Shown here: in pieces, positions 1 through 64,000 of the stretch
How positions within the stretch are numbered: the first letter of the stretch is position 1
Layout of the letters: every line of letters starts with the position of its first letter
Source of the DNA: Diplonema japonicum
Lineage: Eukaryota > Protista > Euglenozoa: Diplonemea
Length of the DNA: 64,000 nt
Assembly: GCA_964019335.1 (NCBI GenBank)
Contig: OZ025725.1
Coordinates: forward strand, 62,001-126,000
Direction of reading: 5' to 3'
Notes under the pieces: model-generated
The model's input: only the letters and a program-made list of their open reading frames with translations
The model's database searches: none
What the model was told of the DNA's origin: nothing
Program-made: the position numbers and the translations under genes

Positions 1-1223
1 GATGGAAAACGCAGGCGACGAGCTGGGCAAGGACTACGAAGAGATGTTAGCGTACCGAAAATCGCAGGCTGGGGGACAAGTAGGGGAAGAAGCAAGAAAC
101 TTGCTGGACGGCGAGGGCAGCGAAACAGTGACAATTGAAGAGCTAGAGGAAGAGTACAAACGCGTCATCGAGCAGGGCGACTACGACCTGGCGAAGAAGT
201 TCCAAAAAGCAATCAGAAAGCGACGAGAGGCACTCCTCGAGGCACTGGTGCAGCAGAAACGAGCGGCAGCGGAAGAGGAAGACTTCGACCAGGCCCTCCG
301 CCTGAAGGACGAGATCACCCTGCTGAACGCCACCATCCACGCTGCAGACCACAAGCCACAGCCTAAGAACTTCACCATCGGCGGCACCGTACGCCTCGCT
401 GTCCCCGTCTTGTTCAAGAACGGTACAAAGCTCCCCGCAGGCTCTATTGGGACCATCGAGATGGTGCCAGGTTCAAAGAAAGTTCTGAACAGCCCAGCCA
501 CGGTACGCATCAACGGCATTTTGTTCGACCTGCGTCCCAAGCAAGCCGTTGTGATCCACTCAACCCCTGCGGCAGAAGACGACGAGAAGGAGCATGATAG
601 TGAAAAGGGCAAAGAAGACGAGGCGAAGGACAAGAAAAAGAAGAAGAAACATAAAAAGAAGAAGAAGACACTCGAGACCCCCGAGCCGGATGTGCTGGGT
701 GCCGACGAAACACCGGTTCCCATAGCAGCGCCTCTGAACGCAAACACCACGAAAAACAGGAAGAAAGCGAAGGCGCCCGCGAAGACAAGCACACCGAAGG
801 ATGCTAACACAACAACAGCAACAACAACCGAGTGCCCGACGGGGACCTTGGAGGGATGCATCGATCAGTGCCCAACTGCGACATTAAAAATGTGTGTCCG
901 CGGGTGTGTCAACACCTGCAAGGACGACCATCACGCACCACAAGATGCGAACGCCACGAACCGTACGGCACTCAACGCCACGTGCAGTGAGAACCCCAAC
1001 CTCGTGGCCAGAAAGATCACCGTGGCCAACATCACGTTGGATGTCTTCCTCCCGAACGAGACAACTGTTGACAACACAACCCTGCGCCACGCGGTTATGG
1101 GCGCAATGCTCATGAAGCGCAGCTTCAAAAGAGTCGCAAAGCTCCGCGTGGTCGACGTGGGTGCTGGCGTCGGCATCTTCACCAAAGTCATGGCCAAGAA
1201 AGGTGGACGAGTAATGGTATGGG

Positions 1224-1261
<38 letters not shown>

Positions 1262-1642
1262 CATACGAACCAAGAAAAGCGTACCACCAAGCGTTGATAT
1301 GCGGGGGTGTCCGAGACGCCAAGAAAATGGTCTTAGCGAATAAAAAGGGTAAGTGTCTAGTCAAGATGGACAAGACCGGGGGGCAAACTGACCTTGCGGG
1401 ATACACGCTTGGATGTACTCACGGGAACAGAACAGTGTCCGCCGTGAGGGGCGACACGGAGGTGACGAAGAGAATCCATGTGTTGCGGGTTGCGACGATC
1501 GGGACCGAGGATCAGGTTCTGGAGGGGTTCAGGGGGGTCTTTGAAGGACCCGGGGTGGACTACGTGATCAGCACCGTTTCGCCCCAGTCTCTAAAAGGCA
1601 TTCAGGCATTTTTCGCCGACCTACCTGGGAAGGTATCGTGGG

Positions 1643-1680
<38 letters not shown>

Positions 1681-1789
1681 GACTGCGCTTTCGTGGACCT
1701 CTCGCTCTCTCGCTTCCCTAACTTCTCTCCCTTCTGCTCCCATCGCAACCCTTATCTACCAACGTATCACCTCCAAACCTGCATCATGA
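1..1789 (+). CDS. 5'-partial protein with two UVR-type motifs, a Cys-rich segment and a C-terminal FkbM-like SAM methyltransferase; introns 1217-1260 and 1633-1681
   Basis: UVR-like motifs EQGDYDLAKKFQKAI and EEEDFDQALRLKDEI. SAM motif I VVDVGAGVGIF. Removing GTATGGG(A)nG at 1217-1260 joins GGRVM to TYEP, as in FkbM family V.AFEP. A second GT..CAG intron leads to stop TGA 1787-1789. Confidence 0.7.
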
Positions 1790-2647
1790 GTTTACCCCCC
1801 ATGCCCCCTTTTTTTATTTCCTTGATTTATTTCGTCTTTTGCCGTGTCACATTACGTTGTATGGCCTTTGGAAGAGCGTGAAGTTTCTTTTTTTTTTTTG
1901 TTTATACTGTTGTTTTTTTTTTTCTCTCTGTTCTTGTTATCTCCGCACACTGTGCTCAAACCTGGGCTTTAGTACTGCAACCGCAGTATTTTTCTTTTCT
2001 CTTTTTTAAATTTTATTTTCCTTGCTTTTTTTTTTTTTTTTTTTTTCTCCCGCGTGATTGAGTGTGGTGTTTGATGTAAAGTGATTTTTTTCTTTGCCCC
2101 CCCACCCCCCATCCCCTTTTTTTATTTCCTACGTGCTGTCTGGGGGAAAAAAAAAATTCAGAAGAATTTGTTTTTTTTTTTATCCATCGCTCGGCTAACA
2201 GAGAAAGAGAAGAGATTTGTGAAAACTCGGTGTGTGAGTACCTCCCTCACAAATAATTATCGTTTACCTTTTGCTCCGAAAACAAAAAAAAAAGAAGAAG
2301 AAAAAAAAAAGAAAAAAACCCCTCCAACCCTACGTATCCGCAACCCACGAGAAAAAGAGAGAGCGAGAAAAAAAAAACAAACCCGTGCGTTACTTTTTTT
2401 ACTTTGCCCCCCCCCCCCCCCACTTTCCCGCACACTCTTCATTGTGATGGTTTTTTTTTTGACGCCCTCCAAAAGAAAAAAAAAAAAAAAAAAGGGGGAG
2501 GCAAATCAGTTTCTTTCATTCTCGGCTTTCGTTTGCTGGAGAACAAACAAATCAAGAATTACATAAAAGGAGGGCGGGTGGGTGGGGGGGAACGGGGACG
2601 ACAAAAAAAGAAGAAAAAAAAAAAAGAAGAAAACAAAAGAAGGAAAA

Positions 2648-5600
2648 ATGGAGCAAAACGAACTAGAACATGCTGTGAGGATGCTGTGGGAAAAAACGGT
2701 GTCCGCCAGAAAAGCCACGGACAAGGGGCTGCTGGGCAACGGCGACGACGAGATGCCCAGTATGAACAAGGAAAGCCTGGTGAAACTGGCCGAGATTTTG
2801 GAAATGCACCCGGAACTTTTTGAAGACGGGCAGCTGCCTGACACCCCCGGCGGGAACATGTACAACAGAAGCGTGCAATGGCAAAACATCAAAGCGAAAA
2901 AGGTGCAACAAATGCGTAACGACCTAAAAGTAGAAGAACTTGTACCATGTAAATCGACGCCCACTATCAACAACACCTCGCAATCAAAAGTTGAGAAACT
3001 CCTCGAAGCAGGATCCTGGCCAGAAGTTGTCACACGAATGACCATCCACCACCAGGCTCAAATGGAACGAAAGATGAAAACAGAAGCGTGGAAAGCCATG
3101 CATTCTGTCCTTTCAGACACCCACAGCCACGTCCCTACCATTTCTTCAAAAGCTTCGCTTCTGACAAGAGGGCAACCTGTTCAAGACCGGCTCTATGCTC
3201 TGAAGGACAAGCCGACTAAGGCTTCTCTCCTGACCTACCCTTACGGCGACCCTGACTCTAGTTGGACTCAAGCCGAGCTTGATGCTTTCGCCAAGGACAA
3301 CCCGCACAAGGCAGACCTTGTTAAAAAAGTGTCGCCAGGTGGCTTTCTCTCCCCCAACAGCAGGCATCTCTCTGACACGTACGCTGCAAAATCCGGTGTT
3401 TCGCACAAAGCCCGGCTCACCACCATCAAGAAGCAGTCAACTCCCCAAGATGTTCATACCGACGTCAAGCTTGGGAAGAAGACGCAAAAACTCGCAGAAG
3501 AGTGGCGGAAAACCCACACCGATCCTGCAGAGGCAGCGCAATGGAAACGTCTCTCGACCCCCGTGCCACCGCCAATTCAGCCCCCTCCCATGAAAGGCAT
3601 ACCGGGCATCAATAAAACCACCTCTGTAGAGACAGGTGCGCTCTCAGCACGGATCACTCGTCCCGTGCACGAAAGGTTGTTCAAGGACCACGATGTCCAC
3701 TCGAAACACAAGGAAGAGCTGCGGCATAAGAACACGGAGAAGATCGACACCCCGAGGAAGAAGGCGTACCAGCAGCTGAAGGAGCACGTGCAAGGCTACG
3801 AAGCCTTTTCCGATGTCTTCAACAGAAACAAGCAATGGGCCAGCACCGTGATGGTGAAGAGGGAACGTGCGCGTTCGGAGCAGCGGGAGAAAGAGGTCGC
3901 CTACCCCTTCAAGCCCACGCTGACACCCTACAAATCCTTCACGCCTGGGAAACAAATGAAAACCCCTGTCGACACACAGCAGTCCATCAGAACACCACCA
4001 ACAGTCCCCACAGAAGTGGACATGGAGGAGCACACCGAAGACAACGATGCCACAGAGGGCGAGCTGTTCTCGTCGGAGAAGCCCAACAGGGTATTGCGGT
4101 CCGTCAGCCCACAACCGCAGAGACTGTTCGAAGAAGAAGTATACATAGAGCATCTTCCGCAAGGCGAGGCTGCAGAGGCAAACCATAGCAAGACCGCCGA
4201 AGACGAGTCAAAACGAGATCCCAGCACCCTCCCCAACGTCACTCGGGAGGACCAGTCTGACCTCTCCAATCTGCACGACATGCTGACGAAGTACATTGAG
4301 GAACGTGCTGCGTCACTCGCTTCCGTCTCATCAACTTCAACCCAAACAGAAGAAGCACGTGCAGCCAGTGCCGCAAGCCCACCTCGCGAATCGCCCGATT
4401 TTCAGGACAACTTCCGGAGCCCCTCGCCGGACATTGTGATAGAGATGTCCAGCCCACTACGCAGGGCACTTGACACCGAGGGGCTGGACATGACCGCAGT
4501 CAACATCATCCATGCGAAAGAGGTCGTTGCGGCGGTGGTGGGGTCGGAGGACCAGCAGCAAGGGGAAAAAGAGGAACATGTTACAAACATGCCTGTCGCG
4601 CCGAAGGAACAGTCGATATTAACGCCACCCCCCGCACCACGGGAGAGGTACAACGCTGACTACTACGACGGACCGCCAGGGCAACACAGGGCAAGAAGCG
4701 CGGAAAAAAAACACACCCCTTCCCACGTGGACACTCATGTGAGACAAGCTGCCGACTATTCGAACAAATCTGTGGACAAACCTGTGAAGCAAAACCCCCC
4801 TGTACCTGTACCCGAGCTGATCTCCATCGTAACAAGAGAAGGGTTGCCGACAACGCCGATGCGATCTGTGGGTGGGGATGGGCCGCTGCTCAACAGCGTG
4901 ACGGCGTCGCCACTTGTCAAGATCGAGTCTGTACGGAAAGAAACGAGCATTGTGAAGCAATCTCGAAACCCGGTCAAGTACGAACCACCACCGCTACAAC
5001 AACAACAACAACAACAACAACAACAGTACAGGGCAACCTCCCTCTCAACATCCCCGGTGAGGAGGTCAACCCCAAGCACAGTTCCCAAGCCTGCTGTGCC
5101 GAAACAAGTACGGCGTTCAGCGTCGCCTGCTGGACGCAAGATGGCCACCTACGCGGAGATCGGTGCTGTTCAACACAAGGTTGCCCTACATGCGAATAAA
5201 ATCTCGCCGATGACCCTTCGGCCATGGAGGGAACCTGTACGGCCCACCAAGAAGGCGGTGAAGAGAAGAGTCTTGCCGTCTGACACAATGACGCAGCCTG
5301 ATGAATTCGTTCCTACCGACGATCTGCTGTTCAAAGAGAAACAAGAGGCGGCGAAGAAAATCGCAAGAAAAACAAAGAAAGACGACACACCTGTGAACGA
5401 GTGCTACGTGGGTAAGGACGGCATGGTCAGACTGCTCAAAATGGGGATGCGGAAAAACCTACCAAAAGCCCCGAAAAACGCGGACGAAAAATACAAAGCT
5501 TTGCAAGAACATAAGAAAACAGAAGAAATATATAACCTAACAAGGGTGGACCCGGAAGCGGCGGCGGTAGTCACGACTTCCTTGGATCTAAAAGGGGACA

Positions 5601-6103
5601 GTGAGGGGTACTGCAGGCTTAAGGACGAGGAGATAGAAGCAGTGGGGAAGGCATTGCTGTCCTTGGGAGCAGAGAAGGAACAAATGAAGGCGAAAACCCC
5701 GGCGAAAAGAGTCACGGTAACAATACCAATGGAGTTTGAAGGAGGCTTGTCAGATGAAACTGGCAGCGAAGGATATATTATCGATCCGGAGAAAGCAAAA
5801 GATTTGGACGAACTTACAAAAGGCCACTTACCTCCTGAGATTGAGTTGGGCATGCGGGAGGGTTCAGTGGCCAGGACAGAGTTAAACAGGTTCATTACTC
5901 TGACTCATATAAATACACCCCCAACTGACGAGACGAATCCTGTGTGGAATGCCAATACAGACCCTTCTTACGATAGTTTAGAAGGTGCTTCACATACTCC
6001 GCTTGCAACTCTCCTTGAAAATAATGAAGTTTCAGACCACGGGTGTAGAACTGGACTTCCTTTTGTTTTGAACATTGTCTCGCCGGTAAAGAAGTTGAAT
6101 TGA
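2648..6103 (+). CDS. large low-complexity hypothetical protein with PTI..S...V.(D/E)RL(Y/F)-like repeats, possibly cytoskeleton-associated
   Basis: Uninterrupted ORF; ATG 2648 follows an A-rich leader. Motifs VQDRLY, VHERLF, YPFKPTL and a polyQ tract. Confidence 0.75.
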   Translation: MEQNELEHAVRMLWEKTVSARKATDKGLLGNGDDEMPSMNKESLVKLAEILEMHPELFEDGQLPDTPGGNMYNRSVQWQNIKAKKVQQMRNDLKVEELVPCKSTPTINNTSQSKVEKLLEAGSWPEVVTRMTIHHQAQMERKMKTEAWKAMHSVLSDTHSHVPTISSKASLLTRGQPVQDRLYALKDKPTKASLLTYPYGDPDSSWTQAELDAFAKDNPHKADLVKKVSPGGFLSPNSRHLSDTYAAKSGVSHKARLTTIKKQSTPQDVHTDVKLGKKTQKLAEEWRKTHTDPAEAAQWKRLSTPVPPPIQPPPMKGIPGINKTTSVETGALSARITRPVHERLFKDHDVHSKHKEELRHKNTEKIDTPRKKAYQQLKEHVQGYEAFSDVFNRNKQWASTVMVKRERARSEQREKEVAYPFKPTLTPYKSFTPGKQMKTPVDTQQSIRTPPTVPTEVDMEEHTEDNDATEGELFSSEKPNRVLRSVSPQPQRLFEEEVYIEHLPQGEAAEANHSKTAEDESKRDPSTLPNVTREDQSDLSNLHDMLTKYIEERAASLASVSSTSTQTEEARAASAASPPRESPDFQDNFRSPSPDIVIEMSSPLRRALDTEGLDMTAVNIIHAKEVVAAVVGSEDQQQGEKEEHVTNMPVAPKEQSILTPPPAPRERYNADYYDGPPGQHRARSAEKKHTPSHVDTHVRQAADYSNKSVDKPVKQNPPVPVPELISIVTREGLPTTPMRSVGGDGPLLNSVTASPLVKIESVRKETSIVKQSRNPVKYEPPPLQQQQQQQQQQYRATSLSTSPVRRSTPSTVPKPAVPKQVRRSASPAGRKMATYAEIGAVQHKVALHANKISPMTLRPWREPVRPTKKAVKRRVLPSDTMTQPDEFVPTDDLLFKEKQEAAKKIARKTKKDDTPVNECYVGKDGMVRLLKMGMRKNLPKAPKNADEKYKALQEHKKTEEIYNLTRVDPEAAAVVTTSLDLKGDSEGYCRLKDEEIEAVGKALLSLGAEKEQMKAKTPAKRVTVTIPMEFEGGLSDETGSEGYIIDPEKAKDLDELTKGHLPPEIELGMREGSVARTELNRFITLTHINTPPTDETNPVWNANTDPSYDSLEGASHTPLATLLENNEVSDHGCRTGLPFVLNIVSPVKKLN

Positions 6104-6457
6104 ACTTTTTTTTTTTTCTCCCCCCTGTTATAGATAATTATTTTTTTTTTATCCCACCATTGCCATTTTTTTTTTTTGTGTCAACATTTTTTTTTTTTAT
6201 TTGCCTTCCCAAGAGAGAAAAAAAAAAAGAAAAAGAAAACATGTTTCATCCCCCCGCCCCCCCCTTTTTTTTTCCATCCGTTTGTATTATTTTTTTCTTT
6301 CTCTTCCCCCCTCCTTCCCTCCTCCCCCTCGGGTTTTTTTTTCTTCTCTCCCTTCCATGTACTGTTCTCTGTCTTGTTTTATTCTTAAATTTTTTTGTTT
6401 TTTTCGAAAAAAAAAAAAAAAAAAGAAGGCGGGAGGGAAGGAGAAAAAAAAAAATAC

Positions 6458-7000
6458 ATGAAGAAGCGTAACACGCTCGTTCCCCCCACAATTGTGGAGA
6501 CGGGAGAAGGGGCGATAGAGTATTCTGTCCATAAGGTATCGGCTTCTCTATGGCCAGAGATGAGGTCTTCGCTGCCAGATGTGGATGAAAATCAGTACAG
6601 GAAACTGTTGGTTGTCCCTACGTTTCAGGAGTGCAAATGTCCTGTTATCGAGTTCACGGAGGAGGCAGCTCAAGAGAAAGATGCTTTGCTGCTAGTGTTT
6701 CTCAGGTTTGCAGAGGCGCTGGTAGGGAGGGTCAGAGCCTTAGGGTATTGGGCAGACTTCATCGACCCCACTTCAGGTTATTCGACCGTTCGGGGCGCTT
6801 CGCCGTACTGTGAATCTGCGGCTGCTGAGTGCTTCCTCCCGTACAGCCTTCAGCATGTTGGGTTTGCTGCTGGAGGATGTAACATGATTAGCCATCCCAA
6901 GTGGGGGCTCTCGTGTTACCCCGCTTCGATCTTCTTTCTCTGTCCCTTGGAGGTGTTCCAGAAAACTGTCCGTGAAATGTATCCTGAACGGGAAATATGA
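6458..7000 (+). CDS. MMADHC: cobalamin-trafficking protein CblD/MMADHC-like
   Basis: EKDALL...GYWADFIDPTSGY and GCNMISHPKWG...PASIF match the MMADHC C-terminal domain signature. ATG at 6458. Confidence 0.85.
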   Translation: MKKRNTLVPPTIVETGEGAIEYSVHKVSASLWPEMRSSLPDVDENQYRKLLVVPTFQECKCPVIEFTEEAAQEKDALLLVFLRFAEALVGRVRALGYWADFIDPTSGYSTVRGASPYCESAAAECFLPYSLQHVGFAAGGCNMISHPKWGLSCYPASIFFLCPLEVFQKTVREMYPEREI

Positions 7001-8124
7001 TGAAGAGAGAAGAAAAGAAAAAAAATAAATAAAAATTAAATAAATCACCCACCCCACCCACCCTTTCCCCCCCCTTTTTTTTTTAGCAGTGGGTTCTCCT
7101 TTCTTCATTTCCTCCTCTTTATTTTTATTTTTTTTTTTTTTTTTGCGGAATTCTCTTGAGACAAATCATCGGTCCTTGAGTTGCAGCTTTGAAAAAAAAA
7201 AATGAAAAAAAAAAAAAAAAACACAAAAAAAAAAATTCCCTCCCACCCTCTCTTATTTATTTCTCCTCTTTTATTCGTAAAAAAAAATTTTTTTTTTTCT
7301 TACTTGTATTTTTTTTTTTTTACCCCCTTGCTTCTTCACTTAAATCCCACTCTTTTGGAAAGGAAAAAAAAAATTTTTTTTTTCAGTGTTCTGCTCCTCC
7401 TTTTTCGTGCTATCCACTCGAAGCAGGGGTATGAGCAGAGCCTTTAAAGAAAAAAGGTTTTTTTTTTTATTTACAAGAGAAGGGGAAAGCATAATGAGTG
7501 GAAATGAGGAAAAAAAAAAAAGAAAAGAAGAAAAAAAAGAAAAAAAAGAAGAGAGAAAATTACAGATGGAAGGGCAGGGGGGAGTAAAAGAAAAAAAAAT
7601 ATAGAGTCTAGAGGGATTGAAGTTAGTACTATTTCTTTTTTTTATTTTTTTTTATTCCCTCCAGAGAATACGCTAAAAAAACTTTTTCCCTGTCCCAATT
7701 CTTTTTTTTTTTCATTAGTTCCATTTTTAAATAATTTCTTTCTTTTTTATATTATTTCCCCCCCCCCTTTTATTATCTCTAATACGCTAGTTTTACCCCC
7801 CCCTTTTTCCCCCCTTTTGTAAGAACAAAAAAAAAATAATAAAAGAGTAGTGATGACACAGTACCAGTCCTCGGATTTGCACTGTGTACACCAACCAAAT
7901 TTTAAATAAACCGAACTTTTCTTCTCCCCCCCTCCCCCCCCCCCTTTTTTTGGTGCCTCTTATTGCGGGCACAACAAAAACAAAAACAAAAAAAAGTGCT
8001 TCGTGAATATTTTTATTTTTATTTATATTTTATCTCTATTTGGCCGTTATTTTTTTTATCTCTCTCTATTTGAAACAAACAAAAAAAAATAAAACAAAAT
8101 AGGGGAAAAAAAAAAAAAAAAAAA

Positions 8125-8715
8125 ATGCCGCAGACAGGGCTTTTCTCCTCCCCACGTCATCTCGCCGAGCAAGAACTGGAAGAGAAAAAAGAGAACACAA
8201 AAAAATTGCAGCCGGAGGAGCTACAAAAATCGGTTGCAAGGTTGACGGTGATGAAGGAAAGGGTGCAGGAAACGGGCCCTTTGGGAAAAGCGATTGTTAT
8301 GGGGAAGGGCCAACTTGATTCAAGTGTTAATCGGCTGTATAAAGAAGCTGTAGATAGGAAGAAGAAGGTTATGCACGACCTTGAGCTCAAAACAAGCCCT
8401 ACAGGGGAGAGAAACGTTATGGATCGGGACGTTCTGGATGGTTCTGTGGAAAGAATTTACAACCAAGCCCTGCAGCATAAGAAAGAGCTGAGCGAGAAGC
8501 TTCGCGCCAAGCACGTAACAAACCCGGGGCCGCAGAAGAAGCTAACGAAGGAACACCAGCAAGCGTGCAATGAGCGAGCGTACACCGGACCCATGCAGAA
8601 GAAGAAGGAGAGCGAGGAGAAACTAGTCGATAAGTACATCACATCAACCACCACAAAATTCAGAAAAATGAACAAACAAGAGTGGCAGGACACGGTCTCG
8701 AGGCTGTGCAAGTGA
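8125..8715 (+). CDS. helical-repeat hypothetical protein (about 35-aa S-V-x-R-L-Y repeats)
   Basis: 196-aa ORF after poly(A) leader; repeats LQKSVARL, LDSSVNRLY, LDGSVERIY, WQDTVSRL. Confidence 0.75.
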   Translation: MPQTGLFSSPRHLAEQELEEKKENTKKLQPEELQKSVARLTVMKERVQETGPLGKAIVMGKGQLDSSVNRLYKEAVDRKKKVMHDLELKTSPTGERNVMDRDVLDGSVERIYNQALQHKKELSEKLRAKHVTNPGPQKKLTKEHQQACNERAYTGPMQKKKESEEKLVDKYITSTTTKFRKMNKQEWQDTVSRLCK

Positions 8716-9215
8716 AACTTATTGTAATTTTTTTTTTTTTTTTTTTTTTATTCTCAAAAAAAAAAAACAAAAAAAAAAAAAGAGGGGAGGGAAGCTTTTC
8801 CAAGCTCTTCGAACGGGAGGGGTTTTTTTTTTTTTTTTTTTTGACAGTGATTTTTTTTCTCCCCCCCCCCCGAAAACGCAGTGGTAAAAATGGGGTTAGT
8901 TGCCCCACGGAGACGGGGGCCATCTGGGTGGGCTGGTGCATTATTCGGTTCATTATTTCTACGTGGCCTTAGATTGTGCTAAGAGGGAATAGAATCATGC
9001 TCAAGCAGAAGAAACTGCTTGTTGGTACTCAGCATATTACACCGCAATCTGCGATAAACAGCAATAGCACCAGAGCTAGCATCTTCAAACCTTAATATTC
9101 TAATGTCCAGCTTGTTCGCTTCCTTATTCTCACATCACCGTCGTCTGCATAAACCTTTCGTTCTTTCCTTCGCGCTTCTAGAAACGAATTGGGGAAAGGA
9201 CTTAATTTACACGTA

Positions 9216-9255
<40 letters not shown>

Positions 9256-9259
<4 letters not shown>

Positions 9260-9486
9260 GTCGTAGCACAGCAAGTTTCTGCTCGCAGGGGTACAAGGGG
9301 TGCGTGTCGATGCCTGCCGCCATGGCCGGCATGGCGCAGGGCCTCCCCCAGCTTGGGATAACAGACGTAAAACCAAACACAACATGCCAACAACGGGACC
9401 CCGCTTACCAAGATATCACCGCACAGCTCCCGAAGGACTTCAAAATCGGCAGCGCGAAATTCTTCTGGAAAGGCGACAAATGCTAA
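9256..9486 (+). CDS. small hypothetical protein (76 aa)
   Basis: ATG directly after a poly(A) run, coding-like GC-balanced composition, flanked by homopolymer spacers like the other genes. Confidence 0.6.
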
Positions 9487-9631
9487 GGGAAAAAAAAAAA
9501 AAAAAAAAAAAAAGAATTTAATTTTTTTTTTACACCTAAGAAATTTCTACCCCTTCCCCCCCCCCCCATTCTTCCATAAACGACAATACAAAAAAAAAAA
9601 AAAAAAAAAAAAAAGCGGGGATAAAAAAAGA

Positions 9632-10819
9632 ATGCTGACAGAATGCTTGTCCCCTATAACACCGTTGAACCCAGAGGTGTATTATGATGATGCGAAAACA
9701 AAAAAGAGGCGTAGAACGTGCGGCAATGGACAAAGGGCGGTTCGTCCTCGTAAAGACCCAGGGGTTATAAGGCGGCAGGATGTTTTTTCAACGGTGGTAA
9801 TATGCGATTTCGTGATGAACCTGGTGGAGAAGGCGTTGCGGTGCCCGTACGACCCCGCGTCCAGAAAATCCACAATTGGGAGCTTGCCGGCATCCCTGTT
9901 GGCAGGGGTGGGTTTGGAGGTGAAGAACGGAGTGGCGGAGCTCCCATTCACAGCAACTCCGCGTGACATGCATAATATATATTATACAATGCAAAAGACG
10001 GCGTACCAGCACCTATCATCAGAGGACGCATTTCCAACAGGTTCCATATTAACCTTGGAGTGGGTCGATCTGTTACGAAGGTACTCAAGAAACGCGGTTT
10101 GCAAGAACAAAACGGAAATCCCGTTGACAAACCAACATGCAAGGACCTTATGGGGAACGAACACGCAGGTTCTAACCCAAACCGGTTTGATCCACGAACC
10201 GGCGCAAGGGGTTCTAAAATTCACGCGAAACTCAGCATCAACCCTCCTCTCGCTCAGCAACGTTATGATGAGGGTACGGAAGCGGCAATTCACCGTTACA
10301 ATTATCTCACCAGAACTGGCTAGTTCAAAGGAAACTGTGGAGCAGCTCAATGCACAGCACGCAGATGTAATAGTGGTTATGAAGGGCAGGCTGGATCGGT
10401 CGATGGAAATCGCTTGTGAGCTTCACAGGCGGTTCACCAGTTACTGCCTTCGAGATGATCAACACGGTTTTGTGGTGTTGGTGAATAAAGTAAGCTTTCC
10501 CGACCAGCAAGAATTTCTTAATGAAAGCTCGGATGGGTTGCTGGCCGTCAGGTTGTCGGCATGCCTTCCTGTATTCGCTGTGGCGTCTAGTGATACGGGG
10601 GCTGTGCCCCATCTTCTCCCCGCATACTCGTTTCTCTGCTCCCCCGTTCCTATTTGTGCTGCCGCGCTCACGGCGTCGATCCCTTCTGCGGGCATACACA
10701 CTCTTTACTATCCCGCCCCGCAGCCGGTGGTATCTTACTTCTCTCTCCCGTCAGAGGGTTTTGCCCCACTTCCTATCCCATGCCTCACAGCTGTTTATCA
10801 CATTGGGGGACTGTTTTAA
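9632..10819 (+). CDS. hypothetical protein (395 aa)
   Basis: Long ORF with A-rich leader; no recognised motif. Confidence 0.7.
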   Translation: MLTECLSPITPLNPEVYYDDAKTKKRRRTCGNGQRAVRPRKDPGVIRRQDVFSTVVICDFVMNLVEKALRCPYDPASRKSTIGSLPASLLAGVGLEVKNGVAELPFTATPRDMHNIYYTMQKTAYQHLSSEDAFPTGSILTLEWVDLLRRYSRNAVCKNKTEIPLTNQHARTLWGTNTQVLTQTGLIHEPAQGVLKFTRNSASTLLSLSNVMMRVRKRQFTVTIISPELASSKETVEQLNAQHADVIVVMKGRLDRSMEIACELHRRFTSYCLRDDQHGFVVLVNKVSFPDQQEFLNESSDGLLAVRLSACLPVFAVASSDTGAVPHLLPAYSFLCSPVPICAAALTASIPSAGIHTLYYPAPQPVVSYFSLPSEGFAPLPIPCLTAVYHIGGLF

Positions 10820-11259
10820 TGTATTGGAAAAGGAGGAAGATCGCTTGATGTTAAAAGATCGATTTTTTTTCCCCCCCCACCCCTTTTCTTCTTTTTTTGT
10901 TTTCTCTTATGCCCTAAGAAGAAGGGGGGGGAACAAAAATAATGATCTGGAAAAAAAAAATATTGAAGAAGGTGGGAGAAAAAAAAAAAAAGAGGGGGGG
11001 AAAAAAACGACATTGTTGACGTCGTTGTTAAATATACTTTTTTTTTTTTTGAAAACAAAAATGGTGAGAGGAACAGAGGGGGGGGAAAAACTAACAGAAG
11101 AGGGTACTTTAATATTAAAAAAAAATCCCGTGGGGGGTTTTTTCTTGTTTTTTTTTTTCTTTCTTTTTTTATTTTTTCGAAAACGCTAAGTTATCTCAAA
11201 AAAAAAAAAAAAAAAAGAGAGGAACAAAAAAAAAAAAAAAAAGAAACCTAAATGAACCA

Positions 11260-12045
11260 ATGAGGAAAACCGCAGCACGCCTGGCGTGCCCGTACCAGAT
11301 ATTAGGTTTGGAGAAGGGTCCTACTTACGACCAAAGCGACCTGAAACGAAAGTACAGGGTGTTGGCAATGCAGAAACACCCTGACAGAGGAGGGGACGGG
11401 AAGGACTTCCTGCAGCTGCAGGACGCTTACAAGGCACTAAGGGACGGGAGGCCAATGCCAAGCGAGTCCTCATCAACACGTGCCCCATCACCGGACTGGG
11501 GGATACGACAGGAGAAGGCTTCGCAAATCGATATGACAATCCTCCCAGAGGCCATGTTTTTGTACAGAAACATGGTAGTGCACCTCACACCACCTGCTTC
11601 ATTTGTGCAGGCTGGGATGGTACTGTATTCCACAAGGGGAGCAGGCCCGAGATTCAAGGAAACAGTAATTATAATAGCCGAGGCCTCAGATCGCGGTGGT
11701 GTGATTGCTTACGCAATGAATCGGGCACAGTGGGGCGGGCCTTGTGGGCACAGGGGGCACGTTGTTCTGGTCCACGAGCACAGCAAGACCACCGCTTCCT
11801 ACACAACCACGCGCGAGGCGTGCGGTTTCTTTTTCGATGTGGAAGTGACCTCTGACAAAGTTGCGCGCCACCCCGGGTCGCGGCTTCTCAATGGGTACTG
11901 CGGCTGGGCACCAGGCGTTCTCGACTCGGCCGTGAAAAAAGGCAAATGGAAGCTTCTTGCCTCCTCGTCAGTGGTCTGGCTGCACAACACCCCACCCACC
12001 GAGCTTTACCATGCCGCAGTGGGGATGCCTGCATACAAAATCTAG
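11260..12045 (+). CDS. J-domain protein fused to a YqgE/AlgH (DUF179)-like domain
   Basis: PYQILGL...KHPDRGG...LQDAYKAL (J domain with HPD). FKETVIII...MNR...GGP and GYCGWAPGVLDSAVKKGKW (DUF179 GYxGWxxGQL-type motif). Confidence 0.8.
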   Translation: MRKTAARLACPYQILGLEKGPTYDQSDLKRKYRVLAMQKHPDRGGDGKDFLQLQDAYKALRDGRPMPSESSSTRAPSPDWGIRQEKASQIDMTILPEAMFLYRNMVVHLTPPASFVQAGMVLYSTRGAGPRFKETVIIIAEASDRGGVIAYAMNRAQWGGPCGHRGHVVLVHEHSKTTASYTTTREACGFFFDVEVTSDKVARHPGSRLLNGYCGWAPGVLDSAVKKGKWKLLASSSVVWLHNTPPTELYHAAVGMPAYKI

Positions 12046-12218
12046 ATTCTTTTTTTTTCTTCTTTTTTTTTTGAAAACGGGGATACAGTTTTACGCTGTT
12101 CTGGTCGTACCCCCCTTTCCTCCACGTTTTTTTTTTTTTTTTTTTTTTTCCCTCCCCTAATTTTTTCCCTCAGTCGACTACACACACACAAAAAAAAAAA
12201 AAAAAGAGAAATCATGCA

Positions 12219-13487
12219 ATGACCGACCTGTCTGTCCTGCAAGGCAGGTACTTGCACGATGTCTTGGAGGACGAAGCAGCTGGGACAGTAACCCTCCTTG
12301 GAAGTGGGGGGTACGTGGCGATACTGGAGGGTGGGAGGATAAGGCACAACGGGGGCAGGGCACAGGTCCCAGGGTGGGTAACCTACGCAGACGAAAACCG
12401 CATTACGCTCACACCATGCCGGCCGGGCATGCTGCGGGGACTGCGAAGGTGGGGCGTCACAACCGCAACCATAAAAACCATAGCCCTCTACAACCCAACC
12501 CACCAGATATTACACATCATGCTGGTCCCCACTATACGGATTGCCCGAGTCAAGCCCACTCCGTACCACCTCCCGTCACAAGGTGTCTACCATCACACCT
12601 CCCACCGGTACAAGTACCCTACCAACGATGCCCCTCTCTTGGAGACTGACATCAGCGCGTTACGAAACCAAGTAATATGGAAAATCGAAGCGGTAGGCGC
12701 GCCCTCACACGGGAACCTGTCCTACCTACAGCTGTGGGTGGGCTCCGGGGTGAAGCGAAGCGTGAAGGTCAAAGGTCTGGGAGTTAAGCTCGCGCTGTCA
12801 TACTGGGACCGGAGGGAAACCTGCTTCGAGAAGCTACAAAACGAACCTGTAAAAGGAATCGGTTGGGACCAGTTCCCTGCTGTAGTGCGGCGGACAAACT
12901 CGGGAACTCCGGGAATGAGCTGCTTCCTGTTGATGGAACCGGTGGGGCTGGCACCGCAATTTCTGCTATTCAGCTGGTGGTGCTGCCGGACAGACACACT
13001 ACCTGAAGACCTCCTCAAAGTGATCGAGACTTTCATTCCGAACAAATCCTGTCTCTCGCTGGGTATAGAGCTCAATTCGCAGGTCCCGTTCTACTCAACT
13101 AATACGGACGTTTCTTCCCTTCCTCTGGCACCGAGATTGTCTAGAATTCGGAATTTCATATATTGTACACCAAAGGGGCGGGCGACAGCCATGCGGAGAT
13201 TGGTGCTTGGGTTGACATGTCGCACGCATATGGCGATCCAGTCTAGTGCTCCGGAAGGGTTTACGTTGAAGGTTTTCTTGTGGACGAAGGATGCTTGTCA
13301 GAAGTACAAGGAGATCAGCATCCCGTCCATGATCTTCCTCTTCCCGGCGAAGATGGTCCGTATGAACTGTGGGCCTCCTTTCGCCTCGTTGTTTTTTCTG
13401 CTGCGGTCAACGGAGTCGGGTGTTAAGTTCGGTTTGGAGATCAATTCGTTGTCCAAACTGTTGGTGTATGAAGAGGAGAGTTGTTGA
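12219..13487 (+). CDS. hypothetical protein (422 aa)
   Basis: Long ORF, preceded by a pyrimidine tract plus CAG (about 12173) and an A-rich leader. Confidence 0.7.
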   Translation: MTDLSVLQGRYLHDVLEDEAAGTVTLLGSGGYVAILEGGRIRHNGGRAQVPGWVTYADENRITLTPCRPGMLRGLRRWGVTTATIKTIALYNPTHQILHIMLVPTIRIARVKPTPYHLPSQGVYHHTSHRYKYPTNDAPLLETDISALRNQVIWKIEAVGAPSHGNLSYLQLWVGSGVKRSVKVKGLGVKLALSYWDRRETCFEKLQNEPVKGIGWDQFPAVVRRTNSGTPGMSCFLLMEPVGLAPQFLLFSWWCCRTDTLPEDLLKVIETFIPNKSCLSLGIELNSQVPFYSTNTDVSSLPLAPRLSRIRNFIYCTPKGRATAMRRLVLGLTCRTHMAIQSSAPEGFTLKVFLWTKDACQKYKEISIPSMIFLFPAKMVRMNCGPPFASLFFLLRSTESGVKFGLEINSLSKLLVYEEESC

Positions 13488-13616
13488 GAGGAAATTTGAC
13501 AAAAAGAAAAAAAAAATAAATAACAATAATAATAATTGTGTGTTCACGTGCTCTCGTTTTACAATCCTATCTGTTTTCATGTAGGAGAAAAAGAAAAAGG
13601 AAAAAAAAAAGAAGCT

Positions 13617-13648
13617 TGGAAACGCGTTTCCTTGCCAACACAGCCCTA
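13617..13648. mobile_element. degenerate end of the TAGGGCTATGCTGGC MITE family
   Basis: GGAAACGCGTTTCCTTGCCAACACAGCCCTA resembles the right end (CGTTTCCTGCCAGCATAGCCCTA) of the copies at 34556 and 44488; followed by a G-run. Confidence 0.5.
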
Positions 13649-14212
13649 GGGGGCGGGGGAGGGGGAGGAAAATTTATGAAACACTGTGAAACAAAAAAAA
13701 AGGAAAATTATGAAGAAATTCCCGGAGGGGGAAAAAGGGGGAGGGGGGGGGAAGCCTGTCCGCCGTAGTGTTCAGGTTGTTCTTTTTTTTTTGACAGTTT
13801 TCCCTCCGTCTGCACGTTAACACATACGAAGGTTTTTCTATGGGTGTTTTTTTGCTTTACAGTAGTCCCCCCCGTCCTCTCCTTCTTTCCTTATTCCCTC
13901 TTCACCCTTCAGCATCCTTTTGTTGGTGCAATGGGAGGGAGGAAATGAAAATACCTTACCTACACAAAAAAAGAAGATCACCACCTTCTCGCCCCCCCCC
14001 CCCCCCCCTTTCTTTCCCACCCCATCCCTTGCAGCGAACGGAGAAATAAATAAGAAATTTTAGTTAAAAAAAGGGGCGCGGGGGGGGGGGGGGGAAAGGG
14101 GCCTTTTTTTTCTTACTTCCCTTCTTTCCCTTTTTTTATTTCTCATATTTCCATCACGACAATAAAAAAAAAAAAAACACAACAAAAAAAAAAAAGGTGG
14201 GTGTGGGACAAG

Positions 14213-16246
14213 ATGTCAAAGGCAACCTGGGCGCACAGGCTACCCACTCCGCATCCTTTCAAACCGGTTTTCCAGTCTTTCGCAAATGTACCCGGGTCGC
14301 GGGTCAACGGCTGGGAGGCAACGGCAATGGAGAACTACGAGCACGTCAAAGGGGGTGTGGTGAACATGAAGTCCCCTAAACAGATCAGAGACATGCGAAG
14401 AAGCGCAATGGACGGTATTCAAGAACAAGTTAGATCGGGACGCCCGCTGTGGGGGCTGGACACCATTCAAAAAATGTATATGAACAACGCTAACCCAACC
14501 CAAGAACATTATAGAGCAGTTTTGATAGGCTCGGTTCAATGGGACGAGCCGCAGACTGCAAAGGACTGTTGGGCTCTAATGGAACGACAAGGCGTGATGC
14601 CGGACGACAAAACAATATGCTGTTTCTTCGAGACATGCGCAGCGTTCAAACTACGCGATCTCGCAATGCAATGCTGGAACAGATACTGCAACGAGTTCAC
14701 CTTCCTCGAACACGGCGAAGCAGACCCGAAACCGATTGCACGGGAGAAACACTCTTTAACACGAGACGACCACTACACCCTTCCTTGGTGGAAAAAACAA
14801 TGGACGTACGACCCCAACAAAGACATCCCCGACGCCCACCGCTACAACAGAACACGCGATATCTACAGCTCCGCAATGACCGCCATGATAGCATGTGGTG
14901 AACCAGATCTTGCAGGACAGCTTCTCAAGGTTTTAGAGGACAAGCTCCCCTCGACCCCTACTCCGATTGGCGAACCAGTAACCGATCCCAACGTAGCGAT
15001 CCACGGGCACAACAACGTGAACGGGATGAAGAAGAAACCGGTTCGTTTTAGGATACCAAATATGTACCTTTTCACCTTGCGTCGGAACACCCGTGGTATC
15101 GACTGGATCCCGAACCACGAATGGGTCATGCAGGACCATCAGGTCGGACCGGCACACCCTACCCGTTCAAGAGACAACGAACATGGCGATCCAAGGTTTT
15201 ACAGCAATAAACAGTACCTTTTGTACGTGTACGAAAAGGCTATGCGATACACGGTGTGGAACAGCACCGACGAGCTCGACCGGTGGGTGGAGGAAAAGGT
15301 CGGTGATTACAACGATGAATTAAACTGGGAGGATTTTGTAACAGGGTACTTGAAAAGCTATGTAAAGGTCAGCAAAACCGCAGAGTCCGTGTACGGAAAA
15401 ATGCACGATTGGTGCGAAAAAAAAAATCTCAGACCGGTACCAGCGATGTACACATCAGTATTCAATGCCTTCACCCTTCACGGCAACGAAGGTGATGTGA
15501 CAGTTTCATCTGTGAACAAAGAGCTTCGCAAGACGAAACAAACCATTGACCTTGAGACACAAACTGCAATAATGAATGCGCTCCTGACATCGAACAGCTC
15601 CCCGCACGACTACTTTGTCAAGAACGTACTCCGCTCGTACAAGTGGGATAACGAACAGATAACCATCCTTCTAAAGGAGTACCGAAACATCGGTGATCAA
15701 GGAGACGTGGAAAAACAACGAGCATTATGCGAACGAGCCCACATCTGGTGCCAAAGGTACAACGTCGGCATGTCTGAGAAGAATAAACAGTTTATAGAAG
15801 ACGATTACGACAGGCTGCAGTTACAGGTAAGGACTAAAGAGGAGCTCCTTGTTTGGAAAATGAAGAGGCAACATGATATGAAGGATAGGCTGGTTCCTAA
15901 AATGCCAAACCCTATACAAGATAGGGTGACTCACACGCTCTCTGTGTCCGATCACGTGAACCCTGACCACCTTGAGCAGTGGGTTGTTCCCTACAGCAAC
16001 GCTGGCAGGAGCTTCACCTGGCAGCATGGATCGCCCCATGCAGCACCGAATACAACTGATGTGCGCGATTTGACGGATATTAACAGAGTCAAGTACCTCC
16101 CGCAGGACAACCTTGTCTCCCCCTGGGTTCGAAGCAGTGCGTTCTCGGGCAGCAACCGGTCCCAGTATCGTCCTGAGAGAGCGCATGAACGGCTTAACGT
16201 TAATAGATGGTTGGAGGAGACGAACAGGGCTTTCCCTGGGAACTGA
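14213..16246 (+). CDS. pentatricopeptide-repeat (PPR) protein, probably mitochondrial
   Basis: PPR-like helices AKDCWALMERQGVMPDDKTICCFFETC, IYSSAMTAMIACGEPDLAGQLL, LRPVPAMYTSVFNAF; basic N-terminus. Confidence 0.7.
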   Translation: MSKATWAHRLPTPHPFKPVFQSFANVPGSRVNGWEATAMENYEHVKGGVVNMKSPKQIRDMRRSAMDGIQEQVRSGRPLWGLDTIQKMYMNNANPTQEHYRAVLIGSVQWDEPQTAKDCWALMERQGVMPDDKTICCFFETCAAFKLRDLAMQCWNRYCNEFTFLEHGEADPKPIAREKHSLTRDDHYTLPWWKKQWTYDPNKDIPDAHRYNRTRDIYSSAMTAMIACGEPDLAGQLLKVLEDKLPSTPTPIGEPVTDPNVAIHGHNNVNGMKKKPVRFRIPNMYLFTLRRNTRGIDWIPNHEWVMQDHQVGPAHPTRSRDNEHGDPRFYSNKQYLLYVYEKAMRYTVWNSTDELDRWVEEKVGDYNDELNWEDFVTGYLKSYVKVSKTAESVYGKMHDWCEKKNLRPVPAMYTSVFNAFTLHGNEGDVTVSSVNKELRKTKQTIDLETQTAIMNALLTSNSSPHDYFVKNVLRSYKWDNEQITILLKEYRNIGDQGDVEKQRALCERAHIWCQRYNVGMSEKNKQFIEDDYDRLQLQVRTKEELLVWKMKRQHDMKDRLVPKMPNPIQDRVTHTLSVSDHVNPDHLEQWVVPYSNAGRSFTWQHGSPHAAPNTTDVRDLTDINRVKYLPQDNLVSPWVRSSAFSGSNRSQYRPERAHERLNVNRWLEETNRAFPGN

Positions 16247-16340
16247 TTTTTTTTTTGTGTTCCCCCCCCCCCCCCCCCCCACAGGGGGTATCGAAAGCCC
16301 CTGTCCCCTTTGATCAAAAAAAAGTGTTGGAGAAAAAGGG

Positions 16341-16375
<35 letters not shown>

Positions 16376-16531
16376 GTGACAAAGAAAAAAAAATGTTTTT
16401 TTTTTCTCTCCCCCCCTTCCCCCTTTTTATGAAACAATAATTATTAGTCGGGTTTTTTTTTTCCCTCGCGTTGCTGGGGGGGGGGGGGGGGGGGGGTGAT
16501 TCTACCCCCGAAAGGAAAAAAAAAGGTAAAA

Positions 16532-17830
16532 ATGATGAATTTTTTTAAATCTGTCAATCCCCAGAAAAATCTTTTTTTTAAATGATCGAAAAAAAGCGAA
16601 TCTTACATCACAATACACAAAATTTTCTGAAGCATCTGTGATCATGGACCCCCGCCCCCTTTCCACAAGGAACTTCATGATGAACTTTTTAAAATCTGTC
16701 AATCCCCAGAGGTCACCAGTGATTGAAAAAAAAATAAAATACATCACAACACACAAATCTTCTGAAACACCGTGATCATCATCCTGGAAAGCTGCACCCC
16801 AGGGTTTCAAGGAAAAGACAGGGGGAGATCTTAATTGTGAAGTTCACATTGTGCGTACCCTTAAATAGTGGGTAATTCGTTGCAAAGAACAAATCTTCAC
16901 AATCTTTCTGAATCAAAGAATTTCATGATGAACTTTTTTAAATCTGTCAATCCCCAGAGGTCACCCAGTGATTGAAAAAACAACTAAAATACATCACAAC
17001 ACACAAACCTTCTGAAACACCAGATCAGACCCGTTTAATGCGTCAGTGTAGTGAACGTGCAGCCTAGGACATTTAGGAGCATCACCATGGTGATCATCCT
17101 GGAAAGCTGCACCCCAGGGGGTAATGGGTAATTCGTTGCAAATCTTCACAATCTTTCTGAGTCAAGAATTTCATGATGAACTTTTTTAAATCTGTCAATC
17201 CCCAGAGGTCACCTAGTGATTGAAAAAACAACTAAAATACATCACAACACACAAACCTTCTGAAGCGCCAGATCTTTTTTTTAGTTCACACTGGTTACTA
17301 ATAGAACTACCCGGTAAGTACCATCTGAAGAAATCGTGTGCAAGTACAAAAGAATTATGCCTGGAGGGTCTTTTTATTTTATTTATTTTTATATAATGGT
17401 CAAAGTATTCATGATGCACTTTTTTAAACCTGTCAATCCCCAGAAAAAGTTTTTATTGATCGGGGAAAAAAAAAAAAAAACTTACATCACAACACAACTT
17501 TTCTGAAGCATTGTATCCCCTCCTCCCCCTTCCCCCACAAAGAACGTCATGATGAACTTTTTTAAATCTGTCAATCCCCAGAGGTCACCAGTGATTGAAA
17601 AAAAAAAAACTAAAATACATCACAACACACAATTTTTCTTTCTGAATCGTCATTGATCTATTTCTTTGTTCAAAAACACGGTGGGGCTACCTCTTGCACA
17701 CTAAAAGTAACTGCTATCTCTTACATGATGAACCTTTGAAATCTGTCAATCCCCAGAGAGGTTAGGTGTAAACCCAAACCTTAATGATAGAAAAAAAACT
17801 TCTTACATCACAACACACAAAATCTTCTGA
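16532..17830 (+). ncRNA. tandem array of 7 box C/D snoRNA copies (starts 16532, 16677, 16925, 17173, 17411, 17549, 17725); predicted SSU rRNA 2'-O-methylation guide
   Basis: Each unit of about 90-105 nt runs from box C ATGATGA (ATGATGC in copy 5) to box D CTGA. Guide AATCTGTCAATCC precedes a D' CAGA and is complementary to conserved SSU rRNA GGAUUGACAGAUU. Confidence 0.85.
17090..17160 (+). ncRNA. candidate divergent C/D-like unit (second, expanded copy at 16772-16911)
   Basis: GTGATCA...CCTGGAAAGCTGCACCCCAGG...TCTTCACAATCTTTCTGA occurs twice between the main snoRNA copies. Confidence 0.4.
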
Positions 17831-18006
17831 ATCCCTGTTGTGCGTAAATCGATCCGTGGGGGGGGTTTTTTGGAGGGAAAAAAAAAAGAACATAAACCAT
17901 AACCCCCCCCCCCCCCCCCCCCCTTCCCCCACAGGCAAGAAGGAAAACCAAGAAAAAAAAAGAGAAAAACAAAAAGGAGCGTGATAAGGAATCATATCAG
18001 TGGGAG

Positions 18007-18480
18007 ATGAATGGGCGGGGGAGGAGAAGAGTAGGAAAGGGATACCCAGAGGGAGGCAAGGGCGGAGGCGGATACCATGGAAGCGGTCATGAGGGCAAAG
18101 GGGGCCACGGGCAAGACAGGGACGGGGGGAACAGGGGCACTGGAGTAGACTACAGCTATCAAAGGGAAGCAAGGGGCACTTCTAGGAGAACACGGGCTGC
18201 CGAGAACGACAAACCAAAACCACCTACCACTGAAGGTCCCTCACCACCCCCTCCCCTTCCCACTGAGGAGGCAATGCTGTCCTCCTTCCCGGAGCCTCTT
18301 CTCCAACTCTCGCAAGTGCCCACCGTGACACATAATGGCTTGCAGTATGCACCCAGAGCCACTAAAATGCCGACAAATACGAACGTAATTGAGTGGCTCG
18401 CATCGAAGGCACCTGCAAGGGTCGGTGGGCCTCAGCAGCAGCAACAACAACAGCAGCAGCAGCAGCAGCAGCAGCAACAC

Positions 18481-18515
<35 letters not shown>

Positions 18516-19080
18516 GCTCCAGTATGAGATGGAGATGAGGAGGCAGCAAGAGAAGTGGCACCAACAGCAACAAGCGTGGCAACAACAGGAAGCGCAGGGT
18601 GCTCAAGAGGAGAATGACGAAGGGCTTAACATCAGCGACCTGGTCAGCCGGGGAGTCTTCAACAAGGAGCCAACCTTCAGTGCGTCGAACAGCCCTCCGC
18701 CGTTGGTGGATGCACCGAACCCCTCTTCTCCTACTGGCGAGCGGCCTCCTTCCCCACCTGCAGACAGACCGCCGTTGACAGAAACAGAAGAAGATGTCAG
18801 GCACCTCCTCAACCAGCTCCAGGACAGCCTGGGAGAAGAGGACAGACAATCTGAGAAACCACCCCAGCAACAAGTTCACCACCACCACCACCACCACCAT
18901 CATCATCACCATCATCATCACCACCATCATCACCAACACCACCACCAACACCAGCATATGCCACAACAAATACAAATGCTTATGATGAACCAGCTCCGCC
19001 AACAGCAACAGCAACAGCAACAGCAGCAGCAGCAGCATCACCACCAACAGCACCATCAGCACCACCATCAGCACCACCAT

Positions 19081-19111
<31 letters not shown>

Positions 19112-22100
19112 TCAAACAAGCATCTCAGCCCATGCTGCAACTGTCGCAGCAACAGCCCCAACAGCAGCAACAACAACAACAGCAGCAACAGCAACAACAG
19201 CAGCAGCAGCAGCAGGCGCAAGCCCAGCACGCTATTAAGCCAGTCATAATTAATGGGGCAGCTGCCCAGCAAGTGCTCCAGAGACAAGGCCAGCAAGTGG
19301 GCGGTCAAGTAGTTATGGCACAGATCCCTGGTCAGGGTAACGTGCTTCTCCAGACTGTGTCCACAGCAGCTCTCCCGCCCAGTGCATTGGCAGGCACCTT
19401 CATCAACGTGCAGAAGCAGCCTGTCCGAAACCTGCAGCAAATCATCACACCTCCGCACTCGCAGCTCCAAGTGCCGCAGGACGACAAGCGAGGCAACAAG
19501 AACAGGCAGGGAATGCAAGTACAGAACAATCAAAACCAGAAGAACAGAAGGGGAAGGAGGAACAACAACCAGAACCTAAGGAGGCAGAGGGAAGCAGAGC
19601 AGTTTGCGAGGTGGCAACAGATGATGGAAGACTCCCCGAGCAACCCTTACACTTTCTTCCAGCAGTCGAAGAACAGACAGGAATGGCTCGAGGAGTTTAG
19701 AAAAGAACACGAAGCAAGGCTAGCCAAGAAGGGTGATGTATCTCAGAAAATGCAGTCGCAGCTGGCACAACTGTCTGGCGAGAGGCCGGAGTCGAAGGTG
19801 GAGAGGCTGGACATACAGAAGATCTTGGATCTGATCAAGGAGAACCAGGTGACGTTCGTTGTAACGGAAACCGGCAGTGGGAAATCGACTAACGTACCGA
19901 AGGGGCTGCTGGAGACGGAGGCTGACGTCCTTGTGGGCACGACACAGCCTCGCCGCACTGCCACCATCAACCTGGCGAGACGAGTGTCTGACCTGATGGG
20001 TGAGGAAATCGGAGGACAGGTGGGGTACTGGATCCGAGGGGAACGAAAGGGTGACGAGAGCACCAAGCTGTGGTACATGACTTCGTACACACTGTTGCTT
20101 AGGCTCCTCAGCTCGCCCATGAAGCCTCCCTTCACGCACATCATCATCGATGAGTTCCATGAGAGGCAGCCCGACATCGAAGTGACAGTAGCGCTTCTCC
20201 GCATGTGCCTGCTGAGAGGCTGCGACTTCAAGCTCGTGCTCATGTCCGCCACATTGAACACCGAGGACTGGGTGTCGTACTTTGAAGGCCTCTCTGTGGG
20301 TGTTTACACCGAGTCACGAACGGACTTCCCCATCTATGACTACTTCCTCGAGGACTGCAGTACTCTCTGCGGCCTTGCCGTCATGCCTGCCAAAAACTTC
20401 ACCCCCGGTGCCGTCGCCTCGCTTGTTGTCGACAACGCCATCCTCGTGGCGCAGGAGGTCATCAAGAAGATCGCATCGATGTCGTTGCCCACGCAGGCCA
20501 TCCTTGTCTTCCTGCCAGGGAGGATGTACGTGGACAGGTTCAAGTTGTGGGTCAGACAGAAAATGGGCAGAAGACTTCACCCCGTAGCATGGCACAGTAT
20601 GGTGGAGCTTGCTGTCATCCAAGACGCCATAACCAACCCTGCACCCGACGGGAAGCAGAAGATCTACCTTGCGACAGATATCGCAGAGGTCTCCATCACA
20701 CTGCCTGATGCTGTGTTCGTGGTGGACCTGTGCCTTGTGAAGAGGCCGCACATCAACCCCGAGGTGCAGCCGTCGGTGTTGTACCCCCCCCTGGTTCTGC
20801 AGTGGATATCCTACGGGTCGCACCAGCAGCGAAAGGGGAGGGTTGGTAGGATGCAGCCTGGGTTCTACTTCTCGATGCTTTCGCAGGGCCATGTGGAGTC
20901 CCTCCCAAAATACCCTGTGCCGCCTATCTGCCACTCCCGTTTGGACGATCTCACCTTGCACCTCTTGCAGATATGCCGCTCGCCGTTCTGCATGTACTCC
21001 CTGTGCAGGAGAGAGCCCATCACAAAGGCCGTAACATCGGCTATCAAATCGCTCCTTGAGACGGGGTGTGCTGTGTACGAGGAGGAAGCAGAGCTCATTG
21101 GAGAGAGAGAGGCCCCCGGGGAGAGCCTCGGGTGGTCTGACCACATCATGGAGTCAATGGATACCGGGATGAAGGAAGAAGAGGCGAAGGCGTACCACAT
21201 CACATGGAGGGGGAGGTTGGTGCAGAGGCTGCCTGTCGCAGTCAAGGCGGGGATGTGCTGCTACTACGGGTCGCTGTTCGAGATGCCCGTGACGGAGCTC
21301 ATGGTCATGGCGACGGCGGTGATGCAGAACCCTTCTGTCTTTGTTGTCGTTGCCAGGCAGTCGCCTGAGGAGCGTGCAGCGGGCCTTCCCCCCAACCCTG
21401 GCGCCATGGGCGATGCCCTGGAGGCAACAGAGAACGTGATGAAGTCCCACGCCCTGGACACGTCGTCTGACCTCATCGCATGCATCTCTATCTACCTCCA
21501 CTGGAGGACATTCCTCGAATCCTGCGCGTCACAGGAAGACGAGGTTGCATGGTGTGCAGTCAATTTTTACAACAAAAACACAATTATCCACACATACACA
21601 CAGGTGCGATGCAAACTGTGTGTCCCAAGAGCGACTTCTCAACATCCATGACTTCTGCAGGCATATCCGTGCGGAGCTGGCAGTGTTCCTCACGTACATA
21701 CCTGCCGACGAGCCGACTCCTCAGGTAATAAAAGAAAGAACGAAACCAATATAAAAAACAGGAAATGCACAAGGAACTCGAAAGGCATAAGAAGACCATC
21801 GTACTGCTGGCGACTGTTGCAGCTCTCGACAACGGGATCAGGGTGACCAAGGAGGGTTCGGTGGTGCACAAGCAGAAGGAGGGCGGGGTCGCGTACTTCC
21901 TCTGCACGAAAGCGGTTCCAGACATGCACCAGGCCTCTGTGGTGAGGTGGTACGTGGGTTCCGTTGTAGTGTGCTCCAACATCGTATTGAGGCCTGGGTC
22001 CGCATCGGTGGTGGCGGGCTTTGTGGCTGACAACATACCGAGGTATAGAAGGGGAAGAAATTTTAAATCTAAAAAAAAAAAAAAAAAAAAACTCACAGCG

Positions 22101-22467
22101 AGTCGCGGTACTATGCGATGTGCTGCCTCTTTGCCCACTGCCTGAACTACAAGCGTCAGATCGACGATGCTGGTGCCTACGTGCAGATGTCTGTGACGTG
22201 GAATGGTGTCACAAAGTACTATGAGGTTGATGAGGCAAGCTTTGAGGCCATCACAGACTTCAGGAAGAAACTCTCGAAGGTTTAAAAAAAAAAAAAAAAA
22301 AAGAATGTACCAACCATTTTTTTTTCCCCCCCCGCACAGGTTATGAGTCTGACAAAGTACCGTCAGGAAAACCCAGACCTCACAGAGGAGGAGTTCGAAG
22401 AGCTGCTCGACAGTTCGAAGATGTCGTTGACGGAGCTTAGAAAGGTTAGTTTTCTTATTTTTTTTTT

Positions 22468-22498
<31 letters not shown>

Positions 22499-23137
22499 TA
22501 GGACGTGATTACGTCACTCCACTACGACCTGCTGGCAGAGGACACGTCCCTTCTTGTAGAAGAGGTCGAGGCTGCTGATTTCGATGAAGACCCAACAGAG
22601 GTACGCGGGAAAAAAAAAAAAAGAAAAAAAAAAAAACAGATCACGTATGACTACCTGCGATTCAGTGAGGCGCCCTCAGCTACACCGCCTCAGAAGGACA
22701 CTCTCAACCTTGTGAAAAAAGAACGGAGCAGTGCCAGCAGGGGGGCACGGTTGATCGGCGAGTCCTCGCCCCCCCAGACGAGCAATGAGGCAGAGCTGAC
22801 CCGGAGGCAGAGCGAGAGCCTGAAAAAACAAGAAGAGATGTTCAACAGAATGGACAGTGATGCAACTAGTTCCCCTGTGATGCCTTCCTTTGGGTTCGGG
22901 ATGGGTGGGACACCTGTGGGTGCGCCCATCAGCGCTGCTGAGGATGCGCCACCTTTCGGTGCCTTTTCTTCACTTGTGGTGGCAGAAGCCGAAATCGAAG
23001 CTCAGAAGCAGTTGACCGACGTTCCGCCCACCCTAGCGAAGTCTCTCTCGGATGAAGGAGAGCAACAATTGACGGAAGAGGAGCTTGCGATACTTGACGC
23101 TGCCTGTGCGAGCCCACCTGAATTGGAGGAAGATTGA
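18007..23137 (+). CDS. DEAH/RHA-family (DExH) RNA helicase with N-terminal Gly/Arg-rich and polyQ/polyH region; introns 21552-21603, 21725-21761, 22043-22098, 22280-22339, 22445-22501, 22601-22639
   Basis: Motifs ETGSGKST, TQPRR, DEFH, SAT, ATDIAEVSIT, QRKGRVGR. Six GT..AG introns give a continuous frame (EVAW-CDANCVSQERL...) to stop 23137. Confidence 0.85.
18433..19215 (+). repeat. CAG/CAA and CAC/CAT trinucleotide tracts (polyQ/polyH) within the helicase
   Basis: Directly visible repeats, in frame. Confidence 0.9.
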
Positions 23138-24169
23138 AAAAAAAAAAAAATGAAAGGGGAAAAAAAAAAAAAAAATGAAGAAAAAAAATGAAGTGTTTTT
23201 TTTTTTTTTTTTTTGATCTTCTACTCCTCTCGGAAAGAACTGGAAAAAAAAGCCCAGAGAAAAAAAGAATGAAAAAAAAAAGTCACATTCACAACAAACC
23301 CACACGCACACTTTTGTTCTCTCTCTTATAATTGCCTAAGTTTGGGTTGGCTTTCTCCCCCGTTTTTCTGCCCCGCCTTACCATGCCCTTACCATCCTAT
23401 GCTCTCTTTTTTTTTCTTTTTTTTTTGGTGGTTTGTTGCGAAGCCCCCCCTCTCCCACCACAACCACCGCTCCTCTCAACGCCAAAATAAATGTTTCTTT
23501 CTTTCTTTTCCCTTGTGAACAGCACTTAATAGTTGTTTGGGGGCATGCAAATCTTTTTTTTTTTTGAATCTTTTTAAAGAGGGAGGGTAACGGGTGAAAC
23601 AAAAATTTGAGGGGGGAAAAAAATGCATGCTCTGGATCCCTTTTTGAAATGAAAAAGAGCCCCACATTAACAATGCAAGAGAAAAAAAAAAAAAAAAGAT
23701 GATGAAAAAAAAAAGAAAAAAATAGGAAACTATCTTGATAAGAAGAACGAAACAGAGAAAATAATCAGTAAAAGAAAACCACACCCCCCATAACCTATAT
23801 TTCCCCCATTTAGTGTTTTTGTCTTGACCGACCCCCTTTTTTTTTGCTTTTTCTTAAGCCGCACTCTCATAATTTAAACCTCCCCCCCCCCCCCCCCCTT
23901 CAACTAATTTCTTTTTTACTTCATTTCTTTTTTTTTTTCTTTTTTGGCCCGGCACGTACAAACAACGGTCAATTTCCTCTTCTTCCTTTTTTTTTGCTTA
24001 CCACAAGGAAAAAAAAAACCCCCCCCAAAAAAAAACCCCTTCACCCCCCCTTTTTTTTTCTCTCAAAATCTCATAATTTGTTTTTTTTTCCTTTTTTTTT
24101 TGAAAACCCCAAACGGTGTTCCTCAACAACAACAAAAAAAAAAAAAAAAACAGCAAAAAAAAAAAAAAA

Positions 24170-25483
24170 ATGACGATCCCCCTTGTAGTGGTAGACGAAC
24201 ACGGAGACTGTCTGCAAGGTCTAGCAACCGCCTTAGCAGCAAAGGACGGGAAAAAATTCGAATTGTTGCTCCATTTCGACTCCCACCCGGACCTCGATTT
24301 CGGGATCTTCCCGAAAAAAATTCTGGCCAATCTCTTTGAAAACAGCGATCTAAGAGCCTGCGTTCCCTACGTGGATGTGGCTACCTGGATTTTACCTGTG
24401 GTGTGTTCAGGAATGGTTCAGGAGGTAATATGGGTCAAACCGCCATGGTCAGAACAAATCAAACCGGGAACGTATCAGCTTGGGATTATCCCGGACAAAA
24501 ACCGGATACAAATCGGCTGCCTGGAAGGTTCTCCCGACGACTGCAAGACGTATTGGGAAAACTCCGGTATTTGGACGGAAAACCTGGATCTCAAAAACAG
24601 CCATTTAACACATTTTAAACTGACGGTTGTCGCAGGCCCCGAAGCCGTTCCCTTGCAAGACATCAAACACCGGACAATCCTCCTCGACATTGACGAGGAT
24701 TACCTGAGTTGTTCCAACCCTTCCATCGAAACCATGAGAGCTTTCCAAGGAACCGTCGTGGTTGAGGATCTGAAGAAAATATTCAAGCCCGCTCTAACAG
24801 ACTCTACAATCTTTTTAAACACTCTCGGGAGGTACGTGGATCAACAGGTTTTCCGGCTTTCACGTGGGAGATCCTTCCACCCCGCTGTCAAAAAGCTCGC
24901 ATCGTTCATCACTAGCGACGAGGAAGAACTTCTCAGAACTATTTGTCTTGAAATGACTGACGTGTACCCCCATACAGAGGTTCCAAGGTTTGCTGACATG
25001 CACGAATTGCCTCATCATGTGGCATCTGCGGTTGAGGTTTCATCGTCGTTAAAGAAAGTTGTTAAGTGCTTGGAAAGCCTTGGGGAAGATTCTGTTCAAT
25101 TAGTTGTTGTTGCGCAGAGCGTGGCGGACGGATACACACCTGCGCAGCAAGCTCCGTTCATACATAAGTGTGTGTTGTCTGAGCTCGATGATTGTTTCGG
25201 TTCGGAGCTGCTCGACTTCCAGCCCTACCCCGCTCACTACAAGGTGCTCCTCTCGCAGAGGCCGTCTTGGTCTTGCTCTTCCCTCGCCGAACGCCCGCAG
25301 ACGCTTACGTACGAGCTGATGTCCGAAGGCAGGATCAGTTTCCCCTCTGCCATCGTTGTGGGTTCCACTTCTTCTGGTCTCGTCCAAGATGACGACGGTC
25401 TTCCTCTCATCCCGTGGGAGGCCGTTCGGACCCTCGCACCCATCGACGATGCGCATTTGGATTTAGAAGGGCATCACGTATAG
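24170..25483 (+). CDS. UPF0489 (C5orf22-like) family protein
   Basis: VVVDEH, LLHFDSHPDL, ATWILP, ILLDIDEDY, SVADGYTP motifs. Confidence 0.8.
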   Translation: MTIPLVVVDEHGDCLQGLATALAAKDGKKFELLLHFDSHPDLDFGIFPKKILANLFENSDLRACVPYVDVATWILPVVCSGMVQEVIWVKPPWSEQIKPGTYQLGIIPDKNRIQIGCLEGSPDDCKTYWENSGIWTENLDLKNSHLTHFKLTVVAGPEAVPLQDIKHRTILLDIDEDYLSCSNPSIETMRAFQGTVVVEDLKKIFKPALTDSTIFLNTLGRYVDQQVFRLSRGRSFHPAVKKLASFITSDEEELLRTICLEMTDVYPHTEVPRFADMHELPHHVASAVEVSSSLKKVVKCLESLGEDSVQLVVVAQSVADGYTPAQQAPFIHKCVLSELDDCFGSELLDFQPYPAHYKVLLSQRPSWSCSSLAERPQTLTYELMSEGRISFPSAIVVGSTSSGLVQDDDGLPLIPWEAVRTLAPIDDAHLDLEGHHV

Positions 25484-25500
25484 ACTCGTTTTTTTTTTTT

Positions 25501-28500
25501 CTGGGCTCAGATCACCGCTGCTTGGCAGTGACCCTCGACGTCCCGGCCTTCCACCAGGAAGTCCTGAGATATGTGGCGCCGCAGGAGATCCCGAAGACGA
25601 AGAAAGCGCCTGCCGCGGTGGCGGCAAACCTGGTGCAGGAGTCGAGATACAAGGAGTACATCGCAGCAAAGAAGCCGACAGAAGCGCTGACGGAAATCTC
25701 GAACATGGCGGAGACATACCTCTTACATGGGTACGAAGGACCATCACGAGGATCGTACACAGGGAGGGGAAACGTGCGGAGGCCAATACCCATGGAACTA
25801 AGCGCGAGGTCGACGGGGACGGCAGTCGGGGCTGCCCCCAACAGGCAGATACGGCTCGAGAAGCTCAAGAAGAAGATACGAGCAGGACGAGACAGGATAT
25901 CGCGACTGCAGGAGGAAGGAGGCTGCGGAGTGATGTCGACAGAGACCCGTAACTTGTTGAGGAACATCTCAAAGCTAGGAGGAGAGCTGGGGATAGAACA
26001 CTGCCGTGTGGACGACGCAGAGAGCGTAGACGTGATCCAGGAGGACCTAGAAGTGGCTGAATGCTTCACCGAGGGAGAGCTTGCTGACCTGATAACGAGC
26101 AGGAAAAGAGCACAAACGCGTGCCTACGACGTTCGATCCGCACAAACTTCGCGAAGGAGAGAAGGCACGTGACGGCCTGGATGAATAACAGCACCAAGCA
26201 AGGGACACAAACAGTGGATGCAGCAGACGGGGGAGTGACGGCCAACCTGAAGAAGATGGACAAAGTGATGCGGACGGCGTGGTCGGACATCTTCTGCGCA
26301 CGAACACCAGAAGACGAGCCGCAGTTCGACGAGTTCCAGAGACGGTGCGGTGAGCACATCAAGAGCAACCCGATGGCACACGCCCCCATCGACGCCAAGC
26401 TGCTGAAAGAGGTGATCGGTAAGAAAGCGGACAAGGGGGCATGCGGCGTGGACGGCTGGCGGATTGGTGAGTTGAAGCGCCTGCCGGCTCCGATCCTACA
26501 AGCGTTTGCGGACCTCTTCAACTTGATAGAGGAGACGGGCGAATGGCCGATGCAGGTCACGACGGCACTCGTATCCCTCATCCCAAAGGGGGAAGGAACG
26601 GCACCTCTGGATCACCGACCGATCACAGTGACCAGTACCATTTACCGGCTGTGGGCAAGTGCACGACTGGTGCAGGTACTGAAATGGCAGGAGAGGTGGA
26701 TCACACCACGACAACATGGTTTCAGGCCTAAACACAGCACGACCTCGGCGCTGATTGACTTATGCACGAAGCTAGAACTGGCACTGGTGGAGGACGAGCC
26801 GCTAGAAGGACTTGCATTGGACTTCAGGAAGTGCTTCGACCTGGTCCCGCAACAATTGTCGCACGAACTGATGCTGGCCCTGGGACTAGACCCAGCAATC
26901 GCACGAGCACTCCAAGGAATGTACGGGCAGATCTCGAGGAGATTCAAGTTCCCCATAGGAATAGGGGCCACCTTTAAAGCAACGAATGGGATACTCCAGG
27001 GGTGCCCGCTGTCGGTGATCATTATAAACGCCTTACTGGCGGTGATGATCAGGACAATCGAGAAGGAAGCACCTGGAACGGAGGTTCTGTCCTATGCAGA
27101 TGACACGTACCTTCTGGCAGAGTTGGAGAAGACCTTGCAGGCTGCGGTAAACGGAACTTTGGAGTTCTGCGGACTCACTGGGATGAAGCTTAACCCGGAG
27201 AAAACGGTAGCGTTTGGCACGAAGAAGGGCTTCCGGTCAAAAGTGCTGGGTGATAGGACAGTAACACAGAAAGGGAGAGAGGTCGCAGTCCCCTATAGAA
27301 CAGTGACGTCGTTCAAGGCACTGGGCGTGATGGTGTTCACGAACAGGACAGGAACGACGTGGAACGAGCCAGCGACGGAAGCGGCCAACAAGCTAGACCG
27401 GCTGGGAGGGACAAGCCTGTCCTTCGAAACAAAAGGATACCTGATTGGAACATCGGTCTTGCCGTCGTGCCTCTACAGCAGCCCGTTCTCCCCTCCGAGT
27501 GATGAGGCGCTGAAGAAGCTAACAACGAGAGTGACCTGCAACCTATGGGGGCCTCACTTCCGAGGACGATCGCCTGCAGCGGTGAATACGGTTTTGCTGA
27601 AAGGACACATCAATGACCCGTTGTCCTACGTCATCTGTCACTCGCTGAACGTGATATCGAGCGCGCTGGAAAGGACAGGTCTTGGACAGAGAGTACGACA
27701 AATAGTGCAGAGGTACGGCTCACAGAGGGCCCCCTTGGGACCGGTGGGGAATCTGATATGCAGGTGGATGCCGAGAATCGGATGGGACTGGGAGAAGATG
27801 GAAATAGCCACAGAACTTGAGTGGCCCAAGCGAGGAAGCGCCTTCAGGGCGGCTGTAAGGGCAACCAGGAGTGCGACACTAGCAACGGAACGGAAGACGG
27901 TCAGCGGACTCGGGGAAGGAGCAGATCCCAAAACGAATGACCTCTGGAGGACAGCTAAAGATCGCCATCTAGCTTTCTGTATCAAGAGGGTAATTGCGGG
28001 AGGGATCCCCTACCTAAGTCCGTATGCCAGAGCAGGACCAAAGTGTGTACCCCCCACGAATGAGGACGACGAGTCCGAGGGACGGAGCGAAGAAGAGGAA
28101 GATCAAGACGAGCCAGCGGCGCATGAAGGACAAGACGAGTCGGGATTTGAATGTGACCTCTGCCCGACCAAGCATGCGGACACAGTAACACTGCTACGCC
28201 ACCAGCTGTACGAGTGCCCGCCAGCACGAGAGGAGCTGATACGGGAGGAGATGGAACCACTGCGCGACAGGACGGGATGGCCGCTCTGCCTCGAGCTGCA
28301 TGCCATCCTACCAAGGGGGAACGGGTTCGAACACCTGGAGAAGCTGCAGCGATACCTGGCAATGGTGGTGGAAAAGCGGGACGAAGGGCTGATGCAGGCA
28401 GAAGGCGGCAACAAGAAGCTACCATGGGAGCGGGAAGTGACAGGCAAAGTGACCCCGGTACCGACGACAGCACAGCTGGGGACAGTGGTGGGACTGCTGG

Positions 28501-29002
28501 AGCAATTCGGGGAGCCACTACTGACTACTGGAATGGATGGGAAAGCTGCGATGGGTGGAGGGCGACACCGACTCGGAGGTTTCGGCAGCTGAACTTGCAC
28601 TCGACTTTGAGGAGACAACCGGTAAGTCACTGGGAGTCTACAACATGCAGAAGAAGGCACGCAGAATCAAGCTGTTGGTGGAGAGAGCCAACGCAGTGTG
28701 CAGAACGAGACGGATAAGACGCCCCTTCCCAGCGGACGGGGCAAAGAGGGTCAAGTCGCTCACAGCGATCGGAGGCAAGGCTGCAATAGGCTTTAACAGG
28801 AGACCGATCTTCGCATCAAGACAGACAGCGCAAAAGCTACAGGAGTTGAAAGGGACATACAAGAAAGAACGCGTGTCGAGACTACGAAAAGCTTTAAAGG
28901 CGACAATAGGAACGAGGGCTATGCTCCAGAAGGGGAGCATTAATAGATAGGAACTCACACCACAAGAGGCTGTCCTCGAGTGGGATTGTCTTTTACTATG
29001 AG
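25501..29002 (+). mobile_element. 5'-truncated, frameshifted non-LTR retrotransposon (APE remnant, RT, CCHC zinc knuckle)
   Basis: Starts at GSDH (end of APE endonuclease). RT motifs IPKG, RPIT, QHGFR, LDFRKCFD, GILQGCPLS, YADD, LNPEKT. Zinc knuckle CDLC...H...C. Frameshifts near 26120 and 28520; flanked by T12 and T27. Confidence 0.9.
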
Positions 29003-29152
29003 TTTTTTTTTTTTTTTTTTTTTTTTTTTACATTGATGATATTTCCATTTACCCGAAACCGACTACCGTTTTTCCGGTATTTTTTTTACCCCCTCCCCCT
29101 TTTTTTTTTCTGCACCCTCACAAAAAACAGCAAAATACGAGGGGAGAAGGGG

Positions 29153-29184
<32 letters not shown>

Positions 29185-29189
29185 CAGAA

Positions 29190-30557
29190 ATGCCCCCGAA
29201 AAAACAACAACAAGTGGTACCTGAAGAGAAGGAGGCACCCGAAGAGGAGGAAGAAGAGGAAGAGGGCAGCCTCAGCGATCAAGAAGGTTGCGCGGACCCC
29301 GAAGGCGACAAGCTTCCGGAGAACTACGAGCTGGTCTCAAGAGAAGCGGGGTGGAAGAACCAACAGCCGACACACAAGGCACACGGCATCTCATACACAG
29401 TGGAATCAAAACCGGGGAGGATGTTCGTGCTGTTCGGCGGAGAACCGTCCACCCACAACATAGTGTATGAGTACGAGGTGACGTCGTACCGATGGGCGAC
29501 ACACACCATTACAGGAGCAGTACCTACATCACTGTCTTCACACTGCCATGCAATATTCAACAAATTTTTGTACATATGGGGCGGGACCGGGAAATCGGGC
29601 TTCACGCCATCCTTGTACCGTTTGAACACAGAAACTTATTCGTGTGAAAATCTTGATCTCCTTGTGAAAGGAACTCCGCCGTTCTTCACGCATGCAACAT
29701 CGTCCGTTCGCAATGGTGTGTTGTACTGCTTCGGTGGCCGCAGCAACACTGAAAAAATTTCAAATGAAGTGTACGCCCTTGACCTTTCCAGTATTACTTG
29801 GAGTGTTGTGGAGACCGATCCGTCCCCTGTGTACGATGAGACACAGCAGTTGCTTCACTACAAACAAGGATGCCTCGAATGGAATGCTCGGCCGATACCA
29901 AGGTACTCCTCTGCAGCTGCCATTCTCGGGGGCGACTTATATGTCCTTGGTGGCCACGACACCATTGGATCGCAAACACCTTCCACCTCGATGGAGCCGG
30001 CTCATGTTATATTCAAACTGAACTTGACGCTGAGAAAATGGTGCGCGGTGTGCACTACAGGCGATGTCCCGCCTACTGCCATCTTCGGGCATTCGTTGAC
30101 CGTGGTCAAAGGTGCTTTATTCTGCATTGGCGGGTTTCGTTCACCTAACATACATGTTTTCGATGTGGGTAGAAACATGTGGACAATACCCATCGGGTCT
30201 GCAAAGCATCCTCCTCCATTGAAGGTAAACGAAAGGGTGCAGGTGTTGAATCCTGCCATTGGTGGGCGGCATAAAGGGACTTCCTGGACAGAATGCCGCG
30301 TAACCAATTTGCGGAAAGACGGGTCTTACGATCTGTTCGTCCCGCCGGCGAAGGGCTCGAAACTGCAGGGGGCCGTTACCGAGGTGCCCCGTTCCTCTCT
30401 GCGGAAGCTCGTTGCTACCCTTTTCCCCCCCCGCTCGAACTGTCTTGTTGAGCCCGTTAAAGGTCACGTCGTCATCTTCGGCGGGCAAAACCTCTCCTCC
30501 AGCAAACGGTACCAAGACACCCACACCATCGCCATCGTTAAGAAGGGCTGCGTTTGA
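29190..30557 (+). CDS. Kelch-repeat protein with an inserted Tudor/Agenet-like segment
   Basis: Repeats FVLFGG, LYIWGG, LYCFGG, LYVLGG, LFCIGG, VVIFGG; segment LKVNERVQV...WTECRVTNLRKDGSYDL. Confidence 0.85.
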   Translation: MPPKKQQQVVPEEKEAPEEEEEEEEGSLSDQEGCADPEGDKLPENYELVSREAGWKNQQPTHKAHGISYTVESKPGRMFVLFGGEPSTHNIVYEYEVTSYRWATHTITGAVPTSLSSHCHAIFNKFLYIWGGTGKSGFTPSLYRLNTETYSCENLDLLVKGTPPFFTHATSSVRNGVLYCFGGRSNTEKISNEVYALDLSSITWSVVETDPSPVYDETQQLLHYKQGCLEWNARPIPRYSSAAAILGGDLYVLGGHDTIGSQTPSTSMEPAHVIFKLNLTLRKWCAVCTTGDVPPTAIFGHSLTVVKGALFCIGGFRSPNIHVFDVGRNMWTIPIGSAKHPPPLKVNERVQVLNPAIGGRHKGTSWTECRVTNLRKDGSYDLFVPPAKGSKLQGAVTEVPRSSLRKLVATLFPPRSNCLVEPVKGHVVIFGGQNLSSSKRYQDTHTIAIVKKGCV

Positions 30558-30665
30558 AGGAAATGAGAAACCCTCTTACGAGGGTTAATGTAGCGTCATT
30601 TTTCTTTTCTTTTTTTTTTTTGTGGTGTTCTTTTGAGTAAACTCAAAAATAGAAGGGAGAGCAGC

Positions 30666-33600
30666 ATGCAGCAGGCATATGAGCGTCAGATCGCCCTGCT
30701 GCAAAATCAAGTTGGTATCTTCTGGAAGCTCGCAGAAAACCGAAAACAGCAGCTGGAAGGGTTGAAAAAGAAAGAGGAAAACGATGCGAGCGACGCGGAG
30801 ACCCGGCTACGGGAGGGCGTCAAGGAGTACAAGAAGCAGCACGGCACGAAGGGGGTGGTCAGCGCAGTTGCCAGAATACTCGTCGAAGACGGCGAAGGTT
30901 GGGGACAGGTCTCAGCGGACTTCAAGGCAGTCGGGATGGGCGTAGCAGGAAGACGGAACAGCGCAAGTCAGATCAAACGATTTGCCGACGGGCTTGCCGA
31001 AGCTTCAGTAGGTGAGGGCCACGACGTGGAGCAAGTCTTTTACAAGCCAAGCTGGCGGCCGATCCTCGACCATTGGGGCACCATAGACGAGCTCAAAACC
31101 TGGCTAAACCCTTTGGGCCTCAGGTTGTGGCCTGAAAAGATTGTCCGAAACATGCTACACGACACACGACTCTTAACCAAAAACCATGCCTTCTCCCAAC
31201 CCTCACACATCGTTGCACCTTTAGCTGTTTACACTTTCCAGCTGTACCAACCAACTATATTTGTTGTTTGGACTGGCACTGTGTGGGAACTGCTGCCTGA
31301 AACACCGTTCAGACCAACGTCTGCTTCGTTGTACCTCAAGGCCTCCGTGGCAGGTCTTATCTCTGAAAACCCTGACACGCTGCTCCACACGGTGTTCCGT
31401 CCTGAGGTGTCGCACTTCGGTCTCACCCTCTACACTTCTCCAGAATCACCCGACACATGCTTGTTAGAGTACACCAACACAGCTACAAGCTCTGTCGTGT
31501 CTCCATTCAGGGACACCGTGCTGTGGATGCCTCCTTACGAGGTGATCCGTGAGGACGGGTTTCAATGGGTACCAAGTGGGGTGATAGAGTACATATTCAG
31601 CAGGGACTACAGGGAAACCCTGCGCAGTGTGGATCTCGGGGGCAGTGACATCTGGGAAGCGCGGCCCTTTGAGGACGACATGATTGCTGAGCTGATCGAA
31701 GAAGTGGAGGGCGCCAACAATATGTTGGTAGTTAATCAGAAGATCGAGGAGCATATAAAGGTTGTGATGGAAACGGGACACCCTGCCGTCGCCGAGATAC
31801 TGAAGGTGAGGCTCAGGGACGTGGGTGACGTCACGCCGCAGCTTGTTCTCAACGTGCTTAACATGCAGCAGATAACGTACGACGGGCGGCTCTACATCGC
31901 ATCGCTGACTGCTTGCGGGAAGTCGCCAAGGGTTCTCTGTACACCCACGGGCTCGTCTTGCATTTGCTACCAGCGTCTCGCTGCGTCCTGCAACGAGCAG
32001 ATCTTCCGCCTCATCAACCACACAATGCGTGCGATCCAGTGCAACGAGACATCGCCCGTCCTCACCATCGACGGGTTAGGGGAGCTCAGCGGGGATTATG
32101 TGGACGGCGGTGCCGTCGCTCCGTTCACATTGCGGTCCAACGTCATCGATGCAAAAGCGCAATGGAGCAAGGGGGTCTTCCTCGTCTCAGCTGGGGGCAA
32201 GCCCGCCCTCACCGTGACCGACAACTGGACGCTCAAAGCCAATGGCTCAATGATCCGCCAGGTACAGTGCTTGATCTACTTCATCGATAGTGCATTGGCC
32301 TACATTCCTACTACGTCGACTGTCAAATGCTACCGCGGGCTGGCCAACGCGTCTGTGCCTCAGTACAAGAACGGAGCTGTGCTGCTTTGGGCTGCCTTCA
32401 GCTCTACTTCGTTAGACGCATCAGCAGCGTGCTCTTTCGGGCAGGGAACCGTCTTCTCTGTGCGTGCTGGAGGTGCGAAGAGCATTGCAAAGTGGAGCCG
32501 CTTCTCACGAGAGCGCGAGCTTCTCTTCAAGGCCAACACATGGCTGCAGGTGTCCAACGCCCTCACGTCGGAGTTGGCCGAGCTTGCTGGCGTCAATGCA
32601 AAGTCCCAGCTCTTCGAGCTAGACGTTGTGACGCAGACAGCTGTGCACTGTGCTAGGCTGCGCACTCTCTTTTCGAGAGTCCGCTCCGCGTCATGTGCCA
32701 GCATTCTCTTCCAACTTGAGGAAGCCCTCTGCACTGGTGACTGCATCGCTGATCTCTCGCTCCCGTCGCCTTCAGTTGGGGAAGCCGCCCCCACCTGGCA
32801 GGTCTTCGTTACCCCCGAAAACGGGAACTGTCCTTGCTTTGCACCCTCGCAATGGACGCCTGTGCCCGCAGAGATGGTGCACCACATCACGAAGCTACTT
32901 GACATCCGGACTACGATACCGGTGCAAGGGTGTGCCCACAGGGAAAAAACCTATAGTAACCGGCAGCACACGCCGCCTGAGTTAGAGATCAGCTCATTAT
33001 CAACAAGCGTGCGTGGCCCGGTGGGATGCGCTGCCCTCAAAGCCGCCATGTGCCTCTTGAACATCGAGAATGGCAAGATGACTGACGTCACAATCCCAAC
33101 AGCAGAACCTGAGCAGAAGGTGTCCGACACTCACCTCAGTATTACGGTCAGCGGAAGGGATACCACCGACGGAGTGCCCACATCGTGGAGAGCAGCTGTA
33201 AAGTTCCGGAAGACAGGCGGACGGCGGAGCCTCGCTGCTGGAATGGAAGGAGCGTGTCTTGTGGCGGCGGCATTGGAACTCAGAGTCCCGCTTCGGGAAA
33301 TCAACCTGCGGAACCACCGGATCCCTTCAAGGGGCGTGTCGGTTTTGCTGGAAGCGTTGCGCAAGAGCAACACCGTGGTTGAGTTGGAACTGGGCAACTC
33401 ACTACCACTGCCAAGAAAGCCGTACAGGACACAGTTCGTGGGGAAAGGGTGGATGGTGCTCAGGAAGTACATGCACCTTGTGCTGCCATGGTACGATGTG
33501 CATGTTGAGTCAGCGCTGAGGCTAAGATGCATGGTGCACAGACACAACACGCTGAACATAAAACAACTGAAACTGTTTGCCAACTGGGAGGAGGTGGTGG

Positions 33601-34512
33601 TACGTGCCCTTTGGGACATGCCAGATGTGATGGACGTGCTTCCCGTGCAGCAACTAATGGGCACCAAGGAGCTGGAGGTGCTGCTGCTCAACGTCGGCAG
33701 GGCTTGGAAGCTTCGCATGGGAACCAACCCCAGCCACCTGCTCATCGGTGCTGTAAAGGCTGGCCACGCTGCCCTGGTCGACAAACTGGTATCCACAAGA
33801 CAAAAGAAATAAATGAATAATAATACAGCTTGACATATTCCCTTTCGAGCTGGATACTGTGTGCGATACAGAAAACCATACACCGCTGTTCTACGCCAGC
33901 CGGCACCAAGCGTTCAACTCCAAGGTGGGCGTCAGGAGCTTAAAGAGACTGTTCACAGAACGCGCTCTGAAACAGCAGAGCAGGTACAACGGCTGGACAC
34001 CCCTCCACGTCGCCGTGAACGGGTACAACTCATGTATGGCACGGACATACAATATACACACGTTACACACAGGCACTGTGGTGGCATTGCTTGAGATGAA
34101 CGCAGATGCCAATGTGCATGACTATGAGGGAAGGACACCTATGGGGCTGGCAGCGTCTCTTGGGTTCCAGTCTTTGGTAGACACGTTAAGGGAATACACG
34201 GACACACCATCCGGGCTGCAAAGGGCAACAAGGTTAAGTAAACGCGAGAAGAGCTACAAAAACCTAAAAGCCTTCCTCCACAAGGAGCCTGCAGCGCCGG
34301 TCGCCGACATCATCATCGAAGATCGATCCGCCAAGCGCCTCCAGTTGCAATGGCGCGCCTACAAAGGACGACAGGCTGCGGAGGAGCTTTCAAAGAAAGG
34401 TACCCTCACCGCCGAAGATCAGCACAAGATCTCCGTCTTTCACAAAACAAGCGAAGCAGCGAACATAGTTTCCACCGTGTGGACGGGCACACACCGGTCA
34501 CGGGGGCTGTGA
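30666..34512 (+). CDS. NAD:arginine-type ADP-ribosyltransferase domain protein with LRR, ankyrin and IQ motifs; introns 33789-33828 and 34034-34072
   Basis: R-S-E catalytic signature CYRGL / FSSTS / ERELLF. LRR-like LREINLRNHRIPSRGVSVLLEAL. Ankyrin TPLFYAS, GWTPLHVAV, EGRTPMGLA. IQ-like LQLQWRAYKGR. Confidence 0.8.
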
Positions 34513-34555
34513 ACATTGGTTTACACTCGCTTCCCCCCCCCCCCCCCCCCCCCCC

Positions 34556-34671
34556 TAGGGCTATGCTGGCAGGAAACGTGGAAATGTTTCCGTTCCCGTT
34601 TCCGTTTCCATAAGAATTTTGAAAAGTATGGAAACGGAAACGTTTCCACGTTTCCTGCCAGCATAGCCCTA
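34556..34671. mobile_element. MITE with TAGGGCTATGCTGGCAGGAAACGTGGAAA terminal inverted repeats (hAT-like TAGGG ends)
   Basis: Near-perfect 116-bp foldback; second copy at 44488-44575; flanked by C/G runs. Confidence 0.75.
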
Positions 34672-34940
34672 GGGCCCCCCCCCTAAGTAACTCGTCCCCC
34701 TCGCTATTTTCTCTCCTTTTTTTTTTTATATCTGTATTCCTTCTGTTTTATGGGAGAAAAAAAAAAGAAAAGGAAAGAAACAAAACTGTTTCTTTTTGCA
34801 AGAACGAATCTTTGACTTGTCTAAACAAAAGGGGAACGTTGGCAACATGTTTACGGGTTGACAAACTTCTCGGAGTTTTACCTAGGCACGTACACACAAC
34901 GGCCAGTTCCTCTTTTTTATTTTATTTTTTATACTTTTAT

Positions 34941-35803
34941 ATAACTCGAGCTGGGTTTTCAAGGGTGGGAGTGAAAATAAGATTTTACATTATGTCACTC
35001 CCAGCTTTATTTTCACTCCCAGTTTACCTTGAAATTAGGCCCAGGAGTGAGATAATGTTCAAGCGTGAAATAATGTAACATTATTTCACTTCTGGGCCTA
35101 ATTTCACCTATTTTTACAATGGGAAGGATGCCGAAGGCAATGGGCAAAAAGGCGAAGGATACAAAGGCAGCGGCGTCGAAGATCGTGAACGCCAGCTTGT
35201 CATGAAAAGCACCAGCACTTATGAAGCATAGTGGTACCGCTTTTGCTCTTTTCACAACTTTAGAACAACAAGATCGAAAAGCCCGACGGAAGACGAGTAT
35301 TGTATTTCCAAGATATGAAGTACAATTTGGCAAGTTACAGCAAGATCAACGAAACTTCCGTAAAAAATGCAGAGCTTTCCCAGGGTTGCACTTTTTTTGA
35401 AGGCCATGAGGTGAAAAAAGCTTCGGTGTTTAGTCAGGAACAAATGAAAGAGTATCTGGCAATGCAATTCAGCGACCCCTACAACATAGTGCGCCAGGCA
35501 TATGCAGCTTGCATGTTTGCAAGAGGGATGAGGACAAAAGAGTCGCACAACCTGAAATTTAGCGATGACACTCTGTAACCCAAATCCCACTTTTCACCTG
35601 TTGTAACCCTGTAACCTCCCACCCTTTCAAACCCGGCTCTTGTATTAGTGAAAATAAGAGCATTATTCCACTTGTGGTGGCAGGTTTAACTCGTAGCTTT
35701 TTACTTCACGAGCGAAGAGAGTGAAGTAAAAAGCTACGAGTTAAACCCCCTGCCACCACGCGTGAAATAATGCAATCTTATTTTCACTTAATAAATAGCT
35801 AAT
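34941..35803 (+). mobile_element. Crypton-like tyrosine-recombinase element, copy A (decayed)
   Basis: Inverted repeats 34941-34971 / 35616-35645; broken YR gene; hairpin 35643-35793; terminal ATAAATAGCTA (reverse complement of TAGCTATTTAT). Confidence 0.75.
35119..35578 (+). pseudogene. tyrosine recombinase pseudogene (N-terminal half to box I)
   Basis: STYEA*WYRFCSF and KKASVFSQEQMKEYL...MFARGMRTKESHNLKFSD (box I G-x-R-x-x-E-x-x-x-L), with stops and frameshifts. Confidence 0.75.
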
Positions 35804-35892
35804 TTTATTGATAACAACAACACTTGTTATAGTATCAGAAAAAAAAAAGAATGCTAGCTAGTGTTATGCATTACAAATACACTCCTTAATGG

Positions 35893-35932
<40 letters not shown>

Positions 35933-36065
35933 GTAACCGTTTCGGCCCCAACAAAAAAAAAAAAATAACTCGCCTGTTTCTTTTTTCTTTTTTCTTTTTA
36001 TCTTTTGTATCTTTTTTTTTTTTTTTTCTTCTTTTTTTTTTTCCTCCCTATTATTACTAATAACT

Positions 36066-36110
<45 letters not shown>

Positions 36111-36125
36111 TCTGGGGAAGGCCAC

Positions 36126-37676
36126 ATGAAGCAGAGCAAGGTTCGATTGCTGGTGACCTCAACGCAGGCAGGATGGTTCAAACCCCCTCCCGAGCGGAAG
36201 AAGTTCCATTTCTGCCAAGCAGTGTGTAACGTACCGGGCTTTCCAGAGGACAAACCGAAGGAGGACCCGTACTGGATGGACTCGGCGATCACGGGAAACT
36301 GGAGATACAAAAAAAGGGGCCCCAACGTCGCGTCTCTAAAACACGGTGCGACCGCATGGAAGGGTGACGCAGAAAAAGGGATACCTGCAATGCCCCCAGC
36401 AGACTACTTCGGGAACAAACTGATCCCGAGGGACGAAGCAGCAAAATTCCTCCCCGATATCCACATCGACGGCCTCGCAGAAGAAATCACAGGGCCCATA
36501 AGAACCCTGGGCAGGCATGTTGTCCCACATCAATTCCATGAATATTACGATGAGTCACTTGTCGTGGAAGGGTTGTACGGGAAAAGAAGCGGTGACGACA
36601 AATCGAGGGAAAAGACATGGAAAGCGAATCTTTCAATGTATCTACACCGCCACCCAATGGCCGATGAAATGCAGAGAAAAATGTTAATCGGGGATGCAGA
36701 GGCGCAGGATAGGTACCAAGATCCAGACGATGTAGAGTACGAGGAGGAGATCATCGCCGCCCTCAAACACGGCGACATAGACACCGCATGCAGCATCTAC
36801 AAAAAACTGGTCGACCCCCCGAAAAACTGGCACATTTATACACTGATGGTCAACGAGTTCGTGACGAGGGGTCTCTTATCTGACGCCATTTCTGTTTACA
36901 ACGAAATGCAGATATACGACATCCCTCCAGACGCTGAACTGTTCTCTTCTATATTAAGCTGTGCGATCGCCGCTGAGCACCCCAAACGGGTAACATGGCT
37001 TATCGGGGAAGCACGTAAAATCCACTCGAACGGTGTTACCATTCCCAAAGACGGCTTGGCGCAGCTATGTGTTCGTGCAGTTCGTTACCTCCTCGAGGCA
37101 GACCCCAGGCTGGCGGTTCGTATATACAAAATAATGGAAATTGAGGATCTGCTGTCCATGCACAACATCGATTCGAAAGCTGCAGCGTTGCTTTTAAAAG
37201 CCCGGGAGCTTGGTATCCTCCCTGAAACGGATCCCATGGTCGGCGGGCATCACCACCGCTACGTGTACAGTTTGCCTTCAAATGGTGCGACTAGAAATGG
37301 TGATGAGAATGTTGTTCAAGATGGTGGCGAACGAGGAGAGTTTGGGTTTGGTTTGTCGTCTGAAGAGGTTGAGAGGGTACAGAAACTGATGGAGGAGGAG
37401 GAGGGCGAGCGGGACGTGCAGTTGCCTTACTTCAAAAAGAGCCAGCCGAACCACCCCTTGCAGCCCAGCGTGGTAAAGGAATATCGCTACTCCCTTGTCC
37501 AAGGCACCCACAGCACGGATGTGCCTTACCCATGCAAACGTGACTGGGCCCTCTCCAACTCTTCATCCTCACCCGAAAATCGGTACACCTTCAGATGGAA
37601 TGGTCGCAACACGCGCATGGTGTCCGTCTCCGCTTCCGAAACTCCTGTCACCACCTCACCCGAGATTTGGTTCTAA
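36126..37676 (+). CDS. PPR-containing protein, probably mitochondrial
   Basis: IYTLMVNEFVTRGLLSDAISVYNEMQIYDIPPDAELFSSILSCA is a canonical PPR. Confidence 0.75.
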   Translation: MKQSKVRLLVTSTQAGWFKPPPERKKFHFCQAVCNVPGFPEDKPKEDPYWMDSAITGNWRYKKRGPNVASLKHGATAWKGDAEKGIPAMPPADYFGNKLIPRDEAAKFLPDIHIDGLAEEITGPIRTLGRHVVPHQFHEYYDESLVVEGLYGKRSGDDKSREKTWKANLSMYLHRHPMADEMQRKMLIGDAEAQDRYQDPDDVEYEEEIIAALKHGDIDTACSIYKKLVDPPKNWHIYTLMVNEFVTRGLLSDAISVYNEMQIYDIPPDAELFSSILSCAIAAEHPKRVTWLIGEARKIHSNGVTIPKDGLAQLCVRAVRYLLEADPRLAVRIYKIMEIEDLLSMHNIDSKAAALLLKARELGILPETDPMVGGHHHRYVYSLPSNGATRNGDENVVQDGGERGEFGFGLSSEEVERVQKLMEEEEGERDVQLPYFKKSQPNHPLQPSVVKEYRYSLVQGTHSTDVPYPCKRDWALSNSSSSPENRYTFRWNGRNTRMVSVSASETPVTTSPEIWF

Positions 37677-37868
37677 AAAAGAAATTAAGACAAAGAAAAA
37701 AAAAAAACAACAGCAGCAAAAAAGTGTTTTGTTCCCCCCCTTCCTTTTTCCAAGTGTGATTTTTTTTGTTTTTTTTTAAAAAGAATGTTCTTTTTTTTTT
37801 TTAGACCCTCATTTTTTTTAAAAAAACAGGGGCCTGGCTCTTCATTGATTCATTCCCCTTCCTTCTCC

Positions 37869-38216
37869 ATGCGAAGGTCGAGTCTGAAGCCGGTGACAGG
37901 GCCGAGTCGAGGTACACCCAAGGAAATATATTACCTTGAAAGAACAGCTTCTGGGAATATGGTGCAGGTAGGGCCTGTGACGCTGAACGATATGCGCGAG
38001 GCGTTGGTGGGCGGGAGGATCAGCATGTGGTCGATGGTCGCCACAGATGACGATGAAAACTGGAAGGTTCTGGGAGAGACAGGCGAGCTGTGGAAACTGG
38101 TAGAACGCGCGATGGAAGAACACACAACAAAAGAGAAAGTCGTCGGGTTGTTGGGAAGCAGGAAGCGAACGAGAACAGGGACCATGCTCCGCAAATCCTT
38201 AAAAGCCTCTGCATAA
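37869..38216 (+). CDS. GYF_2 (DUF4339)-like domain protein
   Basis: YYL...QVGPVTLNDMREALVGGRI...V...ENWKVLGE matches the GYF_2 pattern. Confidence 0.65.
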   Translation: MRRSSLKPVTGPSRGTPKEIYYLERTASGNMVQVGPVTLNDMREALVGGRISMWSMVATDDDENWKVLGETGELWKLVERAMEEHTTKEKVVGLLGSRKRTRTGTMLRKSLKASA

Positions 38217-38340
38217 CGCAACAACCTTCTTCCTTCAGTTGTTATCCCACCACAACCTTCACTTCGTGTTTACATTCCCCCCCCCCAAAAAAAACGAAAA
38301 AAACCACCCCCAAAGGAAAAAAAAAAAAAAACAAAAAAAA

Positions 38341-40666
38341 ATGTCAGGAAAAGGTAAAGGGCTCCCCCTAAGCATGGCGGGGGGGTATCATCGAGGCGGG
38401 CTCAATTCACTCCGACAAACAGGGCCCCCACCACGAATAGAAGTGTACACCAGCAACCTGAGGTTACAACGCATGGATGGTGCAACAATGCCAAAACATC
38501 CCGAAGTCGGGGGGGGGTGCCCGTGGGTCAACAACGAAGCAGTTGGCAGGGACAGCCCGGAAACAGCGCTTGTCCAACCAGACTACAAGCGGCATGACAC
38601 AAGCGGGGAACCCTGCGCCGCGTTCGGCTTGGAACCCCTGGACGTAAACTTCGAAGGCTGCACGATCGAAGAGTTGCAAGACCAGGTTCTCAAGGCAGTT
38701 TCGAAGGAAAACATCACACCGAAGCAATCTTTAGACATTCTAAGGGTTCTATCAAGCAAGCCCGGCGGAAAGCCCACAGTAGCTTGTCTCAACAGGGTAC
38801 TGACTACGTGCAAAGCTCACGGAAATTCCCAAGACGCGATCCGAGCTTTTAAATTCCACCACGGTAGAGAACTAGCCGACTCCAACACATTCCGAATAGT
38901 CAGCGATATCGCAAAAATCTGTCAAAGTTTGGAACTAGCTCACGTGGCAGTCGCATCCATTGAGGCGAGGAAGGTGAAACCAGACTCCCGCACTATGTCA
39001 AGCCTAACCTCGGTTGTGATGGATGGAAAGACGTTTGACAAGTCAAGAATGACGATATCTCAAAAGGGCCCGCTGCTCAATTCCGTACTCCTTCTCAACA
39101 AAGCGGAAAATATCTCCCTGACGTCCGTTCAGAAATGCTACGCGGTGACAAAACTCGCTCTCTGCGGGTGCCAATCGGAGGCGCTGCAATTCTTCAAAGA
39201 CACGCACACGGAAACATCACAATATTCGCCTGAAGTGTACAACCAGCTCCTCGAAGCAGCCACCGAACACGACGCCAGCTTACTGCCTGTTGTTTTTAGA
39301 CATATGCAGAAGGCTGGTATCGAACCCTCCAAGGCAAAACTGTTAAAATGTTTCGACACTCTATACACAAGAGAAGAGTACCTCAATGAAGCCCGGAGGA
39401 TCTACGACATCATCAAATCGGAGAAATCAAAAACACCGAAAACTACCGCGGAGTACGTGTCGATGGAAGGCTTGGCTCTGAAAAGAGGGGTCAAAGGGGG
39501 TCCTGGCAAGAACGAGCTTTTAAAAATGTGGGACGAGATCGCTGCAAGCAAGCAAGCCTACAAGGACGACCTCCCGCAGAACTTAGTTCGCAAGGCACTT
39601 CACGCGTTGGTGGTGGCAACCTTCGTCGAGGGTGAGGCCAACAACCTCAAAGACACTCTCACCGACGTGGCACTACTGTGCAAGCAGCAGCACACCAACG
39701 AATGCTACTCCAAAGACACCATCGACCTGCTTCTCTCTGAAATCGGCAGCGGCAAGGTCACCCCGCCCACAAGAGGCGCGGTATCCAGCTGGGAACTCGC
39801 TTCTTTCACCACCGATATCAAAAACAACAGTTTGGACGTGTGGGCATTCAAAGCAATGTGCCACGGGCTTGAAAAATGCGACCCAACCGCCGCGAAGTGG
39901 TCCAGACAGATGGCGGAGCTCCTGGCAAAGAGCACAGCAGGGGAAGAGGAAAAAGAGGTACCATTAAAAAAATAATAATAATAACAATAAAACAGGCCGA
40001 GGAAGACTTGGACGCAGAGATGGAACTCGCAGCACTTTTAGAAGGCTCCGATGATGGGGTGGAGACAAAGCAGTCCTTTTTCACACCGCAGTTGGGCCAG
40101 GAACTGACGGCCACCGCTGACTACGTCATCGTCCTCGACTCGGCAGCGTGCAACGAACTTTTCTCCAACGATGCTAACTACAAGAGACTTGTGTCCATCG
40201 TCAGGAACGCTCAACCTGTGAAGTGTCTCATCTCCCCCGCTACTCAGCTCTCTTTGTCGAAGGACTCCCCTGCTGTCCTATCTGTGCTCATGAAGGAATA
40301 CGCAGAGAGGCAGGACTCATGGGTGATCCCGCTGCCCCTCTCAGTTCACTTCGAAGTAGCCACGAACCCCTTCAGATCCCGACCTAGAAAGAGAAGAAGG
40401 CTCACTGCCGATCAGCGGTCGCAAGAACCCGCACCTTCTCTCACATCTGAAATTGACATGCTTGTTGCACTTTGTTACCGTCTGCAGGGGACGGAGAATA
40501 TTGGTATGAAACGGGGAGGAATGGGGGGGAATTAAAAAAAAAAAAATTAATAATATAGGGCGCGACAAGACCATCCTCGTCTCGAACTCCGAAGAAAACC
40601 GCAAGACTGCTACGGAACAGAAGATAATAACGCTAAGTGTCAAGGAGCTGCTTCATGGACAACAGC

Positions 40667-40700
<34 letters not shown>

Positions 40701-40701
40701 A
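38341..40701 (+). CDS. PPR-like helical protein with C-terminal PIN-like domain; introns 39958-39995 and 40504-40558
   Basis: PPR-like VYNQLLEAA...VFRHMQKAGIEPS. After splicing: VIVLDSAAC...IDMLVALC...KTILVSNSEENRKTA, a PIN-like strand/helix pattern. Ends in polyQ, TGA 40699-40701. Confidence 0.6.
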
Positions 40702-40911
40702 GAGGGAAAAAAAAAGAATATAAAGAACACCACCACCCCCTCCTTCCCCTCCAATAGTGTAAACGATTCTTTCATGCCCCCCCCCCCCACCCCATTTCTT
40801 CTTCCTCTTAAAGTACTGCAAAAAAAAAGTGGAGGGGGGACCGGGTGGGTGTGACAAGGAAAAGGAGAGGCGAGGCGTCTCCTATTAAACAAAAAAAAAG
40901 AGAGAAAAAAA

Positions 40912-43343
40912 ATGAGCCAAACAGAAACAGATGTTGAAGAGCAAAGCCCTGTGCCGGACCCAGAATCCACGCTGCTAGACAAAAGCGGCAAAGGCTTCGC
41001 AAAGGACACAGCGGCACGGGCCATCGACTACGCAGCAGCAGAGGGCGCCATGGAGGAAATGAGCGACGCTGGGGGTGCGTCCACTGCGGCAGAAGACGAC
41101 GGAATGCCTACAGTACCTCTACACTCTGCAGGCAATGACGTGAACCCCTTAGAAGAACAGGACGGTGTCTGGAGAAGATTTCGCGAACAGTACAACAACT
41201 GCGATAGAGGAACCCTGGGCCCGCTTAGACTGGAAGACGTAGAAGAACACCGTCCACCCCAACCCACCACAAGAATGGGAAGACTCCGGCAGGTTCTGAC
41301 AAGATCCGGAAGACGAGAACGAAACCGTGCAAGAACAGAAGAGAATATTTACAGAACTCTGCCCGGACTGACAGCCGTAATGGTTGTCCGAATACAGAGA
41401 ACATGGAGAGGTTACATCACAAGGAGAAGCATCAACTTGGTCAGAGCGACTGGATCAGGTATCAGCGACCTGGAGTCAAAACGAGTTTTACAATCTGCGG
41501 CACACTACGGAAAGATGCCTATTGAAGATGTGGATGGGATACGACATCTTCCTTTGAGTTTTTACGGGGCGTCGGCGATCCCCAATGATACATCTGTGTA
41601 TAGAGTCAGGCTTGCAGAGTTTATATGGTACTTTGGTGTGCGTCATGGTGGGTGGAGCGGGATTGGGTTGATATTGCTCGCTTTGTGGTTTTCTGGGACA
41701 GTTGGGGCGACGTACCTCATCCCCGGGTGGGCTGCCATGTGCTTGAAAACATTCTTCGATGACGGTGAGTCGTCGTTGACCATCGACCAGCTTATTTCTT
41801 GGGTCATCATGTTTTCGATGTTGTGTTGCATTGGGGTCGGGGTTCTTCACATGTTTCTGGTATTTGAACAGGAACGGTTCGGGCAGAAGCTCGACTTCAT
41901 CCTCGCGTTGGTGGGTGTCAAGAAGTCGAAGTTGATCAACCAAGCACAGCTCCACTCGTTGAGATCGGAAGACCTCGGCCGCACCAAAAAATCGATTTAT
42001 AAATCCGCCCCGCTAGCAGCCCTCCATGGTTTACACACATTCGCAGGGGTTATAACCGTTCTAGCATTTGATTGGCACTTGGGTCTTGTCAACCTTGTCA
42101 CTCTTTGCATCGTAATTGTAATGATGTCGCTGTATGACAAGATGGTTTCAAACCAACAGCTTATCATCCGAGAGGTTGCGAAGAGAGAAGGCGTCATCAG
42201 TTATTACCACAGAAAATACGCCATTAACGATGAGGAATTCACGTCGAGGAACTACCAGCTTGGGCTGTCAAAGAGCATTATGAGAATGCACTCGTCTTTC
42301 GGACGGGTTCACGGGTTGATTGGGTGCACAGCACTGATGCTAGCTGTATCATCCACTGTGTTTTTCTTCTATGCAGGTGGTAAACGGGTTCAAAGAGACC
42401 ACATCACCACGCACACGTTCGTTCTCGCGTTTTGTTATTACGTCTTCACGATGTTCTCGTTCTTCAAATTTAATGAGAATCTTGTTGATTTCCTGCTGTC
42501 GAAGGTGAACATGCGCCGGGTTTTCAAGGTGGTGTGGCACTTCCGAGATTTCTCCGACGAGGCTGCGTTCAAAGAACGACAGTGTGCTATAATATCGCAA
42601 GCGGAAGGGATGAAAGAATACCGGGTCCAGCCCAGGTCCGTCGACCTCTTCGTCATCATTTTCTTCATTGCTTTTATAATCAGCATGTGGCTGTTCTATT
42701 TCGGGGTGGACCGCGGGGAATTGGAATGCAAATCGAAACCAATAAGTTGCGAATACGCTAGCGACAATGGTGTCAACCTCAAAGTCGACCCTATAAACGT
42801 GAATTTCGAATTCAGTTTTTTCTACGCCTGCACGCCACTCCTGCCACGATCCATCGCACTGAGGAAGTGCGCTTACCGAATCCTACAAAACACATCTCGG
42901 CAGCTATTACCTATTGGGGCCCCATACCGTGCCAGGTTGACCTACCAAGGCTGGCGGGACTACCCCCGTGGCTTTTCAAAGGTGTTCGAGACGAAGATCG
43001 GTGTAGATGGCTTCACCTACGCGTGTCCTACCATGAACAGGTCGAAGATAGATATTTTCGATGTGCAGCCGTTCATCACAGAAGCACACAAGGTAGAGAC
43101 ATGGGCGAGAGCCGGGGTGGGCTATGGTGAGGCTGAAGGTGTTGCTTTCGATGATTATAGAGAGGTGTGTGTGTTTTTAGGAGGGGGGTAAAAAAGGGGG
43201 GGGGGGAAAAGGGGGAAAAAAAAAAAAAAAAAAAAAGGTCTTTTTCGGTGAGAACAATTTCCGGGGATGCTTTGCCAACCAACCAGTTCCTGAAGGTGCT
43301 TGTAAGTTGAGCAATCCCGAAGTTAAGTGCTGGTATTGTGTTG

Positions 43344-43423
<80 letters not shown>

Positions 43424-43474
43424 AGGTGCAATATGGGCCAACCAGCAAACTGGAATTTTACCGCATGTAATTAG
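40912..43474 (+). CDS. multi-pass membrane protein with IQ motif and ABC-transmembrane-like region; introns 43165-43237 and 43333-43425
   Basis: IQRTWRGYITRR; about 7 hydrophobic helices; no Walker A seen. Splicing extends the Cys-rich C-terminus to TAG 43472-43474. Confidence 0.7.
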
Positions 43475-44487
43475 GGTGGGGAGAGAGAGAGTGAAAGAAG
43501 AAGAAAAAAAAATAGATGAATCGGAAAGAAAACGAGAAAAAAAAAAAAAAAAAAAAAAAAAAAGAAAGAAAGAAAGAAAGAAAAAAAAAAGAATAGTTGG
43601 GGGAGGAGATGATATTGTAATCGGTTCTGACCTTTAAAAAAAAAAAAGAATTCTTTTTTTTTTTTCCACTCCTTTTTTATCTTTTTTTTTTTATCTTTTA
43701 GAAGCCGCAGGCTGGATCCGTTGGGACGGAAAGGCTGCCATCATCATGGGGGAGGTACGTAAGTAAGTAAAAGAAAAGAAAGGAATACGGAATTCTAGTG
43801 CGTGTTTAAAAAGGTAGGGGGGAGTTTTTTTTTTTCTGTCTTCCCGCAACGAAAGGCGCTCTGTCATTTTTTTTTTTGTTCCCCATAATCTGAGTGGTGC
43901 CCCCCCCAAAAAAAAAGAAAAGTAAGAGCCCGCCCTGTAATCCCCTGTCAATTAAAAAAAAAAAAAAAAAAGAACATTTTTTTCTTCTTTTTCTTTTTGA
44001 ACGAAATATATATTAAAAAAAAGGGGGGGGTAATTCACTTGACCCCACCAAGGACTCACTGAAAATAGCTTTTTTTTTCCCCCCCAAATCCTGATGGGTG
44101 GTTGTGTGACGAAGCACCTACAAAGAAGGGTGGGCATTGAAGCCAGAAGGCCACATTTACAGGAAACTGTTCTAAAGTGCCTTTTTTTTTGTTTCTTCTT
44201 CTTTCGGGTATAAGTGAAATTTTTGACTCTTTTTAGGTACAAAGTGAATTGCCCCCTTTTTTTTTTACCCTCACAAGCTCTTCCTGACACAGCCGTTCCT
44301 GAAAATGCATGGGGGGGGGGGGGGGGGGGGGTCACATCGGGTAGAATTATAGAAAGAAGGGAAAAAAAAAACTCCCATCGGAGGGGTTTTCTGTTTCTGC
44401 TCGAAAACGTGTGGGGGAAAAAAAAGAAAGGAAAAAAAAAGAATGGAAATTCTTATATCCCTTACTCCCCCCCCCCCCCCCCCCCCC

Positions 44488-44575
44488 TAGGGCTATGCTG
44501 GCAGGAAACGTGGAAACGTTTCCGTTTCCGTTTTCTTTTTTTCAAAAAAGGCGTTTCCATGCCAGCATAGCCCTG
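44488..44575. mobile_element. second copy of the TAGGGCTATGCTGGC MITE
   Basis: Same terminal inverted repeats as 34556-34671; lies between a C-run and a G-run. Confidence 0.75.
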
Positions 44576-44597
44576 GGGGGGGGGGGGGGGGGGGGGA

Positions 44598-44921
44598 GGT
44601 CATATGGTCCTTAAAAAGGGCCACTTTTTGCCCTTTTTCAGGCTCTTCACCAAGGGCATTTTGGGCCCTTAAAAAAACTGTAACCACCCCAAAAGTGCCC
44701 ACAAATCACCCAACATAAAATAGGGGCCCCTAGGATTACATAGGAAAGTACCAAACGGGGGCCCCAAATTAGAACATGATTCTGGGCACTTCTGGGGCCG
44801 GAAAACATCGGGAAACGGGGTGATTTGTGGGCACTTTTGGGGTGGTTACAGTTTTTTTAAGGGCCCAAAATGCCCTTGGCGAAGAGCCTGAAAAAGGGCA
44901 AATAACGACCCCCTTATGACC
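44598..44921. mobile_element. foldback/MITE-like element with about 85-bp inverted arms
   Basis: 44627-44711 is the near-exact reverse complement of 44818-44902; outer ends GGTCATA / TATGACC. Confidence 0.75.
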
Positions 44922-45519
44922 CCCCTACCCCCTTAGGTTTTCGTCCAAAAGCAATTAATGCCCTCTCCCCCTTTGGGAGCATTTTTCTTTTTCAATTTCT
45001 TTAGAATGTTCAAAGGATACACCTTCGGATTTCTAATTTGAAGCCACTAAACACTAGGCAGCCACATAAAAACGTTTCTGGAAAAAAAGAAGGAAAAAAA
45101 AAAATCGATGTTCGCAAGCCTACGAGGGAAAGCAAGGCTTCATATTAGAAACCCGAAGCGTAACAATTTTATTTTTATTTTTATTTATTTTGTCAGTTCT
45201 TCTATTCGTTCGGCAGCACAGTTCGTTTTTCTTTTTTTTTTTTTTTTTTTTTTTTGTCTTACAGTAACCTCTCCTTTTTTTTTTTACAGGTTTTTTTACA
45301 GGTTAACCACAGTGCTAGTGCGCACAATCAAACGCCAGAATAGTCCCCCCCCCCCTCTTCTCTTTTTTTGATATATGTTCTCCTCTTCCCGTGTTCCCCC
45401 GCCCCTTGTGCTTCTTCTTTCCCCCCTTCAGCAGTTATTAGAAAAAATTTCTTTTACAACAGGATGGTGGTGTAAATAAATTTTATAAGAAAAAAAAAAT
45501 ATAAAAAAAAAAGAGAAAA

Positions 45520-47355
45520 ATGACCTATGAGCTCCTACTGGGGCACCTCAAAGGCGAATGGCACGATGAGAAGGGCAACGACTGGACCGTTACCGGCGAC
45601 GAGGCGAAGGTGAGGCTGGTGGGGAGGGACGAGTGGAAGCCCTACCAAATCTCAGGGAAGAAAAATAAACTAACTTTGAACGGGGCGAAGATGATGAAAG
45701 CCGAGGACGGGATCATCCAATGGAAGAGCCCACCTAGCGTGGGATGCGGGATAAAGTGGACAGAAGGAATCGGAGAGAAGGAAGAGCCCACACCTTCACC
45801 CGACCCGGAAGAAGAGGAACCCCAACAAGTGGCACCCACACCCCCGTCCCCAGACTTTACCACCCGAGCAGCCCGCATAAAATACAATCACCGAAAAAAT
45901 AACCAATTCATGTCAAGACGAAGCTACGGGTACAATTACTCTAGAGATTCTTCTTCTGAGGACGATGATTCCGGTACTGCAACATACCCTTTAGTCCGCC
46001 TGTCACCGGAGTCTTTGAAATATACCCCAATGAGGCTTACACTCGAAGAACGTAAAGATCTGAGAATTATCGAAGCTGCCATCCGTGCGTCGAACTACAC
46101 CGACGTGGTTGACGATCCGTGCCTCACAGATGACAAACGGGACGCGAGAATATACAAAGAGCTGGAACATTTTTTAATCGGACTGGAATGCTGTCGAAAC
46201 GGGCCGTCGGAAGGGCTTGCAGCGTATAAGGCAAAAGACCTTACAAACCCGATGGAAACAGCGAAGAGGTTGATCGAGATAGCGAGACGTCATAAAATGG
46301 GATCCCCGAACACATCTATTCATGAATACGGAAAGCTGTTGTACCTTGCCCAAGACTGCTACGTAAGAATGAAAGATGAATGGGGCGATGTGGGCCCTGT
46401 TGTCACCGCGGAAACTCAGGTGAAACTCCACGATTTGGGTGGAATCCTCGAAGACCCACGGTTACCGTTGGCAACAACCCCAGTTCCTCGTTTAAGCAGC
46501 ATACCTGAACTCAACAAAGCTCTGAAACGCAAGAACAAGGTTCAAAAACAGCTTCGAAGGAAGTACGGCAGTATGAGTGAACAAGTTATATATTCTCTTG
46601 ATGACCGAAACGTGTTCATTGAAGAAAATGCTATGCCCATCGCAGAAATGATCGTTCTGGCGAAGAAATTCTTCCACCCTGACGAACCCACACCGGAAAC
46701 CCACCTTTCCATCCACGAAGGAGAATCCGGTTCCAGACTGTCGCACGACCATTCAAAACATTTTTACTACGTTGTGCAATCGCTAACATTTTGGAAGAAC
46801 ATTCTAAAGGACATGTGTTACCTGTGGGTTTTAATGGAACAAGATATGCTGTCCAGCGCGTCCGACTTCCGCGACACTGGTCAGGGTAAAAATCGTGTTC
46901 AAGAATGCCCGCTTTTATACAGCGCTGTTGAAAACATTCTTCAGAAAACGAAGGAAGAAGTCGGAGCTTGGGTCGGATCCGAGAGGATACACATGGGGGA
47001 CAATCAGGTCCCAAATGGTCTTCATTTTATCGACAAGTACACGCAGGTCTGCCGTATCATCAGGCCCATCATCAACACGTTGAGCGGGGTGGAAAACATG
47101 ACCGAAAAAGATTCGGACCAGCTGGACTGTATTATTGAGGTGTGGGGTTCTGTGAAGAACCTGCAGCTTGCCATTCTGAGAGACTTCTTCCGGTTCGGGT
47201 TTGATGGGTCTGGGGGGTCGAACGACGACGATGCGGGAAGCTGCATTGATGGTCGCCTCACGTCCGCGTGGAACTGGTGCAGTCTGCTCCGGACAAAACC
47301 CTTCTACCCGGCGTTCCTTTTATCTGGATTTTCCTCGTTTGATTCACCAAAATGA
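45520..47355 (+). CDS. UPF0652/DUF2009 family protein
   Basis: PMRLTLEERK, YTDVVD, RLSHDH...YVVQSL, WVGS..IHMGD.QVPN.LHFIDKY, FDGSG...AGSCIDGRLTSAWNWCS. Confidence 0.85.
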   Translation: MTYELLLGHLKGEWHDEKGNDWTVTGDEAKVRLVGRDEWKPYQISGKKNKLTLNGAKMMKAEDGIIQWKSPPSVGCGIKWTEGIGEKEEPTPSPDPEEEEPQQVAPTPPSPDFTTRAARIKYNHRKNNQFMSRRSYGYNYSRDSSSEDDDSGTATYPLVRLSPESLKYTPMRLTLEERKDLRIIEAAIRASNYTDVVDDPCLTDDKRDARIYKELEHFLIGLECCRNGPSEGLAAYKAKDLTNPMETAKRLIEIARRHKMGSPNTSIHEYGKLLYLAQDCYVRMKDEWGDVGPVVTAETQVKLHDLGGILEDPRLPLATTPVPRLSSIPELNKALKRKNKVQKQLRRKYGSMSEQVIYSLDDRNVFIEENAMPIAEMIVLAKKFFHPDEPTPETHLSIHEGESGSRLSHDHSKHFYYVVQSLTFWKNILKDMCYLWVLMEQDMLSSASDFRDTGQGKNRVQECPLLYSAVENILQKTKEEVGAWVGSERIHMGDNQVPNGLHFIDKYTQVCRIIRPIINTLSGVENMTEKDSDQLDCIIEVWGSVKNLQLAILRDFFRFGFDGSGGSNDDDAGSCIDGRLTSAWNWCSLLRTKPFYPAFLLSGFSSFDSPK

Positions 47356-47585
47356 GAAGAAAAAAAAAAAAAAAAAAAAAAAAAAAAGTGTGGTGACAAA
47401 AAAAAAAAAAAAGAAAAGTGTGATACCCTTTCCCACCCCGCGCCCTATCCTTTTAATTTTCGTTTTTCAAAATAAAAAAATAATAAAAGAAAACATAAAA
47501 AAGAAAAAGAAAATTATTTTTTTTAAAAAGTTAAAAGGAGGAGGGGGTGAGGAGGGTTGGCGCGGAAAAGAGAGAAGAAAAAAAA

Positions 47586-48024
47586 ATGGAATTAATAACC
47601 GTAACGTTGGTTTCGGCGATGTTGTTGTTGGTGTGCGGTGGGGTTCGAGGTGATGCGGTGGACGCGACAGTGCAAGCCGAGGAGGAAGAGTGGGACAAGA
47701 AGACCCTGGACGTGCTGAACGCAATCGCTTCTTCACACGCCGAAGAAATCGCAGAGCTGGAAAAAGCACTGAAGGACGACGACGGAGCCACCAGGACGAG
47801 GATCGCCCGCAACGTGGCAGTATCTATATACCGCCTAGTCATGACACACCCATTGGGGAACGGCAAGGCGAGGGTAAGGAAAATGTTTTCGCAGTCCGAG
47901 CTTCGAAGAGCCTTCTTCTGGGTATTTTTTTTTTTTTTTTTTTTTATTCCCCAATGTCACCCCAAACCAGGACGACCTTTTCCCACCTGATGATGACCTG
48001 CTTCCGGAAGACGAGGATCTGTGA
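47586..48024 (+). CDS. small signal-peptide protein with acidic tail ending DEDL; intron 47922-47970
   Basis: Hydrophobic N-terminus MELITVTLVSAMLLLVCGGVRG; GT(T)n..CAG intron joins FFW to DDLFPP...EDEDL*. Confidence 0.65.
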
Positions 48025-48039
48025 GAAAAAAAAAAAAAG

Positions 48040-48071
<32 letters not shown>

Positions 48072-48138
48072 AATACTTTTTTCTTAAATTGCCGCAGTTG
48101 TTATCCATTACCCGAAAGAGCGGGAGAAGAAAGAAAAA

Positions 48139-48819
48139 ATGAAAAAGCTCAGGCTGCTCTGCCTCCCGGGATGGAGGACCAACGCAAATATCTTGGAGAT
48201 CCAGCTGGCGGGGTTCCTCCCTCAGACAGAGTTTGAGATCCAGTACGACACCATTGACGGGACCTTCCCAGCAACGGGGCCTCCCGACGAGAGTATCCGC
48301 ACGTTCTTCCCAAACGAGAAGTATTTTGAATGGTGGGACAGAAACAAGGACTACACCTACGTGGGCGTAGAAGAAACCATCGACAGAATTGCTGAAATTA
48401 TGGAAAAAGCCGATCCCCCTTACGACGGTGTGCTGGGGTTCAGTCAAGGCGGTGGTCTCACATCACTCCTCTCGGCCTACTGTTCGTTACCTGGTGAGGA
48501 TGCCAGGTTCTACAAAAAGTTCAAATTTGCGATTCTTATTGCCGGTTTCCCCCCTCGGGACCCTGCCTTAAGACCGCTTTATTCAGACGGTGGGTTCCCC
48601 CTGCCTTCCATACATATTTGGGGTTCTGCAGATGGCCTCAGCACCGCCTCAGCATCGCTCGCGCGTAAATTCGATCAAAAGTCCATCCAGCTACACATCC
48701 ATGAAGGCAATCACGTAGTGCCGAAGTTGCAAAAGGGTACAGAGGCCTATCAGAACATCCATGCGTTCTTGAAGCATTATGCCATGGGCTCTGATAACTC
48801 GTGGACTAACGATTTGTAA
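48139..48819 (+). CDS. serine hydrolase, FSH1/OVCA2 family
   Basis: LLCLPGWRTN, PYDGVLGFSQGG nucleophile elbow, PSIHIWGSAD, HEGNHVVP. Confidence 0.9.
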   Translation: MKKLRLLCLPGWRTNANILEIQLAGFLPQTEFEIQYDTIDGTFPATGPPDESIRTFFPNEKYFEWWDRNKDYTYVGVEETIDRIAEIMEKADPPYDGVLGFSQGGGLTSLLSAYCSLPGEDARFYKKFKFAILIAGFPPRDPALRPLYSDGGFPLPSIHIWGSADGLSTASASLARKFDQKSIQLHIHEGNHVVPKLQKGTEAYQNIHAFLKHYAMGSDNSWTNDL

Positions 48820-49025
48820 GAAAAAAAAAAAAAAAAGAAAAAAAAAAAATGGGGGAGAAAAAAGATGAAATAAGGACACCTCTTTATTTTTATTGAGAAA
48901 GCCTCCCAACAGGGACTGAGCGTGAGGAGGCCCGGTGAGTGCAACAAACGCTTATCTTAAAAAGAATAGTTTATTTTTTATTCTAAAAAAAAATTGTATC
49001 CACCCCCCCCCCAAAAAAAAATTAA

Positions 49026-50566
49026 CCCATAAAGGACCGCTATTTTTCGTCTAAAAAGTCGATTTTGAACTTTTCGTTCAGCAGCGCTTATTCAGCGTGC
49101 AGGGTGGTTATTTTTTTTTCACCACTTATGGCCGTTCTTTGAACACAAGGTCCGAGGTGCCGCAGATATGCGACTTGTCCAATTTAAACGTATTTCTATT
49201 TTCAAGTGGTTTTCAAGAGGTTTTCAGGTGGTTTTTTAAGGTGTCGTTAATGTGAAAAAATTCGAAACAGGGCACAGGGCACAGGGCACAGGGCACATTG
49301 CTACGTTGCAATCTCTGCACGAGAACATGGCCTGGGTGCGTTTTTTCTCTAATTTGTTGCACACAGTGCAATTCCGTGCCTTTTGCATCTTTTCAGGACA
49401 CATTGAAGGTGCACCCTTGGTACGTGAAGGTGCATCCTGAGGGGTAGGTATCTTCGAACACTTGATGTGGGTGCTACCCTTTTGCGATGATGTTGTTTGA
49501 CAAGATTTCTTTGCCACACACTTGCTGACACTGAATGGGTATTCTGGGAGCAATTTCCGGGTTTTCCTGATGGTCCCCATGCAGTGGAAATCCGCATTGT
49601 AAATCCGTATCAACAATGGGACAAGCGAAAGCAGTTGTCAAAGACAATCCAGTAATTCTGGTGCTGATATTCGGTGAGCAGCTCTGCCTCTTCCCCCTGG
49701 GTGCCCGCGCACAAACAATCATGTTTAGAGTGTAACCGGTGTCTGATTTACATTTTGAACCCATAACGCTTCCTCTTCTTCGGCTCACAAACAATGAACC
49801 CGACACGGCTTCTACAGCGTATGATGGTTCCAAGAAGGAACCACAAGATTTATAGGATTGCGCCCGTTAGCCATTCTGTCTCCTTCTCCTCCACCAGGGG
49901 GCAACCCAAACCGCATTTGGCGCATTATTTTTAGGAGCCTGTTTCTTTCCATTACCGTTCTGAAATATTGTGAATATGGGGTATCTGTGAGTTCATCCTG
50001 TGCCCAGTAGACCTTGATATCTGTCTTGATTATGAGCCCTGTAAGTATCCAAAGGCCTCTATACCACTCGAATGGCTTGCTGCCCACCCCACGATAGCCT
50101 TTTAGTGCCGCAGGAGTGAAAAACAACTCAAAGTACAGGACAAACCCCCTGCTGGAGGGCCGCCCTATCAAAAACAAAGGAAAAACCTCCAGCCCGTTGA
50201 GACCCACTACTGGTACACTTGGACCTGGCACCTTGCGAAATATTTTCCTCTCCACGATTCCTCGATTTTGTCATCCCATTCCATATCCGGGATATCCCCA
50301 TCATCCGGTGACACTGACGCTTCTTCAGAAGTACTTTCGGCACTACTCCTTATGGGGTGTAAACAAAACAATGTCTGTGCCACTATTTTTTTTCTCCCCT
50401 TGCAGTTTGGATGCAAAAATTTACGGGCGATATAGCGTTCAGCATAAAAAAAAGTCGCGCAATAAGGCCCCTCTTTAAAGAGTGGGCATGCAGAGCACTA
50501 AAAATGCCTTAGCAGAATTTAAAAAAAAAATTTTTAGCTGAATATTCAGCTCCGGTCCTTTATGGG
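49026..50566 (-). mobile_element. decayed piggyBac-family DNA transposon
   Basis: TTAA target duplications at 49022-49025 and 50567-50570; 14-bp TIR CCCATAAAGGACCG. Minus-strand transposase fragments YW...TP.F..VMERNR, SDTGYTLN, CMGTIRK and C-terminal CTVC...C.DC...C..PC. Confidence 0.9.
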
Positions 50567-50637
50567 TTAAAATTAAAAGAGGGGGAGAGGGAGAAGGAAT
50601 ACAACAACAAATTTACAAAAAAAAAAGGAAAAAAAAA

Positions 50638-50772
50638 ATGCGTTTCGAAAGATTGTTACCGTACCTTCAAATCGCCGCCGTGGCATTGTTCGTGTTCTTT
50701 CTGTTCTGGTTGTTCCTGAAGAGGCAGAGCATCATCCTGAAAAACAAGAGGAAAGAGAAGAAGACCGAGTAA
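50638..50772 (+). CDS. 44-aa single-pass membrane microprotein (not in the ORF track)
   Basis: MRFERLLPYLQIAAVALFVFFLFWLFLKRQSIILKNKRKEKKTE*; ATG follows a poly(A) leader like neighbouring genes. Confidence 0.55.
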   Translation: MRFERLLPYLQIAAVALFVFFLFWLFLKRQSIILKNKRKEKKTE

Positions 50773-50840
50773 ATATTTCTATTCCCCCCCCCCCCCCTTT
50801 CCCGTTCACATATCCTTAAAGAACAAAAAAGAAAAAGAAA

Positions 50841-51904
50841 ATGGAAATCCCAACTATCCTAATCCTAACTCTGGCGGTCTTCCTAATTTGCGCAGTACTC
50901 CTCAAGCGTTCTAGCAAGCGTAACACACCGTTCAACACAAATCCCGATGAAGCTGTTGTTGTTAAAAAATCTGCGAAAAAAGAGCAGAAAATCGTGAAGC
51001 GGCAAAACATCAAGGGAAGGCCAATCGGAAACCTGGTAGGCCAGGCCCCGGACAAAATCGGCGAAGACAAAAAATACAAAAAACTGCTGAAACGGAAAGA
51101 ACAAGAGGAGGACCGTGCAAAACGGAGGAGGGAAAGAGGCGACACTGCCGGCCACTTAGTAGACACAGTATGGGCACAGCTGCGCGACAGAATCTTCAAG
51201 GGAAAAGAAAACGACCTGGAAGCAGAAAAAAAACTCAAGAAATTCTACAACACCGTGATTAAAGCAGAGGTAAGCGAAGAATGTGTGTCTGGAATAGAAA
51301 TCCCGTACACCCTAGACAAGTTCGCTTCACGAGCGGACGAAGCGTGTTGCCTAATGCTCCACATTCACAAATCTCTCGCACCAACACATTTCAAACCAAA
51401 CATGAAGGTAGCATCCATCGGTGGTGGCCCTGGTAATGATGCTGTAGGCTACCTTCTCTTCAACCATCTGACTGACAAGGCTTCCACAGACGTCACTGTC
51501 TATGATTTCGCCCCCGGATGGTCGCCCGTTGTTGAAAGTGTTCGCGGTGCCATCCACAGCACACCTTCTGTCAAATCCATCCTTGGGGACGGGGAGCTCC
51601 AGTTTGAACTGTGCGACCTCCGATGTCCTGGGTCCGAGACTGTCAACCAACACCTTCTGTCGTCCTTCGCTTCGGTTCAAGTCGCTTTGTTCTGTTACTG
51701 CCTGCACGAGTCTCGCGCAATGGAATGTGAGCTCTTCACCGATTTGCTGCAATCCGCGTCGCCAGGCACTATCTTTGCCGTCATCGAGGTTTTCGACAAA
51801 ACAATTTCAGAAGCTGTCTTGGCTGCAGAGACACATGGATGGAAGCCCACCCGCGTCGCGAAATCGGCCGCAACACCGTTCAACGCAGCGTACATGGTCA
51901 AGGA

Positions 51905-51908
<4 letters not shown>
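50841..51908 (+). CDS. membrane-anchored class I SAM-dependent methyltransferase
   Basis: N-terminal hydrophobic anchor; motif I VASIGGGPGND; VTVYD; FELCDL; FCYCLHE. Confidence 0.75.
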
Positions 51909-51965
<57 letters not shown>

Positions 51966-52096
51966 GGAGGGGGAGAAACAAAAAAAAAAAAAAAAACCAT
52001 CAAAAAAAAAAAGTTATTGTTATTACCCGCCCACACCTGACTTTTAATAAAGAGAGGGGAAGAAAGAAAGAAAGAAAAAAAAAAGAGAGAAAAAAA

Positions 52097-53934
52097 ATGC
52101 CTCTCGAAACCGATTCGACAATGCCGGCACCACGCATCCCGTGCGTCAAAGAAGAAGGGACAGTTGCTATGAAATCTGAAGGGACGTGCCCTACGACATC
52201 TGAACAAACAGCGGCAGCGAGCCCCACCGAGGAGGAAAGCGTACCGTCTGAGTTCAACACCGAATACAGCTACGAGGAAACGGACAAGCTGGGCGAAGGC
52301 TCCTACGCCACAGTGTTCAAATGCAACCAGCGATCGACAGGGAAAACCTTCGCAGTAAAAGTCGTTGACAAATCAAAAGCAGGCACTGCAGAACTGCACG
52401 GCGTGCTCCACGAGGTAATGATCATGAAAGGCCTCACCCACGTCAACATTATATCAATGCACGGCCATTTCGAAGCAAGCCACCACATCTACCTGATTCT
52501 TGACTACGTGGAAGGCAGCACGCTTTTCGACAGGATCATAAAATCCTCCCATTTCAGCGAAGAGATCGCCGCCGGTATCTTCAAAAATCTCATAGATGGC
52601 ATCGAGTACCTTCACTCCCACAACATTATACACCGTGATTTAAAACCGGAAAATCTGCTCATGAAGAGAAAAGCCGTTGCAGTAGGCTCTCCTGGTTACC
52701 TGGACTCCATGACAGAGGTTGTAATCGCTGATTTTGGAATGGCTACAAAATCTCCCGGAAAAGCGTGTTGTGGGTCCCCTGCGTACGTGGCTCCAGAGGT
52801 TTTGACTGGGAAGGAGTACGGGAACGAATGCGATTTGTGGTCACTAGGGATTGTTTTATATGTTATGTTAGCGGGTGCTTTCCCATTCAAAGGGCCTACC
52901 GCACTTGAAACCTTTAAGGCTATCAAAGCACAGCCTCTTCACCTGCATCCAAAGATGGTGTGGGACAGGCTTTCGTCTGATGTTATGTCCTTCACCTCCG
53001 CCTTGTTAATGAAAGACCCGTCGCTCCGTATGACTACTACCGAGGCGTTGCGGCACCCGTGGGTCACGGGGATGTCCTTGAAATCCCCCGCACCCCGCAC
53101 GCTCCACATGGAAAAATCCGTTACCGCTTTGAAACGGTTTAAGCTTAAGGAAAAGGTAACCACCGCTATGACGGTCATCAAGGCAACCAGGCTCATCCCC
53201 CGGTCCACCCCGGATATTTCCGAAGGATCCCCTCTTGGTGCACCTGACACTGATAGAACCCCAATATGGAAACGATACTTACAACCAGGTCCCGAGTTGT
53301 CGTTGTGCTTCCCTGTGTTGAGCCAGACTCATAGGTAAATTCTGTTTTTTTTTTTTTTTTTTTTTTTTTAAATCCCCCAGGGATAAAGTCAACGCTGTGG
53401 ATTTGCGGTTGTTACTGGATGCTGATGCGGCGTTTAGATTGCAGGTAGCAACAACATTTAAAAAAAAAAAGAGAAAAAAAATTAAAAATATAGGATCTTT
53501 GCAACTGTCCGAGTGAGAAGGTGTGTCGGCACGTGCAGTACGTGTATCACCACTTGTTTGTCGGCGATAGGGCGCTAGATATACCGCCGCACGTTACTGT
53601 TGTTGAGAGGAAGAGGTTGGATGTGGCAGAGGGGTGCGGTGAAAAAAAACCTTCTTGCACCGTTCTGGGAACGGCCGCTGCGGCGCTCACCTCAAGCGTG
53701 TTCGCTTCTGCATCTGGCAAGTACGGTGTTGCCGTTGCATCCTCTCTACTTGCATGCGCTGCCACCTACTGTTCTTACAGCACATTCTCAGCAGCGCTGT
53801 TTTCAGCCATGTGTGAGTTCAGTGATTTAAGGTCGATCGACGACTTTCTCTTTGCTGTCGGGGATTTCAAGCGCCGTTTTGAGGCCGTCCCGGAGTCGGA
53901 TAAGAAGAGTATATTGTGGTTGAGGCCTGCGTGA
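52097..53934 (+). CDS. CAMK-group Ser/Thr kinase with C-terminal SWIM-type zinc finger; introns 53335-53380 and 53445-53493
   Basis: LGEGSYATV, AVK, HRDLKPEN, DFG, APE, DLWSLG. Splicing yields DLCNCPSEKVCRHVQYV (CxC-xn-CxH). Confidence 0.85.
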
Positions 53935-54648
53935 GTAGTACTGGGACTAGTACTTGTCGCTGCGGTAAAAAAAAGTTTTTTAATAATTTCTTTTTGCTTG
54001 CCAACATCATCCACCCAAAAAAAAAAGAAAGATTTTTTTTTTTTATTTTATTTGTGCGCACGGGAGTTTATTTTTAACCTGATAAAAATTTACTCGTCAC
54101 GCAGCCAACACGGTCAAAAAAAAAAAAAGAAAAAAAGAAAAAAGGCCTGGTATGTGGGGTGTCCGTGGAAAACAAAGTACTTTTTTTTAAGGACTTTAAA
54201 AGGTCAACCCCTCCCCCCGCTGATTCGAATGCCTTCTTCCCCCCCCCCCCCCCCCCCTTTCGGTTGCTTCTTCTGATTTTCTTTTATTTTGCCCTTTTTT
54301 GTTGTTATTTTCTTATTGCCCCTGAAGGAGGGGACAATCCCCTCCCCCCTCACCGTACAAATACAAGTCACAACTGTTGCTTTTTTTTTTTTTTTTTTTT
54401 TTTCTCATTTATTCCTTTTTTTTTTCTTCCAGGCGTCCTGCCACATACCGCAGGTACCCTTAAATGCCTCTTTCTTTTTTTTCTTTTTTTTTTTTTTTAT
54501 TCTCTTCAAAGTTAATTTCCCCACCCTCTCTCATTTTTTTTTGTTTTCCATTTTTTTTCTCCTACCTCAAAAAAAAAAAAAAAGAAAAAGAAAAAGGGAG
54601 AGAAGGAATTTTAAAAAAAAAAAATATATATATATATATATATTCATA

Positions 54649-57300
54649 ATGGAAGGGTATGAGAAAGAGCTCGAATGTGCGATATGCAGAAATGTAATGG
54701 CGGACCCAAGGCTGTTAGCCTGCCAACACGTATTCTGCATGAGATGTATCTACGGGAGCTGTGAAAAAGGCGAGGGTGTGAAAGACATCGTGGTGAGCTG
54801 CCCTTACAATTGCGGGATGGAGGAGGTTCAGGACGTTCGCGGGCTGCCCAAGTGCTCGGTTATTTCAAATTTGTGCCATAATATAAGATCGGAGAGGTTC
54901 AAAGAGAAGATTGAACAACTGTGCGACGCCTGCGGGGAAGAAGAGGGAGAGAACACACAAGACTTCACACAATGCAGCAAATGCTCTTCTGTTCTGTGCA
55001 AGCCTTGCACGGACACCGACCCTGTCCACACCTACCTGTGCGGAAGCGAACAAAAATTCTTCCCGTTCTACTTCGGTTGGGGAATGGCAGAGAAAGAACT
55101 TCGAAAAGTATTCGGTCTATCACGAATGGTGACACCCACTGTCACATGTGTTGAAAGATTATTCGTCCCAACCTACTCCTTCAGGGTACAGTCTCAAGTC
55201 AAAGTATGCAATTCAGCAACGCAAGTAGTCCGTGTGGTGAATTCCATCGTTGGTGATCCTTCCATCCCTGAAAATTTCCGCGCTAAGATAGAGCGCGACA
55301 GCCACTCTCCTGACACATTCCCGCAGCTCGAGCTTTTGTACAAATTGCAGGAATCGAAAACAAGGCAAATATCATTGTTGACCTCCGTCAAAAATCTTCT
55401 CTGCAACTCACCTCTAACCCCCATCCTCGAACGCAACAGCGAGACCATCACCGACATGAGAACATGGGATTTCGGCTTGTCGAACGACTGCACGGTTCTC
55501 ATTGAGATGCAGTTGATTCTGATTAAACAGTTGTGCAACCCTCTTGCTAGGAAGATACATGTCGTGAGCACACTGGAAGGCCTACGGCAGTTGAAGGGCG
55601 TCAAACGAGACACGCAAAGCCGGTCCGATCTGGCGAAACAGCTCAAAATGGTGAACAAAACCGAGAGTTTTCTCGCGAAGCAGTCCAAGCAAGAGTGCGA
55701 CCTCTTCAGCACCATCGACACCACCGTGCAAGGCTTGGTGAAAAAACAACACTCCGCGTATCAAAACTGGGTTGACACACTGACACCAATATCGCTCCAC
55801 CCCATGAACGCAGCACTTAAGGGCGGTGTTGATTTACAACAAGGAAGCCCAGCTGTTCTAGGAAGGTTCACGTCCAGTGGATGTGCCACATTCACTGTTG
55901 ACGTGCCTGCAAGTGGGGAATATGGTGTTGATTTGTTGTATTCTTGCACGACGTCCGGGTTGCTTGAGATAACATGCTGCGGGGAGGTTTACCCTGTTGA
56001 ATACCTTCCCACTCTTTCTTGGAAATCTTTTAGGACAGCGCGCCCTGTTCGAAATATTTGTTTGCCTAAAGGGAAGGTCGAGCTGGCCATCACTGTCCCC
56101 CCACGCGGCACCCCACCTCCCGACGTTGCAAAACTCACACTTCAGTATTCCCCTCCGCGGTCTGAACCGGCTGTCTCGGAAGACCCTCCCGGGTGCACAA
56201 ACACCCATGAGGAGCTTATCACCATCCTCGGGTTTTGTCACAAATTACAACTTGAAATTCTCGAGGATCTGGACGGGACATACGGCAAGGCAGCGGCCGC
56301 CTACTGGGGAGGGAGGAAGGAGGACCACATTCGCAGAGAGGACATCATCAACAAAGAGCGACGGGACCTGCTTAACATGCTCCGGAATGTGCAGCAGGTA
56401 ATGTTATAAGAAAAAAATGGAGGGGGAGATGAAATAAAAAAAAAAACTCACGCGGAAAAAAAAAAAAAAAAAAAAAAAAAGGTGCGGATATTCCACCGGC
56501 AGTATTTTTATTGCGTGCTTGCCGGGCTTACCACCCCGAAGACGACCAGTGTTGTCCATCCATTTCCCGTGGTATATGAACGAAGCTCAAAAAGAAGAAG
56601 AAAAAAATACCGAACAGACCGTCCCGCGACCTTCCAAAAAGACAACAGCGGAATCGCTGCCAAACCTGCTGCAAGTATTGCAGCCAAGAATACAGGAACT
56701 AAGGGAGGAACAGCAAAGCAGCATGTCTCGGGTATGCATCCCTCCCATTGTCATCTTAACACGGAAAAATAGCTATTTATTGCCAACAAATAATGAGTCA
56801 TTATTTAACTCGAGTTCCCGAATTTTTTGCACGAGGGCCCGCAGGGCCCGAGTGCAAAAAAACGGTAACGAGTGTTAAATAATGGCTCATTTGGCGGCAA
56901 GTAAGTCGTTTTATTTCACTTTTCGTCATTTGAGTCACTCACTCTTCACTGCTTTCACTGCTGTTTTTTTTCACGCAGGTCAGCTTTTTGGGGATTTTCC
57001 TAAGGTAATACAGGGTAGCTATTTCGCCGTGGCATTTAAAGGGGAAGTAAGGCACTTATTCCCACTTTTAAGGGCTGGAATGGCCTCAGATGGCCAAAAA
57101 TAGTCAAAATACCCCCACCCCAAAAAGATTTTTCAAGGGGTTGGGCGCATTTTTTTCCACGACAAGACCCATTTTTTCACTCTGAAAGGCATAATCTCAT
57201 TATTTAACTAGTTAAATAATGGCGATTTCGCGTTAAATAATGGCCGTTTCGCGTTAAATAATGAGGCCCCTAGTGAGTGAAGAAAATGACGAAGAGTGAA

Positions 57301-57338
<38 letters not shown>

Positions 57339-58585
57339 ATCAGGACCCCCCATTGCACGTTCAGGAACAGTTTCAAAGCGTGCTGTTGCAAACCTTCGAC
57401 CTCCTGCACAGGGAGCAGATCCTGCAGCTTCGGGAAGGGATACAAGAGGCGAGGGAACAGCTCATGCTGTATATCCAGCCGGGTTGCGTGGCGGCCTTGC
57501 TCGAACACCTGACGCCTTTGCCAGAGGGCGTCGATGCTTACAAAACCAAAGGCGACATCCACGATTTGCAGACGATACAAGTCCTGTGGAACAAGGCCTT
57601 CGAGAAGCTCAAGGGAGAGGAAGAACGAGAAGAAACCGACAAATTCGAGAAGCTATTCGGATCCCCCAAAACACCTGACGACGTTCAGCTAGGCGACCGA
57701 ATGACCCGAAAGATTGTAGAAGGGCTCATGGACTACACAAGCACGGTAATCCAACAAAGACGGAAACTGGAAGTTTGTATATCAGAACTGAGCACTGAAA
57801 GAGTGGAAGTTTCCGGGGTGGAGGTGTTGCTGAAGAAACGCGACGCGGTCGGTGTAGCTGCAGACAGGCTGGAGGTCCACCTGAAAATCGTGGAACAACT
57901 TCGAAAACTGTTGAAAATGGCGCAGACAACGTCAAGCACAGCACAGAGGTTCCAACTCCTGTCGCAAGTCGTTGTTGCCTTGAAAAAATTACAGACCTCT
58001 GCGTCGAAAACAAACGAGGTAATGTGTGCCATTCAGTCATCGCTGGCGGTCGATGAAACTCTTAAGTTCGAAGACGCCTCAGAAGAACCGTTAATATCTT
58101 GGTTTGTCAAGCAAGATGCGATAAACCACATTGGGCTTCTCGAAAGATGCTTCACTTCGTCCCCCCTTTATGGTGATGTGGAACGTCGCGAAGTTGAGAT
58201 CAGCCAAGAGGACAAGCGAGAGTGCAGGTCGCGTGCTTTCCAAGCCGCTCAGTCTGGCTGGGTTGTGAAGGAGCTTCTCTGCTGCCTCTCTCTTCAAACC
58301 GACTACTCCATTTCAGAACCCATCGAGGTCTCGTTTAAACAAAACACACCCTCGTCCTGCCTCTCATTTGTCACCCACCACCCGTACTATAAAGGTGAAT
58401 ATACTATTCCAACTCACGGATCGCCTCTGCCCTTTCTGATCAACGGGCAGACAGGGTCGATTTACATGACGTACCCACCGCTTGCTGTGGATTCGGTTCT
58501 GCTATCGGTCCCGAGGATCTTGAGGAGCCCTCTTGCGTGGCTTCTGTTGAACGGGGCTGTAATTTGGTGGCGGTGTAAAAAGTGA
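54649..58585 (+). CDS. RING-finger/B-box-like protein with CBM6/35-like beta-sandwich, coiled coils and C-terminal TM; introns 56398-56481, 56572-56617, 56732-57343
   Basis: C3HC4 RING CAIC...CQHVFCMRC...CPYNC; CDAC...CSKC...C; FTVDVPASGEYGVDLLYS. Three GT..AG introns join ORFs 54289, 56482, 56519 and 57353 in phase 0. Confidence 0.7.
56768..57306 (-). mobile_element. non-autonomous copy B of the hairpin/YR element, inside an intron
   Basis: AATAGCTATTTAT terminus; hairpin centred on GCAC-GA-GGGCCC-GCA-GGGCCC-GA-GTGC (56829-56855); IRs 56909-56943 / 57272-57306; 21-bp tandem repeats at 57211-57263. Confidence 0.75.
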
Positions 58586-59008
58586 GTTCCCCCCCCCCCT
58601 TATTTCTTCTTTTTTTCTCTCAAAGATAAGCTACTACTACCACCACCATCGCCCCTCCACTATCCTTTTTTTTTTTTAAATTTTTCGTTTTTAAAGGATT
58701 AGGGGTTACCCCCCCCACCCCGTCTCTTCATAGATTTAAAAAAGAATATGGGGGGGAAGAAAAAAAAAAAGAGATGCTTAGCCGAAGGGATAAATATGGC
58801 AGGTCCCTTTAGAAGGAGTTATTTTCATTAGATGGAGCAAAAAAAAAGAAGAAGAGGAAGAAACACAGACGGAAAAGAAAAATAATAATAATAATAAAAC
58901 TTGTTTATTCCCACCACCCTTTTTTTTTTCTTTCTCCCCCCCCCCCATTACCGTCTACCCCCCCCCCCTTTTTTCTTTTAACTCTACAACAGAGTGATTT
59001 AAAAAGAA

Positions 59009-62000
59009 ATGCCGGTTCGATTTTGCGGTGAAAGTACAACGGATGACGACACGGACATCTCGTTCGAGGAAGGTGACGAGAATATTTCATTGAATAATGA
59101 GTACGATGATTTTCTGAAGTCCCTACAAGGGAGGGAAAGACAAAGATCGACGAGCCTGGCGTCGAGCCCAGTGTGCGACCCGCGCCTGGCAAGTCTGGAC
59201 GTCAAGCTTGACAATATCTCAACAAGCCCAAGAATGCTGAAAACTGCCCGCGAGGAACTTCTAGACGACGTTAACACCTACGGGATACACCACTGTGTAG
59301 GGAAGGTGTACCAAGCAATGAAGGACAACCCCAACGACAGCTTGTTAATCTCATGGGGCTTGGAGCTGCTCGAGGAGTGTTGCGCCATTGACAACGAGTT
59401 GCCCCCTGACGTGAGTATAGACCCGGAACACCTTTTCACGTGGATGGCCACACCAGAGTACGCGCTGCCCTGTCTTGAGCTTCTTATCTGCCTAACCCCA
59501 CAGCTTTTACAACTGAAGGATATTGAAAGGCTTTTGGACATTGTGTGTAGAAACATCAAAAGCCTACGAGACGCGGAGGCACTCGGAATCAGTTCCCCCG
59601 GCGGGCTGACAAGATCGAACACATCAGTCCGTGCGTCGTTCTGCCGAACGTTGAGCAAGGGCTTGAACCCGAACTACAACCCGAACACGGTGGCGATTCA
59701 AATAGCGATCCCGGTCGCGGAGGGTTGCTCGGAACTACTGCTCTCCATCATCGCCGAACGGCCGAAATGCGTCACCCCGGACCATGTGAAAATGGTTCTT
59801 GCCGGATTGACGAATTTTCAAGGTTTTCAAGACGAACCATACCTGTGGCTGATAAGCTTGCGAATTGTTCTTCATGTTGTGAAATCGAGAATGTTGCTCA
59901 AAACCGCTGCCATTGAGTACGGAGCAGTCGCGTACCTACACAGTGTGCTACGGACGGCACGGTTTATCGATCACGAAACGCAGATGAAGGGGCTTCAGAT
60001 ACTCACGGAGATACTCTTGGTCTTGCGGGGGGACCACAAGCATCTGTGGTCGCTGTTGCCCGACGTGGACTTGGTTGCGAGGCTGCTCGCAAAACAAACC
60101 AGCTTCGAAACCCCGTCCGTTCCCTTCCTCCTGTTCTCCGCGTTCGGTACGATCTTTTCGTTCGCCGCGCTTTCCAGCCACGCCCCGGACACCGTGGGCA
60201 TCTTGCTCAACCACGCAAAACACCTCACTGACAAACAAATCGCGTTGCAATGCTGTTCAACTGTACTTGAAATCTGCGGTGTAGACAGTGTGAAATCCCA
60301 CCTTGCGCAGGAAGAGAACTTCTCACTTCTAACCGATCTGATCAAATCAGACAGCAACGGGAATATTTCTTTACTAGCACGTGACGCCATGACACACCAC
60401 GCGCAGAGCGTGCCGAGTCATGTTTATCCGAAGAGCAATTTAATCCGCTTGCTGACAGACATGCTTGCCGACTCGGTTGCGGTGCGGACCGGAGTGAACG
60501 TCATAGAGATTCTTACCGAGAAAGAAGAGATCGCACCGGTGCTCAAAAATGCGTTCTTGGAATGCGAAACGACCGCCGCGTTGTGGACCGCAGCACGGTC
60601 CCCGAGCACCGCGCAGACAACCCAGTTGAAGATACTCCGCATTCTAACAACCCTGCAAAAAAAAGCCGCGTTTCTCGTCGATGCCCTGCCTTCCTTCACC
60701 CGCGAGGAAATTCTCGAAACGGCCCTCCCCGGCTGCCGACCTGACGCGGTGTACTTGTCGTCTTTGCTGTCGGAGCACTCTGTAGACAATGCACTGTACA
60801 GGCACGCCCTGGAGAGCATCCATGAGATATCCGAAACCACCCCGTGGGAGGTCCGTCGGACACTTCAAATAATTATCGAAACCCAACAAGGAACCGCTTG
60901 CAGACAATTTGAATACGAGGAATCGCAGCGCAGAATTACAATACAGCACGAAGCCGATTCGGGGCGGGTCCTCGCGTGGGCCTCGCTGCTCACCGAGGTC
61001 AGAGAAGGGTGCTGCCTGGAGGAAGCGGCGGAACGATCTGAGCTGGCGGATAGTTACAAGGCTCGAAAGGCCTCGATGGTTAGTTATCGGTTCGCCGATT
61101 TTATGTGCGAACGGCAGGCGATCTCCGTCGCGGAAGAAGCACAGCGAAGCATGCTCTTCGATACCTTGTTTGTGTGCAAGGATCTCCACGCAGTCCGTCT
61201 TGCTTGCAAGTTTTCCGAGTCCCAAGCACGCACAGACCTTTATGCCGAGCTGTTGTCTACTTATCCTCACCGGCCCGACCCCACCCCGGTTCACTCCTTG
61301 CTGATGTCAAGTTTGGAGGAACGGTTGGATCTTAGTTACGCTGAGTGTTCGGCGTGGTTGTGTCTATTGTCGGAGCTTGCAAAGTGCGTCAGGGAATGCG
61401 GGGTGAAGGAATGTAGAAAGAACTTCTACGACACAGCAGCGACGCGTCTTATAGAGGAAGAAGGCAGGGGGAGGGAAGAGATCAGGGGATTCCTCGGCAC
61501 GTACGAGGAACTCGCGGAATGGTGTAAACAGTACCCGCCACCACCACCGCCGCCGCCGCCGCCGCCACCCGCGCCTTCTCCGAAAGTTTACACAAGGACA
61601 CTTTCGAGCTGCGCTATGCAGGTTGCGAAGATACCTACTGCGGAGCCTTGCATGGTGGAAAGCGCATCGTCACCACGGATAGCAGAGATAGTTGTGCAGC
61701 CCTGCAGGACAGGGGTGTTCGGAGAGTGGAAACCGAAGGCGGTTGGCAGACCCGCATGGCAGGCAACAGAAGAACACGAAGAACACAAACAGCAGCCGAT
61801 AGCAAATGCTTCGCATGAGGAAGCCGCCGTGCAAGACCCTCAGTACGGCATCGCGCGTGAGATCGAACAGCTGAAAGTGCAATTGAAACATCTCACAAGG
61901 AGCATAGGGGGAACGTGTGATTCGGAATGGGCTGCATGGGAGGAGAGCCTATCAGATATGCACTACCCAAACACATATCTGCATAAGAAGGCAATCCTTG

Positions 62001-62335
62001 CCGACATCGCAAGGGTAGAGGTCTACAAGGAAGCCCTGAGGGCGACGTTGCGAGCCATCTTCGACAGGGAAAATATTCTGCATGCGATTAAAACAGCTGT
62101 AAGCCCATGTGTACACAGAAGGATAGGCACGCACGGGGTGTACACCAGGCTGAGCAAGAGAACAGAAGAACGCCGGTTTGCTGTGATGAAGACTCGGCTG
62201 TCTGCTGCCGACGGAACGGTGAGACGCTCTATCGCAGAGTGGCGTAAGGCGCTGCACAACACTTGCAAACCATTCACGTGGAGGGGTGTGGACTACGAGC
62301 GGAAGATGCTGCATGACACCCCCGATTGGTCCTGA
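59009..62335 (+). CDS. large helical (ARM-like) protein with Glu-rich repeats and polyproline
   Basis: 1108-aa ORF; Leu-rich helical N-terminal half; EE..R repeats; long polyproline tract. Confidence 0.75.
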   Translation: MPVRFCGESTTDDDTDISFEEGDENISLNNEYDDFLKSLQGRERQRSTSLASSPVCDPRLASLDVKLDNISTSPRMLKTAREELLDDVNTYGIHHCVGKVYQAMKDNPNDSLLISWGLELLEECCAIDNELPPDVSIDPEHLFTWMATPEYALPCLELLICLTPQLLQLKDIERLLDIVCRNIKSLRDAEALGISSPGGLTRSNTSVRASFCRTLSKGLNPNYNPNTVAIQIAIPVAEGCSELLLSIIAERPKCVTPDHVKMVLAGLTNFQGFQDEPYLWLISLRIVLHVVKSRMLLKTAAIEYGAVAYLHSVLRTARFIDHETQMKGLQILTEILLVLRGDHKHLWSLLPDVDLVARLLAKQTSFETPSVPFLLFSAFGTIFSFAALSSHAPDTVGILLNHAKHLTDKQIALQCCSTVLEICGVDSVKSHLAQEENFSLLTDLIKSDSNGNISLLARDAMTHHAQSVPSHVYPKSNLIRLLTDMLADSVAVRTGVNVIEILTEKEEIAPVLKNAFLECETTAALWTAARSPSTAQTTQLKILRILTTLQKKAAFLVDALPSFTREEILETALPGCRPDAVYLSSLLSEHSVDNALYRHALESIHEISETTPWEVRRTLQIIIETQQGTACRQFEYEESQRRITIQHEADSGRVLAWASLLTEVREGCCLEEAAERSELADSYKARKASMVSYRFADFMCERQAISVAEEAQRSMLFDTLFVCKDLHAVRLACKFSESQARTDLYAELLSTYPHRPDPTPVHSLLMSSLEERLDLSYAECSAWLCLLSELAKCVRECGVKECRKNFYDTAATRLIEEEGRGREEIRGFLGTYEELAEWCKQYPPPPPPPPPPPPAPSPKVYTRTLSSCAMQVAKIPTAEPCMVESASSPRIAEIVVQPCRTGVFGEWKPKAVGRPAWQATEEHEEHKQQPIANASHEEAAVQDPQYGIAREIEQLKVQLKHLTRSIGGTCDSEWAAWEESLSDMHYPNTYLHKKAILADIARVEVYKEALRATLRAIFDRENILHAIKTAVSPCVHRRIGTHGVYTRLSKRTEERRFAVMKTRLSAADGTVRRSIAEWRKALHNTCKPFTWRGVDYERKMLHDTPDWS

Positions 62336-62347
62336 AGAGGCCAAAAA

Positions 62348-63129
62348 AATAGCTATTTATTTGCAACAAATTATGGCCATAATTTACTCGAGAATCGTGG
62401 GTTTTTTGGCCGAGGGCCCGCAGGGCCCGAGGTCAAAAAAAACGGTTCGAGAGTAAATGGGATGGCCATATTTTGGCGCAAAGTAAGTAATTTTATCTGA
62501 TAGTTCAGAAATTGAGTCACTCCGAGTGACCGAGAAGGTGGGCCAAAAACCCAAAACCAAATTATGAGCTATCAACTGTCAATAATAGCTATCAAATTAT
62601 GAAAAACAGCCTATTTTCAGCTGATTCAGGCGGAAGTGCGGTGACCCTACACATTTTTAGTCCCCCAGGCAACCCTGTTGACCTGCGATATTGCACCTTT
62701 CCAGGTTATAGTTCTCCGTTACACGAAGACCCCCGAAGAAACCGCATGCAAACAAAGCACGGTACAGTAAGAAGCGGTTCAGCGGCTCAGACCCAGGGCA
62801 CTCCATAGACATGAGCTCCTCGAGATCCTCCCGTTCGAAAGTAGATGCTTTCGTCGGGGCCCTTGTTCTTCAGCACGCTCGCAAAAAAGTTTGACACGGT
62901 CCATTCCCCAACCTTCTGGTTGCACTTTTCCTTAAAAACTACCCTTATCTGGGAGTACTTGGTTCAAAGAGAAGAAGGGGCAGCGCCGTTTTTCTTCAGC
63001 TTCCTAAGATGAGCGACTTCAGTCGGTCCTTCGTCTTTTTCCCACGAAAGTCAGCCCATGTTTTCAGGTCCTGTGCTTTGCTTATTTCGGGTAGAAGACT
63101 CTCTTCCTTCTTCGTTTTCGGCATTTGAT

Positions 63130-63177
<48 letters not shown>

Positions 63178-63412
63178 ATGATCTTGAGCTCAAATGTGTT
63201 AAAAAGAATTTCACTCTGCCCCCAATAATGTCACTTTCCCCTATAATTTGGCAGCCACGGACCATAAACACCTACCTCCTGCCCATAATTGAGCTATCAA
63301 ATTATAGCCCAGATTATCAAATTATAGCCCGGATTATCAAATTATGAGAGGGGGGTAATCAGATTATAGGGGGGGGTTAGGAGTGAAGAAATTTCTGACC
63401 TATCAGATAAAA
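62348..63412 (-). mobile_element. Crypton-like tyrosine-recombinase element, copy C (decayed)
   Basis: AATAGCTATTTAT terminus; hairpin centred on GGCC-GA-GGGCCC-GCA-GGGCCC-GA-GGTC (62408-62434); IRs 62491-62523 / 63380-63412; TATCAAATTAT repeats; YR pseudogene. Confidence 0.8.
62657..63124 (-). pseudogene. tyrosine recombinase pseudogene (N-terminal half to box I)
   Basis: Hand translation: MPKTKKEESLLPEISKAQDLKTWADF, APSSL*TKYSQIR, TKASTFEREDLEELM...FACGFFGGLRVTENYNL; frameshifts and a stop. Confidence 0.8.
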
Positions 63413-63686
63413 AAAAAAAAAAAATAGATAGCGCACCATGTCTAAACCCCGTTAAACGAAGTCTCAAATGGCTTTAAGAACGCGAAGGGTTTTTAGAGAT
63501 ATGAAAGCGCGACCCTTCTTTCATTTACACTCTTTACAAGTATTTACTAAAGAAAAAAAAAATAGAAGAAAAGAAAAAAAAAGAAAAAAAAACATAACCT
63601 CCCCTCCTTCATTTTTTTTTTTTCTCCCCAGAAACCCCCCCTTACAACAACAAAGGGAGAAAAAAAAAAAAGAGAAAAAAAAGGAA

Positions 63687-64000
63687 ATGAGTGGCAGTGG
63701 TGGTGTGTTCCGTCAGAAATTTCTTAACCCCGATGACGTGACACTGCACTGCACAGATTTCAAGTTTGAAGATCGAGAGAAGGAGGTGTTGGAGATGGGG
63801 TGCGCGCTGACCGAGAGCGACCCCGACGAAGGCTGCGAAAACCGGAAGGGAGGACACGGCACAGCTTGGGAAAACCACTACAAAACACACAAGGAGAAAT
63901 TCTACCCCATCAAAAACTACATAATAAAGGCGTTTCCGGACCTCCTAGGAGAACCAAACGACGAATCCACCCCCCAACGCATTATGGAATGCGGGTGCGG
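63687..64000 (+). CDS. 3'-partial tRNA N3-methylcytidine methyltransferase (METTL2/6, Trm140-like)
   Basis: Open frame from ATG 63687 to the window end: AWENHYKTHKEKFYPIKNYIIKAFPDL...RIMECGC, matching the WD.FY..H...F....Y....FPEL...LEVGCG pattern. Confidence 0.8.
   Translation, partial: MSGSGGVFRQKFLNPDDVTLHCTDFKFEDREKEVLEMGCALTESDPDEGCENRKGGHGTAWENHYKTHKEKFYPIKNYIIKAFPDLLGEPNDESTPQRIMECGC

What the first reader, a model, noticed from the sequence alone, without database searches (positions are those of the whole stretch)
34941..63412. Three copies of a tyrosine-recombinase element family with a conserved hairpin-plus-inverted-repeat architecture
Seen: copies A (34941-35803, +), B (56768-57306, -) and C (62348-63412, -) differ strongly in sequence but share one layout. 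It runs terminal TAGCTATTTAT motif, 130-150-nt hairpin, about 30-35-bp IR, body, short repeated motifs, partner IR. A and C carry homologous broken recombinase genes (KKASVF...GMRTKESHNL; TKASTF...GLRVTENYNL); B has no visible ORF. Known: this box I pattern and the LLP..S / PSSLW..YS N-terminus are typical of tyrosine recombinases of Crypton-type DNA transposons. Inference: a diversified YR transposon family with autonomous and non-autonomous members in a euglenozoan, where the YR elements I know are VIPER/TATE retroelements. It may be undescribed.
Basis: partly seen in the sequence, partly recalled or inferred. Interest (0 to 1): 0.85.

Follow-up and report, generated by a model that had tools for sequence, protein, structure and literature searches.

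The report
Hairpin-ended tyrosine-recombinase transposons in a diplonemid
The three repeats are real, cut-down copies of very small, recently active jumping genes of the marine protist Diplonema japonicum that move with a Cre-like recombinase. Their ends seem built to fold as single-stranded DNA, a layout not reported for this kind of eukaryotic transposon.

Summary
Observation confirmed; interpretation largely supported. A (34936-35801 +), B (56770-57305 -) and C (62350-63411 -) are members of three diverged multi-copy families (at least 40 loci scored each; 655 first-look candidates for B). All are internal-deletion derivatives of 1.55-1.7-kb elements that encode only a tyrosine recombinase.

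Autonomous B copies are 98.4-99.9% identical. Their 378-aa protein passes PF00589, has the R-K-H-R-W-Y set, and matches Cre best by profile and by fold. No reverse transcriptase is present, and the protein is unrelated to the resident VIPER-like recombinase.

All families share the ends 5' TTTAT...AATAAATAGCTA 3'. Joined, these ends make a perfect 16-18-bp palindrome inside a ~250-nt interrupted hairpin. Insertions lie in T-runs, in one orientation, and 61 of 62 ends have no complex target duplication. Stem mismatches are TC/TC on the sense strand (G·A tandems on the antisense strand) 50 times against 5.

The end logic mirrors Helitron2 elements and integron attC sites, not described Cryptons. 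No description was found in the literature searched. Copy B sits in a spliced intron. The scan had already found this family on other pieces of the same genome. The single-strand mechanism is inferred, not shown.

The parts
34936..35801 (+). Copy A: non-autonomous element with an internal deletion that removed the catalytic half of the recombinase gene
   Evidence: A 1-631 matches positions 1-677 of autonomous L047 (83%), and A 633-861 matches 1322-1597 (75%). At least 40 scored loci in the genome.
34936..34971 (+). A 5' end: conserved TTTAT (34936-34940) plus the terminal inverted repeat IR-L (34948-34971)
   Evidence: IR pair 34948-34971/35616-35639, 88% complementary. The boundary is shared by 20 loci.
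35140..35575 (+). A: remnant of the recombinase gene (MGKKAKD...). It is broken by a stop and a frameshift and ends after box I (GMRTKESHNL)
   Evidence: ORFs; homology to the L047/L050 and D-family proteins.
35616..35801 (+). A 3' module: IR-R (35616-35639), a 150-nt hairpin (35640-35789) and the terminal AATAAATAGCTA (35790-35801)
   Evidence: Hairpin -58.4/-60.0 kcal/mol, z -17.4/-18.2; motif position.
56770..57305 (-). Copy B: ORF-less non-autonomous derivative of the 1.69-kb B-family element
   Evidence: B 1-313 matches L027 2740-2414 (87.5%) and B 318-539 matches L027 1273-1053 (85.7%). At least 40 copies at 92-96% identity; 655 first-look candidates.
56770..56943 (-). B 3' module: terminal motif (56770-56781), hairpin (56782-56900), conserved unpaired spacer (56899-56908) and IR-R (56909-56943)
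   Evidence: z -9.9/-8.9. The tandem G·A (CGAG/CGAG) mismatches, twice, and the GCA triloop lie on the + strand, which is antisense to the gene.
57198..57306 (-). B 5' end: four copies of the motif CATTATTTAAC (57198-57263) and IR-L (57272-57306), ending in ATAAA followed by an A-run on the + strand
62350..63411 (-). Copy C: non-autonomous element that keeps the N-terminal half of a recombinase gene
   Evidence: At least 40 scored loci, all with the same truncation or further internal deletions that keep both ends. 44% aa identity to the B-family protein.
62350..62523 (-). C 3' module: terminal motif (62350-62361), hairpin (62362-62482) and IR-R (62491-62523)
   Evidence: z -6.8/-6.2. 76.5% identical to the 3' module of B.
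62660..63115 (-). C: recombinase remnant (MPKTKKEES...GLRVTENYNL) with frameshifts and a stop. A 49-nt homopolymer run (63128-63176) lies upstream of its ATG
63241..63411 (-). C 5' end: repeated motif CYATAATTTG (three copies, 63241-63327) and IR-L (63380-63411)
56732..57343 (+). Host-gene GT-AG intron of 612 nt that holds copy B in its A-rich tract
   Evidence: One 3511-nt contig of run X6 skips this stretch and two other introns. The junction is in frame (SSMSR|DPPLHVQ). The 5' splice site G/GTATGC matches the species consensus (PMC12621601).

Best explanation
A, B and C are non-autonomous, internally deleted members of three diverged families of one group of very small (1.55-1.7 kb) DNA transposons of Diplonema japonicum. 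Their only gene is a Cre-like tyrosine recombinase. The copies in this window have lost that enzyme and must be moved in trans by intact relatives.

Shown:
- Every family has the same ends, 5' TTTAT ... AATAAATAGCTA 3'.
- A 24-35-nt terminal repeat (IR-L) is complementary to a subterminal repeat (IR-R). IR-R is followed by a 110-150-nt hairpin and then the fixed 12-nt tip.
- Each family carries its own variant of a ~11-nt motif (GTKAAATAATG-like), repeated near the 5' end and in both hairpin arms. These are probably recombinase-binding sites.
- Joining the two ends recreates a perfect palindrome, ATAAATAGCTATTTAT, inside a ~250-nt interrupted hairpin.
- Insertions lie in T-runs, always with the T-strand on the gene's sense strand.
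- The crossover is at TAGCTA^TT, and there is normally no target duplication.

Inferred:
- The recombinase joins the ends (as a circle or a tandem junction) and recombines that junction with T-rich targets.
- attL always keeps TTTAT and attR keeps the target's own bases. Stem mismatches are almost always G·A tandems on the antisense strand.
- From these two facts, the reaction probably uses a single strand exchange on a folded bottom strand, completed by replication. This is how integron attC sites and CTX phage integrate. It does not look like a classical two-strand Cre-type exchange.
For: Families and deletion derivatives.

Autonomous copies with a single recombinase ORF.

Recombinase identity:
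- PF00589 36-42 bits for the B- and D-family proteins, up to 71 bits in the genome scan.
- Near-invariant R142, E145, K169, H249, R252, W275, Y284 across 65 homologues.
- A family profile hits Cre at E 2e-16, with box I, H-x-x-R, W and Y aligned.
- The AlphaFold model (pLDDT 85) matches Cre best, TM 0.60-0.74.

Activity and constraint: copies are 98.4-99.9% identical and dN/dS is 0.17. The D-family protein is present in the D. japonicum transcriptome at 97% identity.

Ends and target:
- Boundaries shared across dozens of loci.
- T at +1 and +2 after TAGCTA in 90% and 87% of 63 ends; T-rich to +6.
- Left T-runs reach 42 nt.
- 61 of 62 ends have no complex duplication.

Structure:
- The joined ends fold at -60 to -87 kcal/mol.
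- Hairpin z-scores are -6 to -18.
- 10 of 27 aligned pairs show compensatory changes between families B, C and E.
- 2x2 internal loops are TC/TC on the sense strand 50 times and GA/GA 5 times, in families A, B/E, C and D.
- The antisense strand is the more stable in 41 of 48 modules.

Other support:
- Head-to-tail junctions between different families, TAGCTA-T(n)-TTTAT (L018, L047).
- Deleted copies keep both ends.
Against: - No circular or single-stranded intermediate, empty site or excision footprint was seen. The assembled contigs laid on B show neither.
- The hairpin tip occurs in both orientations. Some tips are perfectly paired, or carry GA on the sense strand. Strand polarity is therefore strong in the outer stems but not absolute.
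- One autonomous copy (L055) is flanked by a perfect 17-bp duplication plus an A-rich tail next to TTTT. A recombinase crossover does not predict this.
- Copies within a family are not independent, so the 50:5 count overstates the number of events.
- No autonomous partner was found for family C.
- A purely double-stranded reading (arrays of binding sites arranged as a palindrome) is not excluded.
Confidence: 0.8

Rival explanations
1. Classical Crypton mechanism. The element is excised as a double-stranded circle and reintegrates by two ordered strand exchanges. The long palindrome is only an array of recombinase-binding sites, or a cruciform in duplex DNA, and never acts as a folded single strand.
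For: The joined ends give a lox-like perfect palindrome, with two inverted 5-6-bp arms around TAGCTA. The enzyme is Cre-like. Repeated family-specific motifs look like binding sites. Tip flipping could come from recombination between inverted sites.
Against: There is no 6-8-bp direct repeat at the two ends. attL keeps TTTAT in about 97% of ends, while attR carries target-type bases. Random segregation of a heteroduplex overlap would not give this. Duplex DNA offers no reason for mismatch positions to be TC/TC on one strand 50:5, in the sequence context (CGAG) that gives stable sheared G·A pairs.
Confidence: 0.3
2. RNA-mediated spread. An antisense, polyadenylated transcript of the element is copied back by a resident LINE or VIPER/DIRS reverse transcriptase. 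The internal segment complementary to both ends would act like a DIRS internal complementary region.
For: A-runs of variable length follow the antisense 3' end. L055 has a 17-bp target duplication, an A-rich tail and a TTTT|AAA site. The genome holds at least 150 RT ORFs. An internal segment can splint the two ends.
Against: 61 of 62 ends lack a complex duplication. Shortened copies are internal deletions that keep both ends, not 5' truncations. Each lineage keeps its own recombinase under purifying selection. Triloops of GNA/GAA type are DNA-style motifs (from general knowledge of DNA hairpins). The recombinase is unrelated to the VIPER-like one. Natural introns here already have 26-nt A-tracts.
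Confidence: 0.05
3. Helitron2-type rolling-circle elements moved by a Rep/helicase encoded elsewhere. The recombinase gene would be a captured passenger.
For: The end logic matches Helitron2. The terminal repeat pairs with a subterminal repeat just upstream of a 3' hairpin. Insertion is between TTTT and T without duplication. Rare copies carry 7-19-bp duplications next to TTTT (PMC3627910).
Against: A six-frame scan of the genome finds no Helitron_like_N, although the tool's control genomes cannot validate that blank. Four to five diverged lineages each keep an intact or recently intact recombinase whose binding-motif candidates co-vary with it.
Confidence: 0.05

Closest known systems
Crypton DNA transposons (CryptonA/I/F/S; Goodwin 2003; Kojima & Jurka 2011, PMC3212892)
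   Same: Both encode only a tyrosine recombinase and no RT. Both are multi-copy, with much more abundant non-autonomous deletion derivatives. Both show microhomology with the target rather than a true duplication. The nearest protein relatives are eukaryotic YR-only proteins (arthropod, mollusc, cnidarian).
   Different: Described Cryptons have no inverted repeats and no hairpin. Where ends are known, they carry 4-6-bp direct repeats. These elements are much smaller (1.55-1.7 kb) and have a 24-35-nt terminal/subterminal inverted repeat, a 110-150-nt hairpin, a fixed 12-nt tip and T-run targeting. DUF3504 is not detected in the proteins.
Helitron2 / Helentron rolling-circle transposons (Bao & Jurka 2013, PMC3627910)
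   Same: Both have asymmetric terminal inverted repeats, with the 3' repeat just upstream of a 3' hairpin. The hairpins show compensatory changes. Both insert after TTTT and before T without duplication, and occasional copies have variable-length duplications.
   Different: The enzyme is a Cre-like tyrosine recombinase (3'-phosphotyrosine chemistry), not a HUH Rep/helicase. No Helitron_like_N was found in the genome. The hairpin is several times longer.
Integron attC sites and CTX-phage attP(+), recombined as folded single strands by IntI / XerCD
   Same: A tyrosine recombinase is paired with a long imperfect palindrome. A conserved unpaired spacer sits next to the crossover. The terminal structure is variable. 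Features are strand-specific, and the crossover point is precise, just 5' of TT, without duplication.
   Different: The host is a eukaryote. The site is split between the two ends of a transposon that encodes its own enzyme. Single-strand recombination is only inferred here. IntI4 is a weaker structural match than Cre.
DIRS / Ngaro / VIPER tyrosine-recombinase retroelements
   Same: They have a tyrosine recombinase and an internal segment complementary to the joined ends (the DIRS internal complementary region).
   Different: These elements have no RT/RNase H. Their recombinase shows no significant similarity to the VIPER-like recombinase of the same genome.

Membership tests
Tyrosine recombinase superfamily (Phage_integrase, Cre-like) | Match to PF00589 above the curated cut-off | tested here: met
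   B protein 36.1 bits and D protein 41.9 bits against a cut-off of 27.1. The genome scan gives up to 71 bits.
Tyrosine recombinase superfamily (Phage_integrase, Cre-like) | Catalytic R, K, H-x-x-R, H/W and Y | tested here: met
   GGLRGEE, K169, HSMRRSAAT, SWNS, QGYID. These positions are near-invariant in 65 homologues and align with Cre box I, GHSAR, W and Y.
Tyrosine recombinase superfamily (Phage_integrase, Cre-like) | Two-domain Cre/Xer fold | tested here: met
   Model pLDDT 85.3. The best Foldseek hits are Cre chains: E 3e-11, TM 0.60-0.74, about 310 aligned columns.
Crypton DNA transposons | The recombinase is the only transposition enzyme; no RT/RNase H | tested here: met
   Full-length elements are 1.55-1.69 kb with one ORF. 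None of the listed RT hits falls on a mini-element locus.
Crypton DNA transposons | No terminal inverted repeats; 4-6-bp direct repeats at both termini | tested here: not met
   A 24-35-nt terminal/subterminal inverted repeat plus hairpin is present. Only T/TT is shared at the two ends.
Crypton DNA transposons | The recombinase groups with named Crypton recombinases | tested here: inconclusive
   The nearest clusters are eukaryotic YR-only proteins, some with DUF3504/QRICH1. Identity to a coral protein is 27% over 302 aa. No labelled Crypton sequence was available, and DUF3504 was not hit.
Crypton DNA transposons | Extrachromosomal circular intermediate | not testable with these tools
   Only assembled contigs could be laid. 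Tandem junctions TAGCTA-T(n)-TTTAT exist in the chromosome.
DIRS/Ngaro/VIPER retroelements | RT and RNase H encoded together with the recombinase | tested here: not met
DIRS/Ngaro/VIPER retroelements | Split direct repeats, or ITRs plus an internal complementary region | tested here: inconclusive
   An internal segment is complementary to the joined ends. There are no split direct repeats.
Helitron2 | Rep (HUH)/helicase protein | tested here: not met
   The elements encode a recombinase. PF14214 has no hit in the genome, but the control genomes give no positive for this family, so the blank is weak.
Helitron2 | Asymmetric terminal inverted repeats with a 3' hairpin; insertion TTTT^T without duplication | tested here: met
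   compared with PMC3627910.
Folded single-strand recombination sites (attC / CTX attP) | Imperfect palindrome with strand-specific structural features and a conserved unpaired spacer at the crossover | tested here: met
   (TC/TC 50 against GA/GA 5 on the sense strand).
Folded single-strand recombination sites (attC / CTX attP) | Recombination of one specific strand, resolved by replication | not testable with these tools
   Inferred only, from the asymmetric attL/attR outcome.
LINE-dependent retroposons (SINE-like) | Variable-length target duplications and 5' truncation | tested here: not met
   1 of 62 ends has a complex duplication. Short copies are internal deletions with both ends kept.

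The most novel reading that the evidence does not exclude
These are the first eukaryotic transposons in which a tyrosine recombinase works on a folded single strand of DNA. The bottom strand of the joined ends would fold into an attC/CTX-like hairpin, and a single strand exchange at TAGCTA^TT would insert it into T-runs, with replication finishing the job. This would be a distinct transposon class that combines Crypton enzymology with Helitron2-like end logic. Related elements may be widespread on small environmental contigs.
Probability: 0.35. Interest if true: 0.9.

Novelty: new variant of a known kind. Interest (0 to 1): 0.72.

Why it matters
How Crypton-type transposons move has never been shown experimentally, and their ends are usually undefinable. 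Here the ends are sharply defined. The enzyme is small and Cre-like. Several copies are 99-99.9% identical, so the element is probably still active, and the host can be cultured.

That makes the mechanism directly testable. If the folded-strand reading holds, single-stranded tyrosine-recombinase recombination would extend from bacterial integrons and phages to eukaryotes. It could also yield a compact recombinase with a new kind of target logic.

The elements also matter for annotating this genome. There are hundreds of copies in T/A-runs, including introns and 3' UTRs.

Tried and rejected
Searches that gave nothing or could not be run:
- Word-indexed protein search with the B protein: no hit. 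The exhaustive profile search was needed instead.
- The search for related loci with the family alignment failed for lack of a conserved stretch. With the B protein it found no metagenome relative.
The tandem copies on C7 and C52 and further B copies could not be fetched.
- The accession prefixes of L067 and L068 are not in the paper library.

Analyses that did not help:
- The first AlphaFold run, with 7 sequences, was useless (pLDDT 46).
- The window peptides alone give no Pfam hit, because they stop before the catalytic boxes.
- MAFFT did not align the middle stems of the hairpins across families, so covariation is counted only for 27 pairs.

Hypotheses rejected:
- Target duplications as a general feature: tested and rejected.
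- That the 30-nt A-run beside B was brought in by the element: dropped, because a neighbouring natural intron has a 26-nt A-tract.
- That the elements derive from the resident VIPER-like retroelement: rejected.

Full report
**1. Observation**

Counting the conserved end letters, copy A is 34936-35801 (+), B is 56770-57305 (-) and C is 62350-63411 (-).

- The 12-letter end AATAAATAGCTA occurs once per copy, and only at these three places in the window at up to one mismatch. A fourth match overlaps C's own end on the other strand.
- Each copy has a long hairpin next to that end. The hairpins are 119-150 nt, with DNA folding energies of -29 to -60 kcal/mol and z-scores of -6.2 to -18.2 against dinucleotide shuffles.
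- Each copy has a 24-35-nt inverted repeat. One arm is the other terminus; the second arm lies just inside the hairpin.
- Each copy has a short motif repeated near the 5' end and in both hairpin arms. CATTATTTAAC occurs six times exactly, all inside B, against 0.72 expected in the 64-kb window. GTGAAATAATG (up to 1 mismatch) occurs six times in A. CYATAATTTG occurs four times in C.
- The A, B and C motifs differ by single bases (GTGAAATAATG, GTTAAATAATG, GTAAATTATGG).
- A scan of the window with all element sequences finds exactly these three copies.

**2. These are families, and they are deletion derivatives**

The window is G000:C78:62001-126000 of a 62.5-Mb, 132-contig genome.

- A matches at least 40 scored loci at 77-91% identity.
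- C matches at least 40.
- B matches at least 40 full-length copies at 92-96% identity, out of 655 first-look candidates.
- The two halves of B match the two ends of a 1.69-kb element, L027 1053-2740 (87.5% and 85.7% identity). That element has a single ORF.
- A matches positions 1-677 and 1322-1597 of a 1.6-kb element present three times on contig C69 (L047-L049). A has therefore lost the catalytic half of the gene.
- C keeps the N-terminal half of a related gene, ending just after box I. It is 44% identical to the B-family protein over 61 residues.
- I found no partner more than 80% identical to C with a complete gene.
- Many shorter C and A copies are further internal deletions that keep both ends. 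This is the pattern of DNA-transposon derivatives, not of 5'-truncated retrocopies.

**3. The enzyme**

- A six-frame scan for PF00589 finds 31 places in the genome.
- Four B-family copies (L027, L055, L056, L057) have open frames of 429-440 codons; the protein counted from MPKVKK is 378 aa. A fifth copy (L058) has a shorter open frame of 405 codons and diverges internally.
- These elements are 98.4-99.9% identical in DNA. dN/dS against a diverged B-like lineage (L059) is 0.17.
- Families A, B and D are 27-38% identical to one another and share GG(L/M)R..E, H-x-x-RRS, W and Y.
- A profile of these sequences finds 12,072 proteins at E<=0.001 among 1.84 billion representatives.
- In an alignment with 59 of the best hits (65 sequences in all), R142, E145, K169, H249, R252, W275 and Y284 are at least 90% conserved.
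- The family profile hits Cre best among solved structures (E 2e-16), with box I, GHSAR, W and Y aligned. XerC/D and IntI4 follow.
- An AlphaFold model built on that alignment (pLDDT 85.3) matches Cre chains best (E 3e-11, TM 0.60-0.74, about 310 columns).
- The top profile hit, P0001, is a Trinity transcript of Diplonema japonicum in EukProt. It is 97% identical to the D-family protein. This names the organism and shows transcription.
- The published genome note (62.3 Mb; PMC13598402) fits, and it says nothing about transposons.

**4. Not a retroelement**

- The full-length elements have no room for RT.
- The genome has at least 150 RT ORFs, and none of those listed falls on a mini-element locus.
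- A separate GC-rich recombinase family (L028-L030, L062; open frames of 542-818 codons) looks VIPER/DIRS-like. Its recombinase shows no significant similarity to the B protein (E 1.2).
- By contrast, the B protein aligns over 302 residues with a coral protein (27% identity, E 3e-28).
- The ESM Atlas places it next to eukaryotic YR-only clusters (arthropods, molluscs, cnidarians), some with DUF3504/QRICH1.
- Many homologues sit on environmental contigs of only 1.0-2.5 kb and are named at most 'integrase'.

**5. Ends, junction and target**

Aligning boundaries over dozens of loci gives, in gene orientation, 5' (T-run)TTTAT ... AATAAATAGCTA|TT 3' for all families.

- Joined, the ends read ATAAATAGCTATTTAT. 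This is a perfect 16-bp palindrome in A, B and C, and 18 bp in B.
- The 3' 260 nt plus the 5' 60 nt fold into one interrupted hairpin of about 250 nt (-60 to -87 kcal/mol).
- In that fold the junction faces a conserved unpaired stretch. In B, C and E this is ...ATAAAAnnACTTAC..., which is as invariant across these families as the tip itself.
- After TAGCTA, T occupies +1 and +2 in 90% and 87% of 63 distinct ends. T stays at 70% or more to +6, then falls to 46% by +8.
- Before TTTAT there is a T-run with a median of about 8-9 nt and a maximum of 42 nt. The right-hand run has a median of 3 nt.
- Orientation is always the same relative to the T-strand.
- A search for duplications finds none of any complexity in 61 of 62 ends.
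- attL keeps TTTAT (A at -2 in 97%), while attR carries target-type bases (A at +5 in only 16%). A classical exchange with a 6-8-bp heteroduplex overlap would be expected to leave both versions at both ends. A single crossover point at TAGCTA^TT fits better. This step is inference.
- Head-to-tail junctions between different families exist: L018 has TAGCTATT|ATTTCAC, and L047-49 have TAGCTA-T19-AT|TATTTCAC.
- Coordinates show same-family tandems on C7 and C52. I could not fetch them.

**6. Strand polarity**

- In B and C of this window, the two 2x2 internal loops of the hairpin are CGAG/CGAG on the + strand, which is antisense to the gene. That is, they are tandem G·A mismatches in the sequence context known to give stable sheared pairs. 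The loop is GCA.
The same polarity holds in families A, B/E, C and D.
- The antisense strand folds better in 41 of 48 modules.
- Between families B, C and E, 10 of 27 aligned pairs keep pairing through changes on both sides.
- The tip of the hairpin is found in both orientations. Examples are GGGCCCTGCGGGCCC against GGGCCCGCAGGGCCC, and GAGCGAAGCGAG against TCGCTTCGCTCG. Some copies carry two heads.
- Duplex DNA gives no reason for such mismatch regularity. Folding as a single strand, mostly the bottom one, is therefore the best reading, but it is not shown.

**7. Comparison with known systems**

- Described Cryptons lack inverted repeats and carry 4-6-bp direct repeats or nothing. Non-autonomous Cryptons are known (PMC3212892; PMC13465315).
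- The end logic here is that of Helitron2 (PMC3627910). In Helitron2 a terminal repeat pairs with a subterminal repeat just upstream of a 3' hairpin. Insertion is between TTTT and T/C without duplication. Some copies have 7-19-bp duplications next to TTTT.
- The enzyme, however, is a recombinase, and Helitron_like_N is not found in the genome. That blank is weak, because the control genomes cannot ring for this family.
- The resemblance to integron attC and CTX attP(+) covers the folded bottom strand, the unpaired spacer, the crossover 5' of TT and the absence of a duplication. It is functional and untested.
- Papers on diplonemid genomes mention LINE, SLACS, TATE, MULE and Helitron, but no such element (PMC10161547). 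Searches combining diplonemid or Crypton with tyrosine recombinase and hairpin found nothing relevant.

**8. Unexplained exception**

The autonomous copy L055 is flanked by a perfect 17-bp repeat (AAAGGGGGACTTGAGAA). An A-rich tail (ATAAATAAATAA) lies on the antisense strand, and TTTTTTT lies just before the left repeat.

This looks like target-primed reverse transcription, or like the 'one-ended' Helitron2 events. With RT ORFs abundant, an occasional retrocopy is possible. As a general mechanism it is contradicted by the other 61 ends.

**9. Context in the window**

- Copy B lies in an intron. One 3511-nt contig of run X6 joins 56399/56482, 56571/56618 and 56731/57344 (splice sites read).
- The host gene therefore has GT-AG introns of 84, 46 and 612 nt, and the last holds B. 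The join is in frame.
- The 5' splice site G/GTATGC and the A-rich tract before the 3' splice site match what is published for this species (PMC12621601).
- The 84-nt intron has a natural 26-nt A-tract, so B probably landed in such a tract.
- Copy C starts 15 nt after the stop codon of the 1108-codon ORF 59009-62335.

**10. Relatives elsewhere**

- Two environmental contigs (L067, L068) encode a recombinase 43-52% identical to hit P0004.
- They carry a hairpin with 57-nt arms and GA-rich mismatches. It lies next to a 32-nt repeat whose partner sits at the far end, beyond the ORF.
- The module therefore seems to exist outside D. japonicum, with the hairpin on the other side of the gene. The ends could not be defined from two contigs.

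**11. Earlier scan notes**

After my own first reading, the scan's notebook showed that the same family had been reported from other pieces of this genome. I re-tested the points I use here:
- the organism;
- the junction-spanning hairpin;
- the G·A mismatches and flipped tips;
- the Helitron2 likeness.

**12. Limits**

- Only assembled contigs, not raw reads, could be laid.
- No labelled Crypton, DIRS or Helitron library was available.

**Verdict**

This is a real, young family of hairpin-ended tyrosine-recombinase transposons that appears undescribed in the literature I could search. It is a new variant of the Crypton kind, with a plausible but unproven single-strand mechanism.

Noticed in passing
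window 56398-57343 (+): The gene that spans about 54.6-58.6 kb has three GT-AG introns: 56398-56481 (84 nt, with a 26-nt A-tract), 56572-56617 (46 nt) and 56732-57343 (612 nt). The last holds copy B and is spliced out in an RNA-derived contig of run X6.
   Followed up: yes
window 62335-62361: Copy C begins 15 nt after the stop codon of the 1108-codon ORF 59009-62335, so it lies in or at the 3' UTR. I did not examine whether it alters 3'-end formation.
   Followed up: no
L055 2115-2150 and 3800-3835 (G000:C36): An autonomous B copy is flanked by a perfect 17-bp direct repeat, AAAGGGGGACTTGAGAA, plus an A-rich tail, next to TTTTTTT. It is the only complex target duplication among 62 ends. It looks like a TPRT event or a one-ended Helitron2-type event.
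   Followed up: partly
L028-L030, L062 (G000:C74, C114, C25, C66): There is a separate GC-rich family with a 542-818-codon frame that contains a weak PF00589 match, followed by further ORFs. It is probably a VIPER/DIRS-like retroelement. Its recombinase is unrelated to that of the mini elements.
   Followed up: partly
G000, genome-wide: At least 150 RVT_1 matches lie in open frames of 1000-2100 codons, and many are identical in score. The genome carries large, apparently young retroelement families.
   Followed up: no
L067 289-508 and 1951-1982; L068 33-201 and 1633-1663: Environmental contigs of unknown host encode a related recombinase. They have a GA-mismatched hairpin with 57-nt arms next to a 32-nt inverted repeat whose partner lies beyond the ORF. 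The hairpin-plus-repeat module seems to occur outside D. japonicum.
   Followed up: partly
L018 ~1500-1510; L047-L049 ~2602-2630; G000:C7:109917-110805; G000:C52:309169-310117: Head-to-tail arrays of elements, sometimes of different families, are joined as TAGCTA-T(2-21)-(T)TAT. That is the predicted circle junction, sitting in the chromosome.
   Followed up: partly
L005, L047, L021 (3' modules); L040 against L031; L061 against L065: Hairpin tips occur in flip and flop orientation within a family. Some copies have two small heads in tandem (one TC..TC, one GA..GA), which recalls T-shaped parvovirus ends.
   Followed up: partly
window 35887-35928, 57306-57336, 63128-63176: Homopolymer A/T runs of 30-49 nt are common in intergenic DNA, in introns and inside element C. 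They are the preferred landing sites of these elements.
   Followed up: partly
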